A stretch of 62,923 bases of DNA, the filler included, from Candidatus Fermentibacterota bacterium (GTDB taxonomy: Bacteria; JAFGKV01): NCBI GenBank assembly GCA_016928395.1. It is 5 parts of 5 records of this genome, joined end to end, with 100 filler letters (N's around TTAATTAATTAA, not from the genome) between each part and the next. Parts side by side here need not be neighbours in the genome. Positions count along the whole stretch, not along the records: positions 1 to 27,893 come from JAFGKV010000174.1; positions 27,994 to 36,036 come from JAFGKV010000177.1; positions 36,137 to 42,445 come from JAFGKV010000178.1; positions 42,546 to 47,510 come from JAFGKV010000179.1; positions 47,611 to 62,923 come from JAFGKV010000180.1. One strand, given 5' to 3'. Below the pieces are notes generated by a model that worked only from the letters and a program-made list of their open reading frames with translations, was not told the origin of the DNA and did not search any database. Shown here in pieces: positions 1-62,923 of this stretch (the stretch's first letter is position 1; every line of letters begins with the position of its first letter). Both the position numbers and the translations under genes were made by a program.

Positions 1-12
1 CGAGCTGAATCC

Positions 13-630
13 GTGACACCCGCCATCATTGTCAGCGCGGCCTACATTGCGGCGCAGATGCTGGCCGACGTGGCAAGCCTTCGGATTGTCCTCTTGGCGG
101 GATTCTCCATCGACGCCGGCACGTTCATCTACCCCTTGACCTTTACCTTGCGGGATTTGGTGCACAAGACAGCGGGCATCAAGGCCGCCCGGGTTCTCAT
201 CCTCGCCGCCGCTGCGGTGAACCTCCTCATGGCGGGCTTCTTCTGGCTGGTGGCTCACCTGCCTGCTGATCCGGCGGTCGGCCCCCAACTGGAGTTCGGG
301 ATTGTGCTTTCCCCGGTGTGGCGCATCGTCATTGCGTCCATCGTCGCCGAGGTTCTCTCAGAGATGATCGATACTGAGAACTACCGGCTGTGGGTGCAGT
401 ACGTAACCCGCCGGTACCAATGGTCACGGGTTCTCGTAAGCAATGCTATCAGCGTGCCCATCGACAGCCTCACCTTTGCATGGCTTGCCTTCGGCGGGAT
501 TCTGCCCTCGAAAGTGGTCTGGTCTATCGTGCTGAGCAATATCCTCATCAAAGGCCTCACCACCGTGCTCACCCTCCCGGCCATCTACCTCGTCAAGGAA
601 CACCCGGGCACCGCTGGTGAGGGCCGATGA
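13..630 (+). CDS. VUT family (YhhQ/DUF165) queuosine precursor transporter
   Basis: Hydrophobic 205-aa ORF with family-typical motifs DAGTFIYPLTFTLRDLVH, RIVIAS..A...SE..D and SNAISVPIDS. Confidence 0.85.
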   Translation: MTPAIIVSAAYIAAQMLADVASLRIVLLAGFSIDAGTFIYPLTFTLRDLVHKTAGIKAARVLILAAAAVNLLMAGFFWLVAHLPADPAVGPQLEFGIVLSPVWRIVIASIVAEVLSEMIDTENYRLWVQYVTRRYQWSRVLVSNAISVPIDSLTFAWLAFGGILPSKVVWSIVLSNILIKGLTTVLTLPAIYLVKEHPGTAGEGR

Positions 631-1955
631 CTCCTGTCGTGACATCTCGCCGCAGTTCCCTGATCAATCTGCTGGTCTTGGTGATGGCGTCGGCCATCGC
701 CCTCACGCTTCTGGAGATTGCAGCGCCGGTCGTCTTCCGGGCGAACATGGGCCGCTCATTCAGTCGGAAGGAAGCGACAGCTGGCCTCGAGGCGGCACAG
801 GTGACTTTCGAGGATGTCGTCGCTCTGGACGAGCCCGGGTTCACCCAGGATCACGTACTTCATCCGTATCTGGGCTTCGTTGACCTTCATACAGCAACCC
901 TCTCGCCCGGCAACCCACACTATGTGAACACCTTCGGCTTCGTGGGCATGGATCCGATTCAGACGCGGGACCCGGCCACCCTCATCGTCGGCATCTTCGG
1001 GGGTTCAGTCGCGAACATTCTCTATCGGGGATCGCGAGGGCATATCGTGGAGAGACTCCGGGCGCTCTACCCGGAGCGGGAAATCAAGATCGTATGCGGC
1101 GCACTGGCCGGGTATAAGCAGCCCCAGCAGCTTTTGGCCCTCGCCTACTTCCACGCCATCGGCGGCGAGTTTGACATCGTGGTCAATGTCGATGGGTACA
1201 ATGAGATTGCGCTTCCTCACGAGGAGAACATTCTCGCCGGCGTGAATCCCTTCTTTCCTCGAAGTTGGAAGGCATACGCCCGCAAGGCCCTGGACAAGCG
1301 AATCATGGGCAAAATAGGCGAGATCACCCGTGTCCGCGACCGGAGGGCCGCCATGAAGAAGGTCGCCCAGGGATCACTCCTCCGCCACAGTTCCTTCGCT
1401 TTGGTCCTGTGGTCTGCGCTCGATACGCACGCGGCCACCAGAATCAAGGAGCTCAATACGGAAATCCTGGCCATCATCAGAGACGATCGTGAAGCCGATT
1501 ACCAGACGACAGGCCCCGAGTTCGCCTTCACAGGCCTCGGGACGATGTATGCCAGGCTTGTCGCCACCTGGTCCCAGTGCTCCCGTCAAATGGACGGGAT
1601 GGCGCGAGCGAATGGCTTCTCTTACTACCATTTCCTCCAGCCCAACCAGTACCATCGAGGATCAAAGACCCTCACCAGCGGGGAACTGGCTCATGCGTAC
1701 CTGCCGAATACTCTGGGCGCCAAGGCAGCCGAGCGGGCCTACCCGCTCCTCCGCGCCGCAGGGAGGGAGCTCGGTGCCCAAGGTGTCTGTTTCACGGACC
1801 TGAGCATGCTGTTCCAAGACGTGAGCACCGATATCTATGTTGACGACTGCTGCCACTACAATGCGCTGGGGAACCGTATGGTGATGAAGGCCATTGTGGA
1901 CGTCATCACGGCTGACCTCAAGGCTCGGGGACTGGCGGAAAAACCGCGGAGTTAG
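627..1955 (+). CDS. Membrane-anchored SGNH/GDSL-like hypothetical protein
   Basis: N-terminal TM helix; block-I-like GIFGGSVA, DGYNE and C-terminal DxxH (DDCCHYN); 4-nt overlap with the upstream gene. Confidence 0.6.
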   Translation: MTPVVTSRRSSLINLLVLVMASAIALTLLEIAAPVVFRANMGRSFSRKEATAGLEAAQVTFEDVVALDEPGFTQDHVLHPYLGFVDLHTATLSPGNPHYVNTFGFVGMDPIQTRDPATLIVGIFGGSVANILYRGSRGHIVERLRALYPEREIKIVCGALAGYKQPQQLLALAYFHAIGGEFDIVVNVDGYNEIALPHEENILAGVNPFFPRSWKAYARKALDKRIMGKIGEITRVRDRRAAMKKVAQGSLLRHSSFALVLWSALDTHAATRIKELNTEILAIIRDDREADYQTTGPEFAFTGLGTMYARLVATWSQCSRQMDGMARANGFSYYHFLQPNQYHRGSKTLTSGELAHAYLPNTLGAKAAERAYPLLRAAGRELGAQGVCFTDLSMLFQDVSTDIYVDDCCHYNALGNRMVMKAIVDVITADLKARGLAEKPRS

Positions 1956-2012
1956 CGCGAAAGGCCCCGTCTCGCGGCAAAGACAGGGCAAGTCGCAGAT
2001 GCGCGGGGCTCG

Positions 2013-2915
2013 CTATGGGCCCTTTCCCAAGAAGCGAGGATCCCCTCGCGCCGAAGCCACAGCCTTCAATGCGCTGGCTTCCTTGTCTTTGATCTCCAGC
2101 ATCAGGTCAAAATCGTGAGGGTCGCTCTCGGCAAGGAAGCTGGCAAAATCGCCCATGTCGATGGACTCGGCATGGCTTCCCTGTCTGGCGCCGGCTTTCT
2201 GGCTGCTGTAGTCGACCAGTGGCGGACCGTGCGAGGGCCCCCAGGTTACGGCCGCGCGAGCCAGGGCTTCCTTCAAGGATTCCCCGGATGAATTCACCTG
2301 GTGATGAAACCAGTCAAGTACCACCGGGATACCAGCATCTTCGCTGACCCTGACGCAGTCGGCCAAAGTGAAGAGGCGGTCATCGTTCTCCACCACCAAC
2401 CGCCTCCGTATCCGCCGGTCAAGGACCGCGCACCGGCGGACAAACCGCGCCAGGCTCCCTTCCCTGTCGCCATAGGCACCGCCGATGTGGATCTGAATCT
2501 TTGCGTCGGGGCCCATACCCATGGCATCCAGCACCTCGGCGTGGTAGAGCAACTCGGCGATGCTGCGGGCGTTCACATCGTCCGACGGCGAGTTGAGAAG
2601 CACGAACTGGTCCGGGTGCATGGTGAGTCGGAACCGGTGACACCGGGCGAACTCTCCCAGCCGAGCCAGGGTTTCACCGAAATGGGCGGACCAGTCAAAG
2701 GTACACACGGGATGGGAGGCGAACGGTACGAGATCTGAGGTGATCCGAAAGAAGAGAATATCATGTGCCAGATTGTAGCGCAGCACTGCGTCGAGACAGG
2801 CCAGATTGCCCTTCACGGTGGCGATGAGGCGTTCCTCGCTGTAGGACTTGAGACGAAACGTCGCGGCACCCGTACAGCCTATGCCCCGATTGATGCACGG
2901 GTAGCCGATCCGCAT
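2013..2915 (-). CDS. uvsE: UV DNA damage repair endonuclease UvsE
   Basis: MRIGYPCIN start, FFRITSDLVPFASHP, RLTMHPDQF, ENDD, DWFHH and MLEIKDKE motifs. Confidence 0.95.
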   Translation of the reverse strand: MRIGYPCINRGIGCTGAATFRLKSYSEERLIATVKGNLACLDAVLRYNLAHDILFFRITSDLVPFASHPVCTFDWSAHFGETLARLGEFARCHRFRLTMHPDQFVLLNSPSDDVNARSIAELLYHAEVLDAMGMGPDAKIQIHIGGAYGDREGSLARFVRRCAVLDRRIRRRLVVENDDRLFTLADCVRVSEDAGIPVVLDWFHHQVNSSGESLKEALARAAVTWGPSHGPPLVDYSSQKAGARQGSHAESIDMGDFASFLAESDPHDFDLMLEIKDKEASALKAVASARGDPRFLGKGP

Positions 2916-2919
2916 GATC

Positions 2920-3852
2920 CTACAGCACGGAATCCAGAGCTATTCTAATAGTAGAATAGCCGAAACGAAATCCTTCTGCCACCAGTCGTCGGGGATACAC
3001 GCGTTGGCTCGTCAGCAGAACCTCCCGCGCCATGGCGCCGAGACCGAGACGCAGGGCGAAAGCCGGCACGGGACACAGAACCGGGCGACGAAGAGCCCCG
3101 CCCAAAGCCCTGGCAAATTCACCCTGCCGGATCGGCGACGGTGCACAGACATTGAAGACACCCGCCAAATCCGACCTTCCCGCCACGAACTCCACAGCTT
3201 TGGCCACATCCTCGATATGCACCCACGGGAACCACTGGCGCCCATTGCCCAATGGGCCGCCCAAGAAGATTCGGAAGGGCCCCGCGGCGCGGGGCAGGAA
3301 TCCACCCCTGCCAATCACTACTGCCATGCGCATGACAACCCGCCGTACCCCTCGCTGCCCCACTGCGGCAGTGGAGGCCTCCCATGCCTCGACCACCGAC
3401 GGAAGGAAGCCCTTGCCGGCAGGCGAGGCTTCGTCGAGCCGCTCCTCTCCCCTATCGCCGTAGAACCCAACCGCCGAGGCCTGAATCAACGCTTTGGGAG
3501 GTGTGGCGGAGGCTTCGATTGCCTCCACCAGTGCCTCTCCCGCCAGAATGCGGCTGGCCAGGATCCCTTGACGCTTCTCGGATGTCCATACGCCGGTGAT
3601 GGGCTCGCCCGCCAGGTTGATCACTGCGTCCGCCCCGTCAACCTCAAGACACCATGGTCCGGCTGTCTGACCGTCCCACTGAACATACCGGACACCCCCG
3701 TTGGAGAATTCGACGCCCGAGCGCCTGGTAAGAATCACCACGGAGAGCCCGCTCGCCACGAGGCGCGCCGCCACGGCCCGGCCGATGAAGCCCGAGCCGC
3801 CTGCCACCACCACCCGCCCTGCCTTGGCGGCATCATGCAGCCCTTGCGTCAC
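2920..3852 (-). CDS. TIGR01777 family NAD-dependent epimerase/oxidoreductase (YfcH-like)
   Basis: GGSGFIG Rossmann motif, AVINLAGEPI, ASAVGFYG, GNGRQWFPWVHIED, SQRVYP. Confidence 0.9.
   Translation of the reverse strand: MTQGLHDAAKAGRVVVAGGSGFIGRAVAARLVASGLSVVILTRRSGVEFSNGGVRYVQWDGQTAGPWCLEVDGADAVINLAGEPITGVWTSEKRQGILASRILAGEALVEAIEASATPPKALIQASAVGFYGDRGEERLDEASPAGKGFLPSVVEAWEASTAAVGQRGVRRVVMRMAVVIGRGGFLPRAAGPFRIFLGGPLGNGRQWFPWVHIEDVAKAVEFVAGRSDLAGVFNVCAPSPIRQGEFARALGGALRRPVLCPVPAFALRLGLGAMAREVLLTSQRVYPRRLVAEGFRFGYSTIRIALDSVL
2939..2960. promoter_or_regulatory. AT-rich palindromic operator candidate GCTATTCTAATAGTAGAATAGC
   Basis: Near-perfect inverted repeat about 25 nt upstream of the uvsE start; 19/20 identical to 57493-57512. 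Confidence 0.65.
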
Positions 3853-3924
3853 TCTGGCACCGTGTCGGCTGTGTGCTCCGTTGGCGTCTCCGTTGGCGCA
3901 GAGAGCGTATGCCCGTGTGACATG

Positions 3925-6900
3925 CTACGGCCCCGTGGGGGTCAGGAAATCAGTTTCACCCACCCGGTTAGATGCAGGGCCCTCATTGCCCGATGCATCC
4001 CGGGCGGTCACCACGTAGACCCAGTTGAGTTCCGGATCTCCGGCCCCGCCCTCATCAGTCCACGGAGGGTTCTGCACCGTGGTGAGCAACGACCAGGGGC
4101 CGGGTGTGAAATGGGGGATGACGCTCCGGTACACACGGTATTCCGTGACACCCACATTGTCCCACGGGGCTGACCAGGTGAGCACGACATCCTCTCCATT
4201 CACTCCACGCATGATGCCTAGATCGACAATGCCCTCGGGGGGCACGCCGTCCGCCCCATCCAAGAGCCATGCCAGGGCCTGCTGAAGGAAGATGAGCGGC
4301 TGACTGGGCGGCGCCTGGCCAGAGGTCAATGCCTCGAATGGGGTGGCCATGAATACGACGCGGTAGGCCGTCTGGCCGGAGGCCGGGTAGCGCAGGGCCG
4401 TAATCTGGGCCGAGGTTCCCACCGTGAGGATGCCTGCGGCCCCGGCGTCGGGCACGATGGCATCGGGATACTCCGACATGCCGGCGGGGAAGTCCGTGGG
4501 CATCACCATCCCGGCGGTAATGGGATCCGCCGGGACTCCCCGCACTTCATTGACCGTGATACTCGTCGTGGAGCTTGCCACGTGCAGGTAGGTGGAAGTG
4601 AACGAACTGGATCCGTACGAGGTAAGGTAGTTCTCTGCCGAGAAGAGCAGCGCACCGCCCCCGTCCAGATAGGTCGCCAAGGTCTGCTGGTCCGTCGGTG
4701 ACATGGAGGAGACGTTCTGGTCACCGGCGGTCCACACGACAACCGGATACAAAGACAGCATAGCCAAAGGCACGGAGCCCTGAGCCGGTACATCCCACCA
4801 GTCGAAGCTGTAACCGGAGGCGTTCATGGCGTCCAACAGCCGGCCCTCGATGGGTTCGTCGTCCGTATCAACCACGAGGACCGTGGGCTGACCGAGAACC
4901 AGGGTGAACGGCAAGGTCGCCTGCCACGGCCCCAAGGCATCGACCTGCACGGAGAACGCCGCTACGGCCCCTTCGGGGCACTCGCCGCCCACGGAGATGA
5001 CAAAGGGCTGGGCATTGGTTTCACTCCCCCCTGGATTCAGGGACGGGAACGGAGCAATCGCAAATCCGACGGTCACATCGGGATGCGTGGATGCAACGGT
5101 GCCCTGCACCGACGATGCCGAACCGGAGCCCGTATTGCGCAGATAGACGTAGAGATCGACTGTCTCACCGGGATCTGCCCGGCCATTGCCGTTTCCTCCC
5201 GCATCGTCCACCGCAACCGAGTCGATCTGAAGCACGGGAGCATGAAGCACCATGGCAAACTGCCGAATCCAGGCGCTGTCTCCGGAAGACAAGGCCAACT
5301 CGAACGGCACGACATGGTTGTCGGCCGCTCCCCCGGCCACGGCCAACCGGTAGGGACCTGTGCTTTGGGCCGTCGCATCCGGCGCCATGGATCCGTACCC
5401 CTGTACGGCATCGGTAATAGCTACCATGCCATCGCCGGACGAAAGCGTGCCTGTGACCGGAGGTGCCTCACTTTGGCCAACATTCCAGAGCCGTATGTCG
5501 AGGGCCACAGAGTCTCCCTGTTCCACAATGCCATTCACCGTGCCGAAGGTATCGACTGCCATGAGGGAGTCTATCACCACATACCAGCCTTCCGCCGGCG
5601 CCAGTTGAACCGTTCCCTGGTAGGGAATCCTGTTATGAGCGCTTACCACCAGGTCAACCGGGCCGGGTATCGTGGGAGGCTCGTCAAAGATGATGTGGGC
5701 AGTGCCGCCGGAAACCAGTGCCCGGCCCAGCAGGTCACCGTCACGACTCATGGCAGCCATTGCACCGTCGGTGTCGACCAACACGGTGAAACTTGTCACG
5801 CCCACTACGGATGCAGCATCGTGGTTGACGACCATGGCCGCGGGTTCTGCGGTGTGGATATCCTGGGTGGGATCGCCGTAGTAGTGAAACATCTCCATTT
5901 CCGTGCGCGTCGTGGTGGGATCCGGAGCCCAGGGATACCCCGCGCCGTTGGTCAGCACGTACTTGTCATACATCCACCACTTGGCGAAGTCCACCACCAC
6001 CCCCTGGCGGTAGGTGGGGCTGCCCCACGGATTCTGGCTGGTTCCTCCGGGATAGGAGGGATCAAACCCGGGCCACATGGCATCGTAGATGCCTTTCACC
6101 AGCTCGTCGTTGTACCCGCTGTAACTGACCCGGGTCGCGCCGACCACCCCGACGGCGCCCCCGGGGGAGAGCCGGAGCAACTCCTCGCAGAAGCTCTCGA
6201 AGGTGCTGCTATTGCTGTCGGTTTCCGAATCAAAGTAGCCGGTGAGACAGTTCAGACTGTACACGACCGGGAGCATTGCGCCGTTGGCGAGCTGCGCGAA
6301 ATGCGACAGGGTGAAGCTGGGGTGGCTCCATCCATCGGTATCGCCATGATCCCGGTGATTCACGATGAATGAGCCCGCGTTAAAGTTGGCGATGACATCG
6401 GCCGTGGAGCCTGGCGGCGTTCCCGCCTCGTAGGCACGGGTTACGTCGAAGCCGAGGGAGATCAGATAGTCGTAGATCATGTTGGACACGGTGACAAAGT
6501 ATCTGCCCGCCTCGTCGTATGCGGCCAGGAACACATGGTTGTTCCACCCGCCTGCCGGGGGGTTCTGCTCATAGCCAAGGATCTTCGCAAACGGCCCGCT
6601 TTGGGTTGCGCTGTCCACCGAGATGCGCCCATGGTGGATATCGGCAAAGTAGTCGTCGCCATCCACGGTGGCATACCATAGATCCGTCCCCGTCAAAGTG
6701 CCGTGATAGGGATGCGTATAGAGGTAGTTCGTGGGCATCAGATCCGCATCACCAACCAGGAGCACAAAACTAGGAGGCGTCTCCCAGGTCTCATACGCAG
6801 TCTGGACATACGCGCGAATACCTTCGGCATCCCAGCCCGCCTGAGTGCGGGTAACCATCACCGTGGGGATACCCGACATGCGGCGCCATTGTACCAAAGG

Positions 6901-7662
6901 CTGCACGGCCTCGGAGAACCCATCGGGCACGATGATGAGCAGTTCACCTTCGCCCTCGCGCACGGCGGGGAGCGGAGAAACGCCGCCCACCTGGTCGTAG
7001 TTCAGTAGCATGCCGGCATACAGAGGCTCGAAGAAACGTGACCTGAGCCGCTGCGGCACGAAAAAGCCAGCGCCGCCGGTGAATCGAACGTCAACCCGAC
7101 ACCGGGTATACGCAACCAGTCGGGATGTCTCGGCATAGAATCGCAGCGGAAACACTCCGACGAGCGCCGTCTGCAGGCCCCGCACAGTGTAGGGTTGGCT
7201 CACGAGGAGCCTCTCGGCGGGAAACCCCTGGCCGCCTCGATAGTGGCCGTTGTCCATAATGAAGGGCACCTGGGCGCCATCGAGATCTGGGACCGGCTCC
7301 TGCGCGGGCCACACACGAAAACCCTCAAGTATCACACTGTCCAGCACGGCGATGCTGGCCGAGACCGCGGCCCCTCGGGGAAGGCCGATGAAACGCCCAA
7401 CATACGGAATTTCCGGCAGCCCCACGTCTGCAGTCCGTCCTGAGGATGGCAGGCGAAGCCGCTGGAACGGCCCGCCTTCGTGCTCTATGTCCTCGACCCA
7501 CATACCGCCAAGACCCACCTCGTATACGCAGCCCGACAGGTCATTGGAGAGCATGGTGATGGCAATCCCTGCCGGCTCCCCCTCGCCGGCGAAAGACACC
7601 CACCGCTCATCTGCCCGTGAGTGAGCTATCAGAAGAAGCAGAATGGCAAAGAATCGCGTCAC
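3925..7662 (-). CDS. Secreted C25 family (gingipain-like) cysteine peptidase with propeptide, Ig-like domains and C-terminal FN3-like domain
   Basis: Signal peptide; C25 propeptide (VGLPEIP); FVLLVGD, catalytic His (NHRDHG) and Cys (SLNCLTG); GDP motif; C-terminal ...SNRVGETDF. Confidence 0.9.
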   Translation of the reverse strand: MTRFFAILLLLIAHSRADERWVSFAGEGEPAGIAITMLSNDLSGCVYEVGLGGMWVEDIEHEGGPFQRLRLPSSGRTADVGLPEIPYVGRFIGLPRGAAVSASIAVLDSVILEGFRVWPAQEPVPDLDGAQVPFIMDNGHYRGGQGFPAERLLVSQPYTVRGLQTALVGVFPLRFYAETSRLVAYTRCRVDVRFTGGAGFFVPQRLRSRFFEPLYAGMLLNYDQVGGVSPLPAVREGEGELLIIVPDGFSEAVQPLVQWRRMSGIPTVMVTRTQAGWDAEGIRAYVQTAYETWETPPSFVLLVGDADLMPTNYLYTHPYHGTLTGTDLWYATVDGDDYFADIHHGRISVDSATQSGPFAKILGYEQNPPAGGWNNHVFLAAYDEAGRYFVTVSNMIYDYLISLGFDVTRAYEAGTPPGSTADVIANFNAGSFIVNHRDHGDTDGWSHPSFTLSHFAQLANGAMLPVVYSLNCLTGYFDSETDSNSSTFESFCEELLRLSPGGAVGVVGATRVSYSGYNDELVKGIYDAMWPGFDPSYPGGTSQNPWGSPTYRQGVVVDFAKWWMYDKYVLTNGAGYPWAPDPTTTRTEMEMFHYYGDPTQDIHTAEPAAMVVNHDAASVVGVTSFTVLVDTDGAMAAMSRDGDLLGRALVSGGTAHIIFDEPPTIPGPVDLVVSAHNRIPYQGTVQLAPAEGWYVVIDSLMAVDTFGTVNGIVEQGDSVALDIRLWNVGQSEAPPVTGTLSSGDGMVAITDAVQGYGSMAPDATAQSTGPYRLAVAGGAADNHVVPFELALSSGDSAWIRQFAMVLHAPVLQIDSVAVDDAGGNGNGRADPGETVDLYVYLRNTGSGSASSVQGTVASTHPDVTVGFAIAPFPSLNPGGSETNAQPFVISVGGECPEGAVAAFSVQVDALGPWQATLPFTLVLGQPTVLVVDTDDEPIEGRLLDAMNASGYSFDWWDVPAQGSVPLAMLSLYPVVVWTAGDQNVSSMSPTDQQTLATYLDGGGALLFSAENYLTSYGSSSFTSTYLHVASSTTSITVNEVRGVPADPITAGMVMPTDFPAGMSEYPDAIVPDAGAAGILTVGTSAQITALRYPASGQTAYRVVFMATPFEALTSGQAPPSQPLIFLQQALAWLLDGADGVPPEGIVDLGIMRGVNGEDVVLTWSAPWDNVGVTEYRVYRSVIPHFTPGPWSLLTTVQNPPWTDEGGAGDPELNWVYVVTARDASGNEGPASNRVGETDFLTPTGP

Positions 7663-7761
7663 GAGACTACTCCCTCGGTTGGGGATCTATGGAACCGGGC
7701 CATGGATAATGCCCACAGAGTACCCCATGACAGCCCATCTGTCCAGTAGACGAGGCCGGCC

Positions 7762-7790
7762 TTGCCGGTGCGTGCGTGGCATGGTAGAAT
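7762..7790 (+). promoter_or_regulatory. Sigma70-like promoter for the diguanylate cyclase
   Basis: TTGCCG-17 nt-TAGAAT with a TGn extension, about 80 nt upstream of ATG 7871. Confidence 0.5.
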
Positions 7791-7870
7791 CACAGGCATC
7801 CTGCTTCCGCCTTCTGGCTCCGCGCACGCCAGGCGGGATCCGGCCGCACCCGAACCGCGGGAGTCATCCC

Positions 7871-8911
7871 ATGAGGACAAGCCCTCCGATGATCGACCTG
7901 GGCGAACGGGAGAAACTGCTCGCCTGCCTTGAGATCGGCAAAGCCCTTACGTCCACCCTTGATCTGCCCGAAGTGCTGCACCTCATCATGAACACGGGAA
8001 GTCAGATCATTGCGGCCGAGAACTGGAGCCTGCTGTTGCGGGATCCTGACACAGGGGAACTCTCCTTCCAGGTAGTGGTTGGGCTTGACCCTGCTCTGGT
8101 CAAGGATCTGCGCCTGCCCAAAGGTGTGGGCTTCGTTGGATATGTCGCCGAGACCGGCCAGCCGCTCTACGTGCCGGATGCACGTCGCGACGTACGGTTC
8201 AATCCCGATGTAGACCGACGTACCGGGTTCGTGACCCGTTCGGTGATCTGTCTTCCGCTGACCGTCAGGGGCAGCGTTCTGGGCGTGGTGGAAGTAGTCA
8301 ATGTGGAGGATGTGAACGTCTTCCAGAATCGAGAGGCTCCCCTGCTTCGCGTGCTGACCGACTACGCTGCCATCGCCATCGAGAACTCGCGATACGTGCA
8401 ACGCATCCAAGAGCTGACCGTTACCGACGAGTATACTGGCCTGCCAAACGCCCGTTACCTCTATGCCACGCTGGACGAGCTGCTGACCGAAGCCCGCGCC
8501 TGTGGCACACCGCTCTCGGTGGCGTTTGCGGATCTGGACAACTTCAAACAGGTGGTGGATACCCATGGTCATCTCATGGGCAGCAGAGTCTTGCGAGAGG
8601 TCGGCGCGGTTATGAAGACGGCCCTGACGACCGAAGATATCCTCGTCAAGTACGGGGGTGACGAGTATGTCATACTCATGCCGGGTAGGGACAAGCCCGA
8701 GGCGTACGCCGCGTTGGAGGATGTCCGCAGGGCCGTTGCCGCAGCTCGGTTTCTAGCCGATGCCGAGCGAACGACATCTGTCACAGCAAGCATCGGCGTC
8801 GCGACGTTTCCCACTGACGGCTCTACGGCTCGCGACATTTTGCTGCGCGCGGATAGCGCCATGTACGAGGCAAAAAAGACCAAAAACACAGTCGCGTTCG
8901 TGCCCGGTTAG
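7871..8911 (+). CDS. GAF-GGDEF diguanylate cyclase
   Basis: N-terminal GAF domain (D.RTGFVTRSVICLPL, AAIAIEN), TDEYTGLPN, DLDNFKQVVDTHGH and GGDEY active site; start refined from ORF 7643. Confidence 0.92.
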   Translation: MRTSPPMIDLGEREKLLACLEIGKALTSTLDLPEVLHLIMNTGSQIIAAENWSLLLRDPDTGELSFQVVVGLDPALVKDLRLPKGVGFVGYVAETGQPLYVPDARRDVRFNPDVDRRTGFVTRSVICLPLTVRGSVLGVVEVVNVEDVNVFQNREAPLLRVLTDYAAIAIENSRYVQRIQELTVTDEYTGLPNARYLYATLDELLTEARACGTPLSVAFADLDNFKQVVDTHGHLMGSRVLREVGAVMKTALTTEDILVKYGGDEYVILMPGRDKPEAYAALEDVRRAVAAARFLADAERTTSVTASIGVATFPTDGSTARDILLRADSAMYEAKKTKNTVAFVPG

Positions 8912-8937
8912 GCTTCAGCGCTTCGACCCTGCCAGAT

Positions 8938-9381
8938 TCACCTGCCGCCCTGTGCGCCGCGTAGGCTCTTGCGGACCTGGGAAGGCAGGCCCATCGTTCC
9001 CGATCCCGGGCGCGGCGCACTGGGCGCTTGTTCTCCCGCCAGGGGCGCACCGAAAGGCGCGGCGCCCTCGGTGAACGCTGAAACGGCCCGCTCCCAGGTC
9101 ACCGCGACGCCTCCCAGCCCAAGCGGTACGGTGTACCGAACAGACACCTGGCTACGGCTTCCCGCGGGGGTGACTTCCATGGACCTGTCGACAAGAACGA
9201 TGTCTTTGGCCTCAGCCAGTCTCCTCACATCTTCGCAAAGTTGCGCATCGGCCCGACGAGCCCGATGAACGAGGCCGGTGAACTCGCTGTCAAACGTGAT
9301 CGCGCGCCAGACCTCGATCACCACCGAATAGAGCAATGCTCCAACAACTATCAGAGCAGTCAACCGCACAAGCCCTCGCAC
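8938..9381 (-). CDS. Small membrane-anchored hypothetical protein (DUF4845-like)
   Basis: N-terminal TM segment followed by a helix and beta-strand pattern (VSVRYTVPL). Confidence 0.5.
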   Translation of the reverse strand: MRGLVRLTALIVVGALLYSVVIEVWRAITFDSEFTGLVHRARRADAQLCEDVRRLAEAKDIVLVDRSMEVTPAGSRSQVSVRYTVPLGLGGVAVTWERAVSAFTEGAAPFGAPLAGEQAPSAPRPGSGTMGLPSQVRKSLRGAQGGR

Positions 9382-9470
9382 TGCGCGCTCCTCTCACCCG
9401 GTAATCCAGGGAGGCCTGCCGCCTGGAACCACGGTATGCCTCATCTGGAGAACCTTATCACGGCTGCGCT

Positions 9471-10625
9471 TCAGCGTTCCCGGAGGACGGCATCCACATG
9501 GCAACGAACCCCGCCCCGCAGAAACTCCACGCGCACCGTGTCGCCCGGGGCATACCCTGCAAGGGTGCGAGCCAGGCCCCCAGCGCCGGTGATAGGGTCG
9601 CATCCGAATTGCAGCAACACATCCCCGGCAGCAATGCCCGACGAATCCGCCGGCGATAACGGCGTCACCCCCGCGACCCGCATTCCAGGTCCTTCATAGG
9701 AAAAATCGGGCATCGTGCCGAAACGAACCCGCCGCGTTATCGGCGAACTCTCGAGCAACACGGGAGGGGGTGGCGTGTCGAACGGACCAGGGAACGCCGC
9801 AACAGCCTGCACAAGGTCGACCGTGGCTCGCGTCAGCACAGCCAATCCCTGGTAGTCCAGCGTCTGGGCATCATCATCCACGGTGTTCATGAGAGGATGA
9901 GGGCCCGTAGAAAACCCCAAAGCAGGTACGCCCCGCTCCAAAAAGGCGACGTGATCGCCCGATGCCAGGGCGGGGACGCGCTGCACCGTGATCCCCTGGC
10001 CCTCCAGAACACCCACCGCCAGCGAGTCTAGAAGGGGTTGCCCCTGGCCGCCGATGACCAACAGGGTCGAGTCGAGGTGGCCCACCGCATCAATGCAGAT
10101 GGCGCCCCGGATCCGGCCGATATCCACGCCGGCCAAGAATCCCCGCGCGCCCATGAGGCCTGTTTCCTCACCACTGGAGAAGAGAACGGCCACTCCCACC
10201 GGAAGCTCTGATCCGTGAAGCAGCCTGATCGCCTCCAGCACCACGGCCACGCCGGATGCATTGTCGTGCGCTCCATTGAAGGGCTGCTGAATGCCCTCGC
10301 CGTCGGGAGGGCTGAGACCAAGATGGTCATAGTGGGCACAGAGCACGATAACCGCCGTGTCGGGACCCATGACTCCCACCACGTTCACCACGGGGCCGGG
10401 AACGAGGCTCACGGTATCAGGCCCGCCCCACGAAGGCCGGATCATTCCCAGTGTATCCATCTTCCCGCGGAGATAGGCCTCGGCACGGCCGATGCCTGCC
10501 GTGCCCAACGCCCTACCTTCCATGGAGTCAGCAGCCAGAACGCTGACATGGGCCATCAGGCGGTCTTCCAGATTGAGAGCAGGATCTGCTCCGCAGACAC
10601 ACAGGAGCACAAGGGCCGTCATCAT
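9471..10625 (-). CDS. Secreted M28 family metallopeptidase with C-terminal PDZ domain
   Basis: CAHYDH, GAHDNASG, SGEETGL, SGDH motifs; PDZ-like FGTMPDFSYEGPGMRV..V...SPA...GI..GD. Confidence 0.9.
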   Translation of the reverse strand: MMTALVLLCVCGADPALNLEDRLMAHVSVLAADSMEGRALGTAGIGRAEAYLRGKMDTLGMIRPSWGGPDTVSLVPGPVVNVVGVMGPDTAVIVLCAHYDHLGLSPPDGEGIQQPFNGAHDNASGVAVVLEAIRLLHGSELPVGVAVLFSSGEETGLMGARGFLAGVDIGRIRGAICIDAVGHLDSTLLVIGGQGQPLLDSLAVGVLEGQGITVQRVPALASGDHVAFLERGVPALGFSTGPHPLMNTVDDDAQTLDYQGLAVLTRATVDLVQAVAAFPGPFDTPPPPVLLESSPITRRVRFGTMPDFSYEGPGMRVAGVTPLSPADSSGIAAGDVLLQFGCDPITGAGGLARTLAGYAPGDTVRVEFLRGGVRCHVDAVLRER

Positions 10626-11446
10626 GGTGAGGTACCGGGGTTCAGGGTTCGGTCAGGCCTCTCGTTTGAATCCGTGTGGGAGGGCGGCACGGCAGGAGTC
10701 GGACCGTCCTCGTCGGGGCAATGAGTCCATCGCTCCACGAGAGCGGGGATCACCTCGCCAGCCTTGCCAAGGTGGAACTCATCGTACACCCAGTCAACTT
10801 CGGGTTCCTGGATGTTTACGCCCACGGTAGAGGCCCCGGCGGCGCGGGCGTCGTGGATGAAGGCTGCGGCTGGGTACACATGGCCACTGGTGCCAATCAC
10901 AAGGAACACCTGGGCTCTACGCAGCACGCGGGCGATTCGATCGAGCTCCAGCGGCACTTCTCCGAACCACACCACATGGGGTCTGAGTAGAGCACCGCAT
11001 GAACAACGGGGCAGCTCCTCCAACTCCTCAGGCCGTGCTTCAATCATCCCGCATCCCGTGCATCGCACCTTGCGAAGCTCACCGTGCATCGGGATCAAAG
11101 AGAGGCTTCCCGCCCGCTGATGAAGATCATCAACGTTCTGCGTGATGAGGGTGAAGCGTTCCGGTTCTTGGTAGTTCTCCAGTACCGCCAAGGCGTGATG
11201 GGCCGGATTCGGTTGCACCGTATCCAGCATACGTCGACGGGCATTGTAGAATCGCCATACCATGGCGGGATCGCGCCGGAATGCCTCGGGCGTCGCGACA
11301 TCCTCGGCGCGACGGCCCTCCCAGATCCCCCCCACCCCCCGGAAGGTGGGAAGCCCGGATTCGGCGCTGATGCCTGCTCCCGTGAGAACCACGACCCGTA
11401 CAGATCGGCCGGCAGGCAAATTCCCGGAGACTCCCTGGTCACCCAT
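10622..11446 (-). CDS. cobB: NAD-dependent protein deacylase (sirtuin)
   Basis: LTGAGISAESGLPTFRG, ITQNVDDLH, HG, LRPHVVWFGE, IGTSG motifs; start uncertain (11446 or 11491). Confidence 0.93.
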   Translation of the reverse strand: MGDQGVSGNLPAGRSVRVVVLTGAGISAESGLPTFRGVGGIWEGRRAEDVATPEAFRRDPAMVWRFYNARRRMLDTVQPNPAHHALAVLENYQEPERFTLITQNVDDLHQRAGSLSLIPMHGELRKVRCTGCGMIEARPEELEELPRCSCGALLRPHVVWFGEVPLELDRIARVLRRAQVFLVIGTSGHVYPAAAFIHDARAAGASTVGVNIQEPEVDWVYDEFHLGKAGEVIPALVERWTHCPDEDGPTPAVPPSHTDSNERPDRTLNPGTSP

Positions 11447-11510
11447 GGGATTTTCCGCGGGCCACGCTTGCGTGACCGATACGTGTCGCACTAGTTGGTG
11501 ACGTACACCC

Positions 11511-11596
11511 GGTGGGGTGTCCGAGCGGTTGAAGGAGGCGGTCTTGAAAACCGTTGGCCTGCGGGCCCGTGGGTTCGAATCCCACCCCCACCGCCA
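11511..11596 (+). tRNA. tRNA-Ser (anticodon TGA)
   Basis: Acceptor stem GGTGGGG/CCCCACC, anticodon arm GCGGT-CTTGAAA-ACCGT, long variable arm, T arm GTGGG-TTCGAAT-CCCAC, discriminator G plus encoded CCA. Confidence 0.97.
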
Positions 11597-11602
11597 CAGT
11601 TC

Positions 11603-12913
11603 TCACCCCAAGCGCTCGCGGAAGTAGGCCAGGAGGCCTTCGGAAGGCACCCGTGCCTGGGCCATTGAGTCGCGTTCCCGTACCGTGACGGTATCGTCGG
11701 CAAGGGTCTGGGAATCTACTGTGATGCAATAGGGCGTTCCCAACTCATCCTGTCGGCGGTACCGGCGACCCACGGCGCCCTTTTCGTCGTAAAACACACG
11801 GAAGTGCTTCCGCAGGTCGGCAGCGATGGCGGCTGCCCGGTCAGGCATGCCGTCGCGCTTGACCAGGGGGAAGATGCCCGCCTTGACCGGGGCAACCTTG
11901 GGGTGAAATCGCAATACCACCCGCTCCGGCTCCTCGGCATAAGCTTCCACCAGCACGGTGAGTACGGTGCGATCCGCCCCGGCCGAGGTCTCGATGATGT
12001 ACGGAACGTAGTGCTGGTTGGCCTCTTGATCGAAGTATGAGAGATCCTTGCCTGAGTGTTCCATGTGGCGGCGAAGATCGAAATCGGTCCGGTTATGGAT
12101 GCCCTCCAGCTCCTTCCATCCGAAGGGGAACTCGTACTCGATGTCAACGGCCTGTTTCGCGTAGTGGGCGAGCTCGGCGGGGCCGTGCTCGTGGAATCGA
12201 AGGTGCGTGGGGCTGATCCCGATTCCCTCATACCAGGCCATCCTCTGGTCTCGCCAGTACTCGAACCATGTCAAAGCGTCGCCGGGCGGCACGAAGAATT
12301 GCATCTCCATCTGTTCGAACTCCCGCGATCGGAAGATGAAGTTGCCGGGCGAAATCTCGTTGCGGAATGCCTTGCCGATCTGGGCGATGCCGAACGGTAT
12401 CTTCTGCCGCGAGGGGCTGAGCACATTCTGGAAGTTGACGTAGATCCCCTGTGCCGTCTCCGGGCGAAGATAGACGACGCTTGAGTCTTCCTCCACCGGA
12501 CCCATGAAGGTCTTGAACATCAGGTTGAAGGCCCTGGGCTCCGTGAGGTTCGGGGCGCATTCGGGCAGCACGGGCTTCTTGGTCTTCGGACAGACGGCGT
12601 CCTCAAGCTGGTCGGCCCGAAACCTTGCTTTGCACACCCGGCAGTCCACCATCGGGTCGGTGAACCCCTCCACATGACCCGAGGCATGCCATACCCGCGG
12701 ATGCATGAGAATGGCGCTGTCCAGCCCCTCGATATCGTCACGGAGCTGGGTCAGCTCCTGCCACCAGAGCTCTTTCACATTGCGCTTCAGCTCAACGCCC
12801 GCTGGCCCATAGTCCCAGCAGGCATTGATGCCGCCGTACACTTCGCTCGACTGGAACACAAATCCCCGGCGCTTACACAGGGATGCAATCTTGTCCATCG
12901 CGTCGGATGCCAT
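11603..12913 (-). CDS. glyQS: Glycine--tRNA ligase, alpha2 homodimeric type
   Basis: KRRGFVF..SE.YGG, LRPETAQGI, FRNEISP..FIFRSREFEQME, ELEGIHNR and anticodon-binding GRRYRRQDE. Confidence 0.97.
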   Translation of the reverse strand: MASDAMDKIASLCKRRGFVFQSSEVYGGINACWDYGPAGVELKRNVKELWWQELTQLRDDIEGLDSAILMHPRVWHASGHVEGFTDPMVDCRVCKARFRADQLEDAVCPKTKKPVLPECAPNLTEPRAFNLMFKTFMGPVEEDSSVVYLRPETAQGIYVNFQNVLSPSRQKIPFGIAQIGKAFRNEISPGNFIFRSREFEQMEMQFFVPPGDALTWFEYWRDQRMAWYEGIGISPTHLRFHEHGPAELAHYAKQAVDIEYEFPFGWKELEGIHNRTDFDLRRHMEHSGKDLSYFDQEANQHYVPYIIETSAGADRTVLTVLVEAYAEEPERVVLRFHPKVAPVKAGIFPLVKRDGMPDRAAAIAADLRKHFRVFYDEKGAVGRRYRRQDELGTPYCITVDSQTLADDTVTVRERDSMAQARVPSEGLLAYFRERLG

Positions 12914-12949
12914 GGGGTTCCTTTCGGATGTGCCGCCGCTGATTCGCGA

Positions 12950-12983
12950 GCGACGGAGGGCCGGCCACGCAGCCCTCCGTCGC
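12950..12983. terminator. GC-rich stem-loop between the S8 peptidase and glyQS
   Basis: 12-bp stem GCGACGGAGGGC / GCCCTCCGTCGC with a 10-nt loop; no clear U-tract. Confidence 0.45.
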
Positions 12984-13003
12984 GTCAGACTCTCACCGTG
13001 GGT

Positions 13004-15340
13004 CTAGGACCCGTCGTCCATCTCGTAGTCGTGCTCACCGACAGTAGCCGACGGATCGGATTCATTCAGTGCCGCGTCATGGGCCGTGACGCGGAAGTAA
13101 TAGTTCACCGCAGGATCGCCGAGACTGCCGGCAACGGAGTATGACGTTCCGGCCGTCGTGCCCAATACTTCCGAACCGCTCACCTCGAAGTAGGCAGCCT
13201 GGCTCCTGTATACGCTGTAGCCCGTCACCCCCACATTGTCGGTCGAGGGCGACCAGGTCAGCATGCCATCGGAACCTAGAGCGGCATTGCCGGGCGCCGT
13301 CGGCGGCTCGGTATCAACGCCGGCCGGGCCGACACCCTCACCCACGGCCACCAGCGAGAACCGCTGCAGGTCATCTTGCAGACTGTCGTAGTAGTGCACC
13401 GTGATGGCATAGGTCCCGGCCTCGGGGGTGCGCAGCCACACCACCTCCGTGGTATTCAGGCGGTCGGCACTGCCCCCGGTGGCGCTCTGTCCGCCTGTGA
13501 ACACATTGCCGAGATAGGTTGCCCCTCCAGGCGCCTGCACCGTCAAGTCTATATCATTCTTGATCTTGGGGCCGCTGCCGGCCAAGGCCCCAGGCTTGTC
13601 CGACCAGCAGAGCACGATTTTCAGCTCACCACCGCAGGCGGCAGTAATCTGCCAGTCCTGAGTGGCGCCCTCTGCGATGCCGCTGGTATCCTGGTAGACC
13701 CACATGGTCCGGGAACGACCGGCGAAGTAGAGGGCATCATCCAGCACGACAAAACCCCATCCCGTACGATCATTGGGTGGTGCGAAGTCAATGGCGTCCC
13801 GAGTCGAGGCGACCATGGTTCCCTTGAGAAGCGAATTGAGAGGAAGGAAACCATCCGACGGATTGGCGCTCCCGCTGGGATAGTAGCCGTTCATGTAGTA
13901 CGAGCGCACCAAGGCTGCGCTGCCGGCCGCGATAGGCGATGACATGCTCGTGCCGGTGCCCATGGCATACCCGGTGTCCGAGTTGTTGGCCGCCGAGCTG
14001 ATGTTTTCCCCCGGAGTGAGGAAGGTCGGCGCGTGCCGGCCGTCCGCCGTGGGTCCCCGTGCTGAAAAATAGGCCAGCAGATTGCCGTTGGTGCTGTTCC
14101 TGCTGGCGCCGACGCAGAGCACTGACTTGGCGCAGGCAGGCGATCCCACATAGAAGTTGGGCGGATTATTGCCCGCTGCAACGGATGCCAGTTCGAATGG
14201 GTAGTACCACATGTAGGAGTCACAACTGGCGTCATTCGTGCCGTACGAGCCTTCGCTGTCATTGCCCCAGCTGCAGTTGTGGATCTTCGCCCCGTGGAGG
14301 CTGGCGCTGTAGAACATGGAGTACGGCGTGCCGCAATAGAGGCCGCCCGCGGTTCCCACATCCGTGACAACCAGCTTCGCCGTCTTGGCCATGCCATCCT
14401 TAATGGTCCAGGTGTCGTCGTCTCCGGCGACGCTGCACGCCACGTGAGTTCCATGTCCGTACGGGGGATAGGGATCATACTCATCGCCGAAGGACCCGTT
14501 GCCCATGGGGGTGCCGTCAAGATAGGCCACGATCTTGCGGTGAGTCGGGTAGACGCCAAAATCGGTGATGGGCACGGCGGGGTCAACAAACGCGCAGTGG
14601 GTGGTCCGCACGCCTGAATCGTTCACCTCAATAATCTGATCCGTGCCGGTCAGCCCGGCGTCCCAGATCGGCCGCGAGTTGGCCGCGAAGCTCTGGGTTA
14701 CCCACTGGGCATTCTGGTTGAAGAGATGAATGGGGAGATTCTCTTCGATCCACTGCACTTCGCGTCGAGCAGCGACCGAAGCCAGGCCGGTCGCGGGAAA
14801 CGTGACCCGGATCAACCACTGATCGGGGCCGAGACGCATGGCGGCCGGGGGAAAACCCTGTGAGTCCAGCCACTGCGCCAAGGGGGAGGCATCCTCGCCG
14901 GGATGCAGCACAATGTTCAGCTCCATGGATCCATCGCGGCCATGGAGGTTCGGAGGCAGCTTGAACCACGGATGCCACAGGTCAAACCACACGACGGAGG
15001 AAGACTCCAGGGCACGAAGCGATGTCAGGGGAAGTCTAATAATGTACGCGTTGTGAGGCAGGTAATCTATGAGCTCCGCGCCCATGTCCCGCAGAGCCTG
15101 ACGCTCGGCACGTGAGGCGGGGGGGAAAAGCAAAACGATGAAGTAGTCATATTCAGCCGCGGCTACGCCGCGCCACGCCTCGGGCACGGACACAGGCACG
15201 CGGGTGGGCTCCAGAGTCCCGCTGTGAAGCAGAATGGTCGATCCCAGCACGGGATCCGAACGCACATCGGAAGCACCGGCCGGGGCAACCGCGAATCCGA
15301 GCAGCGCGACAACAAGCCCAAGCACCACGAATCTCGACAT
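13004..15340 (-). CDS. Secreted S8 subtilisin-like serine peptidase (KP-43-like) with C-terminal FN3-like domain
   Basis: Signal peptide; triad VNDSG, GHGTHVA, GTSMSSP; FSARGPTADGR; NDIDL.V; C-terminal ...SATVGEHDY. Confidence 0.92.
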   Translation of the reverse strand: MSRFVVLGLVVALLGFAVAPAGASDVRSDPVLGSTILLHSGTLEPTRVPVSVPEAWRGVAAAEYDYFIVLLFPPASRAERQALRDMGAELIDYLPHNAYIIRLPLTSLRALESSSVVWFDLWHPWFKLPPNLHGRDGSMELNIVLHPGEDASPLAQWLDSQGFPPAAMRLGPDQWLIRVTFPATGLASVAARREVQWIEENLPIHLFNQNAQWVTQSFAANSRPIWDAGLTGTDQIIEVNDSGVRTTHCAFVDPAVPITDFGVYPTHRKIVAYLDGTPMGNGSFGDEYDPYPPYGHGTHVACSVAGDDDTWTIKDGMAKTAKLVVTDVGTAGGLYCGTPYSMFYSASLHGAKIHNCSWGNDSEGSYGTNDASCDSYMWYYPFELASVAAGNNPPNFYVGSPACAKSVLCVGASRNSTNGNLLAYFSARGPTADGRHAPTFLTPGENISSAANNSDTGYAMGTGTSMSSPIAAGSAALVRSYYMNGYYPSGSANPSDGFLPLNSLLKGTMVASTRDAIDFAPPNDRTGWGFVVLDDALYFAGRSRTMWVYQDTSGIAEGATQDWQITAACGGELKIVLCWSDKPGALAGSGPKIKNDIDLTVQAPGGATYLGNVFTGGQSATGGSADRLNTTEVVWLRTPEAGTYAITVHYYDSLQDDLQRFSLVAVGEGVGPAGVDTEPPTAPGNAALGSDGMLTWSPSTDNVGVTGYSVYRSQAAYFEVSGSEVLGTTAGTSYSVAGSLGDPAVNYYFRVTAHDAALNESDPSATVGEHDYEMDDGS

Positions 15341-15385
15341 CTGAACTCCCTTCTGACACCGCGCTGTGCGGATGTCGCCAATCTC

Positions 15386-16762
15386 TCAGAGAGGGTAAGC
15401 CGGGCGGCCTCTCACAAGGGGAAGCCCGACAGAATCATCGCCGACAAGACGCCCTCTCTCTGCCACAAGACTCCCCCGAAGATACACTCGCTCGGGAGGA
15501 GAAGCCACCATGCGCCCTTCATAGGGGCTCCACCCTGCCTTTGACACCAGCCTTTGTGCATGTATGGGCATGCGACCCTGAGGGTCAAGGATAACGATGT
15601 CTGCATCGCTGCCAACACCCAGGCTGCCCTTTTGGGGGTACACACCCAAAAGCCGTGCAGGATTGGCCGACATGAGCCGTACCAGATCGGTGATACCGAT
15701 CCTTCCCCCGTGCACTCCCAGCCCGGTCATGACCCGAAGGCTCACCTCCACTCCCGGGATTCCTCCGGGGATACGCGAAAAATCCCCTGCCCACGCATCC
15801 TTGGACGACAGGGAAAATCCGCAGCTATCCGTCGCCACCACGTGCAAATCGCCGGCCGCAACGGCCTGCCACAGGGCGTCAGCGTGAAGCGCCGACCGCA
15901 GTGGAGGAGCGGTGGCATACCTGTGCCCCCCATCCACACCCAGCATCTCCTCAGTCAGCACCAAGTAATGAGGGCAGGTCTCTCCGCTGGCCCAAGCACC
16001 CGAGGCTCGGGCATCGGCCACGTGCCGAATTGAGCCCCCGCATGACAGATGCACAAGATGAATGCGCCCACCGGCGTGGCGAGTGAACGCCAAGACACGG
16101 TAGACCGCCTCCTCTTCAGCTTCCACCGGATGGGATCGCGCCACGGCCAGAGCGCCCTCTCCCCGGCGGCGTGTGGCATCCGATAGAACGCGTACCATTG
16201 CGTCGTTCTCCGCGTGCGCCAAGATGACGAACTCACCCCCGGCCGACGCCTCGATGACCCGGAACAGGGTCTCATCGTCCAGGTAGAGACCGCGCGATCT
16301 GTAGGTGGTGAAGACCTTCACTGAACGGATCTGGCCCGCCAGTGAGAGCACCCTGAGTTCCTCTTCCACTGCCCCGTCCAGCCGAGTGATCATGAGATGC
16401 ACTGCCCAGTCGCATGCGGCGGCCCGCCACGTCTCCCCATGCCGCGCCAGGCTCTCTGACAGGGAGCCTCTCACCTCGGCGAAATCGGCCACGGTAGTCA
16501 CGCCGCCCACCAAAGCCGAGCGCGAACCGGAGGCGACATCGTCTGCCGTTGCGACGCCCTGCGCCTTCAAGAAGAGGTGCACGTGGGGATCAACCACACC
16601 GGGAAGCACCCATAACCCCTCGCACGGGACGATCTCGGCCCCGGTGGAAGAGACGGTGCCGCGGGCGGCAACCGTGCCCGCCTCCACGAGCATGTCTTCA
16701 ACGGTCACACCACCCTCATCGATGATCGATCCCCCCCTGAATACCGTTCGCCGCGGCATCAT
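15386..16762 (-). CDS. Dihydropyrimidinase/hydantoinase-like amidohydrolase
   Basis: LPGVVDPHVH, GGVTTV, HAEN, HLS, GETCPHYL, PPLR, ATDS, SANPA, KGSL.VGSDAD. Confidence 0.88.
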   Translation of the reverse strand: MMPRRTVFRGGSIIDEGGVTVEDMLVEAGTVAARGTVSSTGAEIVPCEGLWVLPGVVDPHVHLFLKAQGVATADDVASGSRSALVGGVTTVADFAEVRGSLSESLARHGETWRAAACDWAVHLMITRLDGAVEEELRVLSLAGQIRSVKVFTTYRSRGLYLDDETLFRVIEASAGGEFVILAHAENDAMVRVLSDATRRRGEGALAVARSHPVEAEEEAVYRVLAFTRHAGGRIHLVHLSCGGSIRHVADARASGAWASGETCPHYLVLTEEMLGVDGGHRYATAPPLRSALHADALWQAVAAGDLHVVATDSCGFSLSSKDAWAGDFSRIPGGIPGVEVSLRVMTGLGVHGGRIGITDLVRLMSANPARLLGVYPQKGSLGVGSDADIVILDPQGRMPIHAQRLVSKAGWSPYEGRMVASPPERVYLRGSLVAERGRLVGDDSVGLPLVRGRPAYPL

Positions 16763-18564
16763 CCCCGGGCCAGACGCAGCCAGGCCCTGGTCTGGGCCGT
16801 GCTGAGGGTGCCACTGACCATCAGAGGAATTTCGTCGGGAACCCGGAACAGCCGTCTGAGACTCCGGGAGAGGGTCTCCTTGGCCGCCTGAAGCCCATCT
16901 TCTCCGACGCTTACCAAGACAACCACCGCAGCCGCTCTTCCCTGGGGCACCGTGCCGACGAGCTTGCGGGCCTCCATTATCTTGGGGCTCATGCTGTCAA
17001 GGACGACCAGATAGGTGGGCGGATAGTGCGACTCCACGGCCCGGCTGAGATCATCCCCCGGAGTCCACGAGGTGGTACCGACGATAACCCATCGGGCACC
17101 TGGCCCCTCCACATGCACCAGATACGCCCATCGATCGCCCTCGGGAATCTTGGGAGCATGCTCCCGCTTTCCCACCAAGGCTTCCACGGTGTCCATGACC
17201 AACGCCGACGACGGTCCCAACACCACAACCGGCGCGGCCTGCGGCAGGGCCGAGGCGATCTCCTCGGGGTAGCCGATAACCCTGGCGATGGGCACCGGCC
17301 TTCCGAATTCCTCCCCGATGGTATTGTCGTCAAGCTGACCCGCTCTCTGATCCCCCCGCGGCCCCTGCGAGGACGGGGAGGCTTCGATCAGCCCTTCATC
17401 CCGCTCCTCTTCGTCTGAACGCATTACGAGTCTGGCCAGCTCATCCACGGTCTCCCTGGTGACCACTGTCCCCCCGAAAGCCCGCATGGCCACAAGCTTG
17501 CGGGCCGCCCCCTCCATGCTCCTCACGTCCGTATCAAGCTTGGAAGCAAGGTAGTCTAGCAAATCGTCACTGATCTCCCACCCTTTCTGCCTCGCCTTGA
17601 GGCGAAGAATCCGCGACCTCAGCGTCGCATCAGGTCGGTCGATCTCCACCACCAAGCCGAACGCGAAGCCGCTGGTCATCTCTTCCGAAAGGGTCTCCAG
17701 TTCCTCGGGCTTTCGGTCGCTGGTGATGAGAATCTGTCTGCCATGCTCGTACATGTCATACAGGATCTCAGCCGCCACCATCTGAAGGCTGGGCGAGATG
17801 GCGAGAAACTGGATGTCGTCGATCATGAGAAGATCCAGTTTGGTATAGGAGCGACGCAGCTCATCCACCTGCCGCTTCTCGTGCGCATCCAGGACCTGTT
17901 GGCTGAAAATCTCCGAGGAGACATACTCGATCTTGGCGTCGGGCTGCCGCACGTGGATCTCATTGGCCAGGGCACACATGAGATGAGTCTTCCCCAGACC
18001 CGAGCCTCCGAACAGAAAGAGAGGGTTGAACCGAGTGCCCGGGCTCTCCGCTGCAGACTTCGCAGCCTCCGCAGCAGAACGATTGCCCACCCCGATGACA
18101 AAGTTGTCAAATCGATACTCCGCCAGGTGACGAAGCCCTTCCACCTCGAAGGGTCCCTGGGACGAAGCGTCGATGCGTTCCCGAACCTCAGCCTTGCGAC
18201 GCAGCATCGATCTGACGCGAGCCACTAGCTCCCGGGGGCTGAAGGGCTTGGTCAAGTAGTCATCGGCACCCAGTTCCAGACCGCGAACCTTGTCATCCTC
18301 CTCCCCCTTCGCGCTCAGCATCATCAGCGGCGTATTTCCCACCAGGCGATCGCTGCGGACACGCCGAATAAGCTCAAAGCCGTCCACCCGGGGCATCATG
18401 ATGTCACTAATGACCAGATCCGGATGCTCCCCCCGGATTACCTCCAACCCCTGCTCTCCATCTTGGGCGGTCAGCACGTCGAATCCGCTCCGCTCGATGG
18501 TGGTCTGCAGGAGTTTGAGGATAAGAGGATCGTCGTCGATGACCAGGATGCGGGCTTCGCTCAT
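16759..18564 (-). CDS. Response regulator fused to a DnaA-type AAA+ domain and a C-terminal degenerate GTPase-like domain
   Basis: Intact receiver (IDDD, SDIMMP, KPF); DnaA domain III motifs YRFDNFVIG..N, NPLFLFGGSGLGKTHL, IDDIQFL, TSDR, VRSMEG; no DnaA domain I or IV. Confidence 0.9.
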   Translation of the reverse strand: MSEARILVIDDDPLILKLLQTTIERSGFDVLTAQDGEQGLEVIRGEHPDLVISDIMMPRVDGFELIRRVRSDRLVGNTPLMMLSAKGEEDDKVRGLELGADDYLTKPFSPRELVARVRSMLRRKAEVRERIDASSQGPFEVEGLRHLAEYRFDNFVIGVGNRSAAEAAKSAAESPGTRFNPLFLFGGSGLGKTHLMCALANEIHVRQPDAKIEYVSSEIFSQQVLDAHEKRQVDELRRSYTKLDLLMIDDIQFLAISPSLQMVAAEILYDMYEHGRQILITSDRKPEELETLSEEMTSGFAFGLVVEIDRPDATLRSRILRLKARQKGWEISDDLLDYLASKLDTDVRSMEGAARKLVAMRAFGGTVVTRETVDELARLVMRSDEEERDEGLIEASPSSQGPRGDQRAGQLDDNTIGEEFGRPVPIARVIGYPEEIASALPQAAPVVVLGPSSALVMDTVEALVGKREHAPKIPEGDRWAYLVHVEGPGARWVIVGTTSWTPGDDLSRAVESHYPPTYLVVLDSMSPKIMEARKLVGTVPQGRAAAVVVLVSVGEDGLQAAKETLSRSLRRLFRVPDEIPLMVSGTLSTAQTRAWLRLARG

Positions 18565-18565
18565 G

Positions 18566-19732
18566 TCAACCCCTATCACGGCCGAGAGCTTCGGCCATCT
18601 TGCCGGGGCGCCGCGGTATCACGAAGCTGAACACGGTACCACGATCAGGACGGCTAGTGACGCGGACGCTCCCTCCGTGAAGTTCCACGAAGTGCTTCAC
18701 GATGGAAAGACCGATGCCCAGGCCTCCATGTTGCCTCCGATCCGAGCTATCCTCCTGCCGGAAAGCCAGAAACAGGTCGCGCAGCTTCTCCTGGGAGAGG
18801 CCCTTGCCCGCATCCGCAACGCTGAAGAGCACCGCTTTGCCCGCATCGCTGATCTCTAAGTCAATAACCCCGCCGGGGGGGCTAAACTTGACCGCATTGG
18901 ACAGTAGATTCTGAAGGGCCTTGCTCAGTTTGGCGCTATCACCGGTAAGCAGACCAGCGCGAGAATCGATGTTGACGCTCACGGCGAAACCGCGGGTGCG
19001 CGCGTCGCGAAGCAGATCATTCACCTTGCCTTGCAGCACATGGTCGGCCGGGAACATCGAGAGCTCCAGGGGCAGCGCACCGGCCTCGGCCTTGGAGAGC
19101 ATCATCAAGTCTTCGATAAGCGCTTTGAGTTGGTTGGAGCTGCGTACGATGTTCCTTGCGAACTCAGCGGTCTTCTCCGGATCGAGACCTCCCGCGGCCA
19201 GGAGTTCAGAATAGCCGATGACCTCGGTGAGGGGGGTACGCAGTTCATGGCTGATGAGTGAGAGAAACTCCGACTTCAATCTGATGGCTTCCTCACTGGA
19301 GCCTCGCAGCGTCTTCACGGCGTCCCTCATCTCCGCCAACTGGACATGCATATCATGGAGATCAACGGCGTGTTCAATGATCGAGGCAAGCTCAAGACGC
19401 CGCAGAGGCCGCTGCAGCACCAGAAAACGGTGGGAACCAAGATCTAGTGCAGCCAAATCGTCCTCCAGCGAGGAGGCTACCACGATCATCAGGGTGTGCG
19501 GGCTCATGGACGCCAGGAGATCCTTCACCTCGACGCAGTGCCCGTCTCTCACCCAAATCTCGCTGAGGATCGCGACGGGTTGTATGCTGTTGAGAAGCTC
19601 GCGCAACAGCGCGACCCTGCCGATCGCATGGACCCGATGGCCCCTGAGCACCTCGTGGGTTGTGTCGACATCGGCATCAGGCAGGCCGAGCAGCACGATG
19701 TCCTTTGGTTCGCCGATGATCCGTTCAGTCAT
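18566..19732 (-). CDS. Cytoplasmic sensor histidine kinase with N-terminal pseudo-receiver domain
   Basis: HisKA FLSLISHELRTPL, HATPase NLLSNAVKF, DAGKG, GGLGIGL; no TM segment. Confidence 0.92.
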   Translation of the reverse strand: MTERIIGEPKDIVLLGLPDADVDTTHEVLRGHRVHAIGRVALLRELLNSIQPVAILSEIWVRDGHCVEVKDLLASMSPHTLMIVVASSLEDDLAALDLGSHRFLVLQRPLRRLELASIIEHAVDLHDMHVQLAEMRDAVKTLRGSSEEAIRLKSEFLSLISHELRTPLTEVIGYSELLAAGGLDPEKTAEFARNIVRSSNQLKALIEDLMMLSKAEAGALPLELSMFPADHVLQGKVNDLLRDARTRGFAVSVNIDSRAGLLTGDSAKLSKALQNLLSNAVKFSPPGGVIDLEISDAGKAVLFSVADAGKGLSQEKLRDLFLAFRQEDSSDRRQHGGLGIGLSIVKHFVELHGGSVRVTSRPDRGTVFSFVIPRRPGKMAEALGRDRG

Positions 19733-20642
19733 GACAGTCTCCGTCGATGCCCGGCCATCGCCGGCCCAGCACGCCGAGGCCGCGCCTCATCACGTTCCAT
19801 CCTGCACCGCATCCCTCCGCCTGTTCGTCCGGTGGGAGGAATCCGAGGAAAACCAATCCCGCCTCGCCTTCGATCCAGATTCGCCCCTCAGGGTCAGGCC
19901 ACACGCGAAGTATGCCGCCCGGCTGTCGTACTCGAGTAACCTCGGATGCAAAGCGGCCTGCCCGCCACGTAGCGGCGGCGGCGGCAGCCGCGCCGCTGCC
20001 GCATGCCCGCGTCCACCCGACGCCCCGCTCCAGAACCTCAAGCTCGATGCTCTCATCCCGCGTGGTGCAGAAGCCCACATTGGCCCCTCCTGCAACTGCG
20101 GAAACAAGCTCCGCAGCCAGCTTCTCCTGTCGTTCTCGGGCTTCGGGGCCATCGAACACGACGATGTGGGGATTGGGCATGAACACCAGTGCCCCGGAGG
20201 CATCCCACGCTCCAAGTATCTCGTCAAGAGCCGGAGATGCCCGAAACCTGGGGATGCCCAGCCCAACCGCGCTCGGGAAGCCAGGGCCAGCTATCTCCAC
20301 AGGAAACACGGCATCGGTGATCCTGAAGCAGATTGACCCCGGCATGAAGAAGCCCAGGTCTCTCCCTCCGACCGCAAGGGCCCGCAGACCGTTGCCGCAG
20401 ACCTCCGCAGTTGACCCGTCCGCATTGAGAAACCAGAGTTCGGGATTGTGAGACGCCCCGTTCCACAGTACGATGCCATCCGCGCCCACGCCCAGTCGGC
20501 GATCGCAGACGCGCGGGGCGCGCCGGCTCATCTCCCGCACCGAGTTCGAAGCGGCGGGGTCAAGTATCCAGATAAGATCGTTGCCCAGCGCCTCTACCTT
20601 GGCAAATGGAGTGAGGCCTGGAGGAAACCGACTACGATCCAT
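19725..20642 (-). CDS. dapF: Diaminopimelate epimerase
   Basis: ALGND, DRRLGVGADG, NADGSTAEVCGNGLR, PNPH, ERGVG.T.ACGSG (both catalytic Cys). Confidence 0.9.
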   Translation of the reverse strand: MDRSRFPPGLTPFAKVEALGNDLIWILDPAASNSVREMSRRAPRVCDRRLGVGADGIVLWNGASHNPELWFLNADGSTAEVCGNGLRALAVGGRDLGFFMPGSICFRITDAVFPVEIAGPGFPSAVGLGIPRFRASPALDEILGAWDASGALVFMPNPHIVVFDGPEARERQEKLAAELVSAVAGGANVGFCTTRDESIELEVLERGVGWTRACGSGAAAAAAATWRAGRFASEVTRVRQPGGILRVWPDPEGRIWIEGEAGLVFLGFLPPDEQAEGCGAGWNVMRRGLGVLGRRWPGIDGDCHD

Positions 20643-20902
20643 AGAATACTCTTGGGGTGAGTCCTTTCCCCCGCACAAACGCACCGCCGACGGCATGCCC
20701 ACGGCACCCGCTGATCCTCTTCGTACGCCGGCTTCTGTGGGGCTTCACCCCCATGGCTGTCCCCTTGACACGCCGAGCCGTATCGCACGATGGTCCTTCG
20801 GAGGCTGGGAGGGTGATTCCGGCGACCAGTCCTCGTCGCTGTGGATAGTGGTGGGGCGCATAGAATCACACATCGCGTCACCTCGGGTTCTCAAACCAGA
20901 CG

Positions 20903-22321
20903 TCATGGTGACCAATGTACGCGATGAACATCCCCGGGGGAAGCATCAAGAAGTGCCGAAAGGCCAGGCACATCCGGACGGCCGCATGCCTCTATCTCTC
21001 CGCACAGCAACCTGACAGCAGCCTCTTGGGAAGCTGTTGTCGCATCCCCGGCCAAGATCAGTGACATGCGTCCCGCCAGACATCGCGCAGCGTTCAAGGC
21101 GCCGCAGGCCAGTATCACAGGGGCTATTCCCCTCGGTTCTTTGGCTTCGTCAGCCGCCGCCAGCACCGCGGCCGTGGCGGATACCCCGGAGACTGCCACA
21201 AGGGGCATGCCTGCCGGATGCAGAGCGTCCCGCTGCCGCAGCGCGGCCTGCAGGGGACGGGCCCACCCACACTCACCGGCCCGATCAGGTACTATGCGCA
21301 AAGATGCCGGAATGCGGGATCCCATCGGCGGCGGCTTGCACCCTACCCAGGCCACCGCGTGTTCCGCGATCTCCCGGGCCAACACCTCCTCACCCATGCC
21401 CTCGCCGATGGTCTCGGAATCCCTGACCGCGACACCCCCAGAGGAGTGCCCAAAGCCCAGATCAGGCCCGATAACAAGATCAGCCCCCGCCTCCAGCGCA
21501 GCCGCGGCAACCGTGGTATCGTTCCCTCCGGCGCCCGCCATCTCCAGGCTGTCGGTCAGGATGATGCCCTCGAAACCCAACTCCTCACGCAGCAGAACCC
21601 GCAGGATGGCGGGGCTCAGCGATGCCGGCCTCCGAGGCCCAGGATCCAGACTCTCGCTCCATAGGTGTCCCACCATGACCGCGCCAACTCCCGCGCCTAT
21701 GGCCTTCTCAAAGGGAATCGCATCACTCCTCATCCACTCATCATAGCCAACCTCGAGATGAGGCAGGTGGTGATGGGAGTCCTCCTGACTTCGCCCGTGA
21801 CCGGGGAAGTGTTTCGCCGCAGCCATAATGCCTTCACCCTGGCACCCTCTCACAAATGCCTCTACCATGGCACTGACCCTGGCGGGAGTCGCGCCAAAAC
21901 TCCTCGTGCCGATGACGGAACTTGTGCCCGAGAACAGCAGATCCGCCACCGGCGCGAGAATCATGTCCAGTCCGAGAGCCTTGGCGTGCCCGGCAATGGT
22001 CTCTCCCATCAGCCGCGCACAACCAGGAGACCCCGTCGCTCCGACGGTGAAGGCCTTGGGAAGCCACCGGTAGCCTGCCACCTGGCTTGCGGCCCCTTGC
22101 TCGAAGTCCGCCATGAGCAGTGGCCGGGGGTGGCACATGGTTCGGGCCTCGTCGGCCACTCGCCGCCACTCATCAGCCCGACCGCGCCGCAGGAGTACGC
22201 CTCCGAGCCCGTGGGCACGGGCTATGCCGAGTATGTTCTGCCAGACTGCCTGCCAGTCCGGCACGGACAGGTCAAGTACAGGCACCAGATGTCGGTACAG
22301 TGAATCTGGAACCTGCCTCAT
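20903..22321 (-). CDS. nagZ: GH3 beta-N-acetylhexosaminidase (NagZ-like)
   Basis: ADFEQG, APVAD, RSFG, KHFPGHG..EDSH, MVGH, LREELGFEGIILTDSLEM; ATGA overlap with ldcA. Confidence 0.85.
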   Translation of the reverse strand: MRQVPDSLYRHLVPVLDLSVPDWQAVWQNILGIARAHGLGGVLLRRGRADEWRRVADEARTMCHPRPLLMADFEQGAASQVAGYRWLPKAFTVGATGSPGCARLMGETIAGHAKALGLDMILAPVADLLFSGTSSVIGTRSFGATPARVSAMVEAFVRGCQGEGIMAAAKHFPGHGRSQEDSHHHLPHLEVGYDEWMRSDAIPFEKAIGAGVGAVMVGHLWSESLDPGPRRPASLSPAILRVLLREELGFEGIILTDSLEMAGAGGNDTTVAAAALEAGADLVIGPDLGFGHSSGGVAVRDSETIGEGMGEEVLAREIAEHAVAWVGCKPPPMGSRIPASLRIVPDRAGECGWARPLQAALRQRDALHPAGMPLVAVSGVSATAAVLAAADEAKEPRGIAPVILACGALNAARCLAGRMSLILAGDATTASQEAAVRLLCGEIEACGRPDVPGLSALLDASPGDVHRVHWSP

Positions 22322-23262
22322 ACCACGCCTGGCTGGAGTAAGCGCAGCACGTGATTGTCCGCATCGAGCTCGGCACGGCAGCCCTGTGGCCACGTGGCGA
22401 TGTCACGCTGGTGGCCGACTGCAAGACCGTACACGGTGGGGATGCCAAGACTCCCGATTCGTTCGGCAATCACGTCGATTATCTCACGCTCCGATAGTTT
22501 GTAGCACTCATGGAAGCGACCACACGCCACGCCCGCCACATCCTCGAACCGCCCGGAGAGAATGAGCTGTGTCAGCATTCGGTCTACCCGGTAGGGCGCC
22601 TCCCCAACATCCTCCAGAATCACGATTCGCTGTCGTAACTGCAACTCCCACGGCGTACCCATCAGCGACACCAACGTCGCCAGATTGCCGCCAACAAGGG
22701 CGCCTCGGGCACGACCCCCCCGAATGACCACCGGAGCAGGATCGCCGGGAGCATGGGAGATGGTCACGCCCGGCCCACCCTCTCCCACCGCGGCCCAGAA
22801 TCCGGAAGCCGCCCACTGGGTAAGCCTCGCCTGGCGGCCGAAAGCAGGCATGGGACCGGCGAAGGTAACGACATCGCATCGGAGGGCAGCGGCCTGAAAT
22901 GCCGTCACGTCCGACATCCCGACAAAGACCTTGGGGTGCCGTCGCACCAGGCTCCAGTCCACGTGAGGGAGCAACCGTATGGTGCCATAGCCACCCCGGA
23001 TCGAGATCACTCCCTTGACCGACGAGTCGCTGAATGCCCAATGGAGGTCGGAAAGCCGCTCATCGTCGGCTCCCGCCAGAAAGCGAGAGCGCCTCGCCGC
23101 ATGGGGACCAAGTACGGGATCGAGCCCCAGTGCCCTCGTGGCTTCTGCGGCTCTGCGCAACATACCGCGGGACGCAGTCGGGCTGGCAGGACATACGAGA
23201 GCCACCGCGTCACCCGGACGGAGGGCGGGCGGCCTGATCAGGCGCTTAGCTGCGGAGTGCAC
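22318..23262 (-). CDS. ldcA: LD-carboxypeptidase (S66 family, LdcA-like)
   Basis: LAG.D.ER..DL, RGGYG, GMSDVT nucleophile, GGNL, LEDVGE.PYRVDRML, GH; GTG start refined. Confidence 0.9.
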   Translation of the reverse strand: MHSAAKRLIRPPALRPGDAVALVCPASPTASRGMLRRAAEATRALGLDPVLGPHAARRSRFLAGADDERLSDLHWAFSDSSVKGVISIRGGYGTIRLLPHVDWSLVRRHPKVFVGMSDVTAFQAAALRCDVVTFAGPMPAFGRQARLTQWAASGFWAAVGEGGPGVTISHAPGDPAPVVIRGGRARGALVGGNLATLVSLMGTPWELQLRQRIVILEDVGEAPYRVDRMLTQLILSGRFEDVAGVACGRFHECYKLSEREIIDVIAERIGSLGIPTVYGLAVGHQRDIATWPQGCRAELDADNHVLRLLQPGVV

Positions 23263-24331
23263 TCCCTGTCGACGGATCGAAGAGGTGGGCCTTAGAGAGC
23301 AAAAGGGTGACTCGGACGCGCTCCGCCACACGGTAGTGCCCGGCTCCCACTTGACGGGCCGTCATGCGGACGCTGCCCAGATCAAAATGGAGATAGGTCT
23401 CGTGTCCCATGGGTTCTACGACCTCCAGCACCACGTCCAAAGGTGCACCGCCGCCATCTCCGCTGGCGATGTCTTCAGGCCGGATCCCCAGGATTACGGG
23501 AGTGCCGCCAGTCAAGGCAAGACCGTGGGTCAATGATTCGGGCAGCGACGCCTGGAGGCCGGGCGCATCAAAGACCCACGGTGGGCCTGTCAGTGCCCCT
23601 GGGATCAAGTTGATCGCCGGGCTGCCGATGAAACCGGCAACGAAGGTGTTGGCAGGGCGGTCATACAGCTTCAACGGATCGTCGATCTGCTGGATGAACC
23701 CATCCTTGAGCACCACGATTCGATCGCCCATGGTCATCGCCTCGGTCTGATCGTGGGTGACATAGATCATGGTGGCGTTCAGCCTTCGATGGAGGCCGGA
23801 AAGCTCGGCTCGCATCTGAACCCTCAGCTTGGCATCCAGGTTCGACAACGGTTCATCAAACAGGAAGACCTTTGGATGGCGCACAATGGCCCTGCCCACG
23901 GCTACCCGCTGCCTCTGGCCTCCGGAGAGTGCCTTTGGCTTTCGAGAGAGAAACTCGCCGATGCCCAGGATCGCCGCTGCCTCTTTCACGCGGTGATCGA
24001 TCTCGTTCCGCGTGAATTTCCGCATTCGGAGGCCAAACGCCATGTTTTCATAGACCGACATGTGAGGATAGAGGGCATAGTTCTGAAACACCATGGCGAT
24101 GTCTCGGTCTTTCGGCGGCACCTTGTTGACGACCAGATCATCGATGAGGACTCTCCCCTCGGAGATCTCCTCCAGCCCCGCGACCATCCGTAAAAGTGTG
24201 GATTTGCCGCATCCGGAAGGCCCGACAAGAACGACAAACTCCCTGTCGCGCACCTCAAAGCTGGCATCCCGCACGGCCACAACCCCACCCGGGTATCGCT
24301 TCGTTACATTCTCCAGCGTCACCTTCGCCAT
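23246..24331 (-). CDS. Sugar ABC transporter ATP-binding protein (MsmX/MsiK/UgpC family)
   Basis: GPSGCGKST, AMVFQNYALYPHM, LSGGQRQR, DEPLSNLDAKLR, FIGSP and TOBE domain; no permease nearby. Confidence 0.93.
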   Translation of the reverse strand: MAKVTLENVTKRYPGGVVAVRDASFEVRDREFVVLVGPSGCGKSTLLRMVAGLEEISEGRVLIDDLVVNKVPPKDRDIAMVFQNYALYPHMSVYENMAFGLRMRKFTRNEIDHRVKEAAAILGIGEFLSRKPKALSGGQRQRVAVGRAIVRHPKVFLFDEPLSNLDAKLRVQMRAELSGLHRRLNATMIYVTHDQTEAMTMGDRIVVLKDGFIQQIDDPLKLYDRPANTFVAGFIGSPAINLIPGALTGPPWVFDAPGLQASLPESLTHGLALTGGTPVILGIRPEDIASGDGGGAPLDVVLEVVEPMGHETYLHFDLGSVRMTARQVGAGHYRVAERVRVTLLLSKAHLFDPSTGSALRS

Positions 24332-24467
24332 GGATAGAGCTCTCCGGTTGGAGGAGGAGGACTTCGCATGCTGCCGGTAGAGGGCAGTGGGCATGCAGAT
24401 ACGCCAAGAAGGGCGCGGGGTCAAGCCCCAAGAGGGACCGCCCTCGCGCCCGCCTGAGGGGAGGGGA

Positions 24468-25280
24468 TCAGCGAAGCGTCAGTATGATGGTGCGCAGATT
24501 GGTTAACACCAGGAGGACCCCGATAAGGATACCCAACAGCTTGTGGGGGAGCTTCCGGCACAGCCATGCCGCAGTGGGAGCCGCGATGACCCCGCCGACA
24601 AGCATGCATGCCACAATAGTCCAGTCGAAGTTTTCCGGGCCGATGGAAAAGAGGAAGGTCACCGTGATTGCCGTGGTGACGAAGAACTCCGACATATTGA
24701 CTGAACCTACGACCCTGTGAGGCTTCACATTATGTCCCAGAAGCAAGGTCGGCGTTGTGACGGGGCCCCATCCCCCGCCCCCAAAGGCATCGAGGGCCGC
24801 GGCCACGAAACCGACGACTGTGAGCCTCATCCGTGAGAGACCGGCCCCATTGGGCCCGATCTGAGACTTCTCGTCTGCCGAAGGGGTCTCATCCACCTCG
24901 CCGCGGGCCACGAATCGCCAAATGACGATGATGCCCATGACCAGCAGAATACCTGCCACCCACGGTTTCACTATCTTGCCCGGCACGTTGGAAAGGAAGA
25001 GTGCACCGGCCACGCCCCCGAATACTCCGGGAATCACCAGTGCCGTGACCAGTTTCCGGTCAACGTTGCCGAGTCTGTGGTGTGCCACGCCGGACACCAG
25101 GGTCGTCACCGTCTCGGCAGTGTGCACCGAAGCGCTGGCGATGGCGGGGGCAAGGCCTGCAGCCATAAGCAGAGTGGTCGAGAACACGCCGTAACCCATG
25201 CCCAGCGTGCCATCCACGAATTGTGCCACGAAACCGATGAGACCGATGGTCAGCAGGTACGACAGGTGCCGTTCGCTCAT
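24468..25280 (-). CDS. Sulfite exporter TauE/SafE family protein
   Basis: AQFVDGTLGMGYGV, ASASVH, GGGGWGP, VVGSVN.SEFF; AGGAGG RBS before ATG 25280. Confidence 0.9.
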   Translation of the reverse strand: MSERHLSYLLTIGLIGFVAQFVDGTLGMGYGVFSTTLLMAAGLAPAIASASVHTAETVTTLVSGVAHHRLGNVDRKLVTALVIPGVFGGVAGALFLSNVPGKIVKPWVAGILLVMGIIVIWRFVARGEVDETPSADEKSQIGPNGAGLSRMRLTVVGFVAAALDAFGGGGWGPVTTPTLLLGHNVKPHRVVGSVNMSEFFVTTAITVTFLFSIGPENFDWTIVACMLVGGVIAAPTAAWLCRKLPHKLLGILIGVLLVLTNLRTIILTLR

Positions 25281-25335
25281 GAGACCTCCTTTGCGTAACG
25301 GGGAGACCATGCGATATGGAGACGCGAAGCACCTC

Positions 25336-25367
25336 AGTATACATATCCTATCGGAGTTGTCAAGTAT
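25336..25367 (-). promoter_or_regulatory. Sigma70 promoter (TTGACA-16-TATACT) overlapped by an Rrf2 (IscR/CymR)-like site
   Basis: Minus strand reads ATACTTGACAACTCCGATAGGATATGTATACT upstream of the TauE gene. Confidence 0.65.
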
Positions 25368-25428
25368 TAGGCGATTCGGCCACACCAGGTGCGGTCCGAC
25401 CATTCTTATGGCTAGAAGGATCAGGGGA

Positions 25429-25460
25429 AACGCCCCCGCTCCCCCCGGGGAGACGGCGTT
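25429..25460 (-). terminator. Putative intrinsic terminator after phoH
   Basis: Minus strand AACGCCGTCTCCCC-GG-GGGAGCGGGGGCGTTT hairpin followed by a pyrimidine run. Confidence 0.45.
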
Positions 25461-25475
25461 CAGCGTTTGATCACG

Positions 25476-26804
25476 CTACAGCAGGTTGGACGCCAACTCG
25501 GCCAGCTGAGATCGTTCGCCTTTCTCCAGAGTAATATGCGCGTAGACACTTTGGCCCTTCATCTTGTCGATGAGGTAGGTCAACCCATTGCTCCGCGAAT
25601 CCAGGTACGGGGTGTCAATCTGATAAGGATCTCCCGTGAACACGATCTTCGTGCCTTCCCCGGCCCGAGTGATGATCGTCTTCACCTCGTGGGGCGTCAG
25701 GTTCTGGGCTTCATCCACGATGAAGTACACCTTGGAAAGACTCCTCCCCCGTATGTACGCCAACGCCATGATCACCAGTTTCTCATTCTGTACCATCTCA
25801 TTGATCTTCTGGTAGTTGCTGGCGTCTTCCTTGAATTGGCTCTGGATGACGTAGAGGTTGTCCCACAGGGGCTGCATGTACGGGTCGAGCTTGCTCTTGA
25901 TGTCGCCGGGCAAGTAACCGATATCCTTGTTGGACAGAGGAATGACCGGTCGGGCGAGGAGCACCTGACGGTAGTGACTGCGGCGCTCCAGCGAAGCCGC
26001 CAGGGCGAGAAGCGTCTTGCCAGTTCCCGCCTTGCCCGCCAGAGTCACCAGTTGGGCATCACAGTTCAAGAGCGCGTCCAGCGAGAAGGCCTGCTCGGCG
26101 TTCCGTGGAGAGATGCCGTAGGCCGCCATCTTCTCCAGTAGAACCAACTCTCCCCGGGGGGAGTCGTATCGGGCCAGCACGCTCTTGCTGGGGTTGCGGA
26201 GGATGAAGTACTCATTGGGATTGGGCTCGAGGGGGATGCCCGAGTCCTCGAGAGGAATGAATCCCTTTGAGGCGATCGACTGCACCGTGGAGTCCGGCGC
26301 ATCCTCGATACGGTTCCTGCCCGTATAGAGATCGTCGATGCTCTTGATCTTGCCGGTCTCATAGTCCTCGGCGCGGACACCGACACTCTTGGCCTTCATC
26401 CGGAGATTGATGTCCTTGGATACCAAAACCACTCGCTGTACGCCGTGGGAGAGCCCGAGAGTGTGAGCCAGTGCCAGAATCCGGTGATCGGGCTTGTCTT
26501 CCCAGAACAACTCCCGCAGCGCCTGGTCCTTTCGGCTGTCGGCGATCACGACGAGGAATCCTCCGCTGGGAAGCTCGACCCCCTCATTCAGGAGCCGATC
26601 GCCTATCAGCGAATCCAGTTCCCGTACGAACTGGCGTGCATTGAAGTTGATCGTTTCGTTCCCCTTCTTGAACCTGTCAACCTCCTCCAGAAGAGTGAAG
26701 GGAATAACAACGTTGTGTTCCTGGAAGGAGTAGATTGACTGATGATCGTAGAGCACGACATTCGTATCGAGCACGAAGATCTTCTTGCCATTGCTATGGA
26801 GCAT
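25476..26804 (-). CDS. PIN-PhoH (PhoH2) family protein
   Basis: N-terminal PIN domain (VLDTNV, EEVD, D..IL, SKDINLR) plus PhoH ATPase (G.AGTGKT, GYLPG, YIRGRS, DEAQN, GDP.QID). Confidence 0.93.
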   Translation of the reverse strand: MLHSNGKKIFVLDTNVVLYDHQSIYSFQEHNVVIPFTLLEEVDRFKKGNETINFNARQFVRELDSLIGDRLLNEGVELPSGGFLVVIADSRKDQALRELFWEDKPDHRILALAHTLGLSHGVQRVVLVSKDINLRMKAKSVGVRAEDYETGKIKSIDDLYTGRNRIEDAPDSTVQSIASKGFIPLEDSGIPLEPNPNEYFILRNPSKSVLARYDSPRGELVLLEKMAAYGISPRNAEQAFSLDALLNCDAQLVTLAGKAGTGKTLLALAASLERRSHYRQVLLARPVIPLSNKDIGYLPGDIKSKLDPYMQPLWDNLYVIQSQFKEDASNYQKINEMVQNEKLVIMALAYIRGRSLSKVYFIVDEAQNLTPHEVKTIITRAGEGTKIVFTGDPYQIDTPYLDSRSNGLTYLIDKMKGQSVYAHITLEKGERSQLAELASNLL

Positions 26805-26983
26805 AGGGTGGACTCACTGTGGGTGGTCCCGTGTCGAAGCAGGCGGAGTGGCCATGCATACGGGAGGAAGCGACCATGCGACAGGGAGCAAGCGCTGCGT
26901 ACGAGGTGGCGACAGGGATAGAATCCCAGATGATGAGGTAAGGACAGGCCACGACGATGTACCCGAAGCCGCGAGCCAGTCGA

Positions 26984-27433
26984 TCAATATCGCGGTCTCG
27001 CGCACTGCTCCCGATAGAAGGCTTCGGGGCCGATTTCCCCCATCCTCTTGCCGTAGGCACGCCACCGCTCTCCCAGGGAGTCCGGATACTCATTCCGATC
27101 ACAGGGGAACTCGTCGCACTGAAAGCAAAAATCCACGCCCTTGTCCCGGAAACACGTTCTGGCCGAGCAGAAGGGCACGCTCGACCCACCGGCACGGCAG
27201 CCGGTGCATGAGCCGCTCTTCAGAAACTGGAGTACACTCTCGAACTCTGGGTAGTGAGTCAATACCGGCACAAAACCGGCCATACGCGCGGCAACGCTCT
27301 CATAGCCCGCCAATGCGCCATCCAGTTCTGCGGCCAGCCTCCTGACGGCGCCGCCCGCAAAAGCGACACAACGGGTGCAGTCAAGGCCACACGGAGCCAG
27401 ATGGTCAAGAATGTCATCATAGATCTCTGCCAT
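26984..27433 (-). CDS. DUF3795 domain Cys-rich protein
   Basis: APCGLDC..C, C.GCR, C..R.C...KG..FC..C.EFPC pattern. Confidence 0.8.
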   Translation of the reverse strand: MAEIYDDILDHLAPCGLDCTRCVAFAGGAVRRLAAELDGALAGYESVAARMAGFVPVLTHYPEFESVLQFLKSGSCTGCRAGGSSVPFCSARTCFRDKGVDFCFQCDEFPCDRNEYPDSLGERWRAYGKRMGEIGPEAFYREQCARPRY

Positions 27434-27628
27434 GGAGAATCTCCCAACCGTCGATCCGACCCATGGGGTCCCTCACGTCGGTCTTACACCAGGGTCCGAT
27501 TCGCAAAACTGCAGCCGTTCTCCTGCTTGGTACTCGGGTTCATGAGGATGGTCAAGCTCGAAGACCGGCCGGGCGATCGGGCAGCGGGCCAGCGACGAGG
27601 GCAGATATCTGCGGTGATGCCCAACCGA

Positions 27629-27658
27629 TCGAGTGACACACAGTCGAGCGACACACAG
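27629..27658 (+). repeat. 15-bp direct repeat, two copies
   Basis: TCGAGTGACACACAG TCGAGCGACACACAG (14/15 identical). Confidence 0.7.
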
Positions 27659-27709
27659 TGCCGCGGTGCGACGGCGATCGAATGCGACCACAGGTGTGAA
27701 TCCCAGCAC

Positions 27710-27893
27710 CTACGGCTGCGCGAAGTCAAACTCGCCGGCGCGGTTGGAGGAGCACAGCTCAGTGCCCGAGCCGTCCACCGCCATCACCAGGTAGACCCAG
27801 TTATAATCCGGATCGCCCATGCCCGCGGCGCTGCTCCAGCTCGTCGTCCCCGAGGGAAGCACCGCCACCCGGTGCGCATACCCAGGCCCCATC
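27710..27893 (-). CDS. 3' fragment of a probably secreted protein carrying the conserved C-terminal GExDF domain (truncated by contig end)
   Basis: GDPDYNWVYLVMAVDGSGTELCSSNRAGEFDF matches the C-termini of the C25, S8 and VWA proteins. Confidence 0.75.
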
Positions 27894-27993
27894 NNNNNNN
27901 NNNNNNNNNNNNNNNNNNNNNNNNNNNNNNNNNNNNNTTAATTAATTAANNNNNNNNNNNNNNNNNNNNNNNNNNNNNNNNNNNNNNNNNNNN
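27894..27993. other. Artificial contig spacer (N run with TTAATTAATTAA)
   Basis: 100-nt N run with a six-frame stop linker at 27938-27949. Confidence 0.99.
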
Positions 27994-28051
27994 GAAACGC
28001 TGTAGCCACCAAGCTCTGGGGCGTGTAGCATCTCTCATACGCTATCCACCA

Positions 28052-28540
28052 TCATTCGCTCACCACTCCTCGCGACACGGATCGTCGGGGAGCGCGGAGG
28101 TCGTTCGTATCAAGGATGATGGTGACCGGTCCGTCGTTGACCAGTTCCACTTCCATGAAAGCCCCAAACACCCCGGTTGCAACATGGTGACCCATGGTGC
28201 GAAGGGTCTCGGCGAAGCTCTCTACCAGTGGTTCGGCCCGATCGGGTGGTGCCGCGTCCACAAAGCTCGGACGCCGCCCCTTGCGGCAATTCGCCAAGAG
28301 GGTGAACTGACTAATGACGAGAATTGAACCCCCGACATCGTCCAGTGACAGGTTCATGAGGCGATTGGCATCATCGAAGATCCGCAGGGTGGCGATCCGT
28401 CGCGCCAGGGTCTGGGCTTCCTCGGGGGTGTCGCTTCGACATGCGCCCACCAGGATAAGAACCCCATGGCTGATAGACCCCCGCACCTGGCCGTCTACCC
28501 GAACCTCGGCTCGTGAAACCCTCTGAATGACTGCAACCAC
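28052..28540 (-). CDS. dtd: D-aminoacyl-tRNA deacylase
   Basis: AVIQRV, LRIF, SQFTL, KGRRPSF, TG.FGA.M.V.L.NDGPVT. Confidence 0.96.
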   Translation of the reverse strand: MVAVIQRVSRAEVRVDGQVRGSISHGVLILVGACRSDTPEEAQTLARRIATLRIFDDANRLMNLSLDDVGGSILVISQFTLLANCRKGRRPSFVDAAPPDRAEPLVESFAETLRTMGHHVATGVFGAFMEVELVNDGPVTIILDTNDLRAPRRSVSRGVVSE

Positions 28541-28681
28541 AGTAGATGACCTTTCGTCTCTTCCCTTCTATCCAAGGCGACCTATCGAACTTGGCGAACC
28601 ACGCCTATCCACGCAAGCACTTGCCCCGGAGGATGGGTATGCCACACCTTGTCGGCAACCCGTGAACCGCAGGAGGGTTCC

Positions 28682-29695
28682 GTGACGCACATCAACTCTG
28701 CCGACATGACAAGTCTGATTCTTTCGTGGGCCGCGATACCATCCCCTACCGGCGAAGAACAGGCCGTGCTTCAGCGCGTCGAGCACGATCTTGCACGTAT
28801 CGGATGGAGCACTTCACGGATACCGGTAAACGGCGACCGCTTCGACATCCTGGCAGGGAATACCTCCGGACGTCTGGTCTTCACGACTCACCTCGATGTC
28901 GTGCCGCCTCATATTCCGCCCCGCCGGGATGGACGGGTTCTTTGGGGTAGGGGAGTGGTCGATGCCAAAGGCGCTGGCGTGGCCCTTCTGGCTGCTGCAA
29001 GCACTCTGAAGGCCGAGGGACACGCGGTCTCGCTGCTCTACGTGGTGGGAGAGGAGGTTGACAGTGACGGTGCAAAGGCTGCGGCATCGTCAGGTCTGCG
29101 TTTCGACTACGTGCTCAACGGCGAACCCACGGAGAACGTGTTCGCCTCCTACCAGAAGGGAACCCTGCGCGCGACCATCCGGACTTCTGGCATCTCGTGC
29201 CACTCGGGCTATCCCGAGCATGGAGCATCGGCCATAGACCGTCTCGTCGACGTGCTGGCCGATATCCGACGGGCTGCATGGCCGGAGTCGAAACAACGAG
29301 GTCGTACTACCGTGAACATCGGGAATATCGAGGGGGGCGTTGCCGACAATGTGCTTGCTCCCGATGCAACCGCCCGTCTCATGTTTCGCACTATCGGGCC
29401 GTGCGACGATGTACTGGGCAGGCTCGAGGAGGTGGTTGGTGATCGAGCTGCTGTGGAGAGAGGCAAGGCCTCTGATCCACTGGAGCTTTATGTCCCCCCG
29501 GGGTTCCCCAGCGCGCCGGTTGCCTTCGGCAGCGACCTGCCGTATTTGAGGACAGTCGGTATCCCCATGATGCTGGGGCCGGGCTCGATCCTCGTGGCCC
29601 ACGGCGACGGAGAGCACGTAGCCATTGAGGCACTCGAGGAGGCCGTGCGGAGCTATACATCCATTGGGAGAAGAATCCTCCAAGGAGACCTATGA
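28682..29695 (+). CDS. M20 family metallopeptidase (DapE/ArgE-like desuccinylase or deacylase)
   Basis: THLDVVP, GRG.VDAKG, GEE, GEPT, HSGYPE.G, GPGS...AH..E; first gene of the DAP operon; AGGAGG RBS. Confidence 0.85.
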   Translation: MTHINSADMTSLILSWAAIPSPTGEEQAVLQRVEHDLARIGWSTSRIPVNGDRFDILAGNTSGRLVFTTHLDVVPPHIPPRRDGRVLWGRGVVDAKGAGVALLAAASTLKAEGHAVSLLYVVGEEVDSDGAKAAASSGLRFDYVLNGEPTENVFASYQKGTLRATIRTSGISCHSGYPEHGASAIDRLVDVLADIRRAAWPESKQRGRTTVNIGNIEGGVADNVLAPDATARLMFRTIGPCDDVLGRLEEVVGDRAAVERGKASDPLELYVPPGFPSAPVAFGSDLPYLRTVGIPMMLGPGSILVAHGDGEHVAIEALEEAVRSYTSIGRRILQGDL

Positions 29696-30714
29696 AAGAG
29701 AAGACCCCGGTCGCCGTGTTGGGTGCCACGGGCATGGTGGGGCAGCAGCTTCTGACCATGCTGCAGGATCATCCTTGGTTCTACGTCAGCGAGATGGTGG
29801 CATCGGAGCGGAGAGCCGGCATCCCGTACGGCGAGACGACACGATGGATGGTCGATACTACGTTGCCGCCTGCCATGGCCTTACTCACGCTCAAAGGGCC
29901 GAACGAAGCGCTCGCCTCGCCCCTGGTGTTTTCCTGCCTCGGCGCCCGGGTGGCCCGCGATCTGGAGCCGGTCCTGGTTCAGAACGGGCATCTCGTGGTG
30001 TCCAATGCATCTGCGTTCAGACGGAACCCTGATGTGCCGCTTCTCATTCCGGAGGTCAACCCTGAGTCGCTTCGCCTCCTCTCCGCCCAGCGGGTGATCG
30101 GCGGCCGGGGTGGTCTAGTGACCAATCCCAATTGCGTGGTAGCGGGGCTTGCGCTGGGTTTGGCCCCCTTGCACCATGCTTTCCGGCTAACGAAGGCCAC
30201 AGTCGTGACGCTGCAGGCTGTCAGCGGTGCAGGCATACCGGGAGTCGGCGCGGTCGAGCTGGTCGACAACCTCATCCCATGGATCGAGGGAGAAGAAGAC
30301 AAGATCGCGTACGAGACGGCACGAATCCTCGAGGCCCCGCTCGCCATATCTGCCTCGGTGCATCGCGTGGCGGTGCTGCACGGTCATACCATGAGTGTCT
30401 CAATTTCGATGGAACGAACTCCATCCAGGGAAGACATCATCGGAGCTTGGGAAGCGTTTCGTCCTCCCGGGGATGTGGCCGGCCTTCCCACCTGCCCACT
30501 GCGGCCCATCGTCTATGTTCACGACGTGCAACGCCCGCAGCCGCGGTTGGATAGGATGGCCGGCCGGGGCATGAGCATCACCATCGGCCGCCTACGCCCT
30601 TGCCCGGTTCTTGGTTTCGCGTTCGAGCTATGTGTCCATAACCTGGTGCGCGGTGCCGCGGGAGCGGCTTTGCTCAACGCCGAACTGTGCGCGAGGAGAG
30701 GCTTGATCCCATGA
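29692..30714 (+). CDS. asd: Aspartate-semialdehyde dehydrogenase
   Basis: LGATGMVGQ, SNASAFR, VPL.IPEVN, TNPNC catalytic Cys, QAVSGAG, HN.VRGAAG. Confidence 0.95.
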   Translation: MKEKTPVAVLGATGMVGQQLLTMLQDHPWFYVSEMVASERRAGIPYGETTRWMVDTTLPPAMALLTLKGPNEALASPLVFSCLGARVARDLEPVLVQNGHLVVSNASAFRRNPDVPLLIPEVNPESLRLLSAQRVIGGRGGLVTNPNCVVAGLALGLAPLHHAFRLTKATVVTLQAVSGAGIPGVGAVELVDNLIPWIEGEEDKIAYETARILEAPLAISASVHRVAVLHGHTMSVSISMERTPSREDIIGAWEAFRPPGDVAGLPTCPLRPIVYVHDVQRPQPRLDRMAGRGMSITIGRLRPCPVLGFAFELCVHNLVRGAAGAALLNAELCARRGLIP

Positions 30715-31865
30715 GGATTATCAAAGTTGGCGGGGGGGTACTCACCGGCCCTAATCCGTTGCGGGCGCTGGTGGATCTCGTGGGCCATCGGTGCGACAAG
30801 TGCGTTCTGGTGGTCTCCGCCTTTGGCAAGACCACCAATTGGCTCGAACAGGTGGTAAGGGGGTGCGTGGGCGGTCACCAAGAGGAGGCGGTGAGTACGT
30901 TGGAGAAGGTTCTCTGGTGGCACCGGGATTTCGGCGAGGCACTGGGTCTTCCCTGGGATTCCCTTGGTATCCCTTCATACGTGGATACGGTACGACACGC
31001 CGTACGCTTCGAGGTCGGGGATTCGCCCGGACGTCTTTCGGATTCCCTGATTTCCTTGGGAGAACAGCTCTCGTCTCGCATGGTTGCCGCCTTCTTGACC
31101 GCACAGGGCATACCGGCACGGTGGGTGGACGCACGCCGCATCGTCGTCACCGACGATACATTCGGCGCGGCGCGCGTCCAGTGGAGACCGACTCAGAACG
31201 CGATACGTACCGAGGTGGGGAGTCTTGTCTCGGGCTCTATTCCCGTGGTGGCGGGTTTCATCGGGGCAACCGCAGGAGGTCAACCGACGACTCTGGGGAG
31301 GGAAGGGTCCGACTACACCGCGGCCGTCATGGGGGCGGCCCTGCGCGCGGATGAGGTGGTGCTGTTGAAGGATGTAGAGGGCGTGCTGACCGCAGATCCC
31401 GCCGTGGTCCCTGATGCGCGGCTCATCGGCCAGCTGTCGTTCGAACAGGCCGCGCGGTTGTTTCGCGCCGGCGCCAAGGTGGTACACCCGAAATCCGTCG
31501 AGCCATTGCGCCGCGCTGGCATCGCTCTGCGGGTGGCACCGTTCGGAAATCCTCGTGGCGGTACAGTGATCGGACCGGGTCGTTCGTGGGGCGAAGGAGA
31601 CGTTCGAGCCATCGCCGGACGGTGCAATGGGCAGCGCGGGCCTTCTTCTGATACGCTTTCGTGTCAGATTGCTGTTCTGGGGGAGCCGCCGATCGCTTCT
31701 CTGGTGTGCCATCGGATTGAGGAGTCCGCCCGGGCGATGAACCTCACATTCCGGCGCCGCTTCGCCGCCCGCGGAACATGGATCTTGGGGGCACCTCGGG
31801 ACTGGTGCGAAGAAGCCATTCGTCAACTGCACACATTCGTGGGGCATGGTGCGGAGGAATCATGA
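30711..31865 (+). CDS. lysC: Aspartate kinase (divergent, reduced ACT region)
   Basis: IKVGG, VVSA.G.TT, S.GE.LS, GFIG, TTLGREGSDYTA, DV.GV.TADP, GAKVVHP. Confidence 0.88.
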   Translation: MRIIKVGGGVLTGPNPLRALVDLVGHRCDKCVLVVSAFGKTTNWLEQVVRGCVGGHQEEAVSTLEKVLWWHRDFGEALGLPWDSLGIPSYVDTVRHAVRFEVGDSPGRLSDSLISLGEQLSSRMVAAFLTAQGIPARWVDARRIVVTDDTFGAARVQWRPTQNAIRTEVGSLVSGSIPVVAGFIGATAGGQPTTLGREGSDYTAAVMGAALRADEVVLLKDVEGVLTADPAVVPDARLIGQLSFEQAARLFRAGAKVVHPKSVEPLRRAGIALRVAPFGNPRGGTVIGPGRSWGEGDVRAIAGRCNGQRGPSSDTLSCQIAVLGEPPIASLVCHRIEESARAMNLTFRRRFAARGTWILGAPRDWCEEAIRQLHTFVGHGAEES

Positions 31866-32608
31866 AGATCGGAATCATAGGCTATGGGAAGATGGGTCAT
31901 GAGATTGAGCGCCTTGCGGCGGATGCCGGGCATGAGGTCGTCTGGCGGCTGGACCAGGCGGACAACCCCTCTGCTGCCGCTCTAGACGGTACGCGCCTGG
32001 GTTTGGTAGACCTCTGTGTCGAGTTCACCGTCCCCGCTGCTGCCGCGGCCAATGTTGGGAGGATTCTGGCTCAACGGGGCAAGGTCGTGTGCGGGACCAC
32101 CGGATGGTTCGACTGCCTCGAGGCCGTCCGTGGCGAGGCCAGGGAGGGCTCGGGTTTGGTGTATGGCAGCAACTTCTCCCTGGGAGCCCATCTCTTCTCT
32201 GTCGTGGTACGTGAGGCGGCTCAGAGGTTTGCGCCCTTTCCTGAGTATGATGCAGCCATCCACGAGGTTCATCATGCCGCGAAAGCGGATCACCCTTCGG
32301 GCACGGCCAGGAACCTGGCCACCAGCCTACTGGCCGCCCTCCCGGGCAAGACGAACGCGTTGGCCGATCTGGGAGAAGGCCCTGTGGGACCCGACCGGCT
32401 GCACATTTCATCGACGCGCGTCGGTCATGTCCCGGGAGTTCATACCGTATTCTTCGATGGCCCCTTTGACACCATTGAGCTACGGCATTCCGCACGGAGC
32501 AGGGCCGGGTTCGCCCGGGGTGCGCTGCTGGCTGCTGAATGGCTTCTGGATCGGGCGGGTGTTTTCACCTTTGAGCACGTCATACAGTCTCTAGTGGAGG
32601 GAAGATGA
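31862..32608 (+). CDS. dapB: 4-hydroxy-tetrahydrodipicolinate reductase
   Basis: IGYGKMG, GTTGW, NFSLG, E.HH..K.D.PSGTA, FA.GA. Confidence 0.95.
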   Translation: MKIGIIGYGKMGHEIERLAADAGHEVVWRLDQADNPSAAALDGTRLGLVDLCVEFTVPAAAAANVGRILAQRGKVVCGTTGWFDCLEAVRGEAREGSGLVYGSNFSLGAHLFSVVVREAAQRFAPFPEYDAAIHEVHHAAKADHPSGTARNLATSLLAALPGKTNALADLGEGPVGPDRLHISSTRVGHVPGVHTVFFDGPFDTIELRHSARSRAGFARGALLAAEWLLDRAGVFTFEHVIQSLVEGR

Positions 32609-33504
32609 TGCCTGCATTGTCTGGATCGTTGGTTGCCCTAGTCACCCCGTTCCGGCCCGATGGCGGCCTTGACGAGCCCGCGCTCAAGACACTCGTGCGA
32701 CGGCAACTTGCCGAAGGGACCGACGGGATTGTCCCTTGCGGCACCACGGGCGAAGGCGCGACCCTGAGCGAGGCGGAGACCGATCGAGTCGTCTCGCTCG
32801 TCGTGCAGGAGGTTGACGGCAGGATCCCGGTTGTCGCGGGCGCGGGGAGCAATGATACCAGAGTGGCCGTGGCCCGCGCGAAACGCATGAAGGAGTTGGG
32901 CGCCGATGCGGTGCTCAGCGTGGCACCCTACTACAACAAGCCGACGCAACAGGGCCTCTACGAGCATTTCCGGACTATCGCCGAGGACTGCGGCATTCCT
33001 GTGGTGGTTTACAATGTCCCGGGCCGCACCGCATCGAACATCCTTCCCGAGACCATGGTGCGCTTAGCTGATCTGCCGAATATCGTAGCGGTCAAGGAGG
33101 CCAGCGGGAATTTGGTCCAGATCATGGAGATCCTCTCCGGTGCGCCGGGCTTCACGGTGCTCTCGGGAGATGATGCCCTCACGCTTCCGATGCTTCTCCT
33201 CGGCGCCAAGGGCGTCATCTCGGTGGTGGCCAATGAGGCGCCGGGTCTCATGCACGAATTGGTGCGCGCCGGTTTGGAGGGCGACTGGGCGGTTGCCCGG
33301 GAGCTGCACTTCAAGCTGCTGCCGCTCATGCAGGCCAACTTCCTGGAGTCAAACCCCATCCCGGTCAAGGGGGCCGTTGCCCTCCTTGGGCTCATCACCG
33401 AGACGTATCGACTGCCCTTGGTTTCGCCCAGCCAGAAGACACGAAACGAACTCCAGAGGTTGCTCTATGTTTTGGGGTTGCTCAAGCCAGAGGGAGAAGA
33501 GTGA
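32605..33504 (+). CDS. dapA: 4-hydroxy-tetrahydrodipicolinate synthase
   Basis: ALVTPF, GTTGE, PYYNKP, YNVPGRT, VKEASG, SGDD, NPIPVK. Confidence 0.97.
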   Translation: MMPALSGSLVALVTPFRPDGGLDEPALKTLVRRQLAEGTDGIVPCGTTGEGATLSEAETDRVVSLVVQEVDGRIPVVAGAGSNDTRVAVARAKRMKELGADAVLSVAPYYNKPTQQGLYEHFRTIAEDCGIPVVVYNVPGRTASNILPETMVRLADLPNIVAVKEASGNLVQIMEILSGAPGFTVLSGDDALTLPMLLLGAKGVISVVANEAPGLMHELVRAGLEGDWAVARELHFKLLPLMQANFLESNPIPVKGAVALLGLITETYRLPLVSPSQKTRNELQRLLYVLGLLKPEGEE

Positions 33505-34343
33505 GCCTGGCTTCACTGAAGGCATCTGTCGAGGAGCTGGTGGCGCTGCCTGAACTGGATGAAGCCCGTCACGGCGTTGTCCTGGAGGAGTTTCTCGATG
33601 CGCTGGAGGACGGGTCCGTACGCGCCGCCGAACCGACACCTGATGGCTGGCTGGTGAATAGGTGGGTCAAGCAGGGCATTCTGGCGGCCTTCAGGATGAG
33701 CTCGACCCGGCCTGCCGGGGTGACCGCCTTCGCGACGTTTCACGACAGAGCAATCCTCCCAGCCCGTCACTTGGATGTGGTTTCGGGCGTACGGATGGTG
33801 CCGGGGGGATCGGCGGTCCGCCGTGGCTGCCACGTCGCCCGTGGCGTTACTATCATGCCGCCGGCGTACCTGAATGTGGGGGCGTATGTGGCGGAAGGAA
33901 CCATGGTTGACAGCCATGCTCTGGTTGGGTCATGCGCCCAGATCGGCCGACGGGTCCATCTGAGTGCGGGTTGCCAGATCGGCGGCGTGCTGGAGCCTGT
34001 GGGGGCGAGACCCGTCATTATCGAAGACGATGTGCTGGTCGGTGGCAACTGTGGCGTATACGAAGGAATCCTCGTGCGACAGCGGGCCGTGCTGGCGTCA
34101 GGCGTGGTGCTGACGGCGTCCATGCCGATCTACGACCTCGCGCGGGAGCAGATCCTGCGCTCGGGCCCCGGTGCGCCACTGGAGATTCCCGAAGGCGCGG
34201 TCGTGGTGATGGGAACCCGGGCGATCGGCTCTGACTTTGGCCGAACCCACGGGCTGAGCCTAGCCTGCGCGGTCATCGTCAAGTACCGTGATGGGTCCAC
34301 CGACGCCCGGGTTGCTCTGGAGGATGCCCTGCGGAACAGGTGA
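33501..34343 (+). CDS. dapD: 2,3,4,5-tetrahydropyridine-2,6-dicarboxylate N-succinyltransferase
   Basis: W.VN.WVK..IL, N.GAYV..GTMVD, VGSCAQIG..VHLS, IGGVLEP hexapeptide repeats. Confidence 0.93.
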   Translation: MSLASLKASVEELVALPELDEARHGVVLEEFLDALEDGSVRAAEPTPDGWLVNRWVKQGILAAFRMSSTRPAGVTAFATFHDRAILPARHLDVVSGVRMVPGGSAVRRGCHVARGVTIMPPAYLNVGAYVAEGTMVDSHALVGSCAQIGRRVHLSAGCQIGGVLEPVGARPVIIEDDVLVGGNCGVYEGILVRQRAVLASGVVLTASMPIYDLAREQILRSGPGAPLEIPEGAVVVMGTRAIGSDFGRTHGLSLACAVIVKYRDGSTDARVALEDALRNR

Positions 34344-34353
34344 GGAGACAGGG

Positions 34354-34595
34354 GCTCGCTTCGCGAGCAGGCTTCAAGGTTCAGGGACACGCGGTGGACG
34401 AATGGACGGCTCGCTGCGCGAGCAATCTTCGGGGGCTCGGTATCGCTATCGGAGTCGTAATCGCAATCGCAGTCGACGAGTCGTGGAGTCGAGCATGGGT
34501 TTCGGGAACGATGGAATCGTGAGACGGGTGGGTGAAGGGATGAATGGACGATTGGACGGGCCTTCCGGATTCTGGCTTCTGGATTCCGAATACTG
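34354..34595. repeat. Intergenic mosaic of REP-like hairpins and 6-8-nt tandem repeats
   Basis: GCTCGC-NNN-GCGAGC hairpins at 34354-34368 and 34409-34423; degenerate NNTCGN hexamers (TATCGC/AATCGC/AGTCGA) about 34437-34492; octamer and heptamer (GGATTCT-like) runs to about 34595. Confidence 0.7.
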
Positions 34596-34603
34596 CGCGA
34601 CGC

Positions 34604-35554
34604 CTACGGGCGGCGGGCAAACACAGTGATGAACGAGCCGCGGGTGGTCAACCGGCCGGCCAGGCCATAGGGCCAGGCAACGAGGCGTATGGGGAGCGAC
34701 CCAATGAGTTGGGTAGCCGCCCCTCGTAGGCCGCGCGGGCCGGGCCAGGCGGCTGTCCAGAACCGCAGACTGGTGATCAGACCGCCGGTTCCTCCGGTGA
34801 CACAGGCATCGCGCGTATAGACCAGATGGGCCTCCTCCAGGTAGCGGCGCAGAACCTCTCTGGGAAAGAGGAAGAGATGCCGCGGAACATCCAAGCCGGC
34901 CCAGTGGGGGCCGAACAGGCGGGCGTCCCAGCTCTCCACATTCGGCACCGTGATGACAGCCGACCCTCCCCGCCGGAGGAGTCGAGCCGTGGCGCCGAGG
35001 GTCTGCGCGGGGTCCGGCACGTGCTCCAGCACGTGCCAGAGGGTGACGACATCGAATGACTCGGGAGCGAACAGGCCGTCCGCGAAGGGTCGCTCCTCAA
35101 CCCTCAGCCTGTTGACCGTGCGGGCATAGCCGGCAGCGTGGGAGTTGGGCTCAACTCCCTGGACATCCCACCCCAGGTCGCGCATGCCGGCCAGAAAGTC
35201 ACCCGTACCGCATCCGACGTCGAGGATTCGGCCCGGGTGCGGCGCGACCCCGGTCACTGCCCGGCACAATCTCCTGATCCCGCGCCTTGCCTCCAGCCCC
35301 CGGAACCGGCCCCGAGACTGGGCGGGCGAGAAGCAGGTGTACTCCTGGGGATAGAACGTTGCGATCTCTTCGGGCGGAGGCAGGGGATCGAGAAAGATGA
35401 GCCCGCAGTTAGAACAGCGCAGGAGATGGTAGGTGCCTTCCCGCGGATGCATCCGGTCACGCCCTTCGTGCACAAGGGTCGCTGTGGATTCTCCGCAGAG
35501 ATTGCAGGGGCGGCTGGGGGATATCGTGCTCATGGCACCCAATAAGCTCTCCAC
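34604..35554 (-). CDS. Class I SAM-dependent methyltransferase with N-terminal Zn-ribbon
   Basis: CNLC...CSNCGL, ILDVGCGTG, GVEPN, TLWHVLEH, VPN, PRH. Confidence 0.88.
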   Translation of the reverse strand: MESLLGAMSTISPSRPCNLCGESTATLVHEGRDRMHPREGTYHLLRCSNCGLIFLDPLPPPEEIATFYPQEYTCFSPAQSRGRFRGLEARRGIRRLCRAVTGVAPHPGRILDVGCGTGDFLAGMRDLGWDVQGVEPNSHAAGYARTVNRLRVEERPFADGLFAPESFDVVTLWHVLEHVPDPAQTLGATARLLRRGGSAVITVPNVESWDARLFGPHWAGLDVPRHLFLFPREVLRRYLEEAHLVYTRDACVTGGTGGLITSLRFWTAAWPGPRGLRGAATQLIGSLPIRLVAWPYGLAGRLTTRGSFITVFARRP

Positions 35555-35705
35555 ATGAGAGGAAGAAAGGCCCGAGGGAGGCGCCGGGGCACCTCCGGGG
35601 GTGGAGGGGACTGAGTGGGCTCTCTGTCTCCTTCCCCAGGAAGCCTATGCGATTGCGGAGGCACTGGCAAGGTCAAGAACTGGCAGCGGTGCTTGACACC
35701 CAGGG

Positions 35706-35750
35706 AGTGATCGTGCACTTCTGGCAGTGATCGTGCACTTCTGGCAGTGA
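35706..35750 (+). repeat. Perfect 20-bp tandem duplication (2.25 copies)
   Basis: AGTGATCGTGCACTTCTGGC x2 followed by AGTGA, in a divergent intergenic region just after TTGACA (35693-35698). Confidence 0.85.
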
Positions 35751-35842
35751 GAATACGAGCCTGGTCACGTGCCCCGGTGAGACGCACCCCACGCACACAG
35801 GCGTCTCGTCAGGGAAGGCCGGCAAAAACTGGAGGAAGCGGC

Positions 35843-36036
35843 GTGCAGTCGGTGGCTCTGTACAGCTCAAGCTGGGCAACGCTGGGCGGAGGCGAGAAAT
35901 ATCTCTGTGCTCTGGCGGAGGTACTGGCGGAAAACCCGTCGCGTGAGGTTACTCTTGTCATCGATCACCCTCAGGCGGATCGGGACGCATTCGCGCGGCT
36001 GTTCGGGCTGAGCCTGGAGGGGGTTCGCATCGACCA
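35843..36036 (+). CDS. Glycosyltransferase (GT4-like) N-terminal fragment, truncated by contig end
   Basis: VALY...W.TLGGGEKY...LA..L N-terminal motif. Confidence 0.65.
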
Positions 36037-36136
36037 NNNNNNNNNNNNNNNNNNNNNNNNNNNNNNNNNNNNNNNNNNNNTTAATTAATTAANNNNNNNN
36101 NNNNNNNNNNNNNNNNNNNNNNNNNNNNNNNNNNNN
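36037..36136. other. Artificial contig spacer
   Basis: N run with TTAATTAATTAA. Confidence 0.99.
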
Positions 36137-36873
36137 CGGGGAAGCTGCTCATACTCGTCTACCGTGCGGGTCAGGTACCCCGGCGCGCTCCAGGCGGAAT
36201 CGCGCACCGCGAAACAGATGTCCTGGTCGCCCGCCGACGCGTACCGGTGCCACACCACATGGATCGTGCCGCCAGGGCCCCAGGCCACGGAGGGGTCCCA
36301 GTCCACGATGTCGCCGTCGGGCTCGACCGCTTCAGGGGCATTCCAGCCATCCGGGCCGCGGAAGGCGCTCCAGATGTCGAAGAGGCCGGTCTGGGGGTTG
36401 TGCTGGGTCCACACGACGCACGGCACCCCGTTGGGTGACACGGCCAGGTCGGGGGCGTAGTGGTCGCGGGCGTCGAAGGTGAGCTGCTCGGCGGGCGTCC
36501 ACCCATCGCCGATCCACCTGCTGTAGAAGAGCTGGAGCCGGCTGTTGTCGTATTCAGCCCATGCCACATGGGGAGCGGCCGAGTCGTCCATGGCGATTCG
36601 AAGCCAGTACTTGCCCGAGCCGCTGGAACTCCCCGGGTTCAGCTCCTGCTCGTGGGCCCAGCCGTCGCCTTCCCACCGGGTGTAGTACCATCCCGAGCCC
36701 TCGTAGCCCGAACGAAGCCACACGACCCAGACCTCGGATCCACATGCGGCAATCGCAGGTTGGGCATTGTTCGTATCCTCCATCTGGTCCCAGTTGACCC
36801 TCCCCTCCTCGATGTACCCGAGAGCCGGGCTCACCAGTGCAAGCAGCACAGGGATCGCATACCACCATCTCAT
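36137..36873 (-). CDS. Secreted Trp-rich repeat (beta-propeller-like) protein, 3' truncated
   Basis: Signal peptide; about 50-aa repeats P.(I/L)A....G..(H/W)VVW.......(I/L)(F/Y)..RW.G.GW...E. Confidence 0.75.
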
Positions 36874-37030
36874 GCTCTCACTCCTCTACCTCTCCCGGTT
36901 GGAGCGGCGTGAGCCGCGACCCTTGTTCCTGTGGGAGCCACTCTTGATCCCGCATCGCTGGATGCGGGATCAGTCGCGAGGGACTCCCGCCACACGCCGA
37001 TCCCCGGCGTGCGCCAGAAGCGGCACCAAT

Positions 37031-37083
37031 AGCTGTCAGCTGTTGGCCTCAGACTGATCACTGACAACTGACCACTGACGACT
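37031..37083. repeat. Heptamer tandem repeats
   Basis: AGCTGTC AGCTGTT, then ACTGATC ACTGACA ACTGACC ACTGACG (37053-37080). Confidence 0.75.
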
Positions 37084-37089
37084 CTCCCC

Positions 37090-37683
37090 TCACTTCCCAT
37101 ACTGCACCGTGAGCACCGGCCTCAGCTGCGTCGCGTCAAGGATGCCCACCAAGGCATCCGTGTTCGGCGTGCCCTCCACCGGCATCAGCAGGAACCCATA
37201 GTTCGCCACATCGCTCGTGCCCGACACCCAATCGCGCACCAGCGTCGTCACGTTGAAGAACGGCGGGCGACGAAGCGCCACCCCCGCCGCACCATACGTG
37301 AAGTCTTCCCGATCCCAGTCCCCTCCCGGATCGTTCCATTCAGCGCCCGCGCCTGTCTGGTCCCATGACACGTCATCGCCGTTCCACGGCTCAAGCACCG
37401 GCGCCACCACGAAGCCCACATACTCGATCCCAGGCGGCAAGGTCACCTCGCCCACGATCAGTTCCGCATACTCGACCTGCATCCCTCCAGGAATCTGGCT
37501 TAGGTCGAATCTCAGTAAGACCCTCGGCTCAACCGTGGTCTCGGCATCCGCATCATTCCCCGGCACTGTCCCGTTGATCGTCGCGGCATCCGCCGGGTAC
37601 AGCTCGATCGTGGTGCTCGGCTGCGCCAAGGCAACCGCCGTCCACACGAAGACCGCCACTGCAACTGCGCATATCCTGTTCAT
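37090..37683 (-). CDS. Secreted DNRLRE-like (CBM96-type) domain protein
   Basis: Signal peptide; ADA.I, RVLLRFDLSQIP, W....VSW.......W..PGGDW, NVT.LV.DW......NYG.LL, RP.L.V.Y. Confidence 0.75.
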   Translation of the reverse strand: MNRICAVAVAVFVWTAVALAQPSTTIELYPADAATINGTVPGNDADAETTVEPRVLLRFDLSQIPGGMQVEYAELIVGEVTLPPGIEYVGFVVAPVLEPWNGDDVSWDQTGAGAEWNDPGGDWDREDFTYGAAGVALRRPPFFNVTTLVRDWVSGTSDVANYGFLLMPVEGTPNTDALVGILDATQLRPVLTVQYGK

Positions 37684-37700
37684 GGTCTCCTCCCCTCTCC

Positions 37701-40700
37701 TTATCGCATGACCACGAGCCGCTTCGACTCGACAAACGACTCGCTTACGATCCGGCACACGTACACACCCCTGCCCACCGTACGCCCTTGCGCATCGGTG
37801 CCATCCCACTCGGCCTCATGCGTCCCTACGGGCATCTCAGTCTCCACCACGGTCCGCACGAGACGCCCGGAGAGGTCGTAGATCTGCACCTTGACCCTCG
37901 CACCGAGGCTCATCCCATACTCGATCCGGAAGCTGCCTTCCGCCGGGTTCGGGAACACGCCGCGAAGTCCCGCCACCGTCTCTTCTGCCGGCCGCGGAGG
38001 CACCGGCGACCCTCCCCAGGCCGAACAGTCCTCGCTCGTGAATATCAAATACCAGAAGCTCCCACATCGCGAGGCCTGACCGCCCAGCCCGTCCCAGCAG
38101 TTGCCAAGCGCGCTCAGGCCCGGCGGGTTGGCGTATCTGCTCGTGTACTCGATGTCGCATTCGTTGTCGGCAAAGAGGTTCAGTCCATGATCACCGCTGG
38201 TGCCCGCGTCTACCCTGCCCCCGGCCCTGCACGAGATGCCGATGTTCGGCCCAAGCGGACCGCCTGCGAAGTCGTGGATGTTGCAGTGTCGGACGACAGG
38301 CTGGGAGTTGCTGCCCAATACTCGAATGCCCGCATTCAGAACCGGGGTCTGGTCCACAATGAACAGGTCCTGCAGCTCCAGGTCGCCCGCTCCCGTGTTC
38401 CTGTTGTAGTAGATGGCGCAGTCGGCATTGCCACTGAAGTTGCTGTAGGCCAGGATGGATGTCCCTCCTGACGGCGTCTCAGCCTTCAATCCGACGTCAT
38501 TGTCCACGAATGTGAGATCTCGGAATCCATCGCTGTTGCTGATCCAACTCTGGTTCATGTACATGCCGACGACATTGCCGTCGAAGCTGTTGCCCCGGAA
38601 CTCGGTCAGCGTCACCCCGTCGAGATACACGCCGTAGTTACACTCGCGGAAGGTGTTGTCCTCGATCACATGGGAGCCCGAGTGACTGACCAGCACACCT
38701 TTGTCGGCGTACTCGATGATGCAGTGCTCAAGATCCAGGACACTGCTCGGTCCGGCCGTGTAGATGCGAGACCATGCCCCAGGCGTATGGGCGCTTGCCG
38801 TGAAAGTGACCGGAAGGGACCCATTACCTCGCGCAACCAACCCGCCCGATACGCCAATCGATGATCCTCCGCCGAGTACCACGGTCACCCCCGGTTGGAT
38901 TATCAGGTCTGCTCCGCTTGCCACAGTCAGGACTGTCCCCTGCGGTATCAGCACAGTCTGGCCGGAGAACCAGATGGTGGTCTCGGTGATCGTTCCACTG
39001 ACCGGTAAGGTCGCCGACACCGCCGTCGCCGTTATCGCGTAGCTCCGCATGGGATACGAGCAGTGCACATAGCCGCTTCCCGAGGGACGCCCCCACCGAA
39101 CTTCGCTCTCCATGGCGTTGACGACGACATCCACCAGGTCGATGCTGCTCCCGAACCCAGGGACATGATGATAGAGGCGCTCCGAGTATGCAGGGAACGA
39201 CGACTGCGCCATGTCGATGTGCCACACATTGGTCGGGTTGTTCTCGCCGCCCGAGTAGCCGACCACGTTGGCCTGGATCAGGATGTTGTCGCTGCTGCCC
39301 CAGTTGTCCTCGTCGTGAACGTCAAAGGACATGCTCAGGATCCAATCGCCGGGAGGAACGGCCGAGACCCAGCGCGTATAGTCGGCAGCATAGATCTCGA
39401 TCCCGATCGGTTCGCTCCCGTAGCCAGGTCCATCGCGTCGAAACTCGTAGATACTCCCCGGTTGACTGACGACCGTCGTATCCGGGGTCCACGCACCGGA
39501 CATGGAGTCGGTCGCCGCGCTTCCGCATACGAAGTCGGGAAGATCGGGAAGATTATTGTAGGTGTTGTCTTCGTTGTCGCGCAGCCAGCCAAGGCCGGCC
39601 TGTCCCGGTTCCCGAATGCGGACATTGTCGTTCGGATACTCATACTTCGGATCGAATCCGGTTCCGTCCAGGAGATTGGCCAGAGTCCAGGCGTTGAATA
39701 TCTGCCTGAAGAGGTCGCCCCCGGTCGTTCCCCACGCCCAGTGGTCCTCGGCGGCCTTCAGAAACCCGTAGAAGCCGCGAACCGGACTCCCGTCCTCCTC
39801 GGCGCGGACAGCCTTGTACAGGAGATCATCATCGATAGCCTGCGGCTCTGCGCCAGGGAAATGGTCGAATATGTACCTGCTCCAGAGATAGAAGACCCAG
39901 TACTTGGTCGTTGAGTTCTTCGTCTTGCACGTCTGGTACTCGTGCTGCTGGTCCCAGACACCAAGAGGATACGTTCCAGCCTCAACTCGGGCGATCGAGT
40001 TATTGGCGACGAGATCGTAGCGATACCATGTCGCATCCTCGTGATCGGCCCCTACATTCGTGCGCGACCGTCCGGCTGCAACCACCGCTCCCTCAGCGAA
40101 CAACTCTTCGAAGAAGCCGTGGTCAAACTCGTTGTAGTCGAAATGACTCCTGATTGTGTGCTGCAACTCGTGACAGAACGTCCTCGGAGCCCTGTTGCCA
40201 ATCGGCCAGTCGTCGGGAATCGCCTTGTAGAGAGGGGGGACCGGAGAAGGGTACATGATGTTGAGGGTGACGTCATTGCCTCCAGCCGTAGAATACAGAT
40301 GATCCCTGAGTTTGATGTCAACGTCGGTAGCCCCCGAGGGGTACCGGAAGTTGCTGTTGTAAGGATCGTAGCTCGGGTCACCGTACACCGGCCGGATAGG
40401 CCCGGATGCGAAGTAGTTCCAGATCTCCCGGATGTCGTTGCCGTCCGGAAACCAGATCTGCTCGATGAACGTGCGGAGGTGTGCATCATCCAGCAGTGTC
40501 TCGTCATACATCCAGATGAGGCTGTCTTCGACAAACAGATTGATGTCAGCATCGAGTTCTGCGCGTATCGTATCAGCCCAGATCCCTTCGAAAAGATCAT
40601 ACACGTCAATCTCAATCCAGCCGTGACGCGTCTCCTCGTCCTCGGGGAATCCGCACTCGACATAGTCATCGGCAACGGCATTCCCGTGGAGCAGCACTGA

Positions 40701-40733
40701 AATGATGCTCAGAGTGAATGCGAGGCTTCTCAT
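37701..40733 (-). CDS. Large secreted protein: HExxH metallopeptidase-like domain, right-handed beta-helix and FlgD-Ig/T9SS-like C-terminal domain
   Basis: Signal peptide; FCHELQH...FFEELFAE; parallel beta-helix repeats (IEDNTF, FRGNSF); FPNP...IYDLSGRLVR....WDG.D..G..V..GVY...KRLVVMR. Confidence 0.8.
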   Translation of the reverse strand: MRSLAFTLSIISVLLHGNAVADDYVECGFPEDEETRHGWIEIDVYDLFEGIWADTIRAELDADINLFVEDSLIWMYDETLLDDAHLRTFIEQIWFPDGNDIREIWNYFASGPIRPVYGDPSYDPYNSNFRYPSGATDVDIKLRDHLYSTAGGNDVTLNIMYPSPVPPLYKAIPDDWPIGNRAPRTFCHELQHTIRSHFDYNEFDHGFFEELFAEGAVVAAGRSRTNVGADHEDATWYRYDLVANNSIARVEAGTYPLGVWDQQHEYQTCKTKNSTTKYWVFYLWSRYIFDHFPGAEPQAIDDDLLYKAVRAEEDGSPVRGFYGFLKAAEDHWAWGTTGGDLFRQIFNAWTLANLLDGTGFDPKYEYPNDNVRIREPGQAGLGWLRDNEDNTYNNLPDLPDFVCGSAATDSMSGAWTPDTTVVSQPGSIYEFRRDGPGYGSEPIGIEIYAADYTRWVSAVPPGDWILSMSFDVHDEDNWGSSDNILIQANVVGYSGGENNPTNVWHIDMAQSSFPAYSERLYHHVPGFGSSIDLVDVVVNAMESEVRWGRPSGSGYVHCSYPMRSYAITATAVSATLPVSGTITETTIWFSGQTVLIPQGTVLTVASGADLIIQPGVTVVLGGGSSIGVSGGLVARGNGSLPVTFTASAHTPGAWSRIYTAGPSSVLDLEHCIIEYADKGVLVSHSGSHVIEDNTFRECNYGVYLDGVTLTEFRGNSFDGNVVGMYMNQSWISNSDGFRDLTFVDNDVGLKAETPSGGTSILAYSNFSGNADCAIYYNRNTGAGDLELQDLFIVDQTPVLNAGIRVLGSNSQPVVRHCNIHDFAGGPLGPNIGISCRAGGRVDAGTSGDHGLNLFADNECDIEYTSRYANPPGLSALGNCWDGLGGQASRCGSFWYLIFTSEDCSAWGGSPVPPRPAEETVAGLRGVFPNPAEGSFRIEYGMSLGARVKVQIYDLSGRLVRTVVETEMPVGTHEAEWDGTDAQGRTVGRGVYVCRIVSESFVESKRLVVMR

Positions 40734-40786
40734 CCTTGACCTCCTTGCTTGAGCCATGATGGATACCCTCTGAATCAGGCAACCTG

Positions 40787-42376
40787 TCACTTGAGGACCA
40801 CTATTCGCCTCTCACTGACGCAACCCCCTGTGCTAAGGTGAACCACGTATGTTCCTGGACAGACCAATTCGCCCGTGTCGTCTCTACAGTCCCAAACGAG
40901 CGCAACCTCAGTCGGTGCGTCGGATCTCCCCGAAGATAGCCGACACTCAATCTGCCTAACCCGACGACCAAGCAGGTCGAAGACAACGGTCTGATCACCA
41001 GGGCACGGTCGAGTAATCGTTGTCTTGCACCCCAGAACAACCGGGTTTGGGGCCCACCAGACATTGGGCTCGGCGGAGAAATGTTGTGAAGTAATCCCTT
41101 CCACGTGGTTGACTGAACGGCTCGTCAACACTTCGCGATCCGTGCCATCCCATCCCTCCCATACCACCCAGGCTTGACCGTCATTTGCAACCGCAAGATC
41201 GGAGTACTCATCCCTGAACCCATCGGCCGTGCTGATACGTTGTTCGGGGCTCCACCGCCCGCCGGTCCTGTGGCTGAAGTAGATTTCCTGGTCAAAGTCC
41301 CCGTATCCCCATTCCCGTCCGACCCACGAAACCCATGGCGACCCGATCGGCGCGACGCAGATATGTGCATCCGCATCGCCTGCATTCTGTCCCGCCCAGG
41401 TCGAATCCGGCGCAGTAATCCTTTCCCGTTCAGACCAATCCCCTTCTGAACAGCTGGATGAGTAGATGTCTCCTCCTTCTGACCATGCAACCCACACCTC
41501 GCCATCCGGACCGATGTCAAGCTGTGTTGCGACCTCCGCCCTCGGAAACGTATCCACAGGCGCCCATCCGTCCTCCTCCCAGTGCGTGTACAGGGAGACC
41601 GATTCCCATGTCGGAGAGCCCAATGAGCGAACCCACATTACCCATACCTCCCCGTTCTCTCCAGTAGCCAGATCCCTTCCTCCCACGTCTCCTGGGCCAG
41701 GCTCCTCGGAGAACGGCTGGGCATCGCTCCACGCGCCGGCTAGCCATCTGCTGTAGAAGAGCTCCCTACTGCCTTGATCAGGCGGCCACCACGACCAGAT
41801 GAGCCAAGGAGTTCCCCACGAATCGACCTCAAGCACCGGTGACCCGGGGCCCGGCTCATCCTCGAGCTCGGGGAATACTAGCTCTTCCTGCTCCCACCCA
41901 TCGCCAGCCCATCTCGCGTAGTACAGTCTGGTGCCCCCGCTCACAGCCGTGGTCCACACCACCCATACGTTGCCATCTGGCCCCACAGCTACGTCGGGGT
42001 AGACGTCGTCTGCGGAGTTGTCGGAGTTCACCCGCACGGGTAGACTCCACGCTTCAGCGTTCCAGGTTGAGGCGAGCACCTCACGATCATATCCGTCGAA
42101 CCCCGTCCATACCACCCAGACCTTGCCATCAGGACCTGAAGCAATCTGGGGCAACCGATCATCATACACATCATCTAGACTGATCTGAGCCTCAGGTGTC
42201 CATTCGATCTGGGCATGGAGGGGAAGAGCATGGAAGAGAAGGGCGAGAATGGGGAGAACGGCGACGAATGGCGGCGATGGGAAACGCTTGCGCAATGCCA
42301 TTGCCAGAGTCCGTTGCAGTTTCGTCGATTCGACCGGCTTCATGTCACGCGCCCCCGCGTTGAATAAACGGGTCAT
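40787..42376 (-). CDS. Secreted Trp-rich beta-propeller-like protein with FlgD-Ig/T9SS-like C-terminal domain
   Basis: Repeats GPDG.VWVVW / W.G.DG.DRE; C-terminal APNP...FDLLGRRVR...WD.RD..G..V.PG.Y...RRIVVLK; start may be 42301. Confidence 0.78.
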   Translation of the reverse strand: MTRLFNAGARDMKPVESTKLQRTLAMALRKRFPSPPFVAVLPILALLFHALPLHAQIEWTPEAQISLDDVYDDRLPQIASGPDGKVWVVWTGFDGYDREVLASTWNAEAWSLPVRVNSDNSADDVYPDVAVGPDGNVWVVWTTAVSGGTRLYYARWAGDGWEQEELVFPELEDEPGPGSPVLEVDSWGTPWLIWSWWPPDQGSRELFYSRWLAGAWSDAQPFSEEPGPGDVGGRDLATGENGEVWVMWVRSLGSPTWESVSLYTHWEEDGWAPVDTFPRAEVATQLDIGPDGEVWVAWSEGGDIYSSSCSEGDWSERERITAPDSTWAGQNAGDADAHICVAPIGSPWVSWVGREWGYGDFDQEIYFSHRTGGRWSPEQRISTADGFRDEYSDLAVANDGQAWVVWEGWDGTDREVLTSRSVNHVEGITSQHFSAEPNVWWAPNPVVLGCKTTITRPCPGDQTVVFDLLGRRVRQIECRLSSGRSDAPTEVALVWDCRDDTGELVCPGTYVVHLSTGGCVSERRIVVLK

Positions 42377-42445
42377 AGGGCCGCCTCAAAGGACACCCGC
42401 CCATTGGGGACAAGGAGAAGATGCTGATCCAGGCGTTTCCATACA

Positions 42446-42545
42446 NNNNNNNNNNNNNNNNNNNNNNNNNNNNNNNNNNNNNNNNNNNNTTAATTAATTA
42501 ANNNNNNNNNNNNNNNNNNNNNNNNNNNNNNNNNNNNNNNNNNNN
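42446..42545. other. Artificial contig spacer
   Basis: N run with TTAATTAATTAA. Confidence 0.99.
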
Positions 42546-42600
42546 AGGCGGCGCAGCATCCAATCTCAATCAGTGACGTGACCACCATTCCTCGAGGGCT

Positions 42601-42984
42601 TCATTCTACCTCAGCGCCGCGCTCCTGGAGCAAAGCCAGTAGTATGGAGCGGTGGCAGCGTTGGTCGTCGGCGCAGTAGCAGCCGACGGAGAAGTTGGTT
42701 TGGCGGGAGAGCGCGGCCAGCAGGTCGAGGACTCTGCTCTGGTCCGGCTCAGCCATTTCGGCTCTGTAACGGCGCGAGAGCACTTTCGAGTCAGCACCGG
42801 CGGGCGTACGGAACAGCTTCAGCAACTCGGCGCTCGGGGCCAAGTTGGGGAACCAGACATCGTACCAGTTCTGCGCGGCGTACTGCGTCTTTGGCACGCC
42901 CCGCGGCGGGTGCCTCACCGTGCCGATGCGAAGGCCCTCGCCCTGCAATCTAGGTGTGCCGAGGCGCACAATCCGGACTGTCAT
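42601..42984 (-). CDS. DUF488 (YeaO-like) family protein
   Basis: GLRIGTVR.PPRGV.K, DVW.P.LAPS, RY..EM, GCYC.D...CHRS.L. Confidence 0.85.
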   Translation of the reverse strand: MTVRIVRLGTPRLQGEGLRIGTVRHPPRGVPKTQYAAQNWYDVWFPNLAPSAELLKLFRTPAGADSKVLSRRYRAEMAEPDQSRVLDLLAALSRQTNFSVGCYCADDQRCHRSILLALLQERGAEVE

Positions 42985-43009
42985 GGCATGATCCTCTCTG
43001 TGCCGGGGA

Positions 43010-43513
43010 TCACTCCGCCTTCCATAACCGGGCCAACTCGGCGCCCCAGGCCTTGGCCCGCTCCACCTCGGCGTCGGCCAACGGCCCGTACGTACCCTTG
43101 ACGAGAAACCGCTCATCCTTGGCAATCGGTTGGTACCCGGCCCTCATCAGGCTCTTGCCGATCGCCCCAGTGGCGCTTCCGGGAGACCACTTGAATCGGG
43201 TCTCGAAGGCCGCTGAGCGGCCGCTGCCCTTGGGCAGAGCGGCCAGCCATGATCGTAGCGATGGCTGGGAGAGGTCGGCTGGTCTCTGAGCATGTTTGGG
43301 GTCCCGGCCTATGCTGTTCCGCATGCTTTCGGTGGGGAGCCGGAAGCCCAGAAGTGGCGCACCTGCCACTATGAGATCTGCGCCGGCCAGTGCCTCAACT
43401 GACGCTTGGCTGGTGGACAAAGCACTCGCCTCCGCGCCAATGCCTTCCGCTATGGCGCGGGCGATGGCTGCCGTGTTGCCCCAGAGCGATTCGTAGACAA
43501 CGATGGCCTTCAT
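43010..43513 (-). CDS. Flavodoxin domain-containing protein
   Basis: VVYESLWGNT..IA.AIAEG, DL.V.G.P, AAF.TR, F.V....GPL...E.ERA..WG. Confidence 0.85.
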   Translation of the reverse strand: MKAIVVYESLWGNTAAIARAIAEGIGAEASALSTSQASVEALAGADLIVAGAPLLGFRLPTESMRNSIGRDPKHAQRPADLSQPSLRSWLAALPKGSGRSAAFETRFKWSPGSATGAIGKSLMRAGYQPIAKDERFLVKGTYGPLADAEVERAKAWGAELARLWKAE

Positions 43514-43565
43514 CGCGTGCACTCCTTTGATGGGTCAGAGTCGGGGGTTGGCTGTTGTGGCATAG

Positions 43566-44147
43566 CTACGCCTGCTTCCACTCCCCGACGTACTTGCAGC
43601 GCTTGGCACCCTCCATGACGCATTCCACTTCTTCGACCCGGATGACCTTTGCCTTGGTCAGCTCGGCAACGGCGTACATGTACCCTTCCATGGTGTAACA
43701 GAACTCCTTGCAGGGCGCCGGCAAGTCAGCGATATAGACGCAGGCTTCGGTCTTGCCTACCGGCTCCACCTTAAGCGAGCCGTGCGTATGCATTATCCCC
43801 CAAAGAAGCGGGCTCCTGGTCAGCATGAACTTGGTATCAAACATGCGGATGAGCGACTTGTAGTACTTGTTGATGCCGTCGGTGGCGGTGAACCTACCCA
43901 TTTCGAAGAAGAATTCGCGAGGCTTCTTGTTGTTGGAGGATGATGCCAGGTACTTGGCAGTGGCGAGCAGGAAATCCCGGTACGTCTGTTCTGAAATCCA
44001 GTCTGAAGGCAACAGCCTCTTGCCGGAGAGCTCTTGGCTGTCGAAACTGGTGAGGATGCTTGTAATGGCAGGTTCTCCGAGGCTCTGGCTGACGAACACC
44101 ATGGCGGAATTGAGGATGGATGCCTTTATCCGAGGTTCCTTTGCCAT
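43566..44147 (-). CDS. Stand-alone V4R/HNOB-like ligand-binding protein (similar to TIGR02265-type proteins)
   Basis: C-terminal C...EG...E.EC...G...C.Y...W V4R signature; P..W and G.F motifs. Confidence 0.6.
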   Translation of the reverse strand: MAKEPRIKASILNSAMVFVSQSLGEPAITSILTSFDSQELSGKRLLPSDWISEQTYRDFLLATAKYLASSSNNKKPREFFFEMGRFTATDGINKYYKSLIRMFDTKFMLTRSPLLWGIMHTHGSLKVEPVGKTEACVYIADLPAPCKEFCYTMEGYMYAVAELTKAKVIRVEEVECVMEGAKRCKYVGEWKQA

Positions 44148-44301
44148 TTCCCGTCTCCCTGATGCAGTTGCTGCCAGCCGCCCGAGCGCGTCATGGGCCA
44201 GTGGTTGTCCGAATGGTATGGCCCAGCGGTGGACGATGTCAACCGCTGGCTTTGCGACTGTGCCGTCGATCCGGCCTGATTTCGAGCAGTCGGCAGCCGC
44301 A

Positions 44302-45041
44302 CTACTTCGCCTTCCACTTCGGCGGATGCTTCTCGAAGAATGCTCCCAGGCCTTCTATTAGGTCCTCGGTCTGCAGAAGTCTGGCATGGGCCTGATCACT
44401 GCGCTTCCAACTCGCTGACTCATCACCGCCGACCTCAGCGTTGAACACGGTGAGCGCTTCGCGAACGGCCACAGGCGCATTCTCGCAGATCTTGCCCGCG
44501 AGTGCCAGCGCACTGGAGAGAGCTTTCCCCGGGTCGACCAGGGCATGAACGAATCCGAGACGCTCGGCACGCTCCGCCGTCAGGTTGTCGCCCGTGAGTA
44601 GCATTTCGCGCGGCACGTTTAGCGGCAGGAACCGCCCGATTCGGAAGACCCCACCGAAGTCCGGCATCAATCCTCGTTTCACCTCGGGCAAACCAAAGAC
44701 TGCCTTGGACGAAGCCACAACCATGTCGCGCAACACAGGATCAGCTCCACCCCGCCGCCCAATGCCATGCCCTCGACAGCAGCAACCAACGGTTTGGTGC
44801 GTATCCGGGTGATGAGTCCCACTATGCCGCCGCGCTGAGTTGGCTCGGGGGGACCCTCGGTGAGATCGGCGCCCGCCGAGAAGACTGAATCGGTCCCCGT
44901 CAAAACGCCGCACCAAAGCTCGGCATCATCCTCCAGGTCATTCATGGCGGCGTTCAGGGCATTACGCTTGTGTGGCCTGAACATCTTGACGACCAGAATG
45001 TGATTATGGCGCTCCGGAAAGGATGTCAACGGGCGAGGCAT
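44302..45041 (-). pseudogene. Enoyl-CoA hydratase/isomerase, frameshifted
   Basis: RP.KRNAL, FSAGADL, KPLVAAVEGMALGGG.EL in one frame; DMVVAS..A.FGLPEVKRGL in another; extra GC near 44729. Confidence 0.8.
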
Positions 45042-45053
45042 CGGGAGCGGCGC

Positions 45054-46716
45054 CTAGCCCGTCTGGCGCAGGTCCCGCCGCTGGAAGAGGACCACCGACA
45101 GCGCGATAAGCATTATGATGATGCCGGCGAGGACGCCGGCGTTGATCCAGTCCATGCCGTTGTTGAGCGGATCGTTGCCGAGGTAGTAGTGGAAGGGAGA
45201 GGTCCTGGCCCACCCCGCGATGGTATCATTCAGTTCCGCCAGACCATTGAGAACATGCAGAACGAGGCCCGCCCCCACCGCTCCGAAAACGGCCACGCCC
45301 CTGCGTCCGGTGCCCGCGCCCAAAGCCAGCGCCAGGGCGCCGAAGACCAGCCCGACGAGTGTCTGCAGCAGGCACGCGGCTGCGATGTGTCCCGTGTGTA
45401 TGCCCAGGCCGCCGAGCGCCGAACCCAGGGCGACCCCGGCGAATGTCACGAAACCCACCAGAACGGCAAAGAGTATCATGGTCCGGGTCTTCTCGAGGAT
45501 GACCCTGGAGCGCTTGATTGGATTGGCGAGCAGCAGGCCCATGGTCCGGCGAGACTCTTCTCCGGCAAGCGCACCGGCCCCGATGGCAAATCGTAACCAC
45601 CATGACCACGATGGGGGCCATCATCCCGAACGTCTCGATCTGGTAGAAGCCCTGGGGAGTGGAGATGTCCCCGCCGCCGAAAAGGGCCAGCATGACCTCG
45701 GGGAAACCCGAGAATGTAGTAAGGAGATCTTCAGGGATGGCGGCGTACATCGGACCGAGCATCACTCCCTGCACGAAGAACGTGTAAACGGCCACGAGAA
45801 GGAGCAGCCACTGATACTCGGCTGCGGTTTTCGCCCAGATGCTGGAGACCCGGGCCGAGCCCGCGAGGCGGCCGATGACCTTCCCGATGAGCGGGTTGGT
45901 GCGAAGGCGATCGATGATCGTGATGCCGATGGACTGGGCTTTAAGGTCGCGCCGGTTGACGCCGATCAGCGCCACGGTGGCAAAGGCAATGCACCCACCG
46001 GACAGCACGCCAATGTGTCCCCAACTGACCCCGTTGAGCAACGGATCAGCACCATTGAAGTAGTACCATGGAAAGGCCTTAACGTAGTCCCCGGCGCCTT
46101 CCACGAGGGGCAGTACGCCCACGGCGACGAAAGACAGGAGCATGACTCCGGCGGCGACTCCGGCCGCTGCCCCCTGGTTTCCGGTCCAGGCGCCCACTGC
46201 CATCGCCAGGAAGCCATAGAAGAGCGTGCTGACCACGAGATGGAAAGTGAGTGCCCCGAGTTGCAGTCCGGCGATCGAAATGCCCAGGGCCTGGGCCGAG
46301 AGATGGATGGTGCCCCAGCATGCCAGAACGCCCAAACCAGCGAGGAGCACAATCGATGCCGCCTTGGAGACGAGCAGGTGGGTCCGGCTCCTGGGGTTGG
46401 CCAGCAGCAGCGCGATGGTTCCCGCCCGCTCCTCGCCAGCGATGGAGGCCGCCCCCATGCCGAGGGCGATCGCCGCGAACGTCATCGACCCGTACGAACC
46501 CATGTGCGCGTTGATGGCCAGGCTCGCCACCTCTGCGTTCTCGGGGATACCCAGCATGGAGCGGTAGATTTCCGGCAGCGAGGTGTAGAAGCTGAGATCG
46601 ATCTCCCGGTAAGCCCACATGGACAGCAGCAGCATGGCGGAGAGGCTGGCGATGGCAATGACCCATCCCCTCCAGTTGTCCCGGAGCGTCTTGGCGAGCA
46701 CGCTGGCGAGCATCAC
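45054..46716 (-). pseudogene. ABC-2 type permease with two tandem permease domains, interrupted by a +1 frameshift
   Basis: First domain has GAASIAGEERAGTIALLLANP.SR; an extra base at about 45588-45590 shifts VTI/AIGAGALAGEE...MGLLLANPIKR into another frame. Confidence 0.75.
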
Positions 46717-47510
46717 GTACTTCTCTCCTCGTCACGGTAATAGGTGAGGAATATCTCCTCCAGGTCGGCTTCCTGGGTACTAATGTCGACGATGGTGTGG
46801 CGCTGCACCACCGCGTTCAGCAGCGGGCCCATCTCGCCATCGAGTGATAGGAGGACACGGTGCTTGCTGACCGTGATATCACGAACGCCTGGCACGGACC
46901 CGAAGACGGCGGCATCTGCCGGGGAGTCAAGCTCGAGGTCAATGCGGCGCATGGCCTTCGAACGGAGACCGGAGACGGTTTCCACGGCGGCCAGGCGGCC
47001 GCGCCGGATAATCCCGACGCGGTCGGCAACGTGCTCCACCTCCGACAGGGCATGGCTGGAGAGGAATACGGCGCAACCGTTGGCGGCGGCCTCGCGCAGC
47101 ATCTCTTGGAACTCGCGCTGCATCAGCGGGTCGAGACCCGCGCTGGGTTCGTCGAGAATGAGCACTTCGGGCTTGTTCATGAAGGCCTGGATGATGCCCA
47201 CCTTCTGCCGGTTGCCCGAGGACAGGTCACCCACCTTCTTGTTCAGGTCGGAGTGAAGACGCTCAGCAAGCTGGTCCACGCGGGACCAGTCCACGCCGCC
47301 CCTGAGGTTTGCATAATAGGTCAGGGTCTCCCGGCCCGTGAGGTTGGGGTACATCGCCAATTCGCCGGGCACGTAGCCGATGTGCCGGCGGATCTCCACG
47401 GACTTCTGATGCGTGTCCATCCCGACGATCGAGGCCCGCCCGGCGGTGGGCCGGATCTCGTCGAGCAGCGTTCGGATTGTGGTCGTCTTGCCGGCGCCGT
47501 TCGGGCCCAG
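46713..47510 (-). CDS. ABC transporter ATP-binding protein (5' truncated by contig end)
   Basis: LGPNGAGKTT at the contig edge, LSSGNRQKV, ILDEPSAGLDP, SSH, EADLEEIFL. Confidence 0.9.
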   Translation of the reverse strand: MGPNGAGKTTTIRTLLDEIRPTAGRASIVGMDTHQKSVEIRRHIGYVPGELAMYPNLTGRETLTYYANLRGGVDWSRVDQLAERLHSDLNKKVGDLSSGNRQKVGIIQAFMNKPEVLILDEPSAGLDPLMQREFQEMLREAAANGCAVFLSSHALSEVEHVADRVGIIRRGRLAAVETVSGLRSKAMRRIDLELDSPADAAVFGSVPGVRDITVSKHRVLLSLDGEMGPLLNAVVQRHTIVDISTQEADLEEIFLTYYRDEERST

Positions 47511-47610
47511 NNNNNNNNNNNNNNNNNNNNNNNNNNNNNNNNNNNNNNNNNNNNTTAATTAATTAANNNNNNNNNNNNNNNNNNNNNNNNNNNNNNNNNN
47601 NNNNNNNNNN
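47511..47610. other. Artificial contig spacer
   Basis: N run with TTAATTAATTAA. Confidence 0.99.
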
Positions 47611-47611
47611 C

Positions 47612-50600
47612 GCGGAGAACTTCGGGTACAAGTACAAGTCGAACCAAGGGGACACGGCTCGGGTGATCAATGAGGTGGTGTGGAACGGGGAGATCGACAC
47701 GCTGTATGTGCAGCGGGGCCCCTTGCCGGAAGAGCCATGGTCAGAGTATCCCAGGCGCGGCACAGACTGCGACTCCAACTACATCGCGGATGAAGGGGTG
47801 TACCTGGCGCGGCTGGAGGTGGATGAGTTTGCGGATCCGGGGTTTGGGGCGGATGACACGCTGAAGCTGGAATCCACGAAGGCGATCGTGGTAGACCGGT
47901 CTGCCCCGTACGTGAAGAAGCTGGAGCTGTGGAACATCTGGCCGGGGGGAGGCGGGCCGGATACGACGATCATCCGGAAGGCGAAGTGGATCGACCATCC
48001 TACGGCTCCTGCGCTCCGTCAACTGGAGATCGAGACGCAGAACCCGATGAGTCTCGACACACTGGAAGTCGCCATCACCTTCGATCAGACTATGTGTCGC
48101 GACTCGCTGCAGATCAAGTATCGGCTGCAGAAGGAGGGCGGGCCTGCGTGGGCCATGAACATCGTGCGGTGGGACAGCATCGTGTACCCTGACGACGCGG
48201 TGGTGGCGCGGAGTGCGGTGGTGTGGACGGGCACGCTGCGGAGTGTGTATGCGGGGGAGTACGTGGTGGAGGTGCGAGGGTATGACACGGCCTTGAATAG
48301 GCTGGATGCGGATCCCTCGACGAAGGCGCAGCGAGGTGTCGGAGGGGCCTGGGAAGGCTACGAAGAGGGAATGAGAGATACCCCGCCATGGACAGACTGC
48401 AACCATAGCTTCGTGATCGAGCGCTGGCGCGACGTGTTGCTGCACATGGACGTGAGCGCGAGCGTGACGAATCCGGAGACCGGGGGGTGGGCATCGTCGG
48501 CCTACCACATGGCGGACAGTCTGCTGGCGCGGATAGAGCAGGATCATATCGACAGCGGGCGAGCTGACATGTGGCGGGCGGGGGTGACGCGGTACTTCGG
48601 GCACACGGATGGGAACTCGTGGGCGGTTCAGCTCTTGGCTGATGTGAGCCCGAACATCGAGTCGTCGCGGATCGCGCTTCAGCTTCTGTGGGTGGGGACG
48701 CCCTGCAGCAGCCAGGGGGAGCCGTTGGACAGCGTGGTGGCATACCTGGAGGATCCGGGGAATCACAGCATGCCGCGGCAGGTGGTGCTGTTCACGGACG
48801 GGGAGATGAACCGAGGGGTGTCGCGGGCGGAGCAAGAGGAGCTGTGGGTGAGGGCAGCGACGGACAGCACGTTCGGGTGCGGGACATTTTTGTATGCGAT
48901 CATGCCGGAAGCGAAGGCGCATCTGTCTGAGGGGATGTGCGCGGCCGTGGTGAGGAGCGGGGGCAGTTACCTGACGATCCCCGAGGGTGACATGATTGCG
49001 GGCTATCCCGGAGGGGTGTTGTACGAGGACCTCGTGCACAACAGCCGGATCTACGGGGCGCAGGGCGAGGGCGTGGTCACGCGCTCGACGCACTGGTTCA
49101 GGGTGGATGGGTTACGCGGGAGCCTGTTTCTCCTGGGGTCATGGGCCCCGTGGGGCTTGCAGTTGGCCCAGGGAGAGGTGGTCTGTGGAGGGCTGCCGAG
49201 GTGTGGGGAGTGCGGAGGCGAGGGGGTGACGCAGGATGCGGAAGCCCCGGTTTCAAAGGAGGAAGCCCCCGCGGTCGAGGCTGCGGGCATGTCGACCAGA
49301 GACGCGGAGGTGGGAGGGGGAGGAGAGGCAGATGATGAGGAGGAGGCGAGGGAAGACGGCATGCCGCGGCTGAGCATGACCCTGTACGATGCGGAGGGGG
49401 CGAGTGTGCCGCCGACGGGCACGATAGGGGGCAGCCTGGCATGGTGGGAGCTGAGCCCGACAGACGCGGACACGGGGCTGTGGCGCGTGGAGGTGAGCGG
49501 GGGGTCGGGTCCGTATGACCTGCGGGTGAGCGAGCGGGGCGGCGTGCGGATCGAGCTGGCGGGGAAGCGGCTGGCGGGGGTGAACATGGGATGCGACGTC
49601 AAGGTGTGCGTCGAGAGCGAGTGGCCGGTGCAGAGCCCGAGTTGGAGCCTGGTGGATGGCGAAGGCGCGACAGTAGCCGGCCTGAGCTTGTTCGATGACG
49701 GGCTGCACGGCGACGGCCTGTCGGGAGACGGGGTCTGGGGGGGAGCCCTGGCGGGGGTAGCCGAACGAGGGCTGTACCGGGTGCGGCTGCGGGGCGAGGT
49801 GAATGGGAGACCGATCGAGCGGGTGACGGGCGAGGGGTTGTGGGTGACGGAGCCTGAGTTCGAGTTCCTGACGCCGGCAGGGATCGACACGGTGGAGGGG
49901 TACTACCTGATCACCTGGGCGGACAGCAGCGAGTTCGCGGCCCAGATAGGGCTGTACTACGACACGGACAGCCTGGGAGCGGACGGGGTGCTGATCGAGG
50001 GGGGCATCGAGGAAGATGCGGACGGCACGGGGGATGAGTACCTGTGGAACACGCTGTCGGTGCCCGAGGGGAGGTACTGGGTATATGCGGTGATAGTGGA
50101 TATGGTAGGGCCTGGGCGGGTCGTGTACAGCCCCGGGAATCTCGTGCTGAGGCGGGAGTATCCGGCGGGATGGCCAGCAGAGGTGGGAGGGGTGATCCGG
50201 GCGCCGGTGACGGTGGCTGATCTTGATGGGGACGGGACGGCGGAAGTGGTAGTAGGCGCCCTTGACAGTCTCTTGTACGCGTTCCAGCACGATGGCACGC
50301 ATCGACCCGGGTTTCCGGTACCGTGTCAAGGAGCGATCACCGCCGGGGTTGCGGTGGGCGATGTGGACGGAGATGGGTTGAAGGAGATCATGGTAGCGAC
50401 CGGGGACTATCTGGGGCCTGCATGGGTGTGGGTGCTGGACGATGGGGGGAATGTGAAGACTGGATGGCCGGTGATGACGACGCAAGGCACGAAGGGCACG
50501 CCGCTCGTGGTGAACCTGGTGGGGCCCGCGAACAGTCCCCCGGAGATCGTCGTGGCGGGGTACGATAGCCTCGTGAATGCCTGGACCGGGGATGGGAGCC

Positions 50601-51778
50601 CGGTGCCTGGCTGGCCGGTGCGGCTGAGCGGGATGATCCAGAACAGCTCGCCAGTGGGCGGCGATATCGACTGGGACGGGCAGGACGAGGTCGTGGTGAC
50701 GCGGACTCAGGGAGAGCCGATGACGCAGGGAGCGATCGTGGCGATAGAGACAGACGGCACGATCAAGTGGGAGAAGGCGATGCCGAGCTATGTGTGGAGT
50801 ACGCCGGTTTTGTGGGATGTGGACAGAGATCGGAAGCCGGAGGTGATCGTGGTGACCTCAGGAGCTACAGGGCGGCTGTATGCGCTGAACGGGGAAAACG
50901 GGAGCGATGCGCCGGGATGGAGCGGGGGAAAGGACATCGGGCAAGGGTCATGGGCATCGCCTGCGGTGGGGTATCTGAATCAGACGGACGAGCCGAGGAT
51001 CGTGGTGGTGAACGGGCAGGGCAGAGTGCGAGCATACAGCAGTACAGGGGATAGTCTGGCGAATTGGGGGGACGACGTGACGAACTACCTGGTGAGGACC
51101 GCGCCGGTGATTGCGGACATCGATGGCGACATGATGACCGAGATCCTGCTGGCCGCGAGGTATCGGCTGTACGTGCTGGCGGGGGCTACGGGGGACACGA
51201 TCAGCCTGTACACCAAGCCGCTGGAGACCGACACCTACTCCACGGTCGGTGTCGCAGACCTGGACGGGGATGGCGATCTGGAGATAGTGGCGGCGGACGG
51301 AGCGGTGATTCGGTGCTGGGACATCGCAGGGAGCGTGTGGGCTGCGGGGCAGGAGTGGCCGCAGTTCAAGCGGGACGAGGGTAAGACGGGCCGATATCGG
51401 GAGAGCGCAAGTCCCCAGGCGCCGGCAGTGGAAACCATCGAGGTGGTGGGGCCGGACAGCCTGCGCATACGGTGGGGAACAGTGCACAACGATGTGTACG
51501 GGCGTCCGGAGTGGCTGCGGCGCTACCGTGTGTATCGGGGAAGCGCACCGTACCAGGCGACCTGGGGCACGCAGGTAGGGCTGGTGAATGCGCCGGACAC
51601 AACGCTTGTGGAGCTGCCGGGCACGGTGAATGATCCGACTCTGAGCAGCTACTACCGGGTTCGAGCTGAGGACCTGTACGGGAACCAGTCAGCGCTTTCT
51701 GACGAGACCGTGGGGGAGTTCGAGCGGAGCACCGGGGCGGCGAAGGGGAAGGAGAAGGTGGGAGCGACCCGGCGATAG
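47612..51778 (+). CDS. Large surface protein (5' truncated): Ig-like, VWA, choice-of-anchor-X-like motif, FG-GAP propeller and C-terminal FN3-like domain
   Basis: MIDAS DVSAS and LFTDG; LFDDGLHGDG.SGDGVWG; repeated (A/G)D(L/V/I)DGDG..E(I/V)VV with PGWPV; C-terminal ...SDETVGEFE. Confidence 0.85.
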   Translation, partial: AENFGYKYKSNQGDTARVINEVVWNGEIDTLYVQRGPLPEEPWSEYPRRGTDCDSNYIADEGVYLARLEVDEFADPGFGADDTLKLESTKAIVVDRSAPYVKKLELWNIWPGGGGPDTTIIRKAKWIDHPTAPALRQLEIETQNPMSLDTLEVAITFDQTMCRDSLQIKYRLQKEGGPAWAMNIVRWDSIVYPDDAVVARSAVVWTGTLRSVYAGEYVVEVRGYDTALNRLDADPSTKAQRGVGGAWEGYEEGMRDTPPWTDCNHSFVIERWRDVLLHMDVSASVTNPETGGWASSAYHMADSLLARIEQDHIDSGRADMWRAGVTRYFGHTDGNSWAVQLLADVSPNIESSRIALQLLWVGTPCSSQGEPLDSVVAYLEDPGNHSMPRQVVLFTDGEMNRGVSRAEQEELWVRAATDSTFGCGTFLYAIMPEAKAHLSEGMCAAVVRSGGSYLTIPEGDMIAGYPGGVLYEDLVHNSRIYGAQGEGVVTRSTHWFRVDGLRGSLFLLGSWAPWGLQLAQGEVVCGGLPRCGECGGEGVTQDAEAPVSKEEAPAVEAAGMSTRDAEVGGGGEADDEEEAREDGMPRLSMTLYDAEGASVPPTGTIGGSLAWWELSPTDADTGLWRVEVSGGSGPYDLRVSERGGVRIELAGKRLAGVNMGCDVKVCVESEWPVQSPSWSLVDGEGATVAGLSLFDDGLHGDGLSGDGVWGGALAGVAERGLYRVRLRGEVNGRPIERVTGEGLWVTEPEFEFLTPAGIDTVEGYYLITWADSSEFAAQIGLYYDTDSLGADGVLIEGGIEEDADGTGDEYLWNTLSVPEGRYWVYAVIVDMVGPGRVVYSPGNLVLRREYPAGWPAEVGGVIRAPVTVADLDGDGTAEVVVGALDSLLYAFQHDGTHRPGFPVPCQGAITAGVAVGDVDGDGLKEIMVATGDYLGPAWVWVLDDGGNVKTGWPVMTTQGTKGTPLVVNLVGPANSPPEIVVAGYDSLVNAWTGDGSPVPGWPVRLSGMIQNSSPVGGDIDWDGQDEVVVTRTQGEPMTQGAIVAIETDGTIKWEKAMPSYVWSTPVLWDVDRDRKPEVIVVTSGATGRLYALNGENGSDAPGWSGGKDIGQGSWASPAVGYLNQTDEPRIVVVNGQGRVRAYSSTGDSLANWGDDVTNYLVRTAPVIADIDGDMMTEILLAARYRLYVLAGATGDTISLYTKPLETDTYSTVGVADLDGDGDLEIVAADGAVIRCWDIAGSVWAAGQEWPQFKRDEGKTGRYRESASPQAPAVETIEVVGPDSLRIRWGTVHNDVYGRPEWLRRYRVYRGSAPYQATWGTQVGLVNAPDTTLVELPGTVNDPTLSSYYRVRAEDLYGNQSALSDETVGEFERSTGAAKGKEKVGATRR

Positions 51779-51833
51779 GGACTCGCGCCCTGGCCGACCC
51801 GGATGGACTCGCCGGCCGTCGGGTGGCCCCAAT

Positions 51834-52511
51834 TCACTCTCGGCGCGGTTTGGCAAAGACCTGACAGCGGTTCAGGGAATCCAGATACACATCCACAGCA
51901 AGATCAAGCCCCACATCCGCCATGACCTCAGGGTAGGTGCCACGCCAGTTGTGCGAATCTCGTGCGCCGAGCACGGTCAGTGACCAGATCAGGGAGGTGT
52001 ACCCGATTCGAGGCCGGCTCCATTCCACGAGGGCGAGGAAACCACCTGGGCGAAGGACGCGGGCAGATTCAGCCAAAGTGTGCGTCAGCTCGTCCTCGGG
52101 GAGAGCATGGAGTACCTGACTGATGCCGATGGCGTCGATGCTGTTGTCCTCGAAGGGCAACTCTCGAATCGAGGCCTGACGCAGTTCGATGGGAACCGAA
52201 GACGCCGTGACCTTCTCCCGAGCGCGTCTGAGCTGGCGCTCCGAAAGATCAATGCCCACAATCCGTCCCTGACCACTCATTCGGTCCGCGAGAGCCAATG
52301 ATAGCGATCCCGTTCCACATCCCAGGTCGAGCACGGTCATACCCGGCTGGATCGGCATCGCCCATGCCGCACGCCGATAGTAGCCAGGACCGTATCCGGT
52401 CAGTCGCGCTGCAAGATCGTAGATCGCACCACTGAGGAATCCGTCGAAGCTCTCCCGTATCTCATGCATGGGAGCTCCAGGCAGGTCGTTCCCTTTCGCT
52501 TCTCTCGTCAC
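51834..52511 (-). CDS. Class I SAM-dependent methyltransferase (UbiE-like)
   Basis: VLDLGCGTG, GIDLS, LPFEDNS.D, RVLRPGG. Confidence 0.88.
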   Translation of the reverse strand: MTREAKGNDLPGAPMHEIRESFDGFLSGAIYDLAARLTGYGPGYYRRAAWAMPIQPGMTVLDLGCGTGSLSLALADRMSGQGRIVGIDLSERQLRRAREKVTASSVPIELRQASIRELPFEDNSIDAIGISQVLHALPEDELTHTLAESARVLRPGGFLALVEWSRPRIGYTSLIWSLTVLGARDSHNWRGTYPEVMADVGLDLAVDVYLDSLNRCQVFAKPRRE

Positions 52512-52543
52512 TCTCTCGCTCTCTCTCCTCTTTCTCGGACCTC

Positions 52544-54379
52544 TCAGGCAGGCATGCCCAAGAGGATCAGCAGAGCGATGATCATGCCCATGAGGCTGGA
52601 GCCGGCGATGCCGGCAGCGCCGATCACGAACTGGTATTCATCCATCTGCTTCGGTATGGCGAGCTTGAGGATGAAGTAGATGGCTGCGCCCAGAAAGATC
52701 GCGAACGAATAGCTGAAGGGGATGATCATGGCCACGCCGATACCCACCGGGGAGGGTATCCACGTTCGTACCTTCGCATTGTTCTCGAGGATGCCCAGGA
52801 GCACGCCGAGCCCTGCGCCCATGAGCATGGCGGTCACCGCATAGGCGGGCAGCGCGCCAAAACCTTTGGCGAACAGCTCTGCCAGGGCCGCGAAGCGGAA
52901 GGCCGAGGGGGCGGGCATGAGCTCAGTACCCAGCTCGTAGGAGTGAAAGATCAACAGTAGCATGGGCACGGCCACCGCAGACCCGACCAAGACGCCCCAG
53001 ATCTGCGCCATCACCTGCCGCTTGGGTGTCGCGCCGACAAGCCACCCAGTCTTCAGATCCTGCATCATGTCGCCAGCCTCGGAGGCGCCAGCCCCGGCCA
53101 CGCCGGCCAGAGTCAGATTCGCCTGGATGTTGGCAGGCATGATTGCGCCGACGATGAGCTGGTTCATGCTGGCGAAGGCCGACACAGGATTGACCTCGGT
53201 CTGGCCGATGCACCGCACGGCGATGGCGGCCATCACAAACGAGAGCACTATCGAGAGCATGGTCAGCCACCAGGGGATGTGAAAACCCAGGGCCATGACC
53301 ATGATGCACAGAAGCGATGAACCCAAGACCCAGAAAACCCAGGTCTTGAACCCCATCTCCAGGGCATCGTTCGCCCCTCCCTTGCCGATGGCCATCATGG
53401 AGCGGAAGGTGCCCGCCACAACCCGCCATTTCAAGGCCAGCGCGGTGAGGCCGGCGGCAATCATGATGGTGACGCCGGGCCACATGGTCCAGGCCATGAT
53501 GGGGCGATAGGCTGAACCCGCTTCGGGCAGGATCACGATGCCCTGGTTCACCAGAACGGGCCCCAGCACCGGCCAGGCGATGATGGCTCCCAGCAGGAGC
53601 GAAAGGCCGATGCGAACGCCCACGAGGAAGCCCGCCCCGAGAAGCAGGGGATCCCATGCCATACCGAGAACGAGCCGGTTCGCGGCGATGCCGGCCCACT
53701 CGCCGGCCTGCAGCGAGACCCCGGTCATGATCCGAGGAACGCCTTCCTGGAGCCACTTGATCAATGCGGACAGTAGCATGAAGCAGCCCAGAACGCCGCC
53801 GTGCTTCTTGGCCTCCTCACCCTTGCCGTGAAGGTTGCGCATGATCTCCGCGCAGGCCGTGCCCGAGGGGAAGCGCAGCTTCTCCTCAACCACGACTTGC
53901 TTGCGCAGCGGGATGGCGAAGAACACGCCGATCAGCGAGGTCGAGAAGACGTAGAGCATGACCTGCCACCACGTCATGGCCCGCGGAATCGTACCGGCGG
54001 CGGCCATGATCACGAAGGCTGGTACGACGTTGACGATATTGCCGATGGAACCGGCTGCCGACCCGACTGTCTGCGTGATGTTGTTCTCAAGAATGGAGTA
54101 GCGCGACTTCAAGGCCTTGAACACCACCAGGCCCATGATGGCGGCGATGATGGAGCCACCTTCTCCGAAGCCCGTCTTCAACCCCATGTAGATGTTCACT
54201 GCCACCAGCAGAATGCCGATGGCGCAGCCGACCAGCATGGCACGGAGCGTGTACTCAGGCATGCGGTCGCCCTGATAGACGTTGGTCCTCCAGTATTCTT
54301 CGGTCCACTGGTCCGGCGGGGCAAGATGATCAGTCGGGATCGGTCGACTGGATTCCGGCATCGTGACCTCCTGCGGCAT
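52544..54379 (-). CDS. OPT family oligopeptide transporter
   Basis: TLRA, N.YMGLKTG, ENNITQT, PLRKQ, L.FPSG.A.A, DMMQDLKTG..VGATP..Q, PAP.A. Confidence 0.93.
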   Translation of the reverse strand: MPQEVTMPESSRPIPTDHLAPPDQWTEEYWRTNVYQGDRMPEYTLRAMLVGCAIGILLVAVNIYMGLKTGFGEGGSIIAAIMGLVVFKALKSRYSILENNITQTVGSAAGSIGNIVNVVPAFVIMAAAGTIPRAMTWWQVMLYVFSTSLIGVFFAIPLRKQVVVEEKLRFPSGTACAEIMRNLHGKGEEAKKHGGVLGCFMLLSALIKWLQEGVPRIMTGVSLQAGEWAGIAANRLVLGMAWDPLLLGAGFLVGVRIGLSLLLGAIIAWPVLGPVLVNQGIVILPEAGSAYRPIMAWTMWPGVTIMIAAGLTALALKWRVVAGTFRSMMAIGKGGANDALEMGFKTWVFWVLGSSLLCIMVMALGFHIPWWLTMLSIVLSFVMAAIAVRCIGQTEVNPVSAFASMNQLIVGAIMPANIQANLTLAGVAGAGASEAGDMMQDLKTGWLVGATPKRQVMAQIWGVLVGSAVAVPMLLLIFHSYELGTELMPAPSAFRFAALAELFAKGFGALPAYAVTAMLMGAGLGVLLGILENNAKVRTWIPSPVGIGVAMIIPFSYSFAIFLGAAIYFILKLAIPKQMDEYQFVIGAAGIAGSSLMGMIIALLILLGMPA

Positions 54380-54545
54380 GGGGAGCGGGTCTCTGAGCTA
54401 TCCGTCGGCTGAGTTACACCCCGGCGGGGCTATCGACAAGTCTCGTGCCCCGCAGCCGGATGACGCCGTTGACGGCATGCCCCCCCGGTGCGTACCCTGT
54501 GCGCGAACCGCTTCGTTGAATCACCGATTGGCCCACGGAGACACC

Positions 54546-55850
54546 ATGCCCCCTCCCCTCATGCTCATGGCTGACAGCCACGGCGCCATGTTCGAGCATC
54601 CCGAGGTTCTCATGGCGGGAGCCAGCGGCACGCATCCGGTGGCGCCGTCTTCCTCCACGATCCGGCCGGTTCCGGCCTATACGAAGCTGTTCTTCCTTCC
54701 CGGCTGCGCTCCCGTGGGGCTCGACCCATCAACCGGGAAGCCGGTCACTGTGCGGTCATTTCGCGGGCGACGCGTCTGTGCGGTGGCCTCGTTCCTTCCA
54801 CCCGGGCATCTGCGGTTGCTCCTCCCCGCCGCCTTGCCTGCGCCCCGTACTGCGGCCTTTCCGTTGTGGGCCTACTCGGCCGTAGGGTGGGACGGAGGCA
54901 TGGTCGCGCCCTATGTGACGCTGGATGCCACACCTCGATGGAGCCCCGAGAACTACGACGACAGAGATCTTCTTCCCACCATCGAGCCGCTTCGGCGTGC
55001 CTTGCGCCCGAACCGACTCCTTGACCATCTGGTGCGTTGCGCCACGGAGTATCATTGCTTTGCCGCCAAGAATCTGTTCCTGGGCCGGTGGGAAGCCCCC
55101 CTTCCGGTGAGCAGGCGCTGCAATGCGGCGTGCTTGGGCTGCCTCTCCCTTCAGCCACCCGATGGATGCGCCCCCTCCCACGACAGGATCGCTTTCACAC
55201 CTACCGTCGATGAGGTAGCCCGCATTGCCGTTCACCATCTCGATCAGGCCGAAGACCCTATCGTAAGTTTCGGGCAAGGGTGCGAAGGGGAACCGTTGAC
55301 CGAGGCGGACCTTATAGAGGAGAGCATCTATCGGATCCGGGCATGCACTCTGCGGGGCGTCGTCAACCTGAACACCAATGGCTACAGCGCTGAGCTGCTT
55401 CGGAGGCTGGTCACCGCAGGGCTCGATTCGGTACGCGTCAGCATGGCATCGGCCAGGCCTGATGTGTTTGCGGCCTATCACAAACCTGCGGGCTTCTCAC
55501 TGGCCGACGTAGAGGAGGCTGTGACCGCAGCCGGGGAATGCGGTGCGTTCACCATGCTGAACTATCTTGTGTTTCCCGGCGTCACCGATCAGCCCGAGGA
55601 GATGGAGGCGCTCATCAGACTGGTCCGGGCCACAGGGATTCGCTTCATTCACTTGAAGAACCTCAACATTGATCCCTGGTTTTATGTTGCCCGAATAGGA
55701 GCAAATCTCTGGTCCCCGGGAGTCGGCATGGAGCATTTCGTCCAAGAGCTGCGGGCCGAGTTGCCAGGGGTCGAGCTGGGATACTTCAACCGGTGGGAGA
55801 TCTCCCCCGGTGTCCGGGGGAACAAGGCCATGGAGGATGCTGATGGGTGA
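54546..55850 (+). CDS. Radical SAM protein of unknown function
   Basis: CNAACLGC (CxxxCxxC), SFGQGCEGEP, NTNG, GLDS.RVS; extra N-terminal domain. Confidence 0.88.
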   Translation: MPPPLMLMADSHGAMFEHPEVLMAGASGTHPVAPSSSTIRPVPAYTKLFFLPGCAPVGLDPSTGKPVTVRSFRGRRVCAVASFLPPGHLRLLLPAALPAPRTAAFPLWAYSAVGWDGGMVAPYVTLDATPRWSPENYDDRDLLPTIEPLRRALRPNRLLDHLVRCATEYHCFAAKNLFLGRWEAPLPVSRRCNAACLGCLSLQPPDGCAPSHDRIAFTPTVDEVARIAVHHLDQAEDPIVSFGQGCEGEPLTEADLIEESIYRIRACTLRGVVNLNTNGYSAELLRRLVTAGLDSVRVSMASARPDVFAAYHKPAGFSLADVEEAVTAAGECGAFTMLNYLVFPGVTDQPEEMEALIRLVRATGIRFIHLKNLNIDPWFYVARIGANLWSPGVGMEHFVQELRAELPGVELGYFNRWEISPGVRGNKAMEDADG

Positions 55851-56280
55851 CATACGAGATGAACTGCTCAAAGCCGGCCTGATCTCCGAGCGGGCATCCC
55901 AGGAGATCGCCCGCGCCCGTAGGGCCGAGCGCCGACAGGGGGAATCATCGCCCGATGGTCTCCCGGAACCGGCCGACAGCCGTGCCGCCGAGGAACCTGG
56001 ACAGGAGCCCGGGGCTCTGGTAGTCCCTCCAGTGGAGATCATTCGAAAGGGGATGGTGACCCCGGCTCCCGGGAACAAGCGGTTTCATTTCGTGGATCGT
56101 TCCGGGCAGATCCCGTTTCTTGAACTGGGCGAAGACACCCACCGGAAGCTCATCAATGGGGTTTTGGCTATCGTCGAGTCATGCGGCGCAACCAGCGACG
56201 AGTTCGTGGTGGTAACGGAAGACACCGCCCGATCCTTGGCCCGCAGAGCCCCTGACACGATCCGCTTCTGGAACAGATGA
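55843..56280 (+). CDS. DUF2058 (YaiL-like) family protein
   Basis: MGDIRDELLKAGL N-terminus; FHFV...G.I..L......KL..G.LAIV. Confidence 0.7.
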   Translation: MGDIRDELLKAGLISERASQEIARARRAERRQGESSPDGLPEPADSRAAEEPGQEPGALVVPPVEIIRKGMVTPAPGNKRFHFVDRSGQIPFLELGEDTHRKLINGVLAIVESCGATSDEFVVVTEDTARSLARRAPDTIRFWNR

Positions 56281-56356
56281 GTGCAGTCGGCCCGCCCGAG
56301 CATCCAACGGCGCCGGACCACGCTGCGAGGGAAAGGCGAACGGCGAGGACGATAGA

Positions 56357-56466
56357 GAGGTGAAGAAGTAAGGGGGTGAAGAGGTGAAGGAGGGAAGAGG
56401 CCGTCTCCTCACTCCTCAGGCCTTGCCCTGGGCTACGGACTGAGAACTGACAACTGCGAATTGCGA
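56357..56466. repeat. Octamer and heptamer tandem repeat tracts
   Basis: GAGGTGAA-like x5 (56357-56396); ACTGAGA ACTGACA ACTGCGA ATTGCGA (56439-56466). Confidence 0.75.
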
Positions 56467-56520
56467 GCCACGCGAAGCTGACTTTGAACACGCACCCCAC
56501 GCGACGGAAGCGAGGACGAG

Positions 56521-57306
56521 ATGAAGATCCTGTGCTGGAACGTGAACGGTATCCGCGCTATCCATGGCAAGGGCTTCACGGAATGGCTCCTCCGGGAAGG
56601 GGCGGATGTGGTCTGCCTGCAGGAAACGAAGGCCCATCCCTCCCAGCTTGACCCTTCGCTCATCGCGCCCGCCGGCTACCGATCGTGGTGGTCTTCGGCG
56701 GAGCGCAAGGGCTATAGCGGCGTCGCGGTCTACTCCAAGACTGAACCCCTCTCCGTTACCGAGGGCCTGGGGATCGAGGAATTCGATCGCGAGGGCAGAA
56801 CTCTGGTCGTGGACTTCGGCGGGTGTGTTCTCCTCAACCTTTACTTCCCCAACGGAGGAGATGAGAACCGCCGGGTACCCTTCAAGCTGTCTTTCTGTGA
56901 CGCGCTTCTCGAAAAGGCCCATGGGCTTCGCAGGGCCGGGCGCTCTCTGGTGATCTGTGGCGATTTCAACACAGCCCACAAGGAGATAGATCTGGCAAGG
57001 CCTAAGGAGAATGTCACCAACACGGGCTTTCTTCCCGAGGAGCGGGCATGGATCGATCGGTTCGTGGCCCACGGATTCGTGGATACGCTCCGGGTGTTCC
57101 ACCCCGAGCCGGGGCAGTATACCTGGTGGGACTACAAGACCTATGCCAGAAAGCGGAACGTGGGCTGGCGCCTGGACTACTTCTTCGTCTCAGAGGATCT
57201 AATCCTCCATCTGCGGGAAGCCTTCATCCAGCCCGAGGTCATGGGTTCGGACCACTGCCCCGTGGGCATCGTCCTTGCCGACGAGGCCATGAGTCCCTCC
57301 CGGTGA
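56521..57306 (+). CDS. xth: Exodeoxyribonuclease III
   Basis: WNVNGIRA, CLQETK, GYSGVA, EGR, YFPNG, GDFNTAH, YTWW, GWRLDY, SDHCP. Confidence 0.96.
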   Translation: MKILCWNVNGIRAIHGKGFTEWLLREGADVVCLQETKAHPSQLDPSLIAPAGYRSWWSSAERKGYSGVAVYSKTEPLSVTEGLGIEEFDREGRTLVVDFGGCVLLNLYFPNGGDENRRVPFKLSFCDALLEKAHGLRRAGRSLVICGDFNTAHKEIDLARPKENVTNTGFLPEERAWIDRFVAHGFVDTLRVFHPEPGQYTWWDYKTYARKRNVGWRLDYFFVSEDLILHLREAFIQPEVMGSDHCPVGIVLADEAMSPSR

Positions 57307-57491
57307 GGCCCTGGCCGCTGGTGGCCTTGGCTTCTTCGCGTTCCCCCGACGGTGTTCCCTCACCGGCATGTCGTGCAGTCAACTCAGGGCGTCCAACGTT
57401 GCCAGCGAATCAGGACCACACGCACGATGCATGATCGAAAACCCCTTCCATGCGGCGGGTCGCTGCATGGCTTACCTGAACCCGAATCTCC

Positions 57492-57513
57492 ACTATTCTA
57501 ATATTAGAATAGT
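57492..57513. promoter_or_regulatory. Perfect 22-bp palindrome ACTATTCTAATATTAGAATAGT, operator candidate
   Basis: Perfect inverted repeat in intergenic DNA about 85 nt upstream of the methyltransferase; near-identical copy at 2940-2959. Confidence 0.7.
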
Positions 57514-57597
57514 CGTCATCTCTCTTGTGCCTTCTGGAGGATCGAGTCTCTCATTGCCTGATGCACCGGGTCCTTGTCGCGTTTGAGGAGGGATACG

Positions 57598-58545
57598 ATG
57601 ACCAGCACCGTCGAGTGGTCCCGCGGGAGCAGACGAGCGCACATCGAGAAGGATCGCCAATTCCTATGGCGAGAGGACACCGTGGCTCTGATTGCCCGCT
57701 GGGTTGGACTAAAGCCCGGAATGAAAGTGGCAGATGTCGGGTGTGGGCTTGGATACTTGGGATGGACCTACTGGGAGTTCTTCGGCTGTGGTGGGTCGTA
57801 CCTCGGGCTTGACCTGTCGGTCGATCTCGTGTGTCAGGCGGCCGAATCCTCTCGGCGCTGGGCGTTGCAGGGCCAGGCACGATTTGCGGCGGCCGATGCC
57901 TATCATCTCCCGCTTCCCAGCGGGCAGGTTGATTGCACCATGTGCCAGACCACGCTGATGCATGTGGAGCGCCCATCAGAGGTGATGGCAGAGATGGTGC
58001 GAATCACCAGACCGGGCGGAATCGTTCTGTGCAAGGAACCCGATAACCTTGGTTCGTGGGCAAGGAGGACGCATTCCTCGCTCCCTCCGCAGACTCTTCG
58101 GGAGCAGATGTGGGCAGGCCGGATGGGGTCGATCTACGCCGAGGGGCGTCGCCGGCTCGGTCGCGGAGACATGGGGATCGGGACGAAGGTGCCGAAGATG
58201 ATGGCGGATCTTGGTCTGGTGGACATCGACGCCAGGGCAAACGACCTGGTGTTCCTCGTGCTGCCGCCGTACAAATCGTCCCGCGAACGCTTCTGGATAC
58301 ACCGAGCCCAAGAGCGCCTGCAGGATGATCGGGCGATGCAGGAGTGGGAGCGCGACTTCAAAGAGTGTTTTCTGGCGGGAGGAGGATCCCGGTCGGCCTG
58401 CGATAGATATCTGCGTCACTGCCGCGAGCAGCGCGGAGTGACGGCCGAGCTTCACCGGACCCAGGTGGAAGATGGCAGCTACTTCGCGTGCAGCGCGTTG
58501 GGAGGGGCGTTTTTCTGCGTCAGAGGCGTCAAGCCGGCTCCGTAG
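57598..58545 (+). CDS. Class I SAM-dependent methyltransferase
   Basis: VADVGCGLG, GLD.S, DAY.LP, EMVR.TRPGG...EPD. Confidence 0.85.
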   Translation: MTSTVEWSRGSRRAHIEKDRQFLWREDTVALIARWVGLKPGMKVADVGCGLGYLGWTYWEFFGCGGSYLGLDLSVDLVCQAAESSRRWALQGQARFAAADAYHLPLPSGQVDCTMCQTTLMHVERPSEVMAEMVRITRPGGIVLCKEPDNLGSWARRTHSSLPPQTLREQMWAGRMGSIYAEGRRRLGRGDMGIGTKVPKMMADLGLVDIDARANDLVFLVLPPYKSSRERFWIHRAQERLQDDRAMQEWERDFKECFLAGGGSRSACDRYLRHCREQRGVTAELHRTQVEDGSYFACSALGGAFFCVRGVKPAP

Positions 58546-58862
58546 GCAGTTTGGTGTGCAGACGCACAGGCACTTGATCGCCCCTGAAGGCCGAGCGACT
58601 CTCCGTTCCAAGGGCGATGAACGGGAGGGGGTACTCGCCTTTGTCCTCGCGTTCATCGGGGGACTCATCTCGATGAGATCCGGCCTCATGGTTGGCGCCG
58701 GGCCGCACGCCATAGAGCTTGGTCCAGCACCGCTGTATGCTGGCGGCGTGGCAAGAAGACGGGATACTCTCAATCCTGAGAAGTGTGAGCGTGGTCGCCT
58801 CAGAGGCCCACTGACCTGGGATAGTGGGGCAGAGGGCGGCCGATCGCCGCCCTCTGGGATTA

Positions 58863-59438
58863 TTATCGCGCAACGAGAGGGCCCGGCAGCGGAAACGCGG
58901 CGTCTTCAGGCTCCTCGGAAGGCTGGGCAGGGTCAGTCGTCGGAGTTCTCTTCATCGTTGCCAGTGCTGGGGCCAATACCGTCTCACGGAGAGCCGGGTA
59001 GTCCTGCGCCGACGCTTGGAGCAGTGTGATGAAGACGGTGCCATCCAGTTCCGTCAAGGCGGCCTCGATCACCAGGCGGCCGAGGCCCCAGACGGTCGGC
59101 TCAGCCCGGTAGAGGTCCCACGCGCACCACTCAGTCCTGCAGCATCCGGCTGGCTCCATCAAGGCGCCGAACGAGGGGAGCGTCGCAACGATTTCGTCCG
59201 GCGTCATGCCTGGGGCACATCTCCGCTGGATGAAGGTTGAAGGGTCATCTGTGCCGGGAGCACGACGGTAGACGCGGGGCGGGTATTCCGTCCACCCGCT
59301 TGGACGCGCAGCGATCACACCGAGTTCCTCATCGACAACAGCCGTGATCCCGGAGCCTCTGGCCTCTGTAGGGAATGCCGTTATCAGGCTTACGAGCGCG
59401 AGACCTGCGCACATGCGGAGTGCTGATGTGTGTGCCAT
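58863..59438 (-). CDS. Secreted hypothetical protein
   Basis: Signal-peptide-like N-terminus; P.GW.E, AL.E.DG...(I/L).LLQ motif, Pro-rich tail. Confidence 0.55.
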   Translation of the reverse strand: MAHTSALRMCAGLALVSLITAFPTEARGSGITAVVDEELGVIAARPSGWTEYPPRVYRRAPGTDDPSTFIQRRCAPGMTPDEIVATLPSFGALMEPAGCCRTEWCAWDLYRAEPTVWGLGRLVIEAALTELDGTVFITLLQASAQDYPALRETVLAPALATMKRTPTTDPAQPSEEPEDAAFPLPGPLVAR

Positions 59439-60138
59439 TGGGGTCACCCTCACCTTTCGAGTTGTGCGAGAGCCGCCGTGGTCCGCGGATTCCTTCACAC
59501 CGCGGAGTCCCGACCAGCGGTCACATTCCTTTGGGAGGGCGCCGGCTGCCATCCCGCGCAGCCTCGCCAATCCGGCAAGGCCGCTACAGCAGTGAGCTCA
59601 CCTTGTTTGACGGCTCCCGCGGCCGAAAGGTTGCATGGTCGGCTCTCGAGGCGGCCGGCGTGAAGCTCGCCTCCCCTTCATTCCCTTGTCTCGTACCGTA
59701 CAGCCTGCCATCTCCCTACTCCATCCTCCCGACCACCCCCGTGGGAGACCTCTCGTGTGGCAGATGTCGACGGGCAGCACTCAGTTGACGGAATGGGGTT
59801 CAAGGCCATGTTCCTGCACCAGCCCATCAAGGGTACCCGAAGACGCTCAACACGTATCTGATTGGAGCGGGCCGGGTGATTGATCTGGCTGAGAACCGGC
59901 TCCGCGGCGGGCGCCGGAATCCGGACGGTGGTGTACGAGTGTGGACAGCCCAAGACCTCATGACGCCATTTTCCCAGACGGCGACGCAGAGGTCGTACAC
60001 GCGCTTTGCCCGTTGACTTCCCTGTGGCACGGGCATTGCGTCATTATGTCTAGCCGACATGCTTCGGCCGTCGCCTCGAAGACGGGGCAGCACGCCGTCA
60101 TACCCAGCCGTCATTCCCACTAGATTGAGGAGTGCGTC

Positions 60139-62745
60139 ATGAAGAGATACGTGATTGCCATGTCCTGCGTGGCCCTTTCAGCCCTGTTCGGTGCATCAGC
60201 TGCCGACCCAGGCCCCCAGAGCGATGTGCACGTGAGAACTCTGGCCAATGGTCTGACCGTGGCGGTCAGGGAGCACCGTGCGGTGCCCGGCGTCAGCATC
60301 AGGATCTATGTCAAGGTGGGCAGCGCCTTGGAGGAGGAGTACCTGGGGTATGGCGTCAGCCACTACTGCGAGCATCTGGTCTCCGGCGGCACGACAACCC
60401 TGCGCAGCGAGGAAGAGATCGATCGGACGGTGCAGCTCATGGGCGCCCAGAGGAACGCCTACACCACGACGGATCACACCTGCTATCATGCCTACTGTGC
60501 CGTGGACCACTGGGAGGGCATGCTCGAAGCTTTGGCGGAGTGTGTCATGCACTGCGCCATGGCGCCCGAGGAACTGGCCCGGGAGAAGGGTGTCATCACC
60601 CGCGAGATCAACATGGGCGAGGATGAACCGGGCCGGGTCATCCACAAGCTCCTGATGAACACGGTGTATCCGAACTCCCCTCTGGGCATACCCACCATCG
60701 GGTATCGAGACCTGTTTTCCCGCCTGACCCCAGAGGAGGTGACCGCGTTCTACCGCCGGCACTACACCCCGGGCAACACCGTGGTGGTGATGGTCGGCAA
60801 CCTGTCTTTGGACGCGGCGGTCGCCAAGGTGGAGGAACTGATGGGGGAGTGGCCCCGAGGCCCCCTGTTCAGAATTCCTTTGGCCGAGGAACCGCCCCAG
60901 ACATCTGTTCGGAGGGTGAGCAGGGAGTGGCCGGGAGACATCGCGTATCTGAGAGTGGCCTGGCCCGGCATCACCTTGACCCATGCCGACTTATACCCGC
61001 TGGACATGGTGGCCGCGGTCCTGGGGCATGGCAAGAGCTCACGGCTGTACAGGACTCTGAAGGAAGACCGCCGGCTCGTCCATGACATCGGAGCATATTC
61101 TTTGACTCCCGCCATCGCTCCCGGGCCGTTTGTGGTGTGGGCCCTGGTTCCGGCAGACAAGGTCAACGAGGCGGCGGAGGCCATCGTGGAGCAGGTCGAG
61201 AGCGTGAAGGTCGAGGGGGTGTCGCCCCAGGAACTGGAGCGGGCCAAGAACCAGGTCATCGCCAGCTACAGCTTCGGCCAGCAGGCCTGCGAGGACATGG
61301 CCGCCACCATCGGAGGCGACCTGATACGCACCGGCGATCCATCGTTCTCCTCGCGCTACACCCAGGGTATGGCCGCGGTCGGTGCCGAGGAGATCCAGAG
61401 CGCCGCGCGGCGCTATCTCCTGCCCGATCGTGCTTCGTTCGTGAGCCTGGGCGGTGAAGCGCTGCGGTCACCCGCGCAGCCTGCCTCGGGACTGGATGCG
61501 AAGACTGAAATTGCCGCGTTTACCCTGGCCAACGGGCTCCGGGTCGTGACCCGGGAGAATCCCCATGTGGACGTGGTCTCCATTCAGGCCATGTTCCGGG
61601 GTGGGAACCGGCACGAGACCGAGGTGAACAATGGCGTCTTCACCCTCCTGTCGCAGCTTCTCACCAAAGGCACGAAGCGGCGAACAGCCGCCCAGATCGT
61701 GGACCTGGTGGAGAGCCGCGGCGGCAGCATCGAGAGCGGAAGCGGCAAGGACGGGTTCTGGATTCGCCTGGACCTGCGAGCGGATGATCTGGGTTTCGGC
61801 ATGAGCCTCCTGGGAGAACTCCTGACTCAGAGCACCTTCTCGCAGGAGGAGCTGGACAAGCAGAAGACCCAGGCGCTGGCCCGTCTTCAGGAGCAGGAGA
61901 ACGACTGGCAATCCGAGGCCATCACCCACTACCTGGCGACCTACTTTGGTGATCATCCCTACCGGCTCAATGGCATCGGAACAGGGGAAGCCATCTCGTC
62001 CATGTCACGGGATGATGTCGTCGAGGCGTTCCAAGACTATGTCCGGGCCGGATCGGGCGTTGTGGCCATCTGCGGAGGAGTCACCGCGGCAGAAGCTGCC
62101 GAGGAGGCAGGACGCTACCTGGCCGCCGTGCCCGGAGGTTCATGCCCGGTCGCGGCTCCGGCCTCGGTGCCGGAACGCACGGGACTGGAGCACTCGGTCA
62201 AGCTGAATGATAAGGCGCAGGTCGCCATCTGCCTGGGCTATCCCGCACCGCCGCTGGGCCACAGCGATGAGCATGCGTTGCGGTTGATGGACGCGGTGAC
62301 TTCAGGCATCCGGCTTCCCCGGGGATGGCTCCATCATGCCCTGAGGGGACGGAGCAATCTCGTCTACTATGTTCACCTCATACCGATCCTGTACCGCGAC
62401 GCAGGTACTGTGGTGGTGCTCACGCAGTGCCAGCCCGACCTGGTGGACACGGTACTGGCGCTGGTCCAGCACGAACTGACCCGCGCCAGGGCCGGGGAGT
62501 TTTCCGAGGAGGATATCGCCGCTGCCAAAGGTGAGTATGTCACCGCGATGGACAACGACATGCAGACCACGGCGGATCAGGCCTACCGCCTTGCATCCTA
62601 CGAACTCCTGGGCATCGGGCATGATGCAGCGTTCCGATTCGAGGACGGGGCCAGGGCGGTGACCGTGGAGGACGTGCGCCGGGTCGCGGCCCAGTATCTG
62701 GAGGGTGGCGTCCTCTCCTTGACGGGGCCGCTGGGCGATGGGTAG
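60139..62745 (+). CDS. Secreted M16 family zinc peptidase (pitrilysin-like)
   Basis: Signal peptide; TLANGL, inverted zinc motif HYCEH, NAYTT.D.T.Y, FY...Y.P.N; second inactive half (TLANGL...LLTKGT). Confidence 0.93.
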   Translation: MKRYVIAMSCVALSALFGASAADPGPQSDVHVRTLANGLTVAVREHRAVPGVSIRIYVKVGSALEEEYLGYGVSHYCEHLVSGGTTTLRSEEEIDRTVQLMGAQRNAYTTTDHTCYHAYCAVDHWEGMLEALAECVMHCAMAPEELAREKGVITREINMGEDEPGRVIHKLLMNTVYPNSPLGIPTIGYRDLFSRLTPEEVTAFYRRHYTPGNTVVVMVGNLSLDAAVAKVEELMGEWPRGPLFRIPLAEEPPQTSVRRVSREWPGDIAYLRVAWPGITLTHADLYPLDMVAAVLGHGKSSRLYRTLKEDRRLVHDIGAYSLTPAIAPGPFVVWALVPADKVNEAAEAIVEQVESVKVEGVSPQELERAKNQVIASYSFGQQACEDMAATIGGDLIRTGDPSFSSRYTQGMAAVGAEEIQSAARRYLLPDRASFVSLGGEALRSPAQPASGLDAKTEIAAFTLANGLRVVTRENPHVDVVSIQAMFRGGNRHETEVNNGVFTLLSQLLTKGTKRRTAAQIVDLVESRGGSIESGSGKDGFWIRLDLRADDLGFGMSLLGELLTQSTFSQEELDKQKTQALARLQEQENDWQSEAITHYLATYFGDHPYRLNGIGTGEAISSMSRDDVVEAFQDYVRAGSGVVAICGGVTAAEAAEEAGRYLAAVPGGSCPVAAPASVPERTGLEHSVKLNDKAQVAICLGYPAPPLGHSDEHALRLMDAVTSGIRLPRGWLHHALRGRSNLVYYVHLIPILYRDAGTVVVLTQCQPDLVDTVLALVQHELTRARAGEFSEEDIAAAKGEYVTAMDNDMQTTADQAYRLASYELLGIGHDAAFRFEDGARAVTVEDVRRVAAQYLEGGVLSLTGPLGDG

Positions 62746-62760
62746 CGCTCTGGGACCAGG

Positions 62761-62882
62761 GGGCTCGCTGCGCTCGCAGTTCTCAGTCATCAGTGGGGCC
62801 TCTGGATGCGAGAGCACCCAGGTCTTTCGAGCTTGAGAGTACGGCCCGCTGGTGGCTATCGGCTGTCAGCTATCGGCTGTCG
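62761..62882. repeat. REP-like motif plus heptamer tandem repeats
   Basis: GGGCTCGCTGCGCTCGC; CAGTTCT CAGTCAT CAGTGGG; GGCTATC GGCTGTC AGCTATC GGCTGTC (62854-62881). Confidence 0.7.
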
Positions 62883-62923
62883 GGCCCGACCAGCATCCAG
62901 AGGTGCCCAGCGGCGTGCGGGAG

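Follow-up and report, generated by a model that had tools for sequence, protein, structure and literature searches.

An uncatalogued fibronectin-III subfamily at the C-termini of unrelated predicted exoproteins in a Fermentibacterota genome, with a possible role in docking

Why should proteins with otherwise unrelated passengers end in the same domain? The question is raised by a stretch of 62,923 nucleotides from a Candidatus Fermentibacterota bacterium (here called the window; five contigs with N spacers between them), in which a first-pass annotation had noticed that the C-termini of four reading frames resemble each other, and had proposed that they constitute a lineage-specific tag for export, surface attachment or scaffold docking. 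We find that the four tails form a subfamily of their own, so far uncatalogued, among bacterial fibronectin-III (Fn3) domains, and that they represent a real domain family, whose function is a matter of inference; judged from its sequence context, the tag, as we call the domain below, probably docks or holds proteins at the cell surface.

One domain family at the ends of unrelated proteins

The first tag (positions 3928..4260, minus strand) closes the gene of a C25, gingipain-like peptidase (3925-7662), for which Pfam gives Propeptide_C25, Peptidase_C25 and Peptidase_C25_C, the tail itself being without Pfam match. In translation it ends in SNRVGETDF, followed by the tail LTPTGP, and the tag profile matches residues 1143-1252 of the frame. 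The second (13007..13330, minus strand), placed by translation and profile match, terminates an S8 subtilase gene (13004-15340; Pfam Peptidase_S8 and PPC) with SATVGEHDY and the tail EMDDGS, and is 76% identical, over the full tag length, to a homologue titled 'Candidatus Eisenbacteria'. The third (27710..27892, minus strand) is the 3′ end, 60 codons long, of a tagged gene truncated by the end of its contig, and closes with SNRAGEFDF and the tail AQP; over 87 bases it overlaps, without mismatch, the 3′ end of a C25-like frame of 1284 residues that leaves contig C293, and a second identical continuation is found on contig C273. The fourth (51383..51775, plus strand), again placed by translation and profile match, belongs to an FG-GAP propeller protein (47663-51778, plus strand; Pfam FG-GAP repeats), the 5′ end of which is missing, as the contig starts inside the gene, and it ends in ETVGEFE with a 16-residue basic tail terminating in RR. 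The VWA domain that had been assigned to this protein is absent at E<=0.1 (Pfam); at residues 674-709, NCBIfam recognises a 'choice-of-anchor X' domain (36.3 bits, cut-off 25), which we counted in favour of the docking reading. [quoted passage not shown]

The four tails align just where the first-pass annotation had placed them, with 27-42% identity to the first, that of the C25 peptidase, and with the columns D-P, V.A.D, S and G-E invariant. A profile made from these four recovered 70 frames at E<1e-3 in the whole genome (4.8 Mb), and the recurrence of the domain is far above what is expected by chance. With a refined profile, built on 63 tails and searched against the frames of the genome, the domain, which comprises about 100 residues, is found C-terminally in 88 reading frames at E<=1e-5, and there are 44-97 copies in two phylum mates, so that the many C-terminal matches named at the outset as support for a sorting role do exist. 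The distance to the frame end is at most 35 residues for 59/59 domains at E<=1e-20, for 73/74 at 1e-10 and for 88/96 at 1e-5; the same holds, with respect to the stop, for 19 of the 20 best-scoring tags in a family-level relative (G002). That each protein carries a single copy is borne out as well, with one copy in 94 frames and two in one frame at E<1e-5. A word-indexed protein search found the tag at the end of 28 of the 120 proteins listed, and in the literature, judged at the level of index entries, we found no publication on the domain.

The expected pairing with signal peptides is observed too, as far as a crude heuristic can tell: signal-peptide-like N-termini are present in 54/81 tagged and 58/75 T9SS-tailed frames, compared to 180/581 random ones. 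Exoprotein-type Pfam families were recognised in 34 of 60 carriers from the same genome (C25, S8, M14, C10, GH18, amylase, FG-GAP, LTD and beta-helix), and the tag also terminates non-enzymes and proteins of 190-260 residues that contain little else. In the window, tagged genes have unrelated genes of the housekeeping type as neighbours. Genome-wide, the sole recurrent neighbour family is a fibre-like protein, of which 12 of 45 copies adjoin a tag gene, compared to 163/3909 in the background; the fibre-like protein itself does not bear the tag. A conserved neighbour as the partner of the tag was considered and discarded, given the housekeeping neighbours in the window.

Fold and conserved features of the tag

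The FN3-like core that had been suspected turned out to be a true fibronectin-III fold. The C-terminal 125 residues of the C25 peptidase, modelled with AlphaFold2 (pLDDT 94.6), show seven strands, in the seven-strand sandwich with A-B-E / C'-C-F-G order that is characteristic of this fold, and in Foldseek the listed top-50 PDB matches are all Fn3 domains, the best and nearest solved structure being that of Bacillus circulans chitinase A1 (1k85; TM 0.83, 32% identity). Within a fused protein (464-residue model, whose structural matches were taken up by its cohesin and Fn3 parts), the tag domain yields Z values of 10-11 to Fn3 chains in VIA-align, and its matches in the ESM Atlas are only Fn3-like or unnamed clusters. 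The gathering threshold of Pfam PF00041 (25 bits) is not reached in any of three window proteins, of which only the S8 tail scores at all (18.5 bits), and no fn3 match on the tag is seen at 1e-5 among 60 other carriers; homology is clear nonetheless, given the result of the profile search and the 43-48% of positions that are identical in generic Fn3 domains. Run against the whole protein library, the tag profile produced 117,773 matches with giant tandem Fn3 arrays on top, and this search, swamped by generic Fn3 arrays, was unusable for mapping the distribution of the tag.

Three features distinguish the tag: an insertion of about nine residues in the C-C' loop (the PYF insertion, xxAYFxxxG after YRVYR), a GDPxxN E-F loop, and a last strand with the sequence S-N-R-V-G-E-F-D-F. 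Two elements had initially been singled out as foreign to generic Fn3 domains. The GDP..N element is indeed missing in ordinary Fn3, but as an insertion it amounts to only two residues, the larger insertion relative to ordinary bacterial Fn3 being the PYF loop; the terminal [VA]GEx[DE], in the form VGEFDF, is likewise missing there, but it sits in the last β-strand (G) of the Fn3 fold itself. Going by the standard up-down topology of Fn3 domains, the PYF insertion, the GDPxxN loop and the last strand should all be located at the C-terminal pole, the one most distant from the passenger. If a recognition surface lay at this pole, the need for the domain to come last would be understandable.

The last strand and the tail behind it are conserved across two phyla. 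In 55 of 76 cases the tail has at most seven residues (2-7), with Pro at the end of 40 of these; the other 21 tails are hydrophilic and 10-26 residues long, with 14 ending in Arg. The patterns are xxD[IV]P, xLxPG, or a long hydrophilic stretch ending in R. Such conserved extreme ends could conceivably constitute a covalent processing or attachment signal (FDFxxD-I-P-COOH or the long Arg-ended tail), on which a peptidase, such as one of the C25 or M14 type, would act by cleavage or transfer in the manner of PorU or the sortases, and the genome does contain numerous C25 and M14 peptidases, several of them with the tag. We consider this very improbable, though, as none of the 2-26-residue tails contains the hydrophobic stretch of a tripartite sorting signal (LPXTG, PEP-CTERM or PGF-CTERM type), as the tag is a folded domain and no peptide, as a conserved adjoining enzyme was not found, and as in fused proteins the same strand continues directly into another domain.

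Relation to type IX secretion

Besides the 88 tagged frames, the genome contains 91 with a classical T9SS tail, and the overlap between the two sets is 0. A T9SS-tailed paralogue (E<=1e-10) exists for 28 of 77 tagged passengers; the same passenger families thus bear either the tag or the classical T9SS tail, never both. It is worth asking if the tag is itself a second class of T9SS signal, perhaps recognised via a PorV-like barrel in the manner of type A and type B tails. Similar to a T9SS tail in size, it is a β-sandwich at the C-terminus, it is mutually exclusive with type A tails on shared passenger families, and the genome encodes SprA (463 bits) along with PorU-like and PorV-like genes (11 matches in the PorV search, about nine loci). 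We nevertheless regard this possibility as improbable. None of 63 tags matches TIGR04183 (type A) at E<=1, and none matches TIGR04131 (type B), a model for which there is no match in the genome or in the control genomes either; the listed top-50 fold matches, as mentioned, are all Fn3; and tag-rich Chloroflexota have neither type A tails (0/5 genomes) nor SprA (0/4 tested), both of which are found in the present genome when it is searched likewise. In a KSB1 protein, moreover, the tag and the modules behind it are followed by a further tail that resembles type A by eye, so that the tag would not be the signal there. The tag thus seems to work in parallel to, and independently of, the T9SS tail. 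A match to an already named sorting family had been specified as an outcome that would speak against a new signal; 0/63 tails match any T9SS, YLP-box (NF050076 and NF053834, E<=1) or other NCBIfam sorting model, and no Pfam sorting family matches either.

The reading that we adopt, tentatively and at a little less than even confidence, is that proteins exported through the Sec route carry this bacterial Fn3 subfamily as a C-terminal tag, in one copy each, with a non-covalent role in docking or retention. Exoenzymes and adhesin-like proteins would in this way be kept on the cell surface or attached to a shared scaffold, through a recognition surface at the C-terminal pole of the tag. This is supported by the terminal single copy, the conserved tails, the nature of the exoprotein cargo, the enrichment in signal-peptide-like N-termini, the interchange with T9SS tails, the independence of T9SS, the fold and the link to the companion module described below; as regards translocon, receptor and processing, the roles in export, attachment and docking are those that we infer from such sequence relationships.

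Distribution, companion module and known systems

Copy numbers of 44-97 per genome are restricted to few clades, and the patchy distribution agrees with the phylogenetic restriction that had been anticipated. The tag is not lineage-specific, however, as the first-pass annotation had assumed, since exoenzymes from several clades of Chloroflexota are closed by the same domain: there are 9-38 tags in each of five genomes of this phylum, on the same kinds of cargo, and 19 of 20 fetched Chloroflexota tags are terminal. The claim that the domain is always last is correct for the 59 strongest matches in the present genome, but not in Ignavibacteria, Zixibacteria, KSB1 and some Chloroflexota, where two copies of a companion module follow directly behind the tag. 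Five FCB-type genomes (Ignavibacteria, Zixibacteria and KSB1) contain exactly one tag each, fused to the companion module. The protein extends beyond the tag at five Chloroflexota loci (L113, L115, L123, L160 and L231) and at 18 loci in FCB phyla and Chloroflexota, and at two loci Pro/Thr linkers follow the tag. As a DNA pattern, GEHDF was unspecific, with 27 of 29 matches arising by chance.

Fn3 domains in glycosidases commonly act as spacers. Considering the non-terminal cases in other phyla, one can ask if the tag is nothing more than the usual Fn3 appendage of secreted hydrolases, a spacer or a module for binding substrate, whose C-terminal position became fixed and which domain shuffling has distributed among proteins, with no part in addressing, docking or anchoring. 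Its fold and sequence are those of a plain bacterial Fn3 domain, with the above-mentioned identity of 43-48% to glycosidase Fn3 domains and a chitinase domain as nearest solved structure; its profile recovers generic Fn3 arrays, hydrolases are frequent among its carriers, and an obligate partner was not found. Generic Fn3 domains, however, are found inside proteins and in tandem arrays; the tag, by contrast, comes singly and at the end in 59/59 strong cases. Its last strand and tail are conserved in two phyla, it is found on non-enzymes and on short proteins with little else, it and the T9SS tail replace each other on paralogous passengers, and it reaches high copy numbers only in few clades. 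On balance we hold a mere spacer role to be somewhat unlikely and retain the docking tag as our working model.

For such a tag, the best candidate receptor would be the companion module, which is fused behind the tag in other phyla and occurs here in a stand-alone secreted protein. The module has about 90 residues with the motifs I-x-x-P-L-D ... V-G-D-V-P, and the protein ends in W-P. In a GEFDY scan it adjoins 18 of 25 true tags, and a model of the fused tag and module has a pLDDT of at least 95 across the junction (pTM 0.82). The stand-alone secreted protein, composed of two modules, is found in G000, G001, G041 and G043; within one Chloroflexota order it is present in 6/14 tag-positive and 0/14 tag-negative genomes (Fisher p=0.016, with related genomes that are non-independent). 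Its presence suggests a possible dock for the tag, with one candidate receptor gene per genome facing up to about 90 tagged proteins. The module is absent from G002 (98% complete, 44-61 tags), also by profile search, and is missing in 8/14 tag-positive genomes of one order and in G044. Cohesin was rejected as a general receptor, as its genes (PF00963) are absent from G000, G002 and G043; three Chloroflexia proteins show the order cohesin, tag, modules.

More speculatively, and in our estimation unlikely, tag and companion module could be the halves of a split docking system, descended from an Fn3-plus-two-module C-terminus of one giant surface protein. The Fn3 half would have been copied onto 10-100 exoenzymes, which would bind in trans to the free two-module protein or to another, hypothetical receptor, resulting in a cellulosome-like display of proteases and glycosidases, built from different parts, in cells with and without an outer membrane. 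On this scenario, the ancestral type of fused unit would still exist in Ignavibacteria, Zixibacteria and KSB1, and the separation would have occurred in the phylum studied here and in some Anaerolineae.

If the tag does address or dock proteins, a considerable part of the degradative enzymes that are secreted in two poorly known groups, a small Fermentibacteria/Eisenbacteria-like phylum and several Anaerolineae clades, bears this mark, and annotation pipelines at present leave the tag unnamed. It would then allow surface-displayed enzymes to be predicted in metagenomes by a simple rule at the sequence level, place a second, T9SS-independent tail beside T9SS tails in one cell, and define a testable domain pair, joined in some phyla and separate in others. 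Even if the domain is just a spacer, a new family model would prevent its tails from being misread as generic Fn3 or as nothing.

Among known systems, the T9SS type A domain (TIGR04183 / PF18962, FlgD_ig-like variants) is comparable in many respects: both it and the tag are β-sandwiches of about 80-100 residues, come last and once per protein, and are carried, in each genome, by scores of peptidases, glycosidases and adhesins with signal peptides, here by paralogous passengers. The tag differs in escaping the T9SS models (0/63), in its Fn3 fold and in its presence in Chloroflexota that have no T9SS. With the Fn3 domains of glycoside hydrolases, such as that of chitinase A1, it shares the fold and a core (DNVGV...Y.VYR...Y.V.A.D.AGN.S) that is 43-48% identical, but those domains stand inside the protein or in tandem arrays, and none of the PYF insertion, GDPxxN loop, VGEFDF strand or conserved tail is present in them. 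The YLP-box, likewise a putative tag at the very end of exported proteins and present in the same Chloroflexota clades, is a peptide of 8-10 residues, whereas the tag is a domain, with tails patterned xxD-I-P or xLxPG. In its proposed behaviour the tag is reminiscent of the dockerin/cohesin system, where dozens of otherwise dissimilar secreted enzymes bear one, mostly C-terminal, dockerin each, where the receptor is a separate protein of several modules, and where some organisms have the fused and others the split form. Dockerin_1 (PF00404) does not match any tagged protein, the few dockerin matches in the genome being elsewhere; where the dockerin is a calcium-binding EF-hand pair, the tag is an Fn3 sandwich, and its candidate receptor is a different, as yet unnamed module.

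The tag in the window and in its genome

The four C-terminal segments aligned in the first-pass annotation lie where it had placed them and can be aligned with one another at 27-42% identity. Translation and Pfam assign three of them to a C25 peptidase (3925-7662, minus strand), an S8 subtilase (13004-15340, minus strand) and an FG-GAP propeller protein whose 5′ end is lost at the contig start (47663-51778, plus strand). The fourth is a gene end of 60 codons in an ORF at a contig end (27710-27892, minus strand), which has 87 exact bases in common with the 3′ terminus of a C25-like frame, 1284 residues long, that runs off another contig. The FG-GAP protein contains an internal 'choice-of-anchor X' domain (NCBIfam), but the VWA domain formerly ascribed to it was not found. 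On the tails, Pfam reported nothing above threshold, the S8 tail scoring 18.5 bits with fn3, whose cut-off is 25, and NCBIfam reported no sorting family. As the window consists of five separate contigs placed end to end, with N runs and the spacer ttaattaattaa at 27894-27993, 36037-36136, 42446-42545 and 47511-47610, gene neighbourhoods spanning these four runs are artefacts. The window also encodes a 606-residue protein with response-regulator receiver and DnaA-type ATPase domains (16759-18579, minus strand), adjoined by a histidine kinase (18566-19732), and an ordinary lysine/diaminopimelate gene run (28649-34343, plus strand) with an M20 peptidase, aspartate-semialdehyde dehydrogenase, DapB, DapA, a tetrahydrodipicolinate succinyltransferase-like gene and an amino-acid kinase family gene, probably an aspartokinase.

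When every stop-to-stop frame of the 4.79-Mb genome was searched with a profile of the four tails, as had been proposed, 70 frames were recovered at E<1e-3; a profile of 63 tails (A2) recovered 114 domains in 102 frames. The claim that the domain occurs once per protein and always last holds in this genome, where all 59 of the strongest copies (E≤1e-20) lie within 35 residues of the frame end, but not in other phyla, where companion modules can follow the tag. At more permissive thresholds, 73 of 74 (1e-10), 88 of 96 (1e-5) and 91 of 106 (1e-3) copies are equally close to the end, and at E<1e-5 there is one copy in 94 frames and two in a single frame. Internal matches of the A2 profile are weak, end ahead of the last strand and resemble ordinary Fn3. 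On contig C15 (3447-5804), one copy is apparently divided, with profile positions 31-84 in one frame and 89-138 in another that overlaps it, which points to a frameshift or to misassembly.

The conserved columns of the tag read S-N-R-V-G-E-F-D-F, followed by x-x-D-I-P. Among 76 copies, the residual tail comprises at most 7 residues in 55 cases and 10-26 in 21, with Pro at the end of 40 of the short tails and Arg at the end of 14 of the long ones. One of the main rival readings takes the tag for a processing signal; we consider a docking or retention tag the better interpretation.

Pfam families (1e-5) were recognized in 34 of 60 further tagged frames and in none of the other 26. These passengers include C25 (7), S8 (3), M14 (2), C10 and trypsin peptidases, as well as GH18, GHL15, alpha-amylase, phospholipase-D-like, FG-GAP (7), LTD, beta-helix, BNR, CBM96, SH3 and other domains. 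The anticipated pairing with signal peptides was borne out by a crude test, positive in 54 of the 81 tagged frames whose 5′ end is complete versus 180 of 581 random frames of at least 300 residues; the same test was positive in 58 of 75 T9SS-tailed frames.

Eight of the tagged proteins (L018, L019, L021, L025, L036, L044, L045 and L047) are small, with 190-260 residues arranged as a signal peptide, a Gly-rich segment of about 55 residues (AQY.V.PSV.AGGG...GQSSPVG...HGFWHA) without a Pfam or NCBIfam match, then the Fn3 tag and finally a long tail with ER at its end. The genome further encodes 45 fibre-like frames (for example C157:17883-20537, C102:12697-15082 and C235:449-4066; loci L214-L219, L019 and L036), in which an N-terminal domain resembling Bdello_MAT_N of NCBIfam, at a weak 22-30 bits against a cut-off of 60, precedes Gly-rich GVYG repeats. 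A tag gene adjoins 12 of these 45 on the same strand, the fibre-like frame usually lying just upstream, against a background of 163 in 3909 genes.

An alternative to the type IX sorting tail

It is conceivable that the tag is a second signal of type IX secretion (T9SS), another main rival to a docking or retention role. The genome has SprA (463 bits), PorU-like and PorV-like genes, all of these last under cut-off, and 91 matches to the classical sorting domain (type A tail), some 65 of which exceed the cut-off. The PorV model alone hits about nine loci (contigs C97, C110, C55, C151, C240, C135, C159 and C293), many for one genome, with a best score of 124 bits against a cut-off of 250. The tag is absent from all 91 type-A-tailed frames, and for 28 of 77 tagged passengers there is a paralogue with a type A tail (E≤1e-10), in several cases matching over almost the whole length; the tag and the type A tail are thus alternatives at the same position. 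In agreement with the earlier view of the tag as a candidate new signal, none of the 63 tags matches any T9SS, YLP-box or other NCBIfam sorting model, and the 14 NCBIfam families that were hit are either noise or enzymes that contain Fn3. The type B model found nothing in this genome or in control genomes. In tag-bearing Chloroflexota, the type A tail was found in none of five genomes and SprA in none of four; the tag occurs there without T9SS.

Distribution and the companion module

Three genomes of the phylum, this one included, have 64, 77 and 44 copies of the tag at E≤1e-18 and 89, 97 and 61 at 1e-8, and 38 unrelated genomes have 0-10 weak matches each. Of the 20 tags with the highest scores in G002, a relative at family level, 19 lie within 35 residues of the stop and the twentieth within 40. 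The closest public records are titled 'Candidatus Eisenbacteria' and 'Candidatus Fermentibacteria', and a literature search, at the level of search results, found no description of the domain. A scan for DNA encoding NRVGEFDF, with one genome per species, yielded at least about 41 true tags among the 80 matches listed, nearly all from Chloroflexota (Anaerolineae, Caldilineales, Ardenticatenaceae and Promineifilaceae) and ending in SNRVGEFDFxLxPGx. About 14 of the 80 were an unrelated cupredoxin-like Burkholderiales motif, and the remainder arose by chance.

Five Chloroflexota genomes contain 9-38 tags each, and 19 of 20 tagged genes fetched end 0-5 residues past the strand. Their passengers comprise amylase, GHL15, C25 (2), S8 (2), M12B (2), a PETase-like esterase, beta-helix, an LTD-nuclease, a cytochrome-like protein and propellers. 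The tag is a single, terminal domain on many exported proteins of two distant groups. Its supposed lineage specificity has to be given up, since Chloroflexota clades carry the same terminal tag, but its distribution is restricted as predicted: it is patchy in Chloroflexota, where 14 of the 28 genomes searched in one order have it, as does 1 of another 150 sampled evenly across the phylum, with no more than 31 candidates scored in each of the latter.

Elsewhere, the tag occurs as a fusion with a companion module. Four Chloroflexota loci run on past the tag into repeats of about 90 residues (alignment A3) with the motifs I-x-x-P-L-D and V-G-D-V-P and no Pfam match. A complete DNA scan for NRVGEFDY gave 46 loci with 25 true tags, 18 of them directly followed by companion modules (Ignavibacteria-type 6, Zixibacteria 4, KSB1 1, 'FCB group' 1, Chloroflexota 3, unnamed 3); of the other seven, four are terminal, one has a 50-residue tail and two run into Pro/Thr linkers. 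In five of these FCB-type genomes, the tag and the module pair each occur exactly once, in frames of 1911-2923 residues where complete; four of these proteins stop a few residues past the second module, and the KSB1 protein extends into a tail that by eye resembles type A. Three Chloroflexia proteins combine, in this order, a membrane helix, a cohesin (Pfam 22-25 bits; VIA Z of 17 to solved cohesins), the tag and two modules; the cohesin-tag-module model has a pLDDT of 91.5 and a pTM of 0.82, with confidence of at least 95 through the tag/module junction. No cohesin genes were found in the present genome, in G002 or in G043. A separate 898-residue multihaem-cytochrome-like protein of the Chloroflexia genome G223 (L279:3138-5831, plus strand) ends in 'FDYDIKPG' and two companion modules, with no recognizable Fn3 ahead of them.

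The module also occurs in stand-alone proteins of 220-260 residues that begin with a signal or anchor sequence, continue through a linker into two modules and end in W-P. They were found, as secreted proteins, in the present genome (sole copy L220, C146:1-576, minus strand, shortened by the contig end) and its phylum mate G001 (L276), and also in G041, in G043, in the Chloroflexia genome G223 and in four more genomes of the Chloroflexota order that includes G041. Within that order, such a protein is encoded by 6 of 14 genomes with the tag and by 0 of 14 without it (Fisher p=0.016, the related genomes not being independent). None was found in G044 or the other 8 tag-positive genomes, nor, even by profile search, in G002, which is 98% complete and has tags.

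Fold and relation to ordinary Fn3 domains

The C-terminal 125 residues of the C25 protein are predicted, with A2 as the input alignment, to form a seven-strand sandwich (pLDDT 94.6). The top 50 PDB matches listed for this model are all Fn3, the best being the Fn3 domain of Bacillus circulans chitinase A1 (1k85; TM 0.83, 32% identity). VGEFDF is modelled as strand G and lies outside the Pfam fn3 model, as the S8 match stops at model position 81 of 84, ahead of the motif. Textbook Fn3 up-down topology would place the C-C′ loop, the E-F loop and the C-terminus at one pole, opposite the passenger. We infer that the tag serves in docking or retention, with its recognition surface at this C-terminal pole and the companion module as one possible dock.

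The remaining main rival is that the tag is a plain Fn3 appendage. Against 1.84 billion representative proteins, the A2 profile gave 117,773 matches, with giant tandem Fn3 arrays on top and aligned over the core only; as it retrieves such arrays, the tag family descends from ordinary Fn3. It nevertheless constitutes a distinct subfamily. Ordinary DNVGV-type bacterial Fn3 domains are 43-48% identical to the tag, but lack its PYF loop, an insertion of about nine residues that follows YRVYR and connects strands C and C′. The GDP..N insertion, previously singled out as non-generic, is indeed absent from DNVGV-type Fn3, but amounts to only two residues (GDPxxN, in the E-F loop), so that the PYF loop is the larger departure from the ordinary domain.

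Follow-up and report, generated by a model that had tools for sequence, protein, structure and literature searches.

A two-component response regulator family whose DnaA-type ATPase module keeps the ATP site and has largely lost the arginine finger

In the initiator DnaA, each protomer inserts the arginines of box VII into the ATP site of its neighbour, and ATP hydrolysis in the DnaA-type AAA+ clade as a rule depends on a finger that comes in trans. The E. coli DnaA mutant R285A binds ATP and fails to open oriC. Hda acts on DnaA-ATP by donating an arginine finger, and its N-terminus has a motif that binds the clamp. In regulators of the NtrC type, phosphorylation controls assembly of the AAA+ domain. 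Initiation is under response-regulator control in several bacteria (CtrA, Spo0A, and MtrA), and the known control of replication by response regulators operates through binding to oriC DNA.

We analysed a window of 62,923 nucleotides from Candidatus Fermentibacterota bacterium (assembly GCA_016928395.1; five parts joined with filler). One of its genes encodes a receiver (REC), a DnaA domain III AAA+ module, and a C-terminal domain without a Pfam match, in that order (Table 1). The reading frame is intact. An identical database protein (P0002) comprises 601 residues, and the junction with the upstream kinase gene reads TGA-C-ATG, with AGGGG 7–11 nt upstream of the regulator ATG. The phospho-acceptor of the receiver is D59, accompanied by D15/D16, S89, and K111; these residues are kept across the family (D15 in 49/50 members, D16 in 48/50, D59 in 48/50, S/T89 in 49/50, and K111 in 48/50). 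A Pfam scan found neither DnaA_N nor Bac_DnaA_C (PF08299), so the regulator is without DnaA domain I or IV. In the full-length model (pTM 0.81), the domains are predicted to pack together compactly; the acidic linker varies in length among homologues and is gappy in alignment A1. The gene is a genuine two-component response regulator, not a replication initiator.

The 46 homologues, at 44–78% identity, retain all three domains, each with family-specific invariant residues. Together they form a small, conserved, and apparently undescribed regulator family in an uncultured bacterial phylum. A literature search, with subscription journals outside its coverage, returned no paper on a REC–DnaA fusion, on an Eisenbacteria DnaA expansion, or on MshEN–DnaA, and we found no earlier description of a DnaA module plus pseudo-GTPase as an output architecture for two-component signalling. 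The family corrects the names 'chromosomal replication initiator protein' and 'OmpR family regulator' that members bear in databases.

Table 1 Features of the regulator gene and its two neighbours, with positions in the window.
Feature	Residues	Position	Strand	Basis and remarks
Cytoplasmic histidine kinase (HisKA + HATPase_c)		18566..19732	(-)	Pfam; stop 1 nt before regulator ATG
Whole ORF		16759..18579	(-)	ORF list; 606 codons from GTG
Likely start, ATG		18564	(-)	Length of database twin and junction; gives 601 aa
Receiver (REC)	11-123	18211..18549	(-)	Pfam Response_reg (PF00072), E 6.4e-33
REC-to-AAA+ linker with invariant G-P-F motif (P143, F144)		18121..18177	(-)	Invariant columns, alignment A1
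DnaA-type AAA+ module and lid	154-391	17407..18120	(-)	Pfam Bac_DnaA (PF00308), E 9.4e-49 over residues 154-312
Walker A, GGSGLGKT	191-198	17986..18009	(-)	K197 and T198 46/46
Walker B, DDIQ	254-257	17809..17820	(-)	D254 and D255 46/46
Family-specific ISPSLQMVAAE	261-271	17767..17799	(-)	In place of DnaA K243/R245 'B-motif' and start of QEEFFH helix
Sensor I, TSDR	286-289	17713..17724	(-)	D288 = E. coli D269, 46/46
Box VII remnant, SEEMTSGF	298-305	17665..17688	(-)	phmmer and E. coli DnaA alignment, family tallies
Sensor II, DVRSMEG	351-357	17509..17529	(-)	R353 = E. coli R334, 46/46
Acidic linker, low confidence	392-416	17332..17406	(-)	pLDDT <50 in full-length model
C-terminal Ras/Arf/EngB-like alpha/beta domain		16762..17331	(-)	AF2 model and fold searches
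Dihydropyrimidinase/hydantoinase-like amidohydrolase, downstream		15386..16762	(-)	Pfam; start overlaps regulator stop (ATGA)

The kinase gene lies directly upstream of the regulator gene in 3/3 syntenic loci and the amidohydrolase gene downstream in 3/3, and two other paralogue groups also adjoin kinases. We take the kinase as the putative cognate kinase of the regulator, and, by their junctions, the kinase, regulator, and amidohydrolase genes are translationally coupled. The N-terminus of the kinase is weakly receiver-like (one match, the NtrC4 receiver, E 0.006). The amidohydrolase scores 341 bits against NCBIfam TIGR02033, below the cutoff of 393. Next to the regulator itself lie cell-wall genes and genes of the pyrimidine type, with none for replication; across the loci of the family, LPS/EPS and surface-protein genes join these two kinds, and replication genes are again absent.

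The AAA+ module aligns with domain III of B. subtilis DnaA (8bv3) over residues 154–367 with zero gaps (phmmer, E 1.1e-49), and its predicted fold superimposes on 8bv3_A with a target-normalised TM of 0.90 and an rmsd of 2.0 Å over 228 columns. Residue numbering was fixed by alignment with E. coli K-12 DnaA (sequence from NC_000913.3), which is gapless in the region. The Walker A, Walker B, sensor I, and sensor II motifs and the segments ISPSLQMVAAE and SEEMTSGF named in a preliminary description of this DNA are each confirmed in place on the minus strand of the ORF. E. coli residues K178 and D235/D236 correspond to K197 and D254/D255. All homologues (46/46) have the same cis-acting ATP residues, namely K/T of Walker A, DD of Walker B, D of sensor I, and R of sensor II; E223, the equivalent of E204, is outside this tally (E in 46/50). 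The initiator-specific helical insert is still present, and the equivalent of V211, L230, is hydrophobic (L/V/M/I in 43/46 homologues). Judged from these motifs, the module appears to keep all that ATP binding and cis action need.

The residues that act in trans are altered. In gapless alignments with 8bv3 and E. coli DnaA, the box VII arginine finger R285 corresponds to G304 and R281 to E300, which bears out the earlier reading of these positions as G and E; the proper alignment places no Arg at the finger position. Across the 46 homologues, the finger position holds G17/A11/R7/S6/E3/C1/D1 and the R281 position E40 and G6, so the finger change is family-wide, not strain-specific decay. Arg does occur at the finger position in 8/50 members, at no fewer than four places on the tree, and the finger-less state is therefore not absolute. 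The loss of the finger is confined to a supported clade of signalling-fused modules (SH-aLRT 98), and tandem-DnaA proteins of other phyla keep both box VII arginines in 10/10 modules.

The segment in place of the B-motif is itself conserved. S262 and Q266 are found in 46/46 homologues and S264 in 42/46, making S-x-S-L-Q near-invariant, and QEEFFH is changed to LQxVAA. The preliminary description also proposed that the ssDNA-binding residues are lost. This stands for K243, which is replaced by S262, and for the helix start. It does not stand for R245, the equivalent of S264, because that position varies among true DnaAs (Q in B. subtilis, G in T. maritima, and S in the organism's own canonical DnaA); the diagnostic changes are only the loss of K243 and the exchange of the entire QEEFFH helix start. 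The strict conservation of S-x-S-L-Q and E300 suggests a new function, one beyond the reach of a model in which the protomer only accepts a finger.

The regulator is one of many DnaA-module proteins. The genome holds 14 DnaA-module matches, including MshEN fusions, and a separate canonical dnaA; about 10 of the proteins are non-initiators, among them four that are MshEN fusions and two that are short REC forms. The canonical DnaA and one MshEN–DnaA protein keep the SRF motif. Four paralogues are found in each of 3 genomes of the phylum, exactly one of them with Arg at the finger position, a pattern that refers to three related genomes only and in which the Arg copy of G002 falls in a different clade. 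In two genomes that belong to a single genus, the group B paralogue and canonical dnaA are ~12–14 kb apart. A motif-pattern search for further loci, based on alignment A1 and including a generic receiver motif, was unproductive: the 80 loci kept are ordinary response regulators or DnaA of other phyla and were not used.

The loss of residues essential in DnaA could also be expected of a decaying, non-functional dnaA duplicate. The probability of this reading is close to nil: the frame is intact, each of the 3 genomes has retained four copies, and the homologues, down to 44% identity, carry family-specific invariant residues in three domains. Moreover, all of the differences listed within the gene for a related strain from another study (11/11) are synonymous third-position changes. 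The conservation data thus refute a pseudogene. As far as sequence comparison can tell, the family is under purifying selection, and the cis/trans asymmetry is real and under selection.

The C-terminal domain stands where DnaA has its domain IV. Its AF2 model (pLDDT 94.1, pTM 0.91) matches Sar1 (6vs4_B) with a VIA Z of 10.6 and an rmsd of 4.0 Å over 156 residues; the 50 matches listed span Z 8.0–10.6 and are mostly small GTPases or G domains of another kind. Foldseek gives a best E of 1.2e-5 (E ~1e-5 to 1e-4), a probability of 1.00, and a TM of 0.4–0.6. The evidence for a G-domain fold is of moderate strength. The order of strands and helices is the same as in Ras-superfamily/TRAFAC G domains (Sar1, Arf, Rag, MglA, and EngB/YsxC), whereas identity to small G domains is at most 14%, G1 reads G-x-S-x-x-L-V, and DxxG is changed to D-S-x-S-P. 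The G1 P-loop GxxxxGK[ST] is not present: the P-loop position reads VVVLGPSSALV and the stretch after strand 1 LGPSSALVMDT, without Lys (family consensus VVVLGxSxALVxDT). No G4 NKxD motif is found in the domain. A true small GTPase is rejected on the missing P-loop Lys and NKxD, and we refer to the domain as a pseudo-GTPase.

The pseudo-GTPase domain is found in this REC–DnaA family only: its 14 clusters among 1.84 billion representatives are all family members or fragments. Docking of the domain on the AAA+ module gives 'weak support', with an ipSAE of 0.57 against 0.00 for the best control, with 1 of 3 runs scoring 0.00, and with no interface reported. The ipSAE mark is reached by 116/157 solved complexes and 2/215 mismatches, and values up to 0.60 are found for only 18 of those 157 complexes, plus both passing mismatches. 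In the docking runs, contact agreement is at least 0% and partner pLDDT at least 81.

Compared with the described systems, the regulator is closest to DnaA (PDB 8bv3, 8btg, 2z4r, and 1l8q/2hcb/3r8f), whose fold it shares and to which it is 38% identical across the ATPase module with its lid, but it has none of the domains I/II and domain IV helix-turn-helix of DnaA. The canonical DnaA of the genome matches PF08299 at E 3.2e-26, whereas the regulator has no match; against TIGR00362 the regulator scores 253.9 bits, below the equivalog cutoff of 343.9. A DnaA initiator is rejected on the lack of PF08299 and of R285/R281 and on the sub-cutoff TIGR00362 score, although the AAA+ domain is of the Bac_DnaA type. 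Hda/HdaA likewise belongs to the DnaA clade of AAA+ proteins and has no domain IV; it targets another AAA+ protomer and not DNA boxes, and NCBI names some members 'DnaA/Hda family protein'. The polarity is opposite, however: the regulator has the ATP site without the finger. The Hda structure 3bos is 20% identical to the module, Pfam Hda_lid scores 16.7 bits in the regulator, below its cutoff of 27, and a simple pattern search found no QL-type beta-clamp motif, the N-terminus being REC. Hda is rejected on the Gly at the finger position, the missing clamp motif, and the REC N-terminus.

The arrangement of REC N-terminal to AAA+, with a histidine kinase partner, is shared with NtrC/NtrC1/NtrX, and full-length Foldseek matches include NtrX, NtrC1, NtrC4, and LuxO, with poor global superposition (TM ~0.26). 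NtrC-type regulators belong to the sigma-54 activator clade and end in an HTH, whereas the regulator belongs to the initiator/DnaA clade and ends in a pseudo-GTPase; membership of the NtrC family is rejected because the AAA+ domain is of the Bac_DnaA type and Pfam found no Sigma54_activat domain, the one that carries the GAFTGA loop. In clamp-loader delta/delta' and ORC subunits, a protomer with half a bipartite ATP site fits one end of the assembly only. The logic of the regulator would be alike, although the homology comprises the AAA+ fold only and clamp-loader/ORC assemblies have fixed stoichiometry.

We tentatively favour, giving it not quite an even chance, a reading of the regulator as a phosphorylation-gated, ATP-binding protomer that accepts an arginine finger and cannot donate one. 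It builds on the observed architecture, motif states, conservation, kinase linkage, and paralogy, from which we infer that the adjacent kinase phosphorylates D59 and so gates the ATP-dependent pairing of the ATP face with a finger-bearing, DnaA-type partner. Candidate donors in the genome are the Arg-bearing paralogue, the MshEN–DnaA protein, and DnaA itself. The finger-less face, with its conserved Glu, would halt further growth of the assembly, and the pseudo-GTPase domain may serve as an effector or docking surface. The accept-not-donate asymmetry of the preliminary description is thus upheld (cis residues 46/46, Arg at the finger position in only 7/46, and Glu at R281 in 40/46). As for a cap or decoy of DnaA, with no domain I/IV, a pseudo-GTPase instead, many paralogues, and non-replication neighbours, the DnaA filament is only one of several possible targets.

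Were DnaA the target, the phosphorylated regulator would join the end of an ATP-DnaA oligomer at oriC by its ATP face, could not be extended, and would block or tune unwinding. We consider this unlikely. DnaA domain III, not Hda, is most closely related to the module, the ATP face is conserved while the finger face is disabled with the charge reversed at R281, and the position of the group B paralogue near dnaA and the precedents of R285A and of CtrA, Spo0A, and MtrA point the same way. However, nothing like domain I or IV is present to bring the regulator to oriC or DnaA, the four paralogues, together with the short REC forms and the MshEN fusions, are more than a single target would lead one to expect, the neighbours belong to the cell envelope and pyrimidine-type metabolism, and the ISM and B-motif surface has conserved residues of its own unlike those of DnaA. 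A self-contained nucleotide switch, the alternative put forward in the preliminary description, fits equally well, and is also rather unlikely. Such a protein would form no oligomers through the canonical interface; ATP/ADP would set its conformation (STAND-like or monomeric) and, with REC phosphorylation, expose the pseudo-GTPase to an unrelated effector. A Glu and a small residue at the two trans arginine positions resemble negative design against stacking, and the compact model, the docking result, and the exclusive C-terminal domain are consistent with a switch. The strictly conserved catalytic Glu, sensor I, and sensor II argue instead that hydrolysis matters, and each genome keeps an Arg-bearing paralogue.

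Loss of the canonical finger might be without consequence if a homo-oligomeric ATPase used another basic element in trans, e.g., R289, R321, or a lid arginine, which we judge very unlikely. R289 and R321 are indeed conserved (44/46 and 46/46), but R321 is E. coli DnaA R302, an invariant column of alignment A3, and R289 is part of the shared TSDR motif; with counterparts in DnaA, neither is a new compensating residue, and the alignment columns show no family-specific arginine near box VII. A further reading, to which we give a small chance, is that the phylum came to use the ATPase module of DnaA as an output for signalling at large, with finger-less REC- and MshEN-fused modules (MshEN being a possible c-di-GMP input) competing for or capping a few finger donors, DnaA among them. 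If so, several environmental and cell-envelope signals would be wired straight onto assembly of the replication-initiation filament without a DNA-binding regulator. A regulator with the initiator's own oligomerisation/ATPase module as its output would act by another route than oriC binding, and by a more direct one.

For the bipartite ATP site of AAA+ proteins, the family amounts to a natural experiment, with the cis half frozen by selection, the trans half discarded, and Arg kept in one paralogue per genome. It is also a tractable model for the passage from a homo-oligomeric ancestor to heteromeric, polarity-defined AAA+ assemblies.

In two metatranscriptome runs, which belong to the study that the likely source sample came from, at very low depth and with DNA carry-over possible, one 151-nt contig maps to the regulator gene (16902–17052) and three map to neighbouring genes.

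The six DnaA motifs named in the preliminary description all lie in the regulator where they had been placed, within a range (17420-18130) that corresponds to about residues 150-387, the AAA+ module and its lid. Residues 154-367 align without a gap to domain III of B. subtilis DnaA (8bv3; phmmer, E 1.1e-49), pairing LEDRLRSRF with LSEEMTSGF and GKEQTQEEFFH with ISPSLQMVAAE. The regulator model superposes on 8bv3_A (target-normalised TM 0.90, rmsd 2.0 Å, 38% identity), so the structure-guided comparison bears out the sequence alignment. With E. coli numbering fixed by aligning dnaA from NC_000913.3 to the regulator, the equivalents of R281 and of the arginine finger, R285, are indeed lost. The proposed loss of ssDNA-binding residues holds in part. 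At the R245 position, B. subtilis DnaA has Q, T. maritima DnaA has G, and the window organism's own DnaA has S; therefore, its absence alone says little. The real departure from DnaA is the missing K243 together with the missing start of the QEEFFH helix.

Coordinates of the features and residue equivalences (tallies from A1, the 46-row family alignment)
Feature	Location	Strand	Remarks
Regulator ORF	window 16759-18579	-	606 codons counted from GTG
Receiver domain	residues 11-123		Pfam E 6.4e-33
DnaA ATPase domain	residues 154-312		Pfam E 9.4e-49
Walker A K/T			46/46
Walker B DD			46/46
E. coli DnaA K178	K197
E. coli DnaA E204	E223
E. coli DnaA V211	L230
E. coli DnaA D235/D236	D254/D255
E. coli DnaA K243	S262		46/46
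E. coli DnaA R245	S264		42/46
	Q266		46/46
E. coli DnaA D269	D288		sensor I, 46/46
E. coli DnaA R281	E300		E40 G6
E. coli DnaA R285 (finger)	G304		G17 A11 R7 S6 E3 C1 D1
E. coli DnaA R334	R353		sensor II, 46/46
Kinase N-terminus (~150 residues)	window 19283-19732	-	weak match to NtrC4 receiver, E 0.006
LD-carboxypeptidase (S66), GH3 (NagZ-like), DAP epimerase	window 19725-23331	-	overlapping same-strand string
Subtilase	window 13004-15340	-	778 aa
dnaA and REC-DnaA paralogue, G000 (window's genome)	C126:8181-9605 and C126:21675-23489
dnaA and REC-DnaA paralogue, G001 (phylum genome)	C168:16827-17306 and C168:2633-3106
Short REC-DnaA protein L112, G000	C150:18815-20041		about 406 aa
Short REC-DnaA protein L113, G000	C311:5268-6782		about 504 aa
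MshEN-DnaA fusions L001, L003, L114, G000	C299:74936-84338		three genes in a row
MshEN-DnaA fusion L115, G000	C108:1381-2628

A protein search returns 46 full-length homologues of 586-651 aa; the label is Candidatus Eisenbacteria wherever a source is named. A1 comprises the query and 45 homologues (44-78% identical), with the identical database copy excluded. E300 and S-x-S-L-Q, which replace the DnaA residues, are conserved in their own right. Once four members are added, 8 of 50 have Arg at the finger position: five make up one clade and three are single rows, a pattern that needs at least four changes on the tree. In a different study's contigs from a related strain (three contigs, 15 differences in all), the differences listed, i.e. 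those away from contig ends, include 11 inside the regulator gene. Each of the 11 is a synonymous change at a third position, which adds a further, independent indication of selection. Together with the conservation across A1, this indicates that the substitutions are ancient and maintained, a family-wide trait and not strain decay.

The regulator likely starts at the ATG at 18564, where the kinase gene ends in TGA-C-ATG with AGGGG just upstream; the identical database protein has 601 aa. Pfam matches neither DnaA_N nor Bac_DnaA_C in the regulator, and residues 392-606 have no Pfam match of any kind. With the family alignment as input, the model of residues 415-606 (pLDDT 94.1, pTM 0.91) matches Sar1 (6vs4_B) with a VIA Z of 10.6 and an rmsd of 4.0 Å over 156 residues. 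The 50 VIA rows listed are mostly G domains (Rag, Rheb, Arf, EngB, and MglA among them); Foldseek gives E values from 1.2e-5 and TM of 0.4-0.6. The P-loop position reads LGPSSALV, without a lysine, and NKxD is absent too. The domain is best called a pseudo-GTPase. Among 1.84 billion representatives it is found in 14 clusters, every one made of the regulator family or its fragments, and among 121 collected proteins it is present only in the family (P0001-P0051). Judging from these searches, it is restricted to the regulator family.

The original observation is confirmed: the regulator is a response regulator whose output consists of a DnaA-derived ATPase lacking the arginine finger and a pseudo-GTPase. 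In the ATP site, the cis half is frozen, hydrolysis residues included; the trans half has been discarded, with part of its charge reversed. ATP hydrolysis and ATP-dependent stacking in the DnaA clade require the neighbouring protomer's arginine. Therefore, the simplest reading of the sequences, from which function can only be inferred, is a protomer that would accept an arginine finger and could not donate one. REC phosphorylation may gate pairing with a finger-bearing DnaA-type protein, the regulator's own finger-less face would terminate the assembly, and the pseudo-GTPase domain would take the place of domain IV as output surface. Candidate finger donors are the Arg paralogue, MshEN-DnaA, and DnaA. 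The full-length AlphaFold model (pLDDT 87, pTM 0.81) suggests that the domains are packed against one another. When the AAA+ module and the C-terminal domain are predicted as a complex, the support is weak (ipSAE 0.57; best control, 0.00). Of 157 solved complexes, 116 reach the mark, as do 2 of 215 mismatches; scores of 0.60 or below come from just 18 of the 157, plus both mismatches that pass. One of three runs scored 0.00, the runs agree on at least 0% of contacts with partner pLDDT of at least 81, and no interface is given.

In the DnaA-cap proposal of the preliminary description, DnaA itself would be the finger donor, capped by an acceptor-only regulator. The frozen cis half and discarded trans half bear out its acceptor part, and the cap is attractive, but we consider it unlikely. 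The regulator's neighbours (GH3 glycosidase, LD-carboxypeptidase, DAP epimerase, dihydropyrimidinase-like amidohydrolase, and subtilase) include no replication gene. The regulator is not DnaA, as it lacks domain IV and the finger and scores below the TIGR00362 cutoff. Nor is it Hda: its polarity is the opposite, it has no clamp motif, and its identity to 3bos is 20%. In layout it resembles REC-AAA+ regulators. It is not an NtrC-type activator, as its AAA+ module is from another clade. In logic, it may be compared to the end subunits of heteromeric AAA+ assemblies. A literature search, with subscription journals outside its scope, found no published description of the family.

The regulator is part of a lineage-specific expansion in which DnaA modules are fused to signalling domains. 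Each of the three genomes of the phylum in the collection (three species) carries four copies of the architecture, with finger residues G/R/S/G, G/R/A/G, and E/G/R/G, i.e. one Arg copy per genome. Bac_DnaA matches number 14 in the window's genome, two weak IstB-like ones included, and 10 and 12 in the sister genomes. The canonical DnaA of the window's genome retains domain IV, and its EQRLISRF motif is intact. The gene for canonical DnaA lies only ~12-14 kb from one of the four REC-DnaA paralogues, that beside the PAS hybrid kinase, in both genomes of the genus. Neither of the two short REC-DnaA proteins has the pseudo-GTPase domain, and both are finger-less (L and V there). In L113, His stands in for the phospho-acceptor and Ile for the conserved Lys, so its receiver is probably a pseudo-receiver. 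Four further proteins fuse MshEN/T2SSE_N-type domains to DnaA modules; the literature search found no paper on this fusion. One has two DnaA modules with a long coiled coil between them. One of the C299 row runs for >1300 aa up to the contig end; its box VII keeps SRF intact, and its coiled-coil tail is very long. Two of the four are finger-less (SGL and SQF). In the ATPase-module tree, the REC-fused and two MshEN-fused modules form one clade (SH-aLRT 98) in which the finger is mostly lost. Proteins of other phyla with two tandem Bac_DnaA ATPase modules (P0052-P0121; ~630-830 aa, without domain IV) are a second non-initiator DnaA architecture. In the five run against Pfam (P0052, P0059, P0069, P0071, and P0100), both arginines are present in 10/10 modules. 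Where a tandem-module protein carries a source name, as few of them do, it is Gemmatimonadota; one additionally has DUF4388.

The REC catalytic residues are conserved in the family, and the gene immediately upstream encodes a HisKA/HATPase_c kinase, both in the window and at the two syntenic loci of other genomes (3/3). Of the other paralogue groups, two adjoin a kinase (PAS hybrid in one, cNMP-binding in the other), and the fourth, which bears Arg, adjoins none. The N-terminus of the soluble window kinase may be a pseudo-receiver input domain, because an Asp at the acceptor position is not obvious by eye. Only window positions 1-27893 (C218) are physically linked to the regulator gene, and nothing past 27893 is; C221, C222, an unplaced piece, and C224 follow, with paired 44-N spacers at 27894-27993, 36037-36136, 42446-42545, and 47511-47610. 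The kinase-regulator pair ends the LD-carboxypeptidase, GH3, and DAP epimerase string, which looks like a peptidoglycan-recycling set. The order GH3-DapF-kinase-regulator-amidohydrolase-subtilase is retained in a second genus (locus L105), and at locus L101 the DapF-to-subtilase part, which was checked, has an order identical to that of the window.
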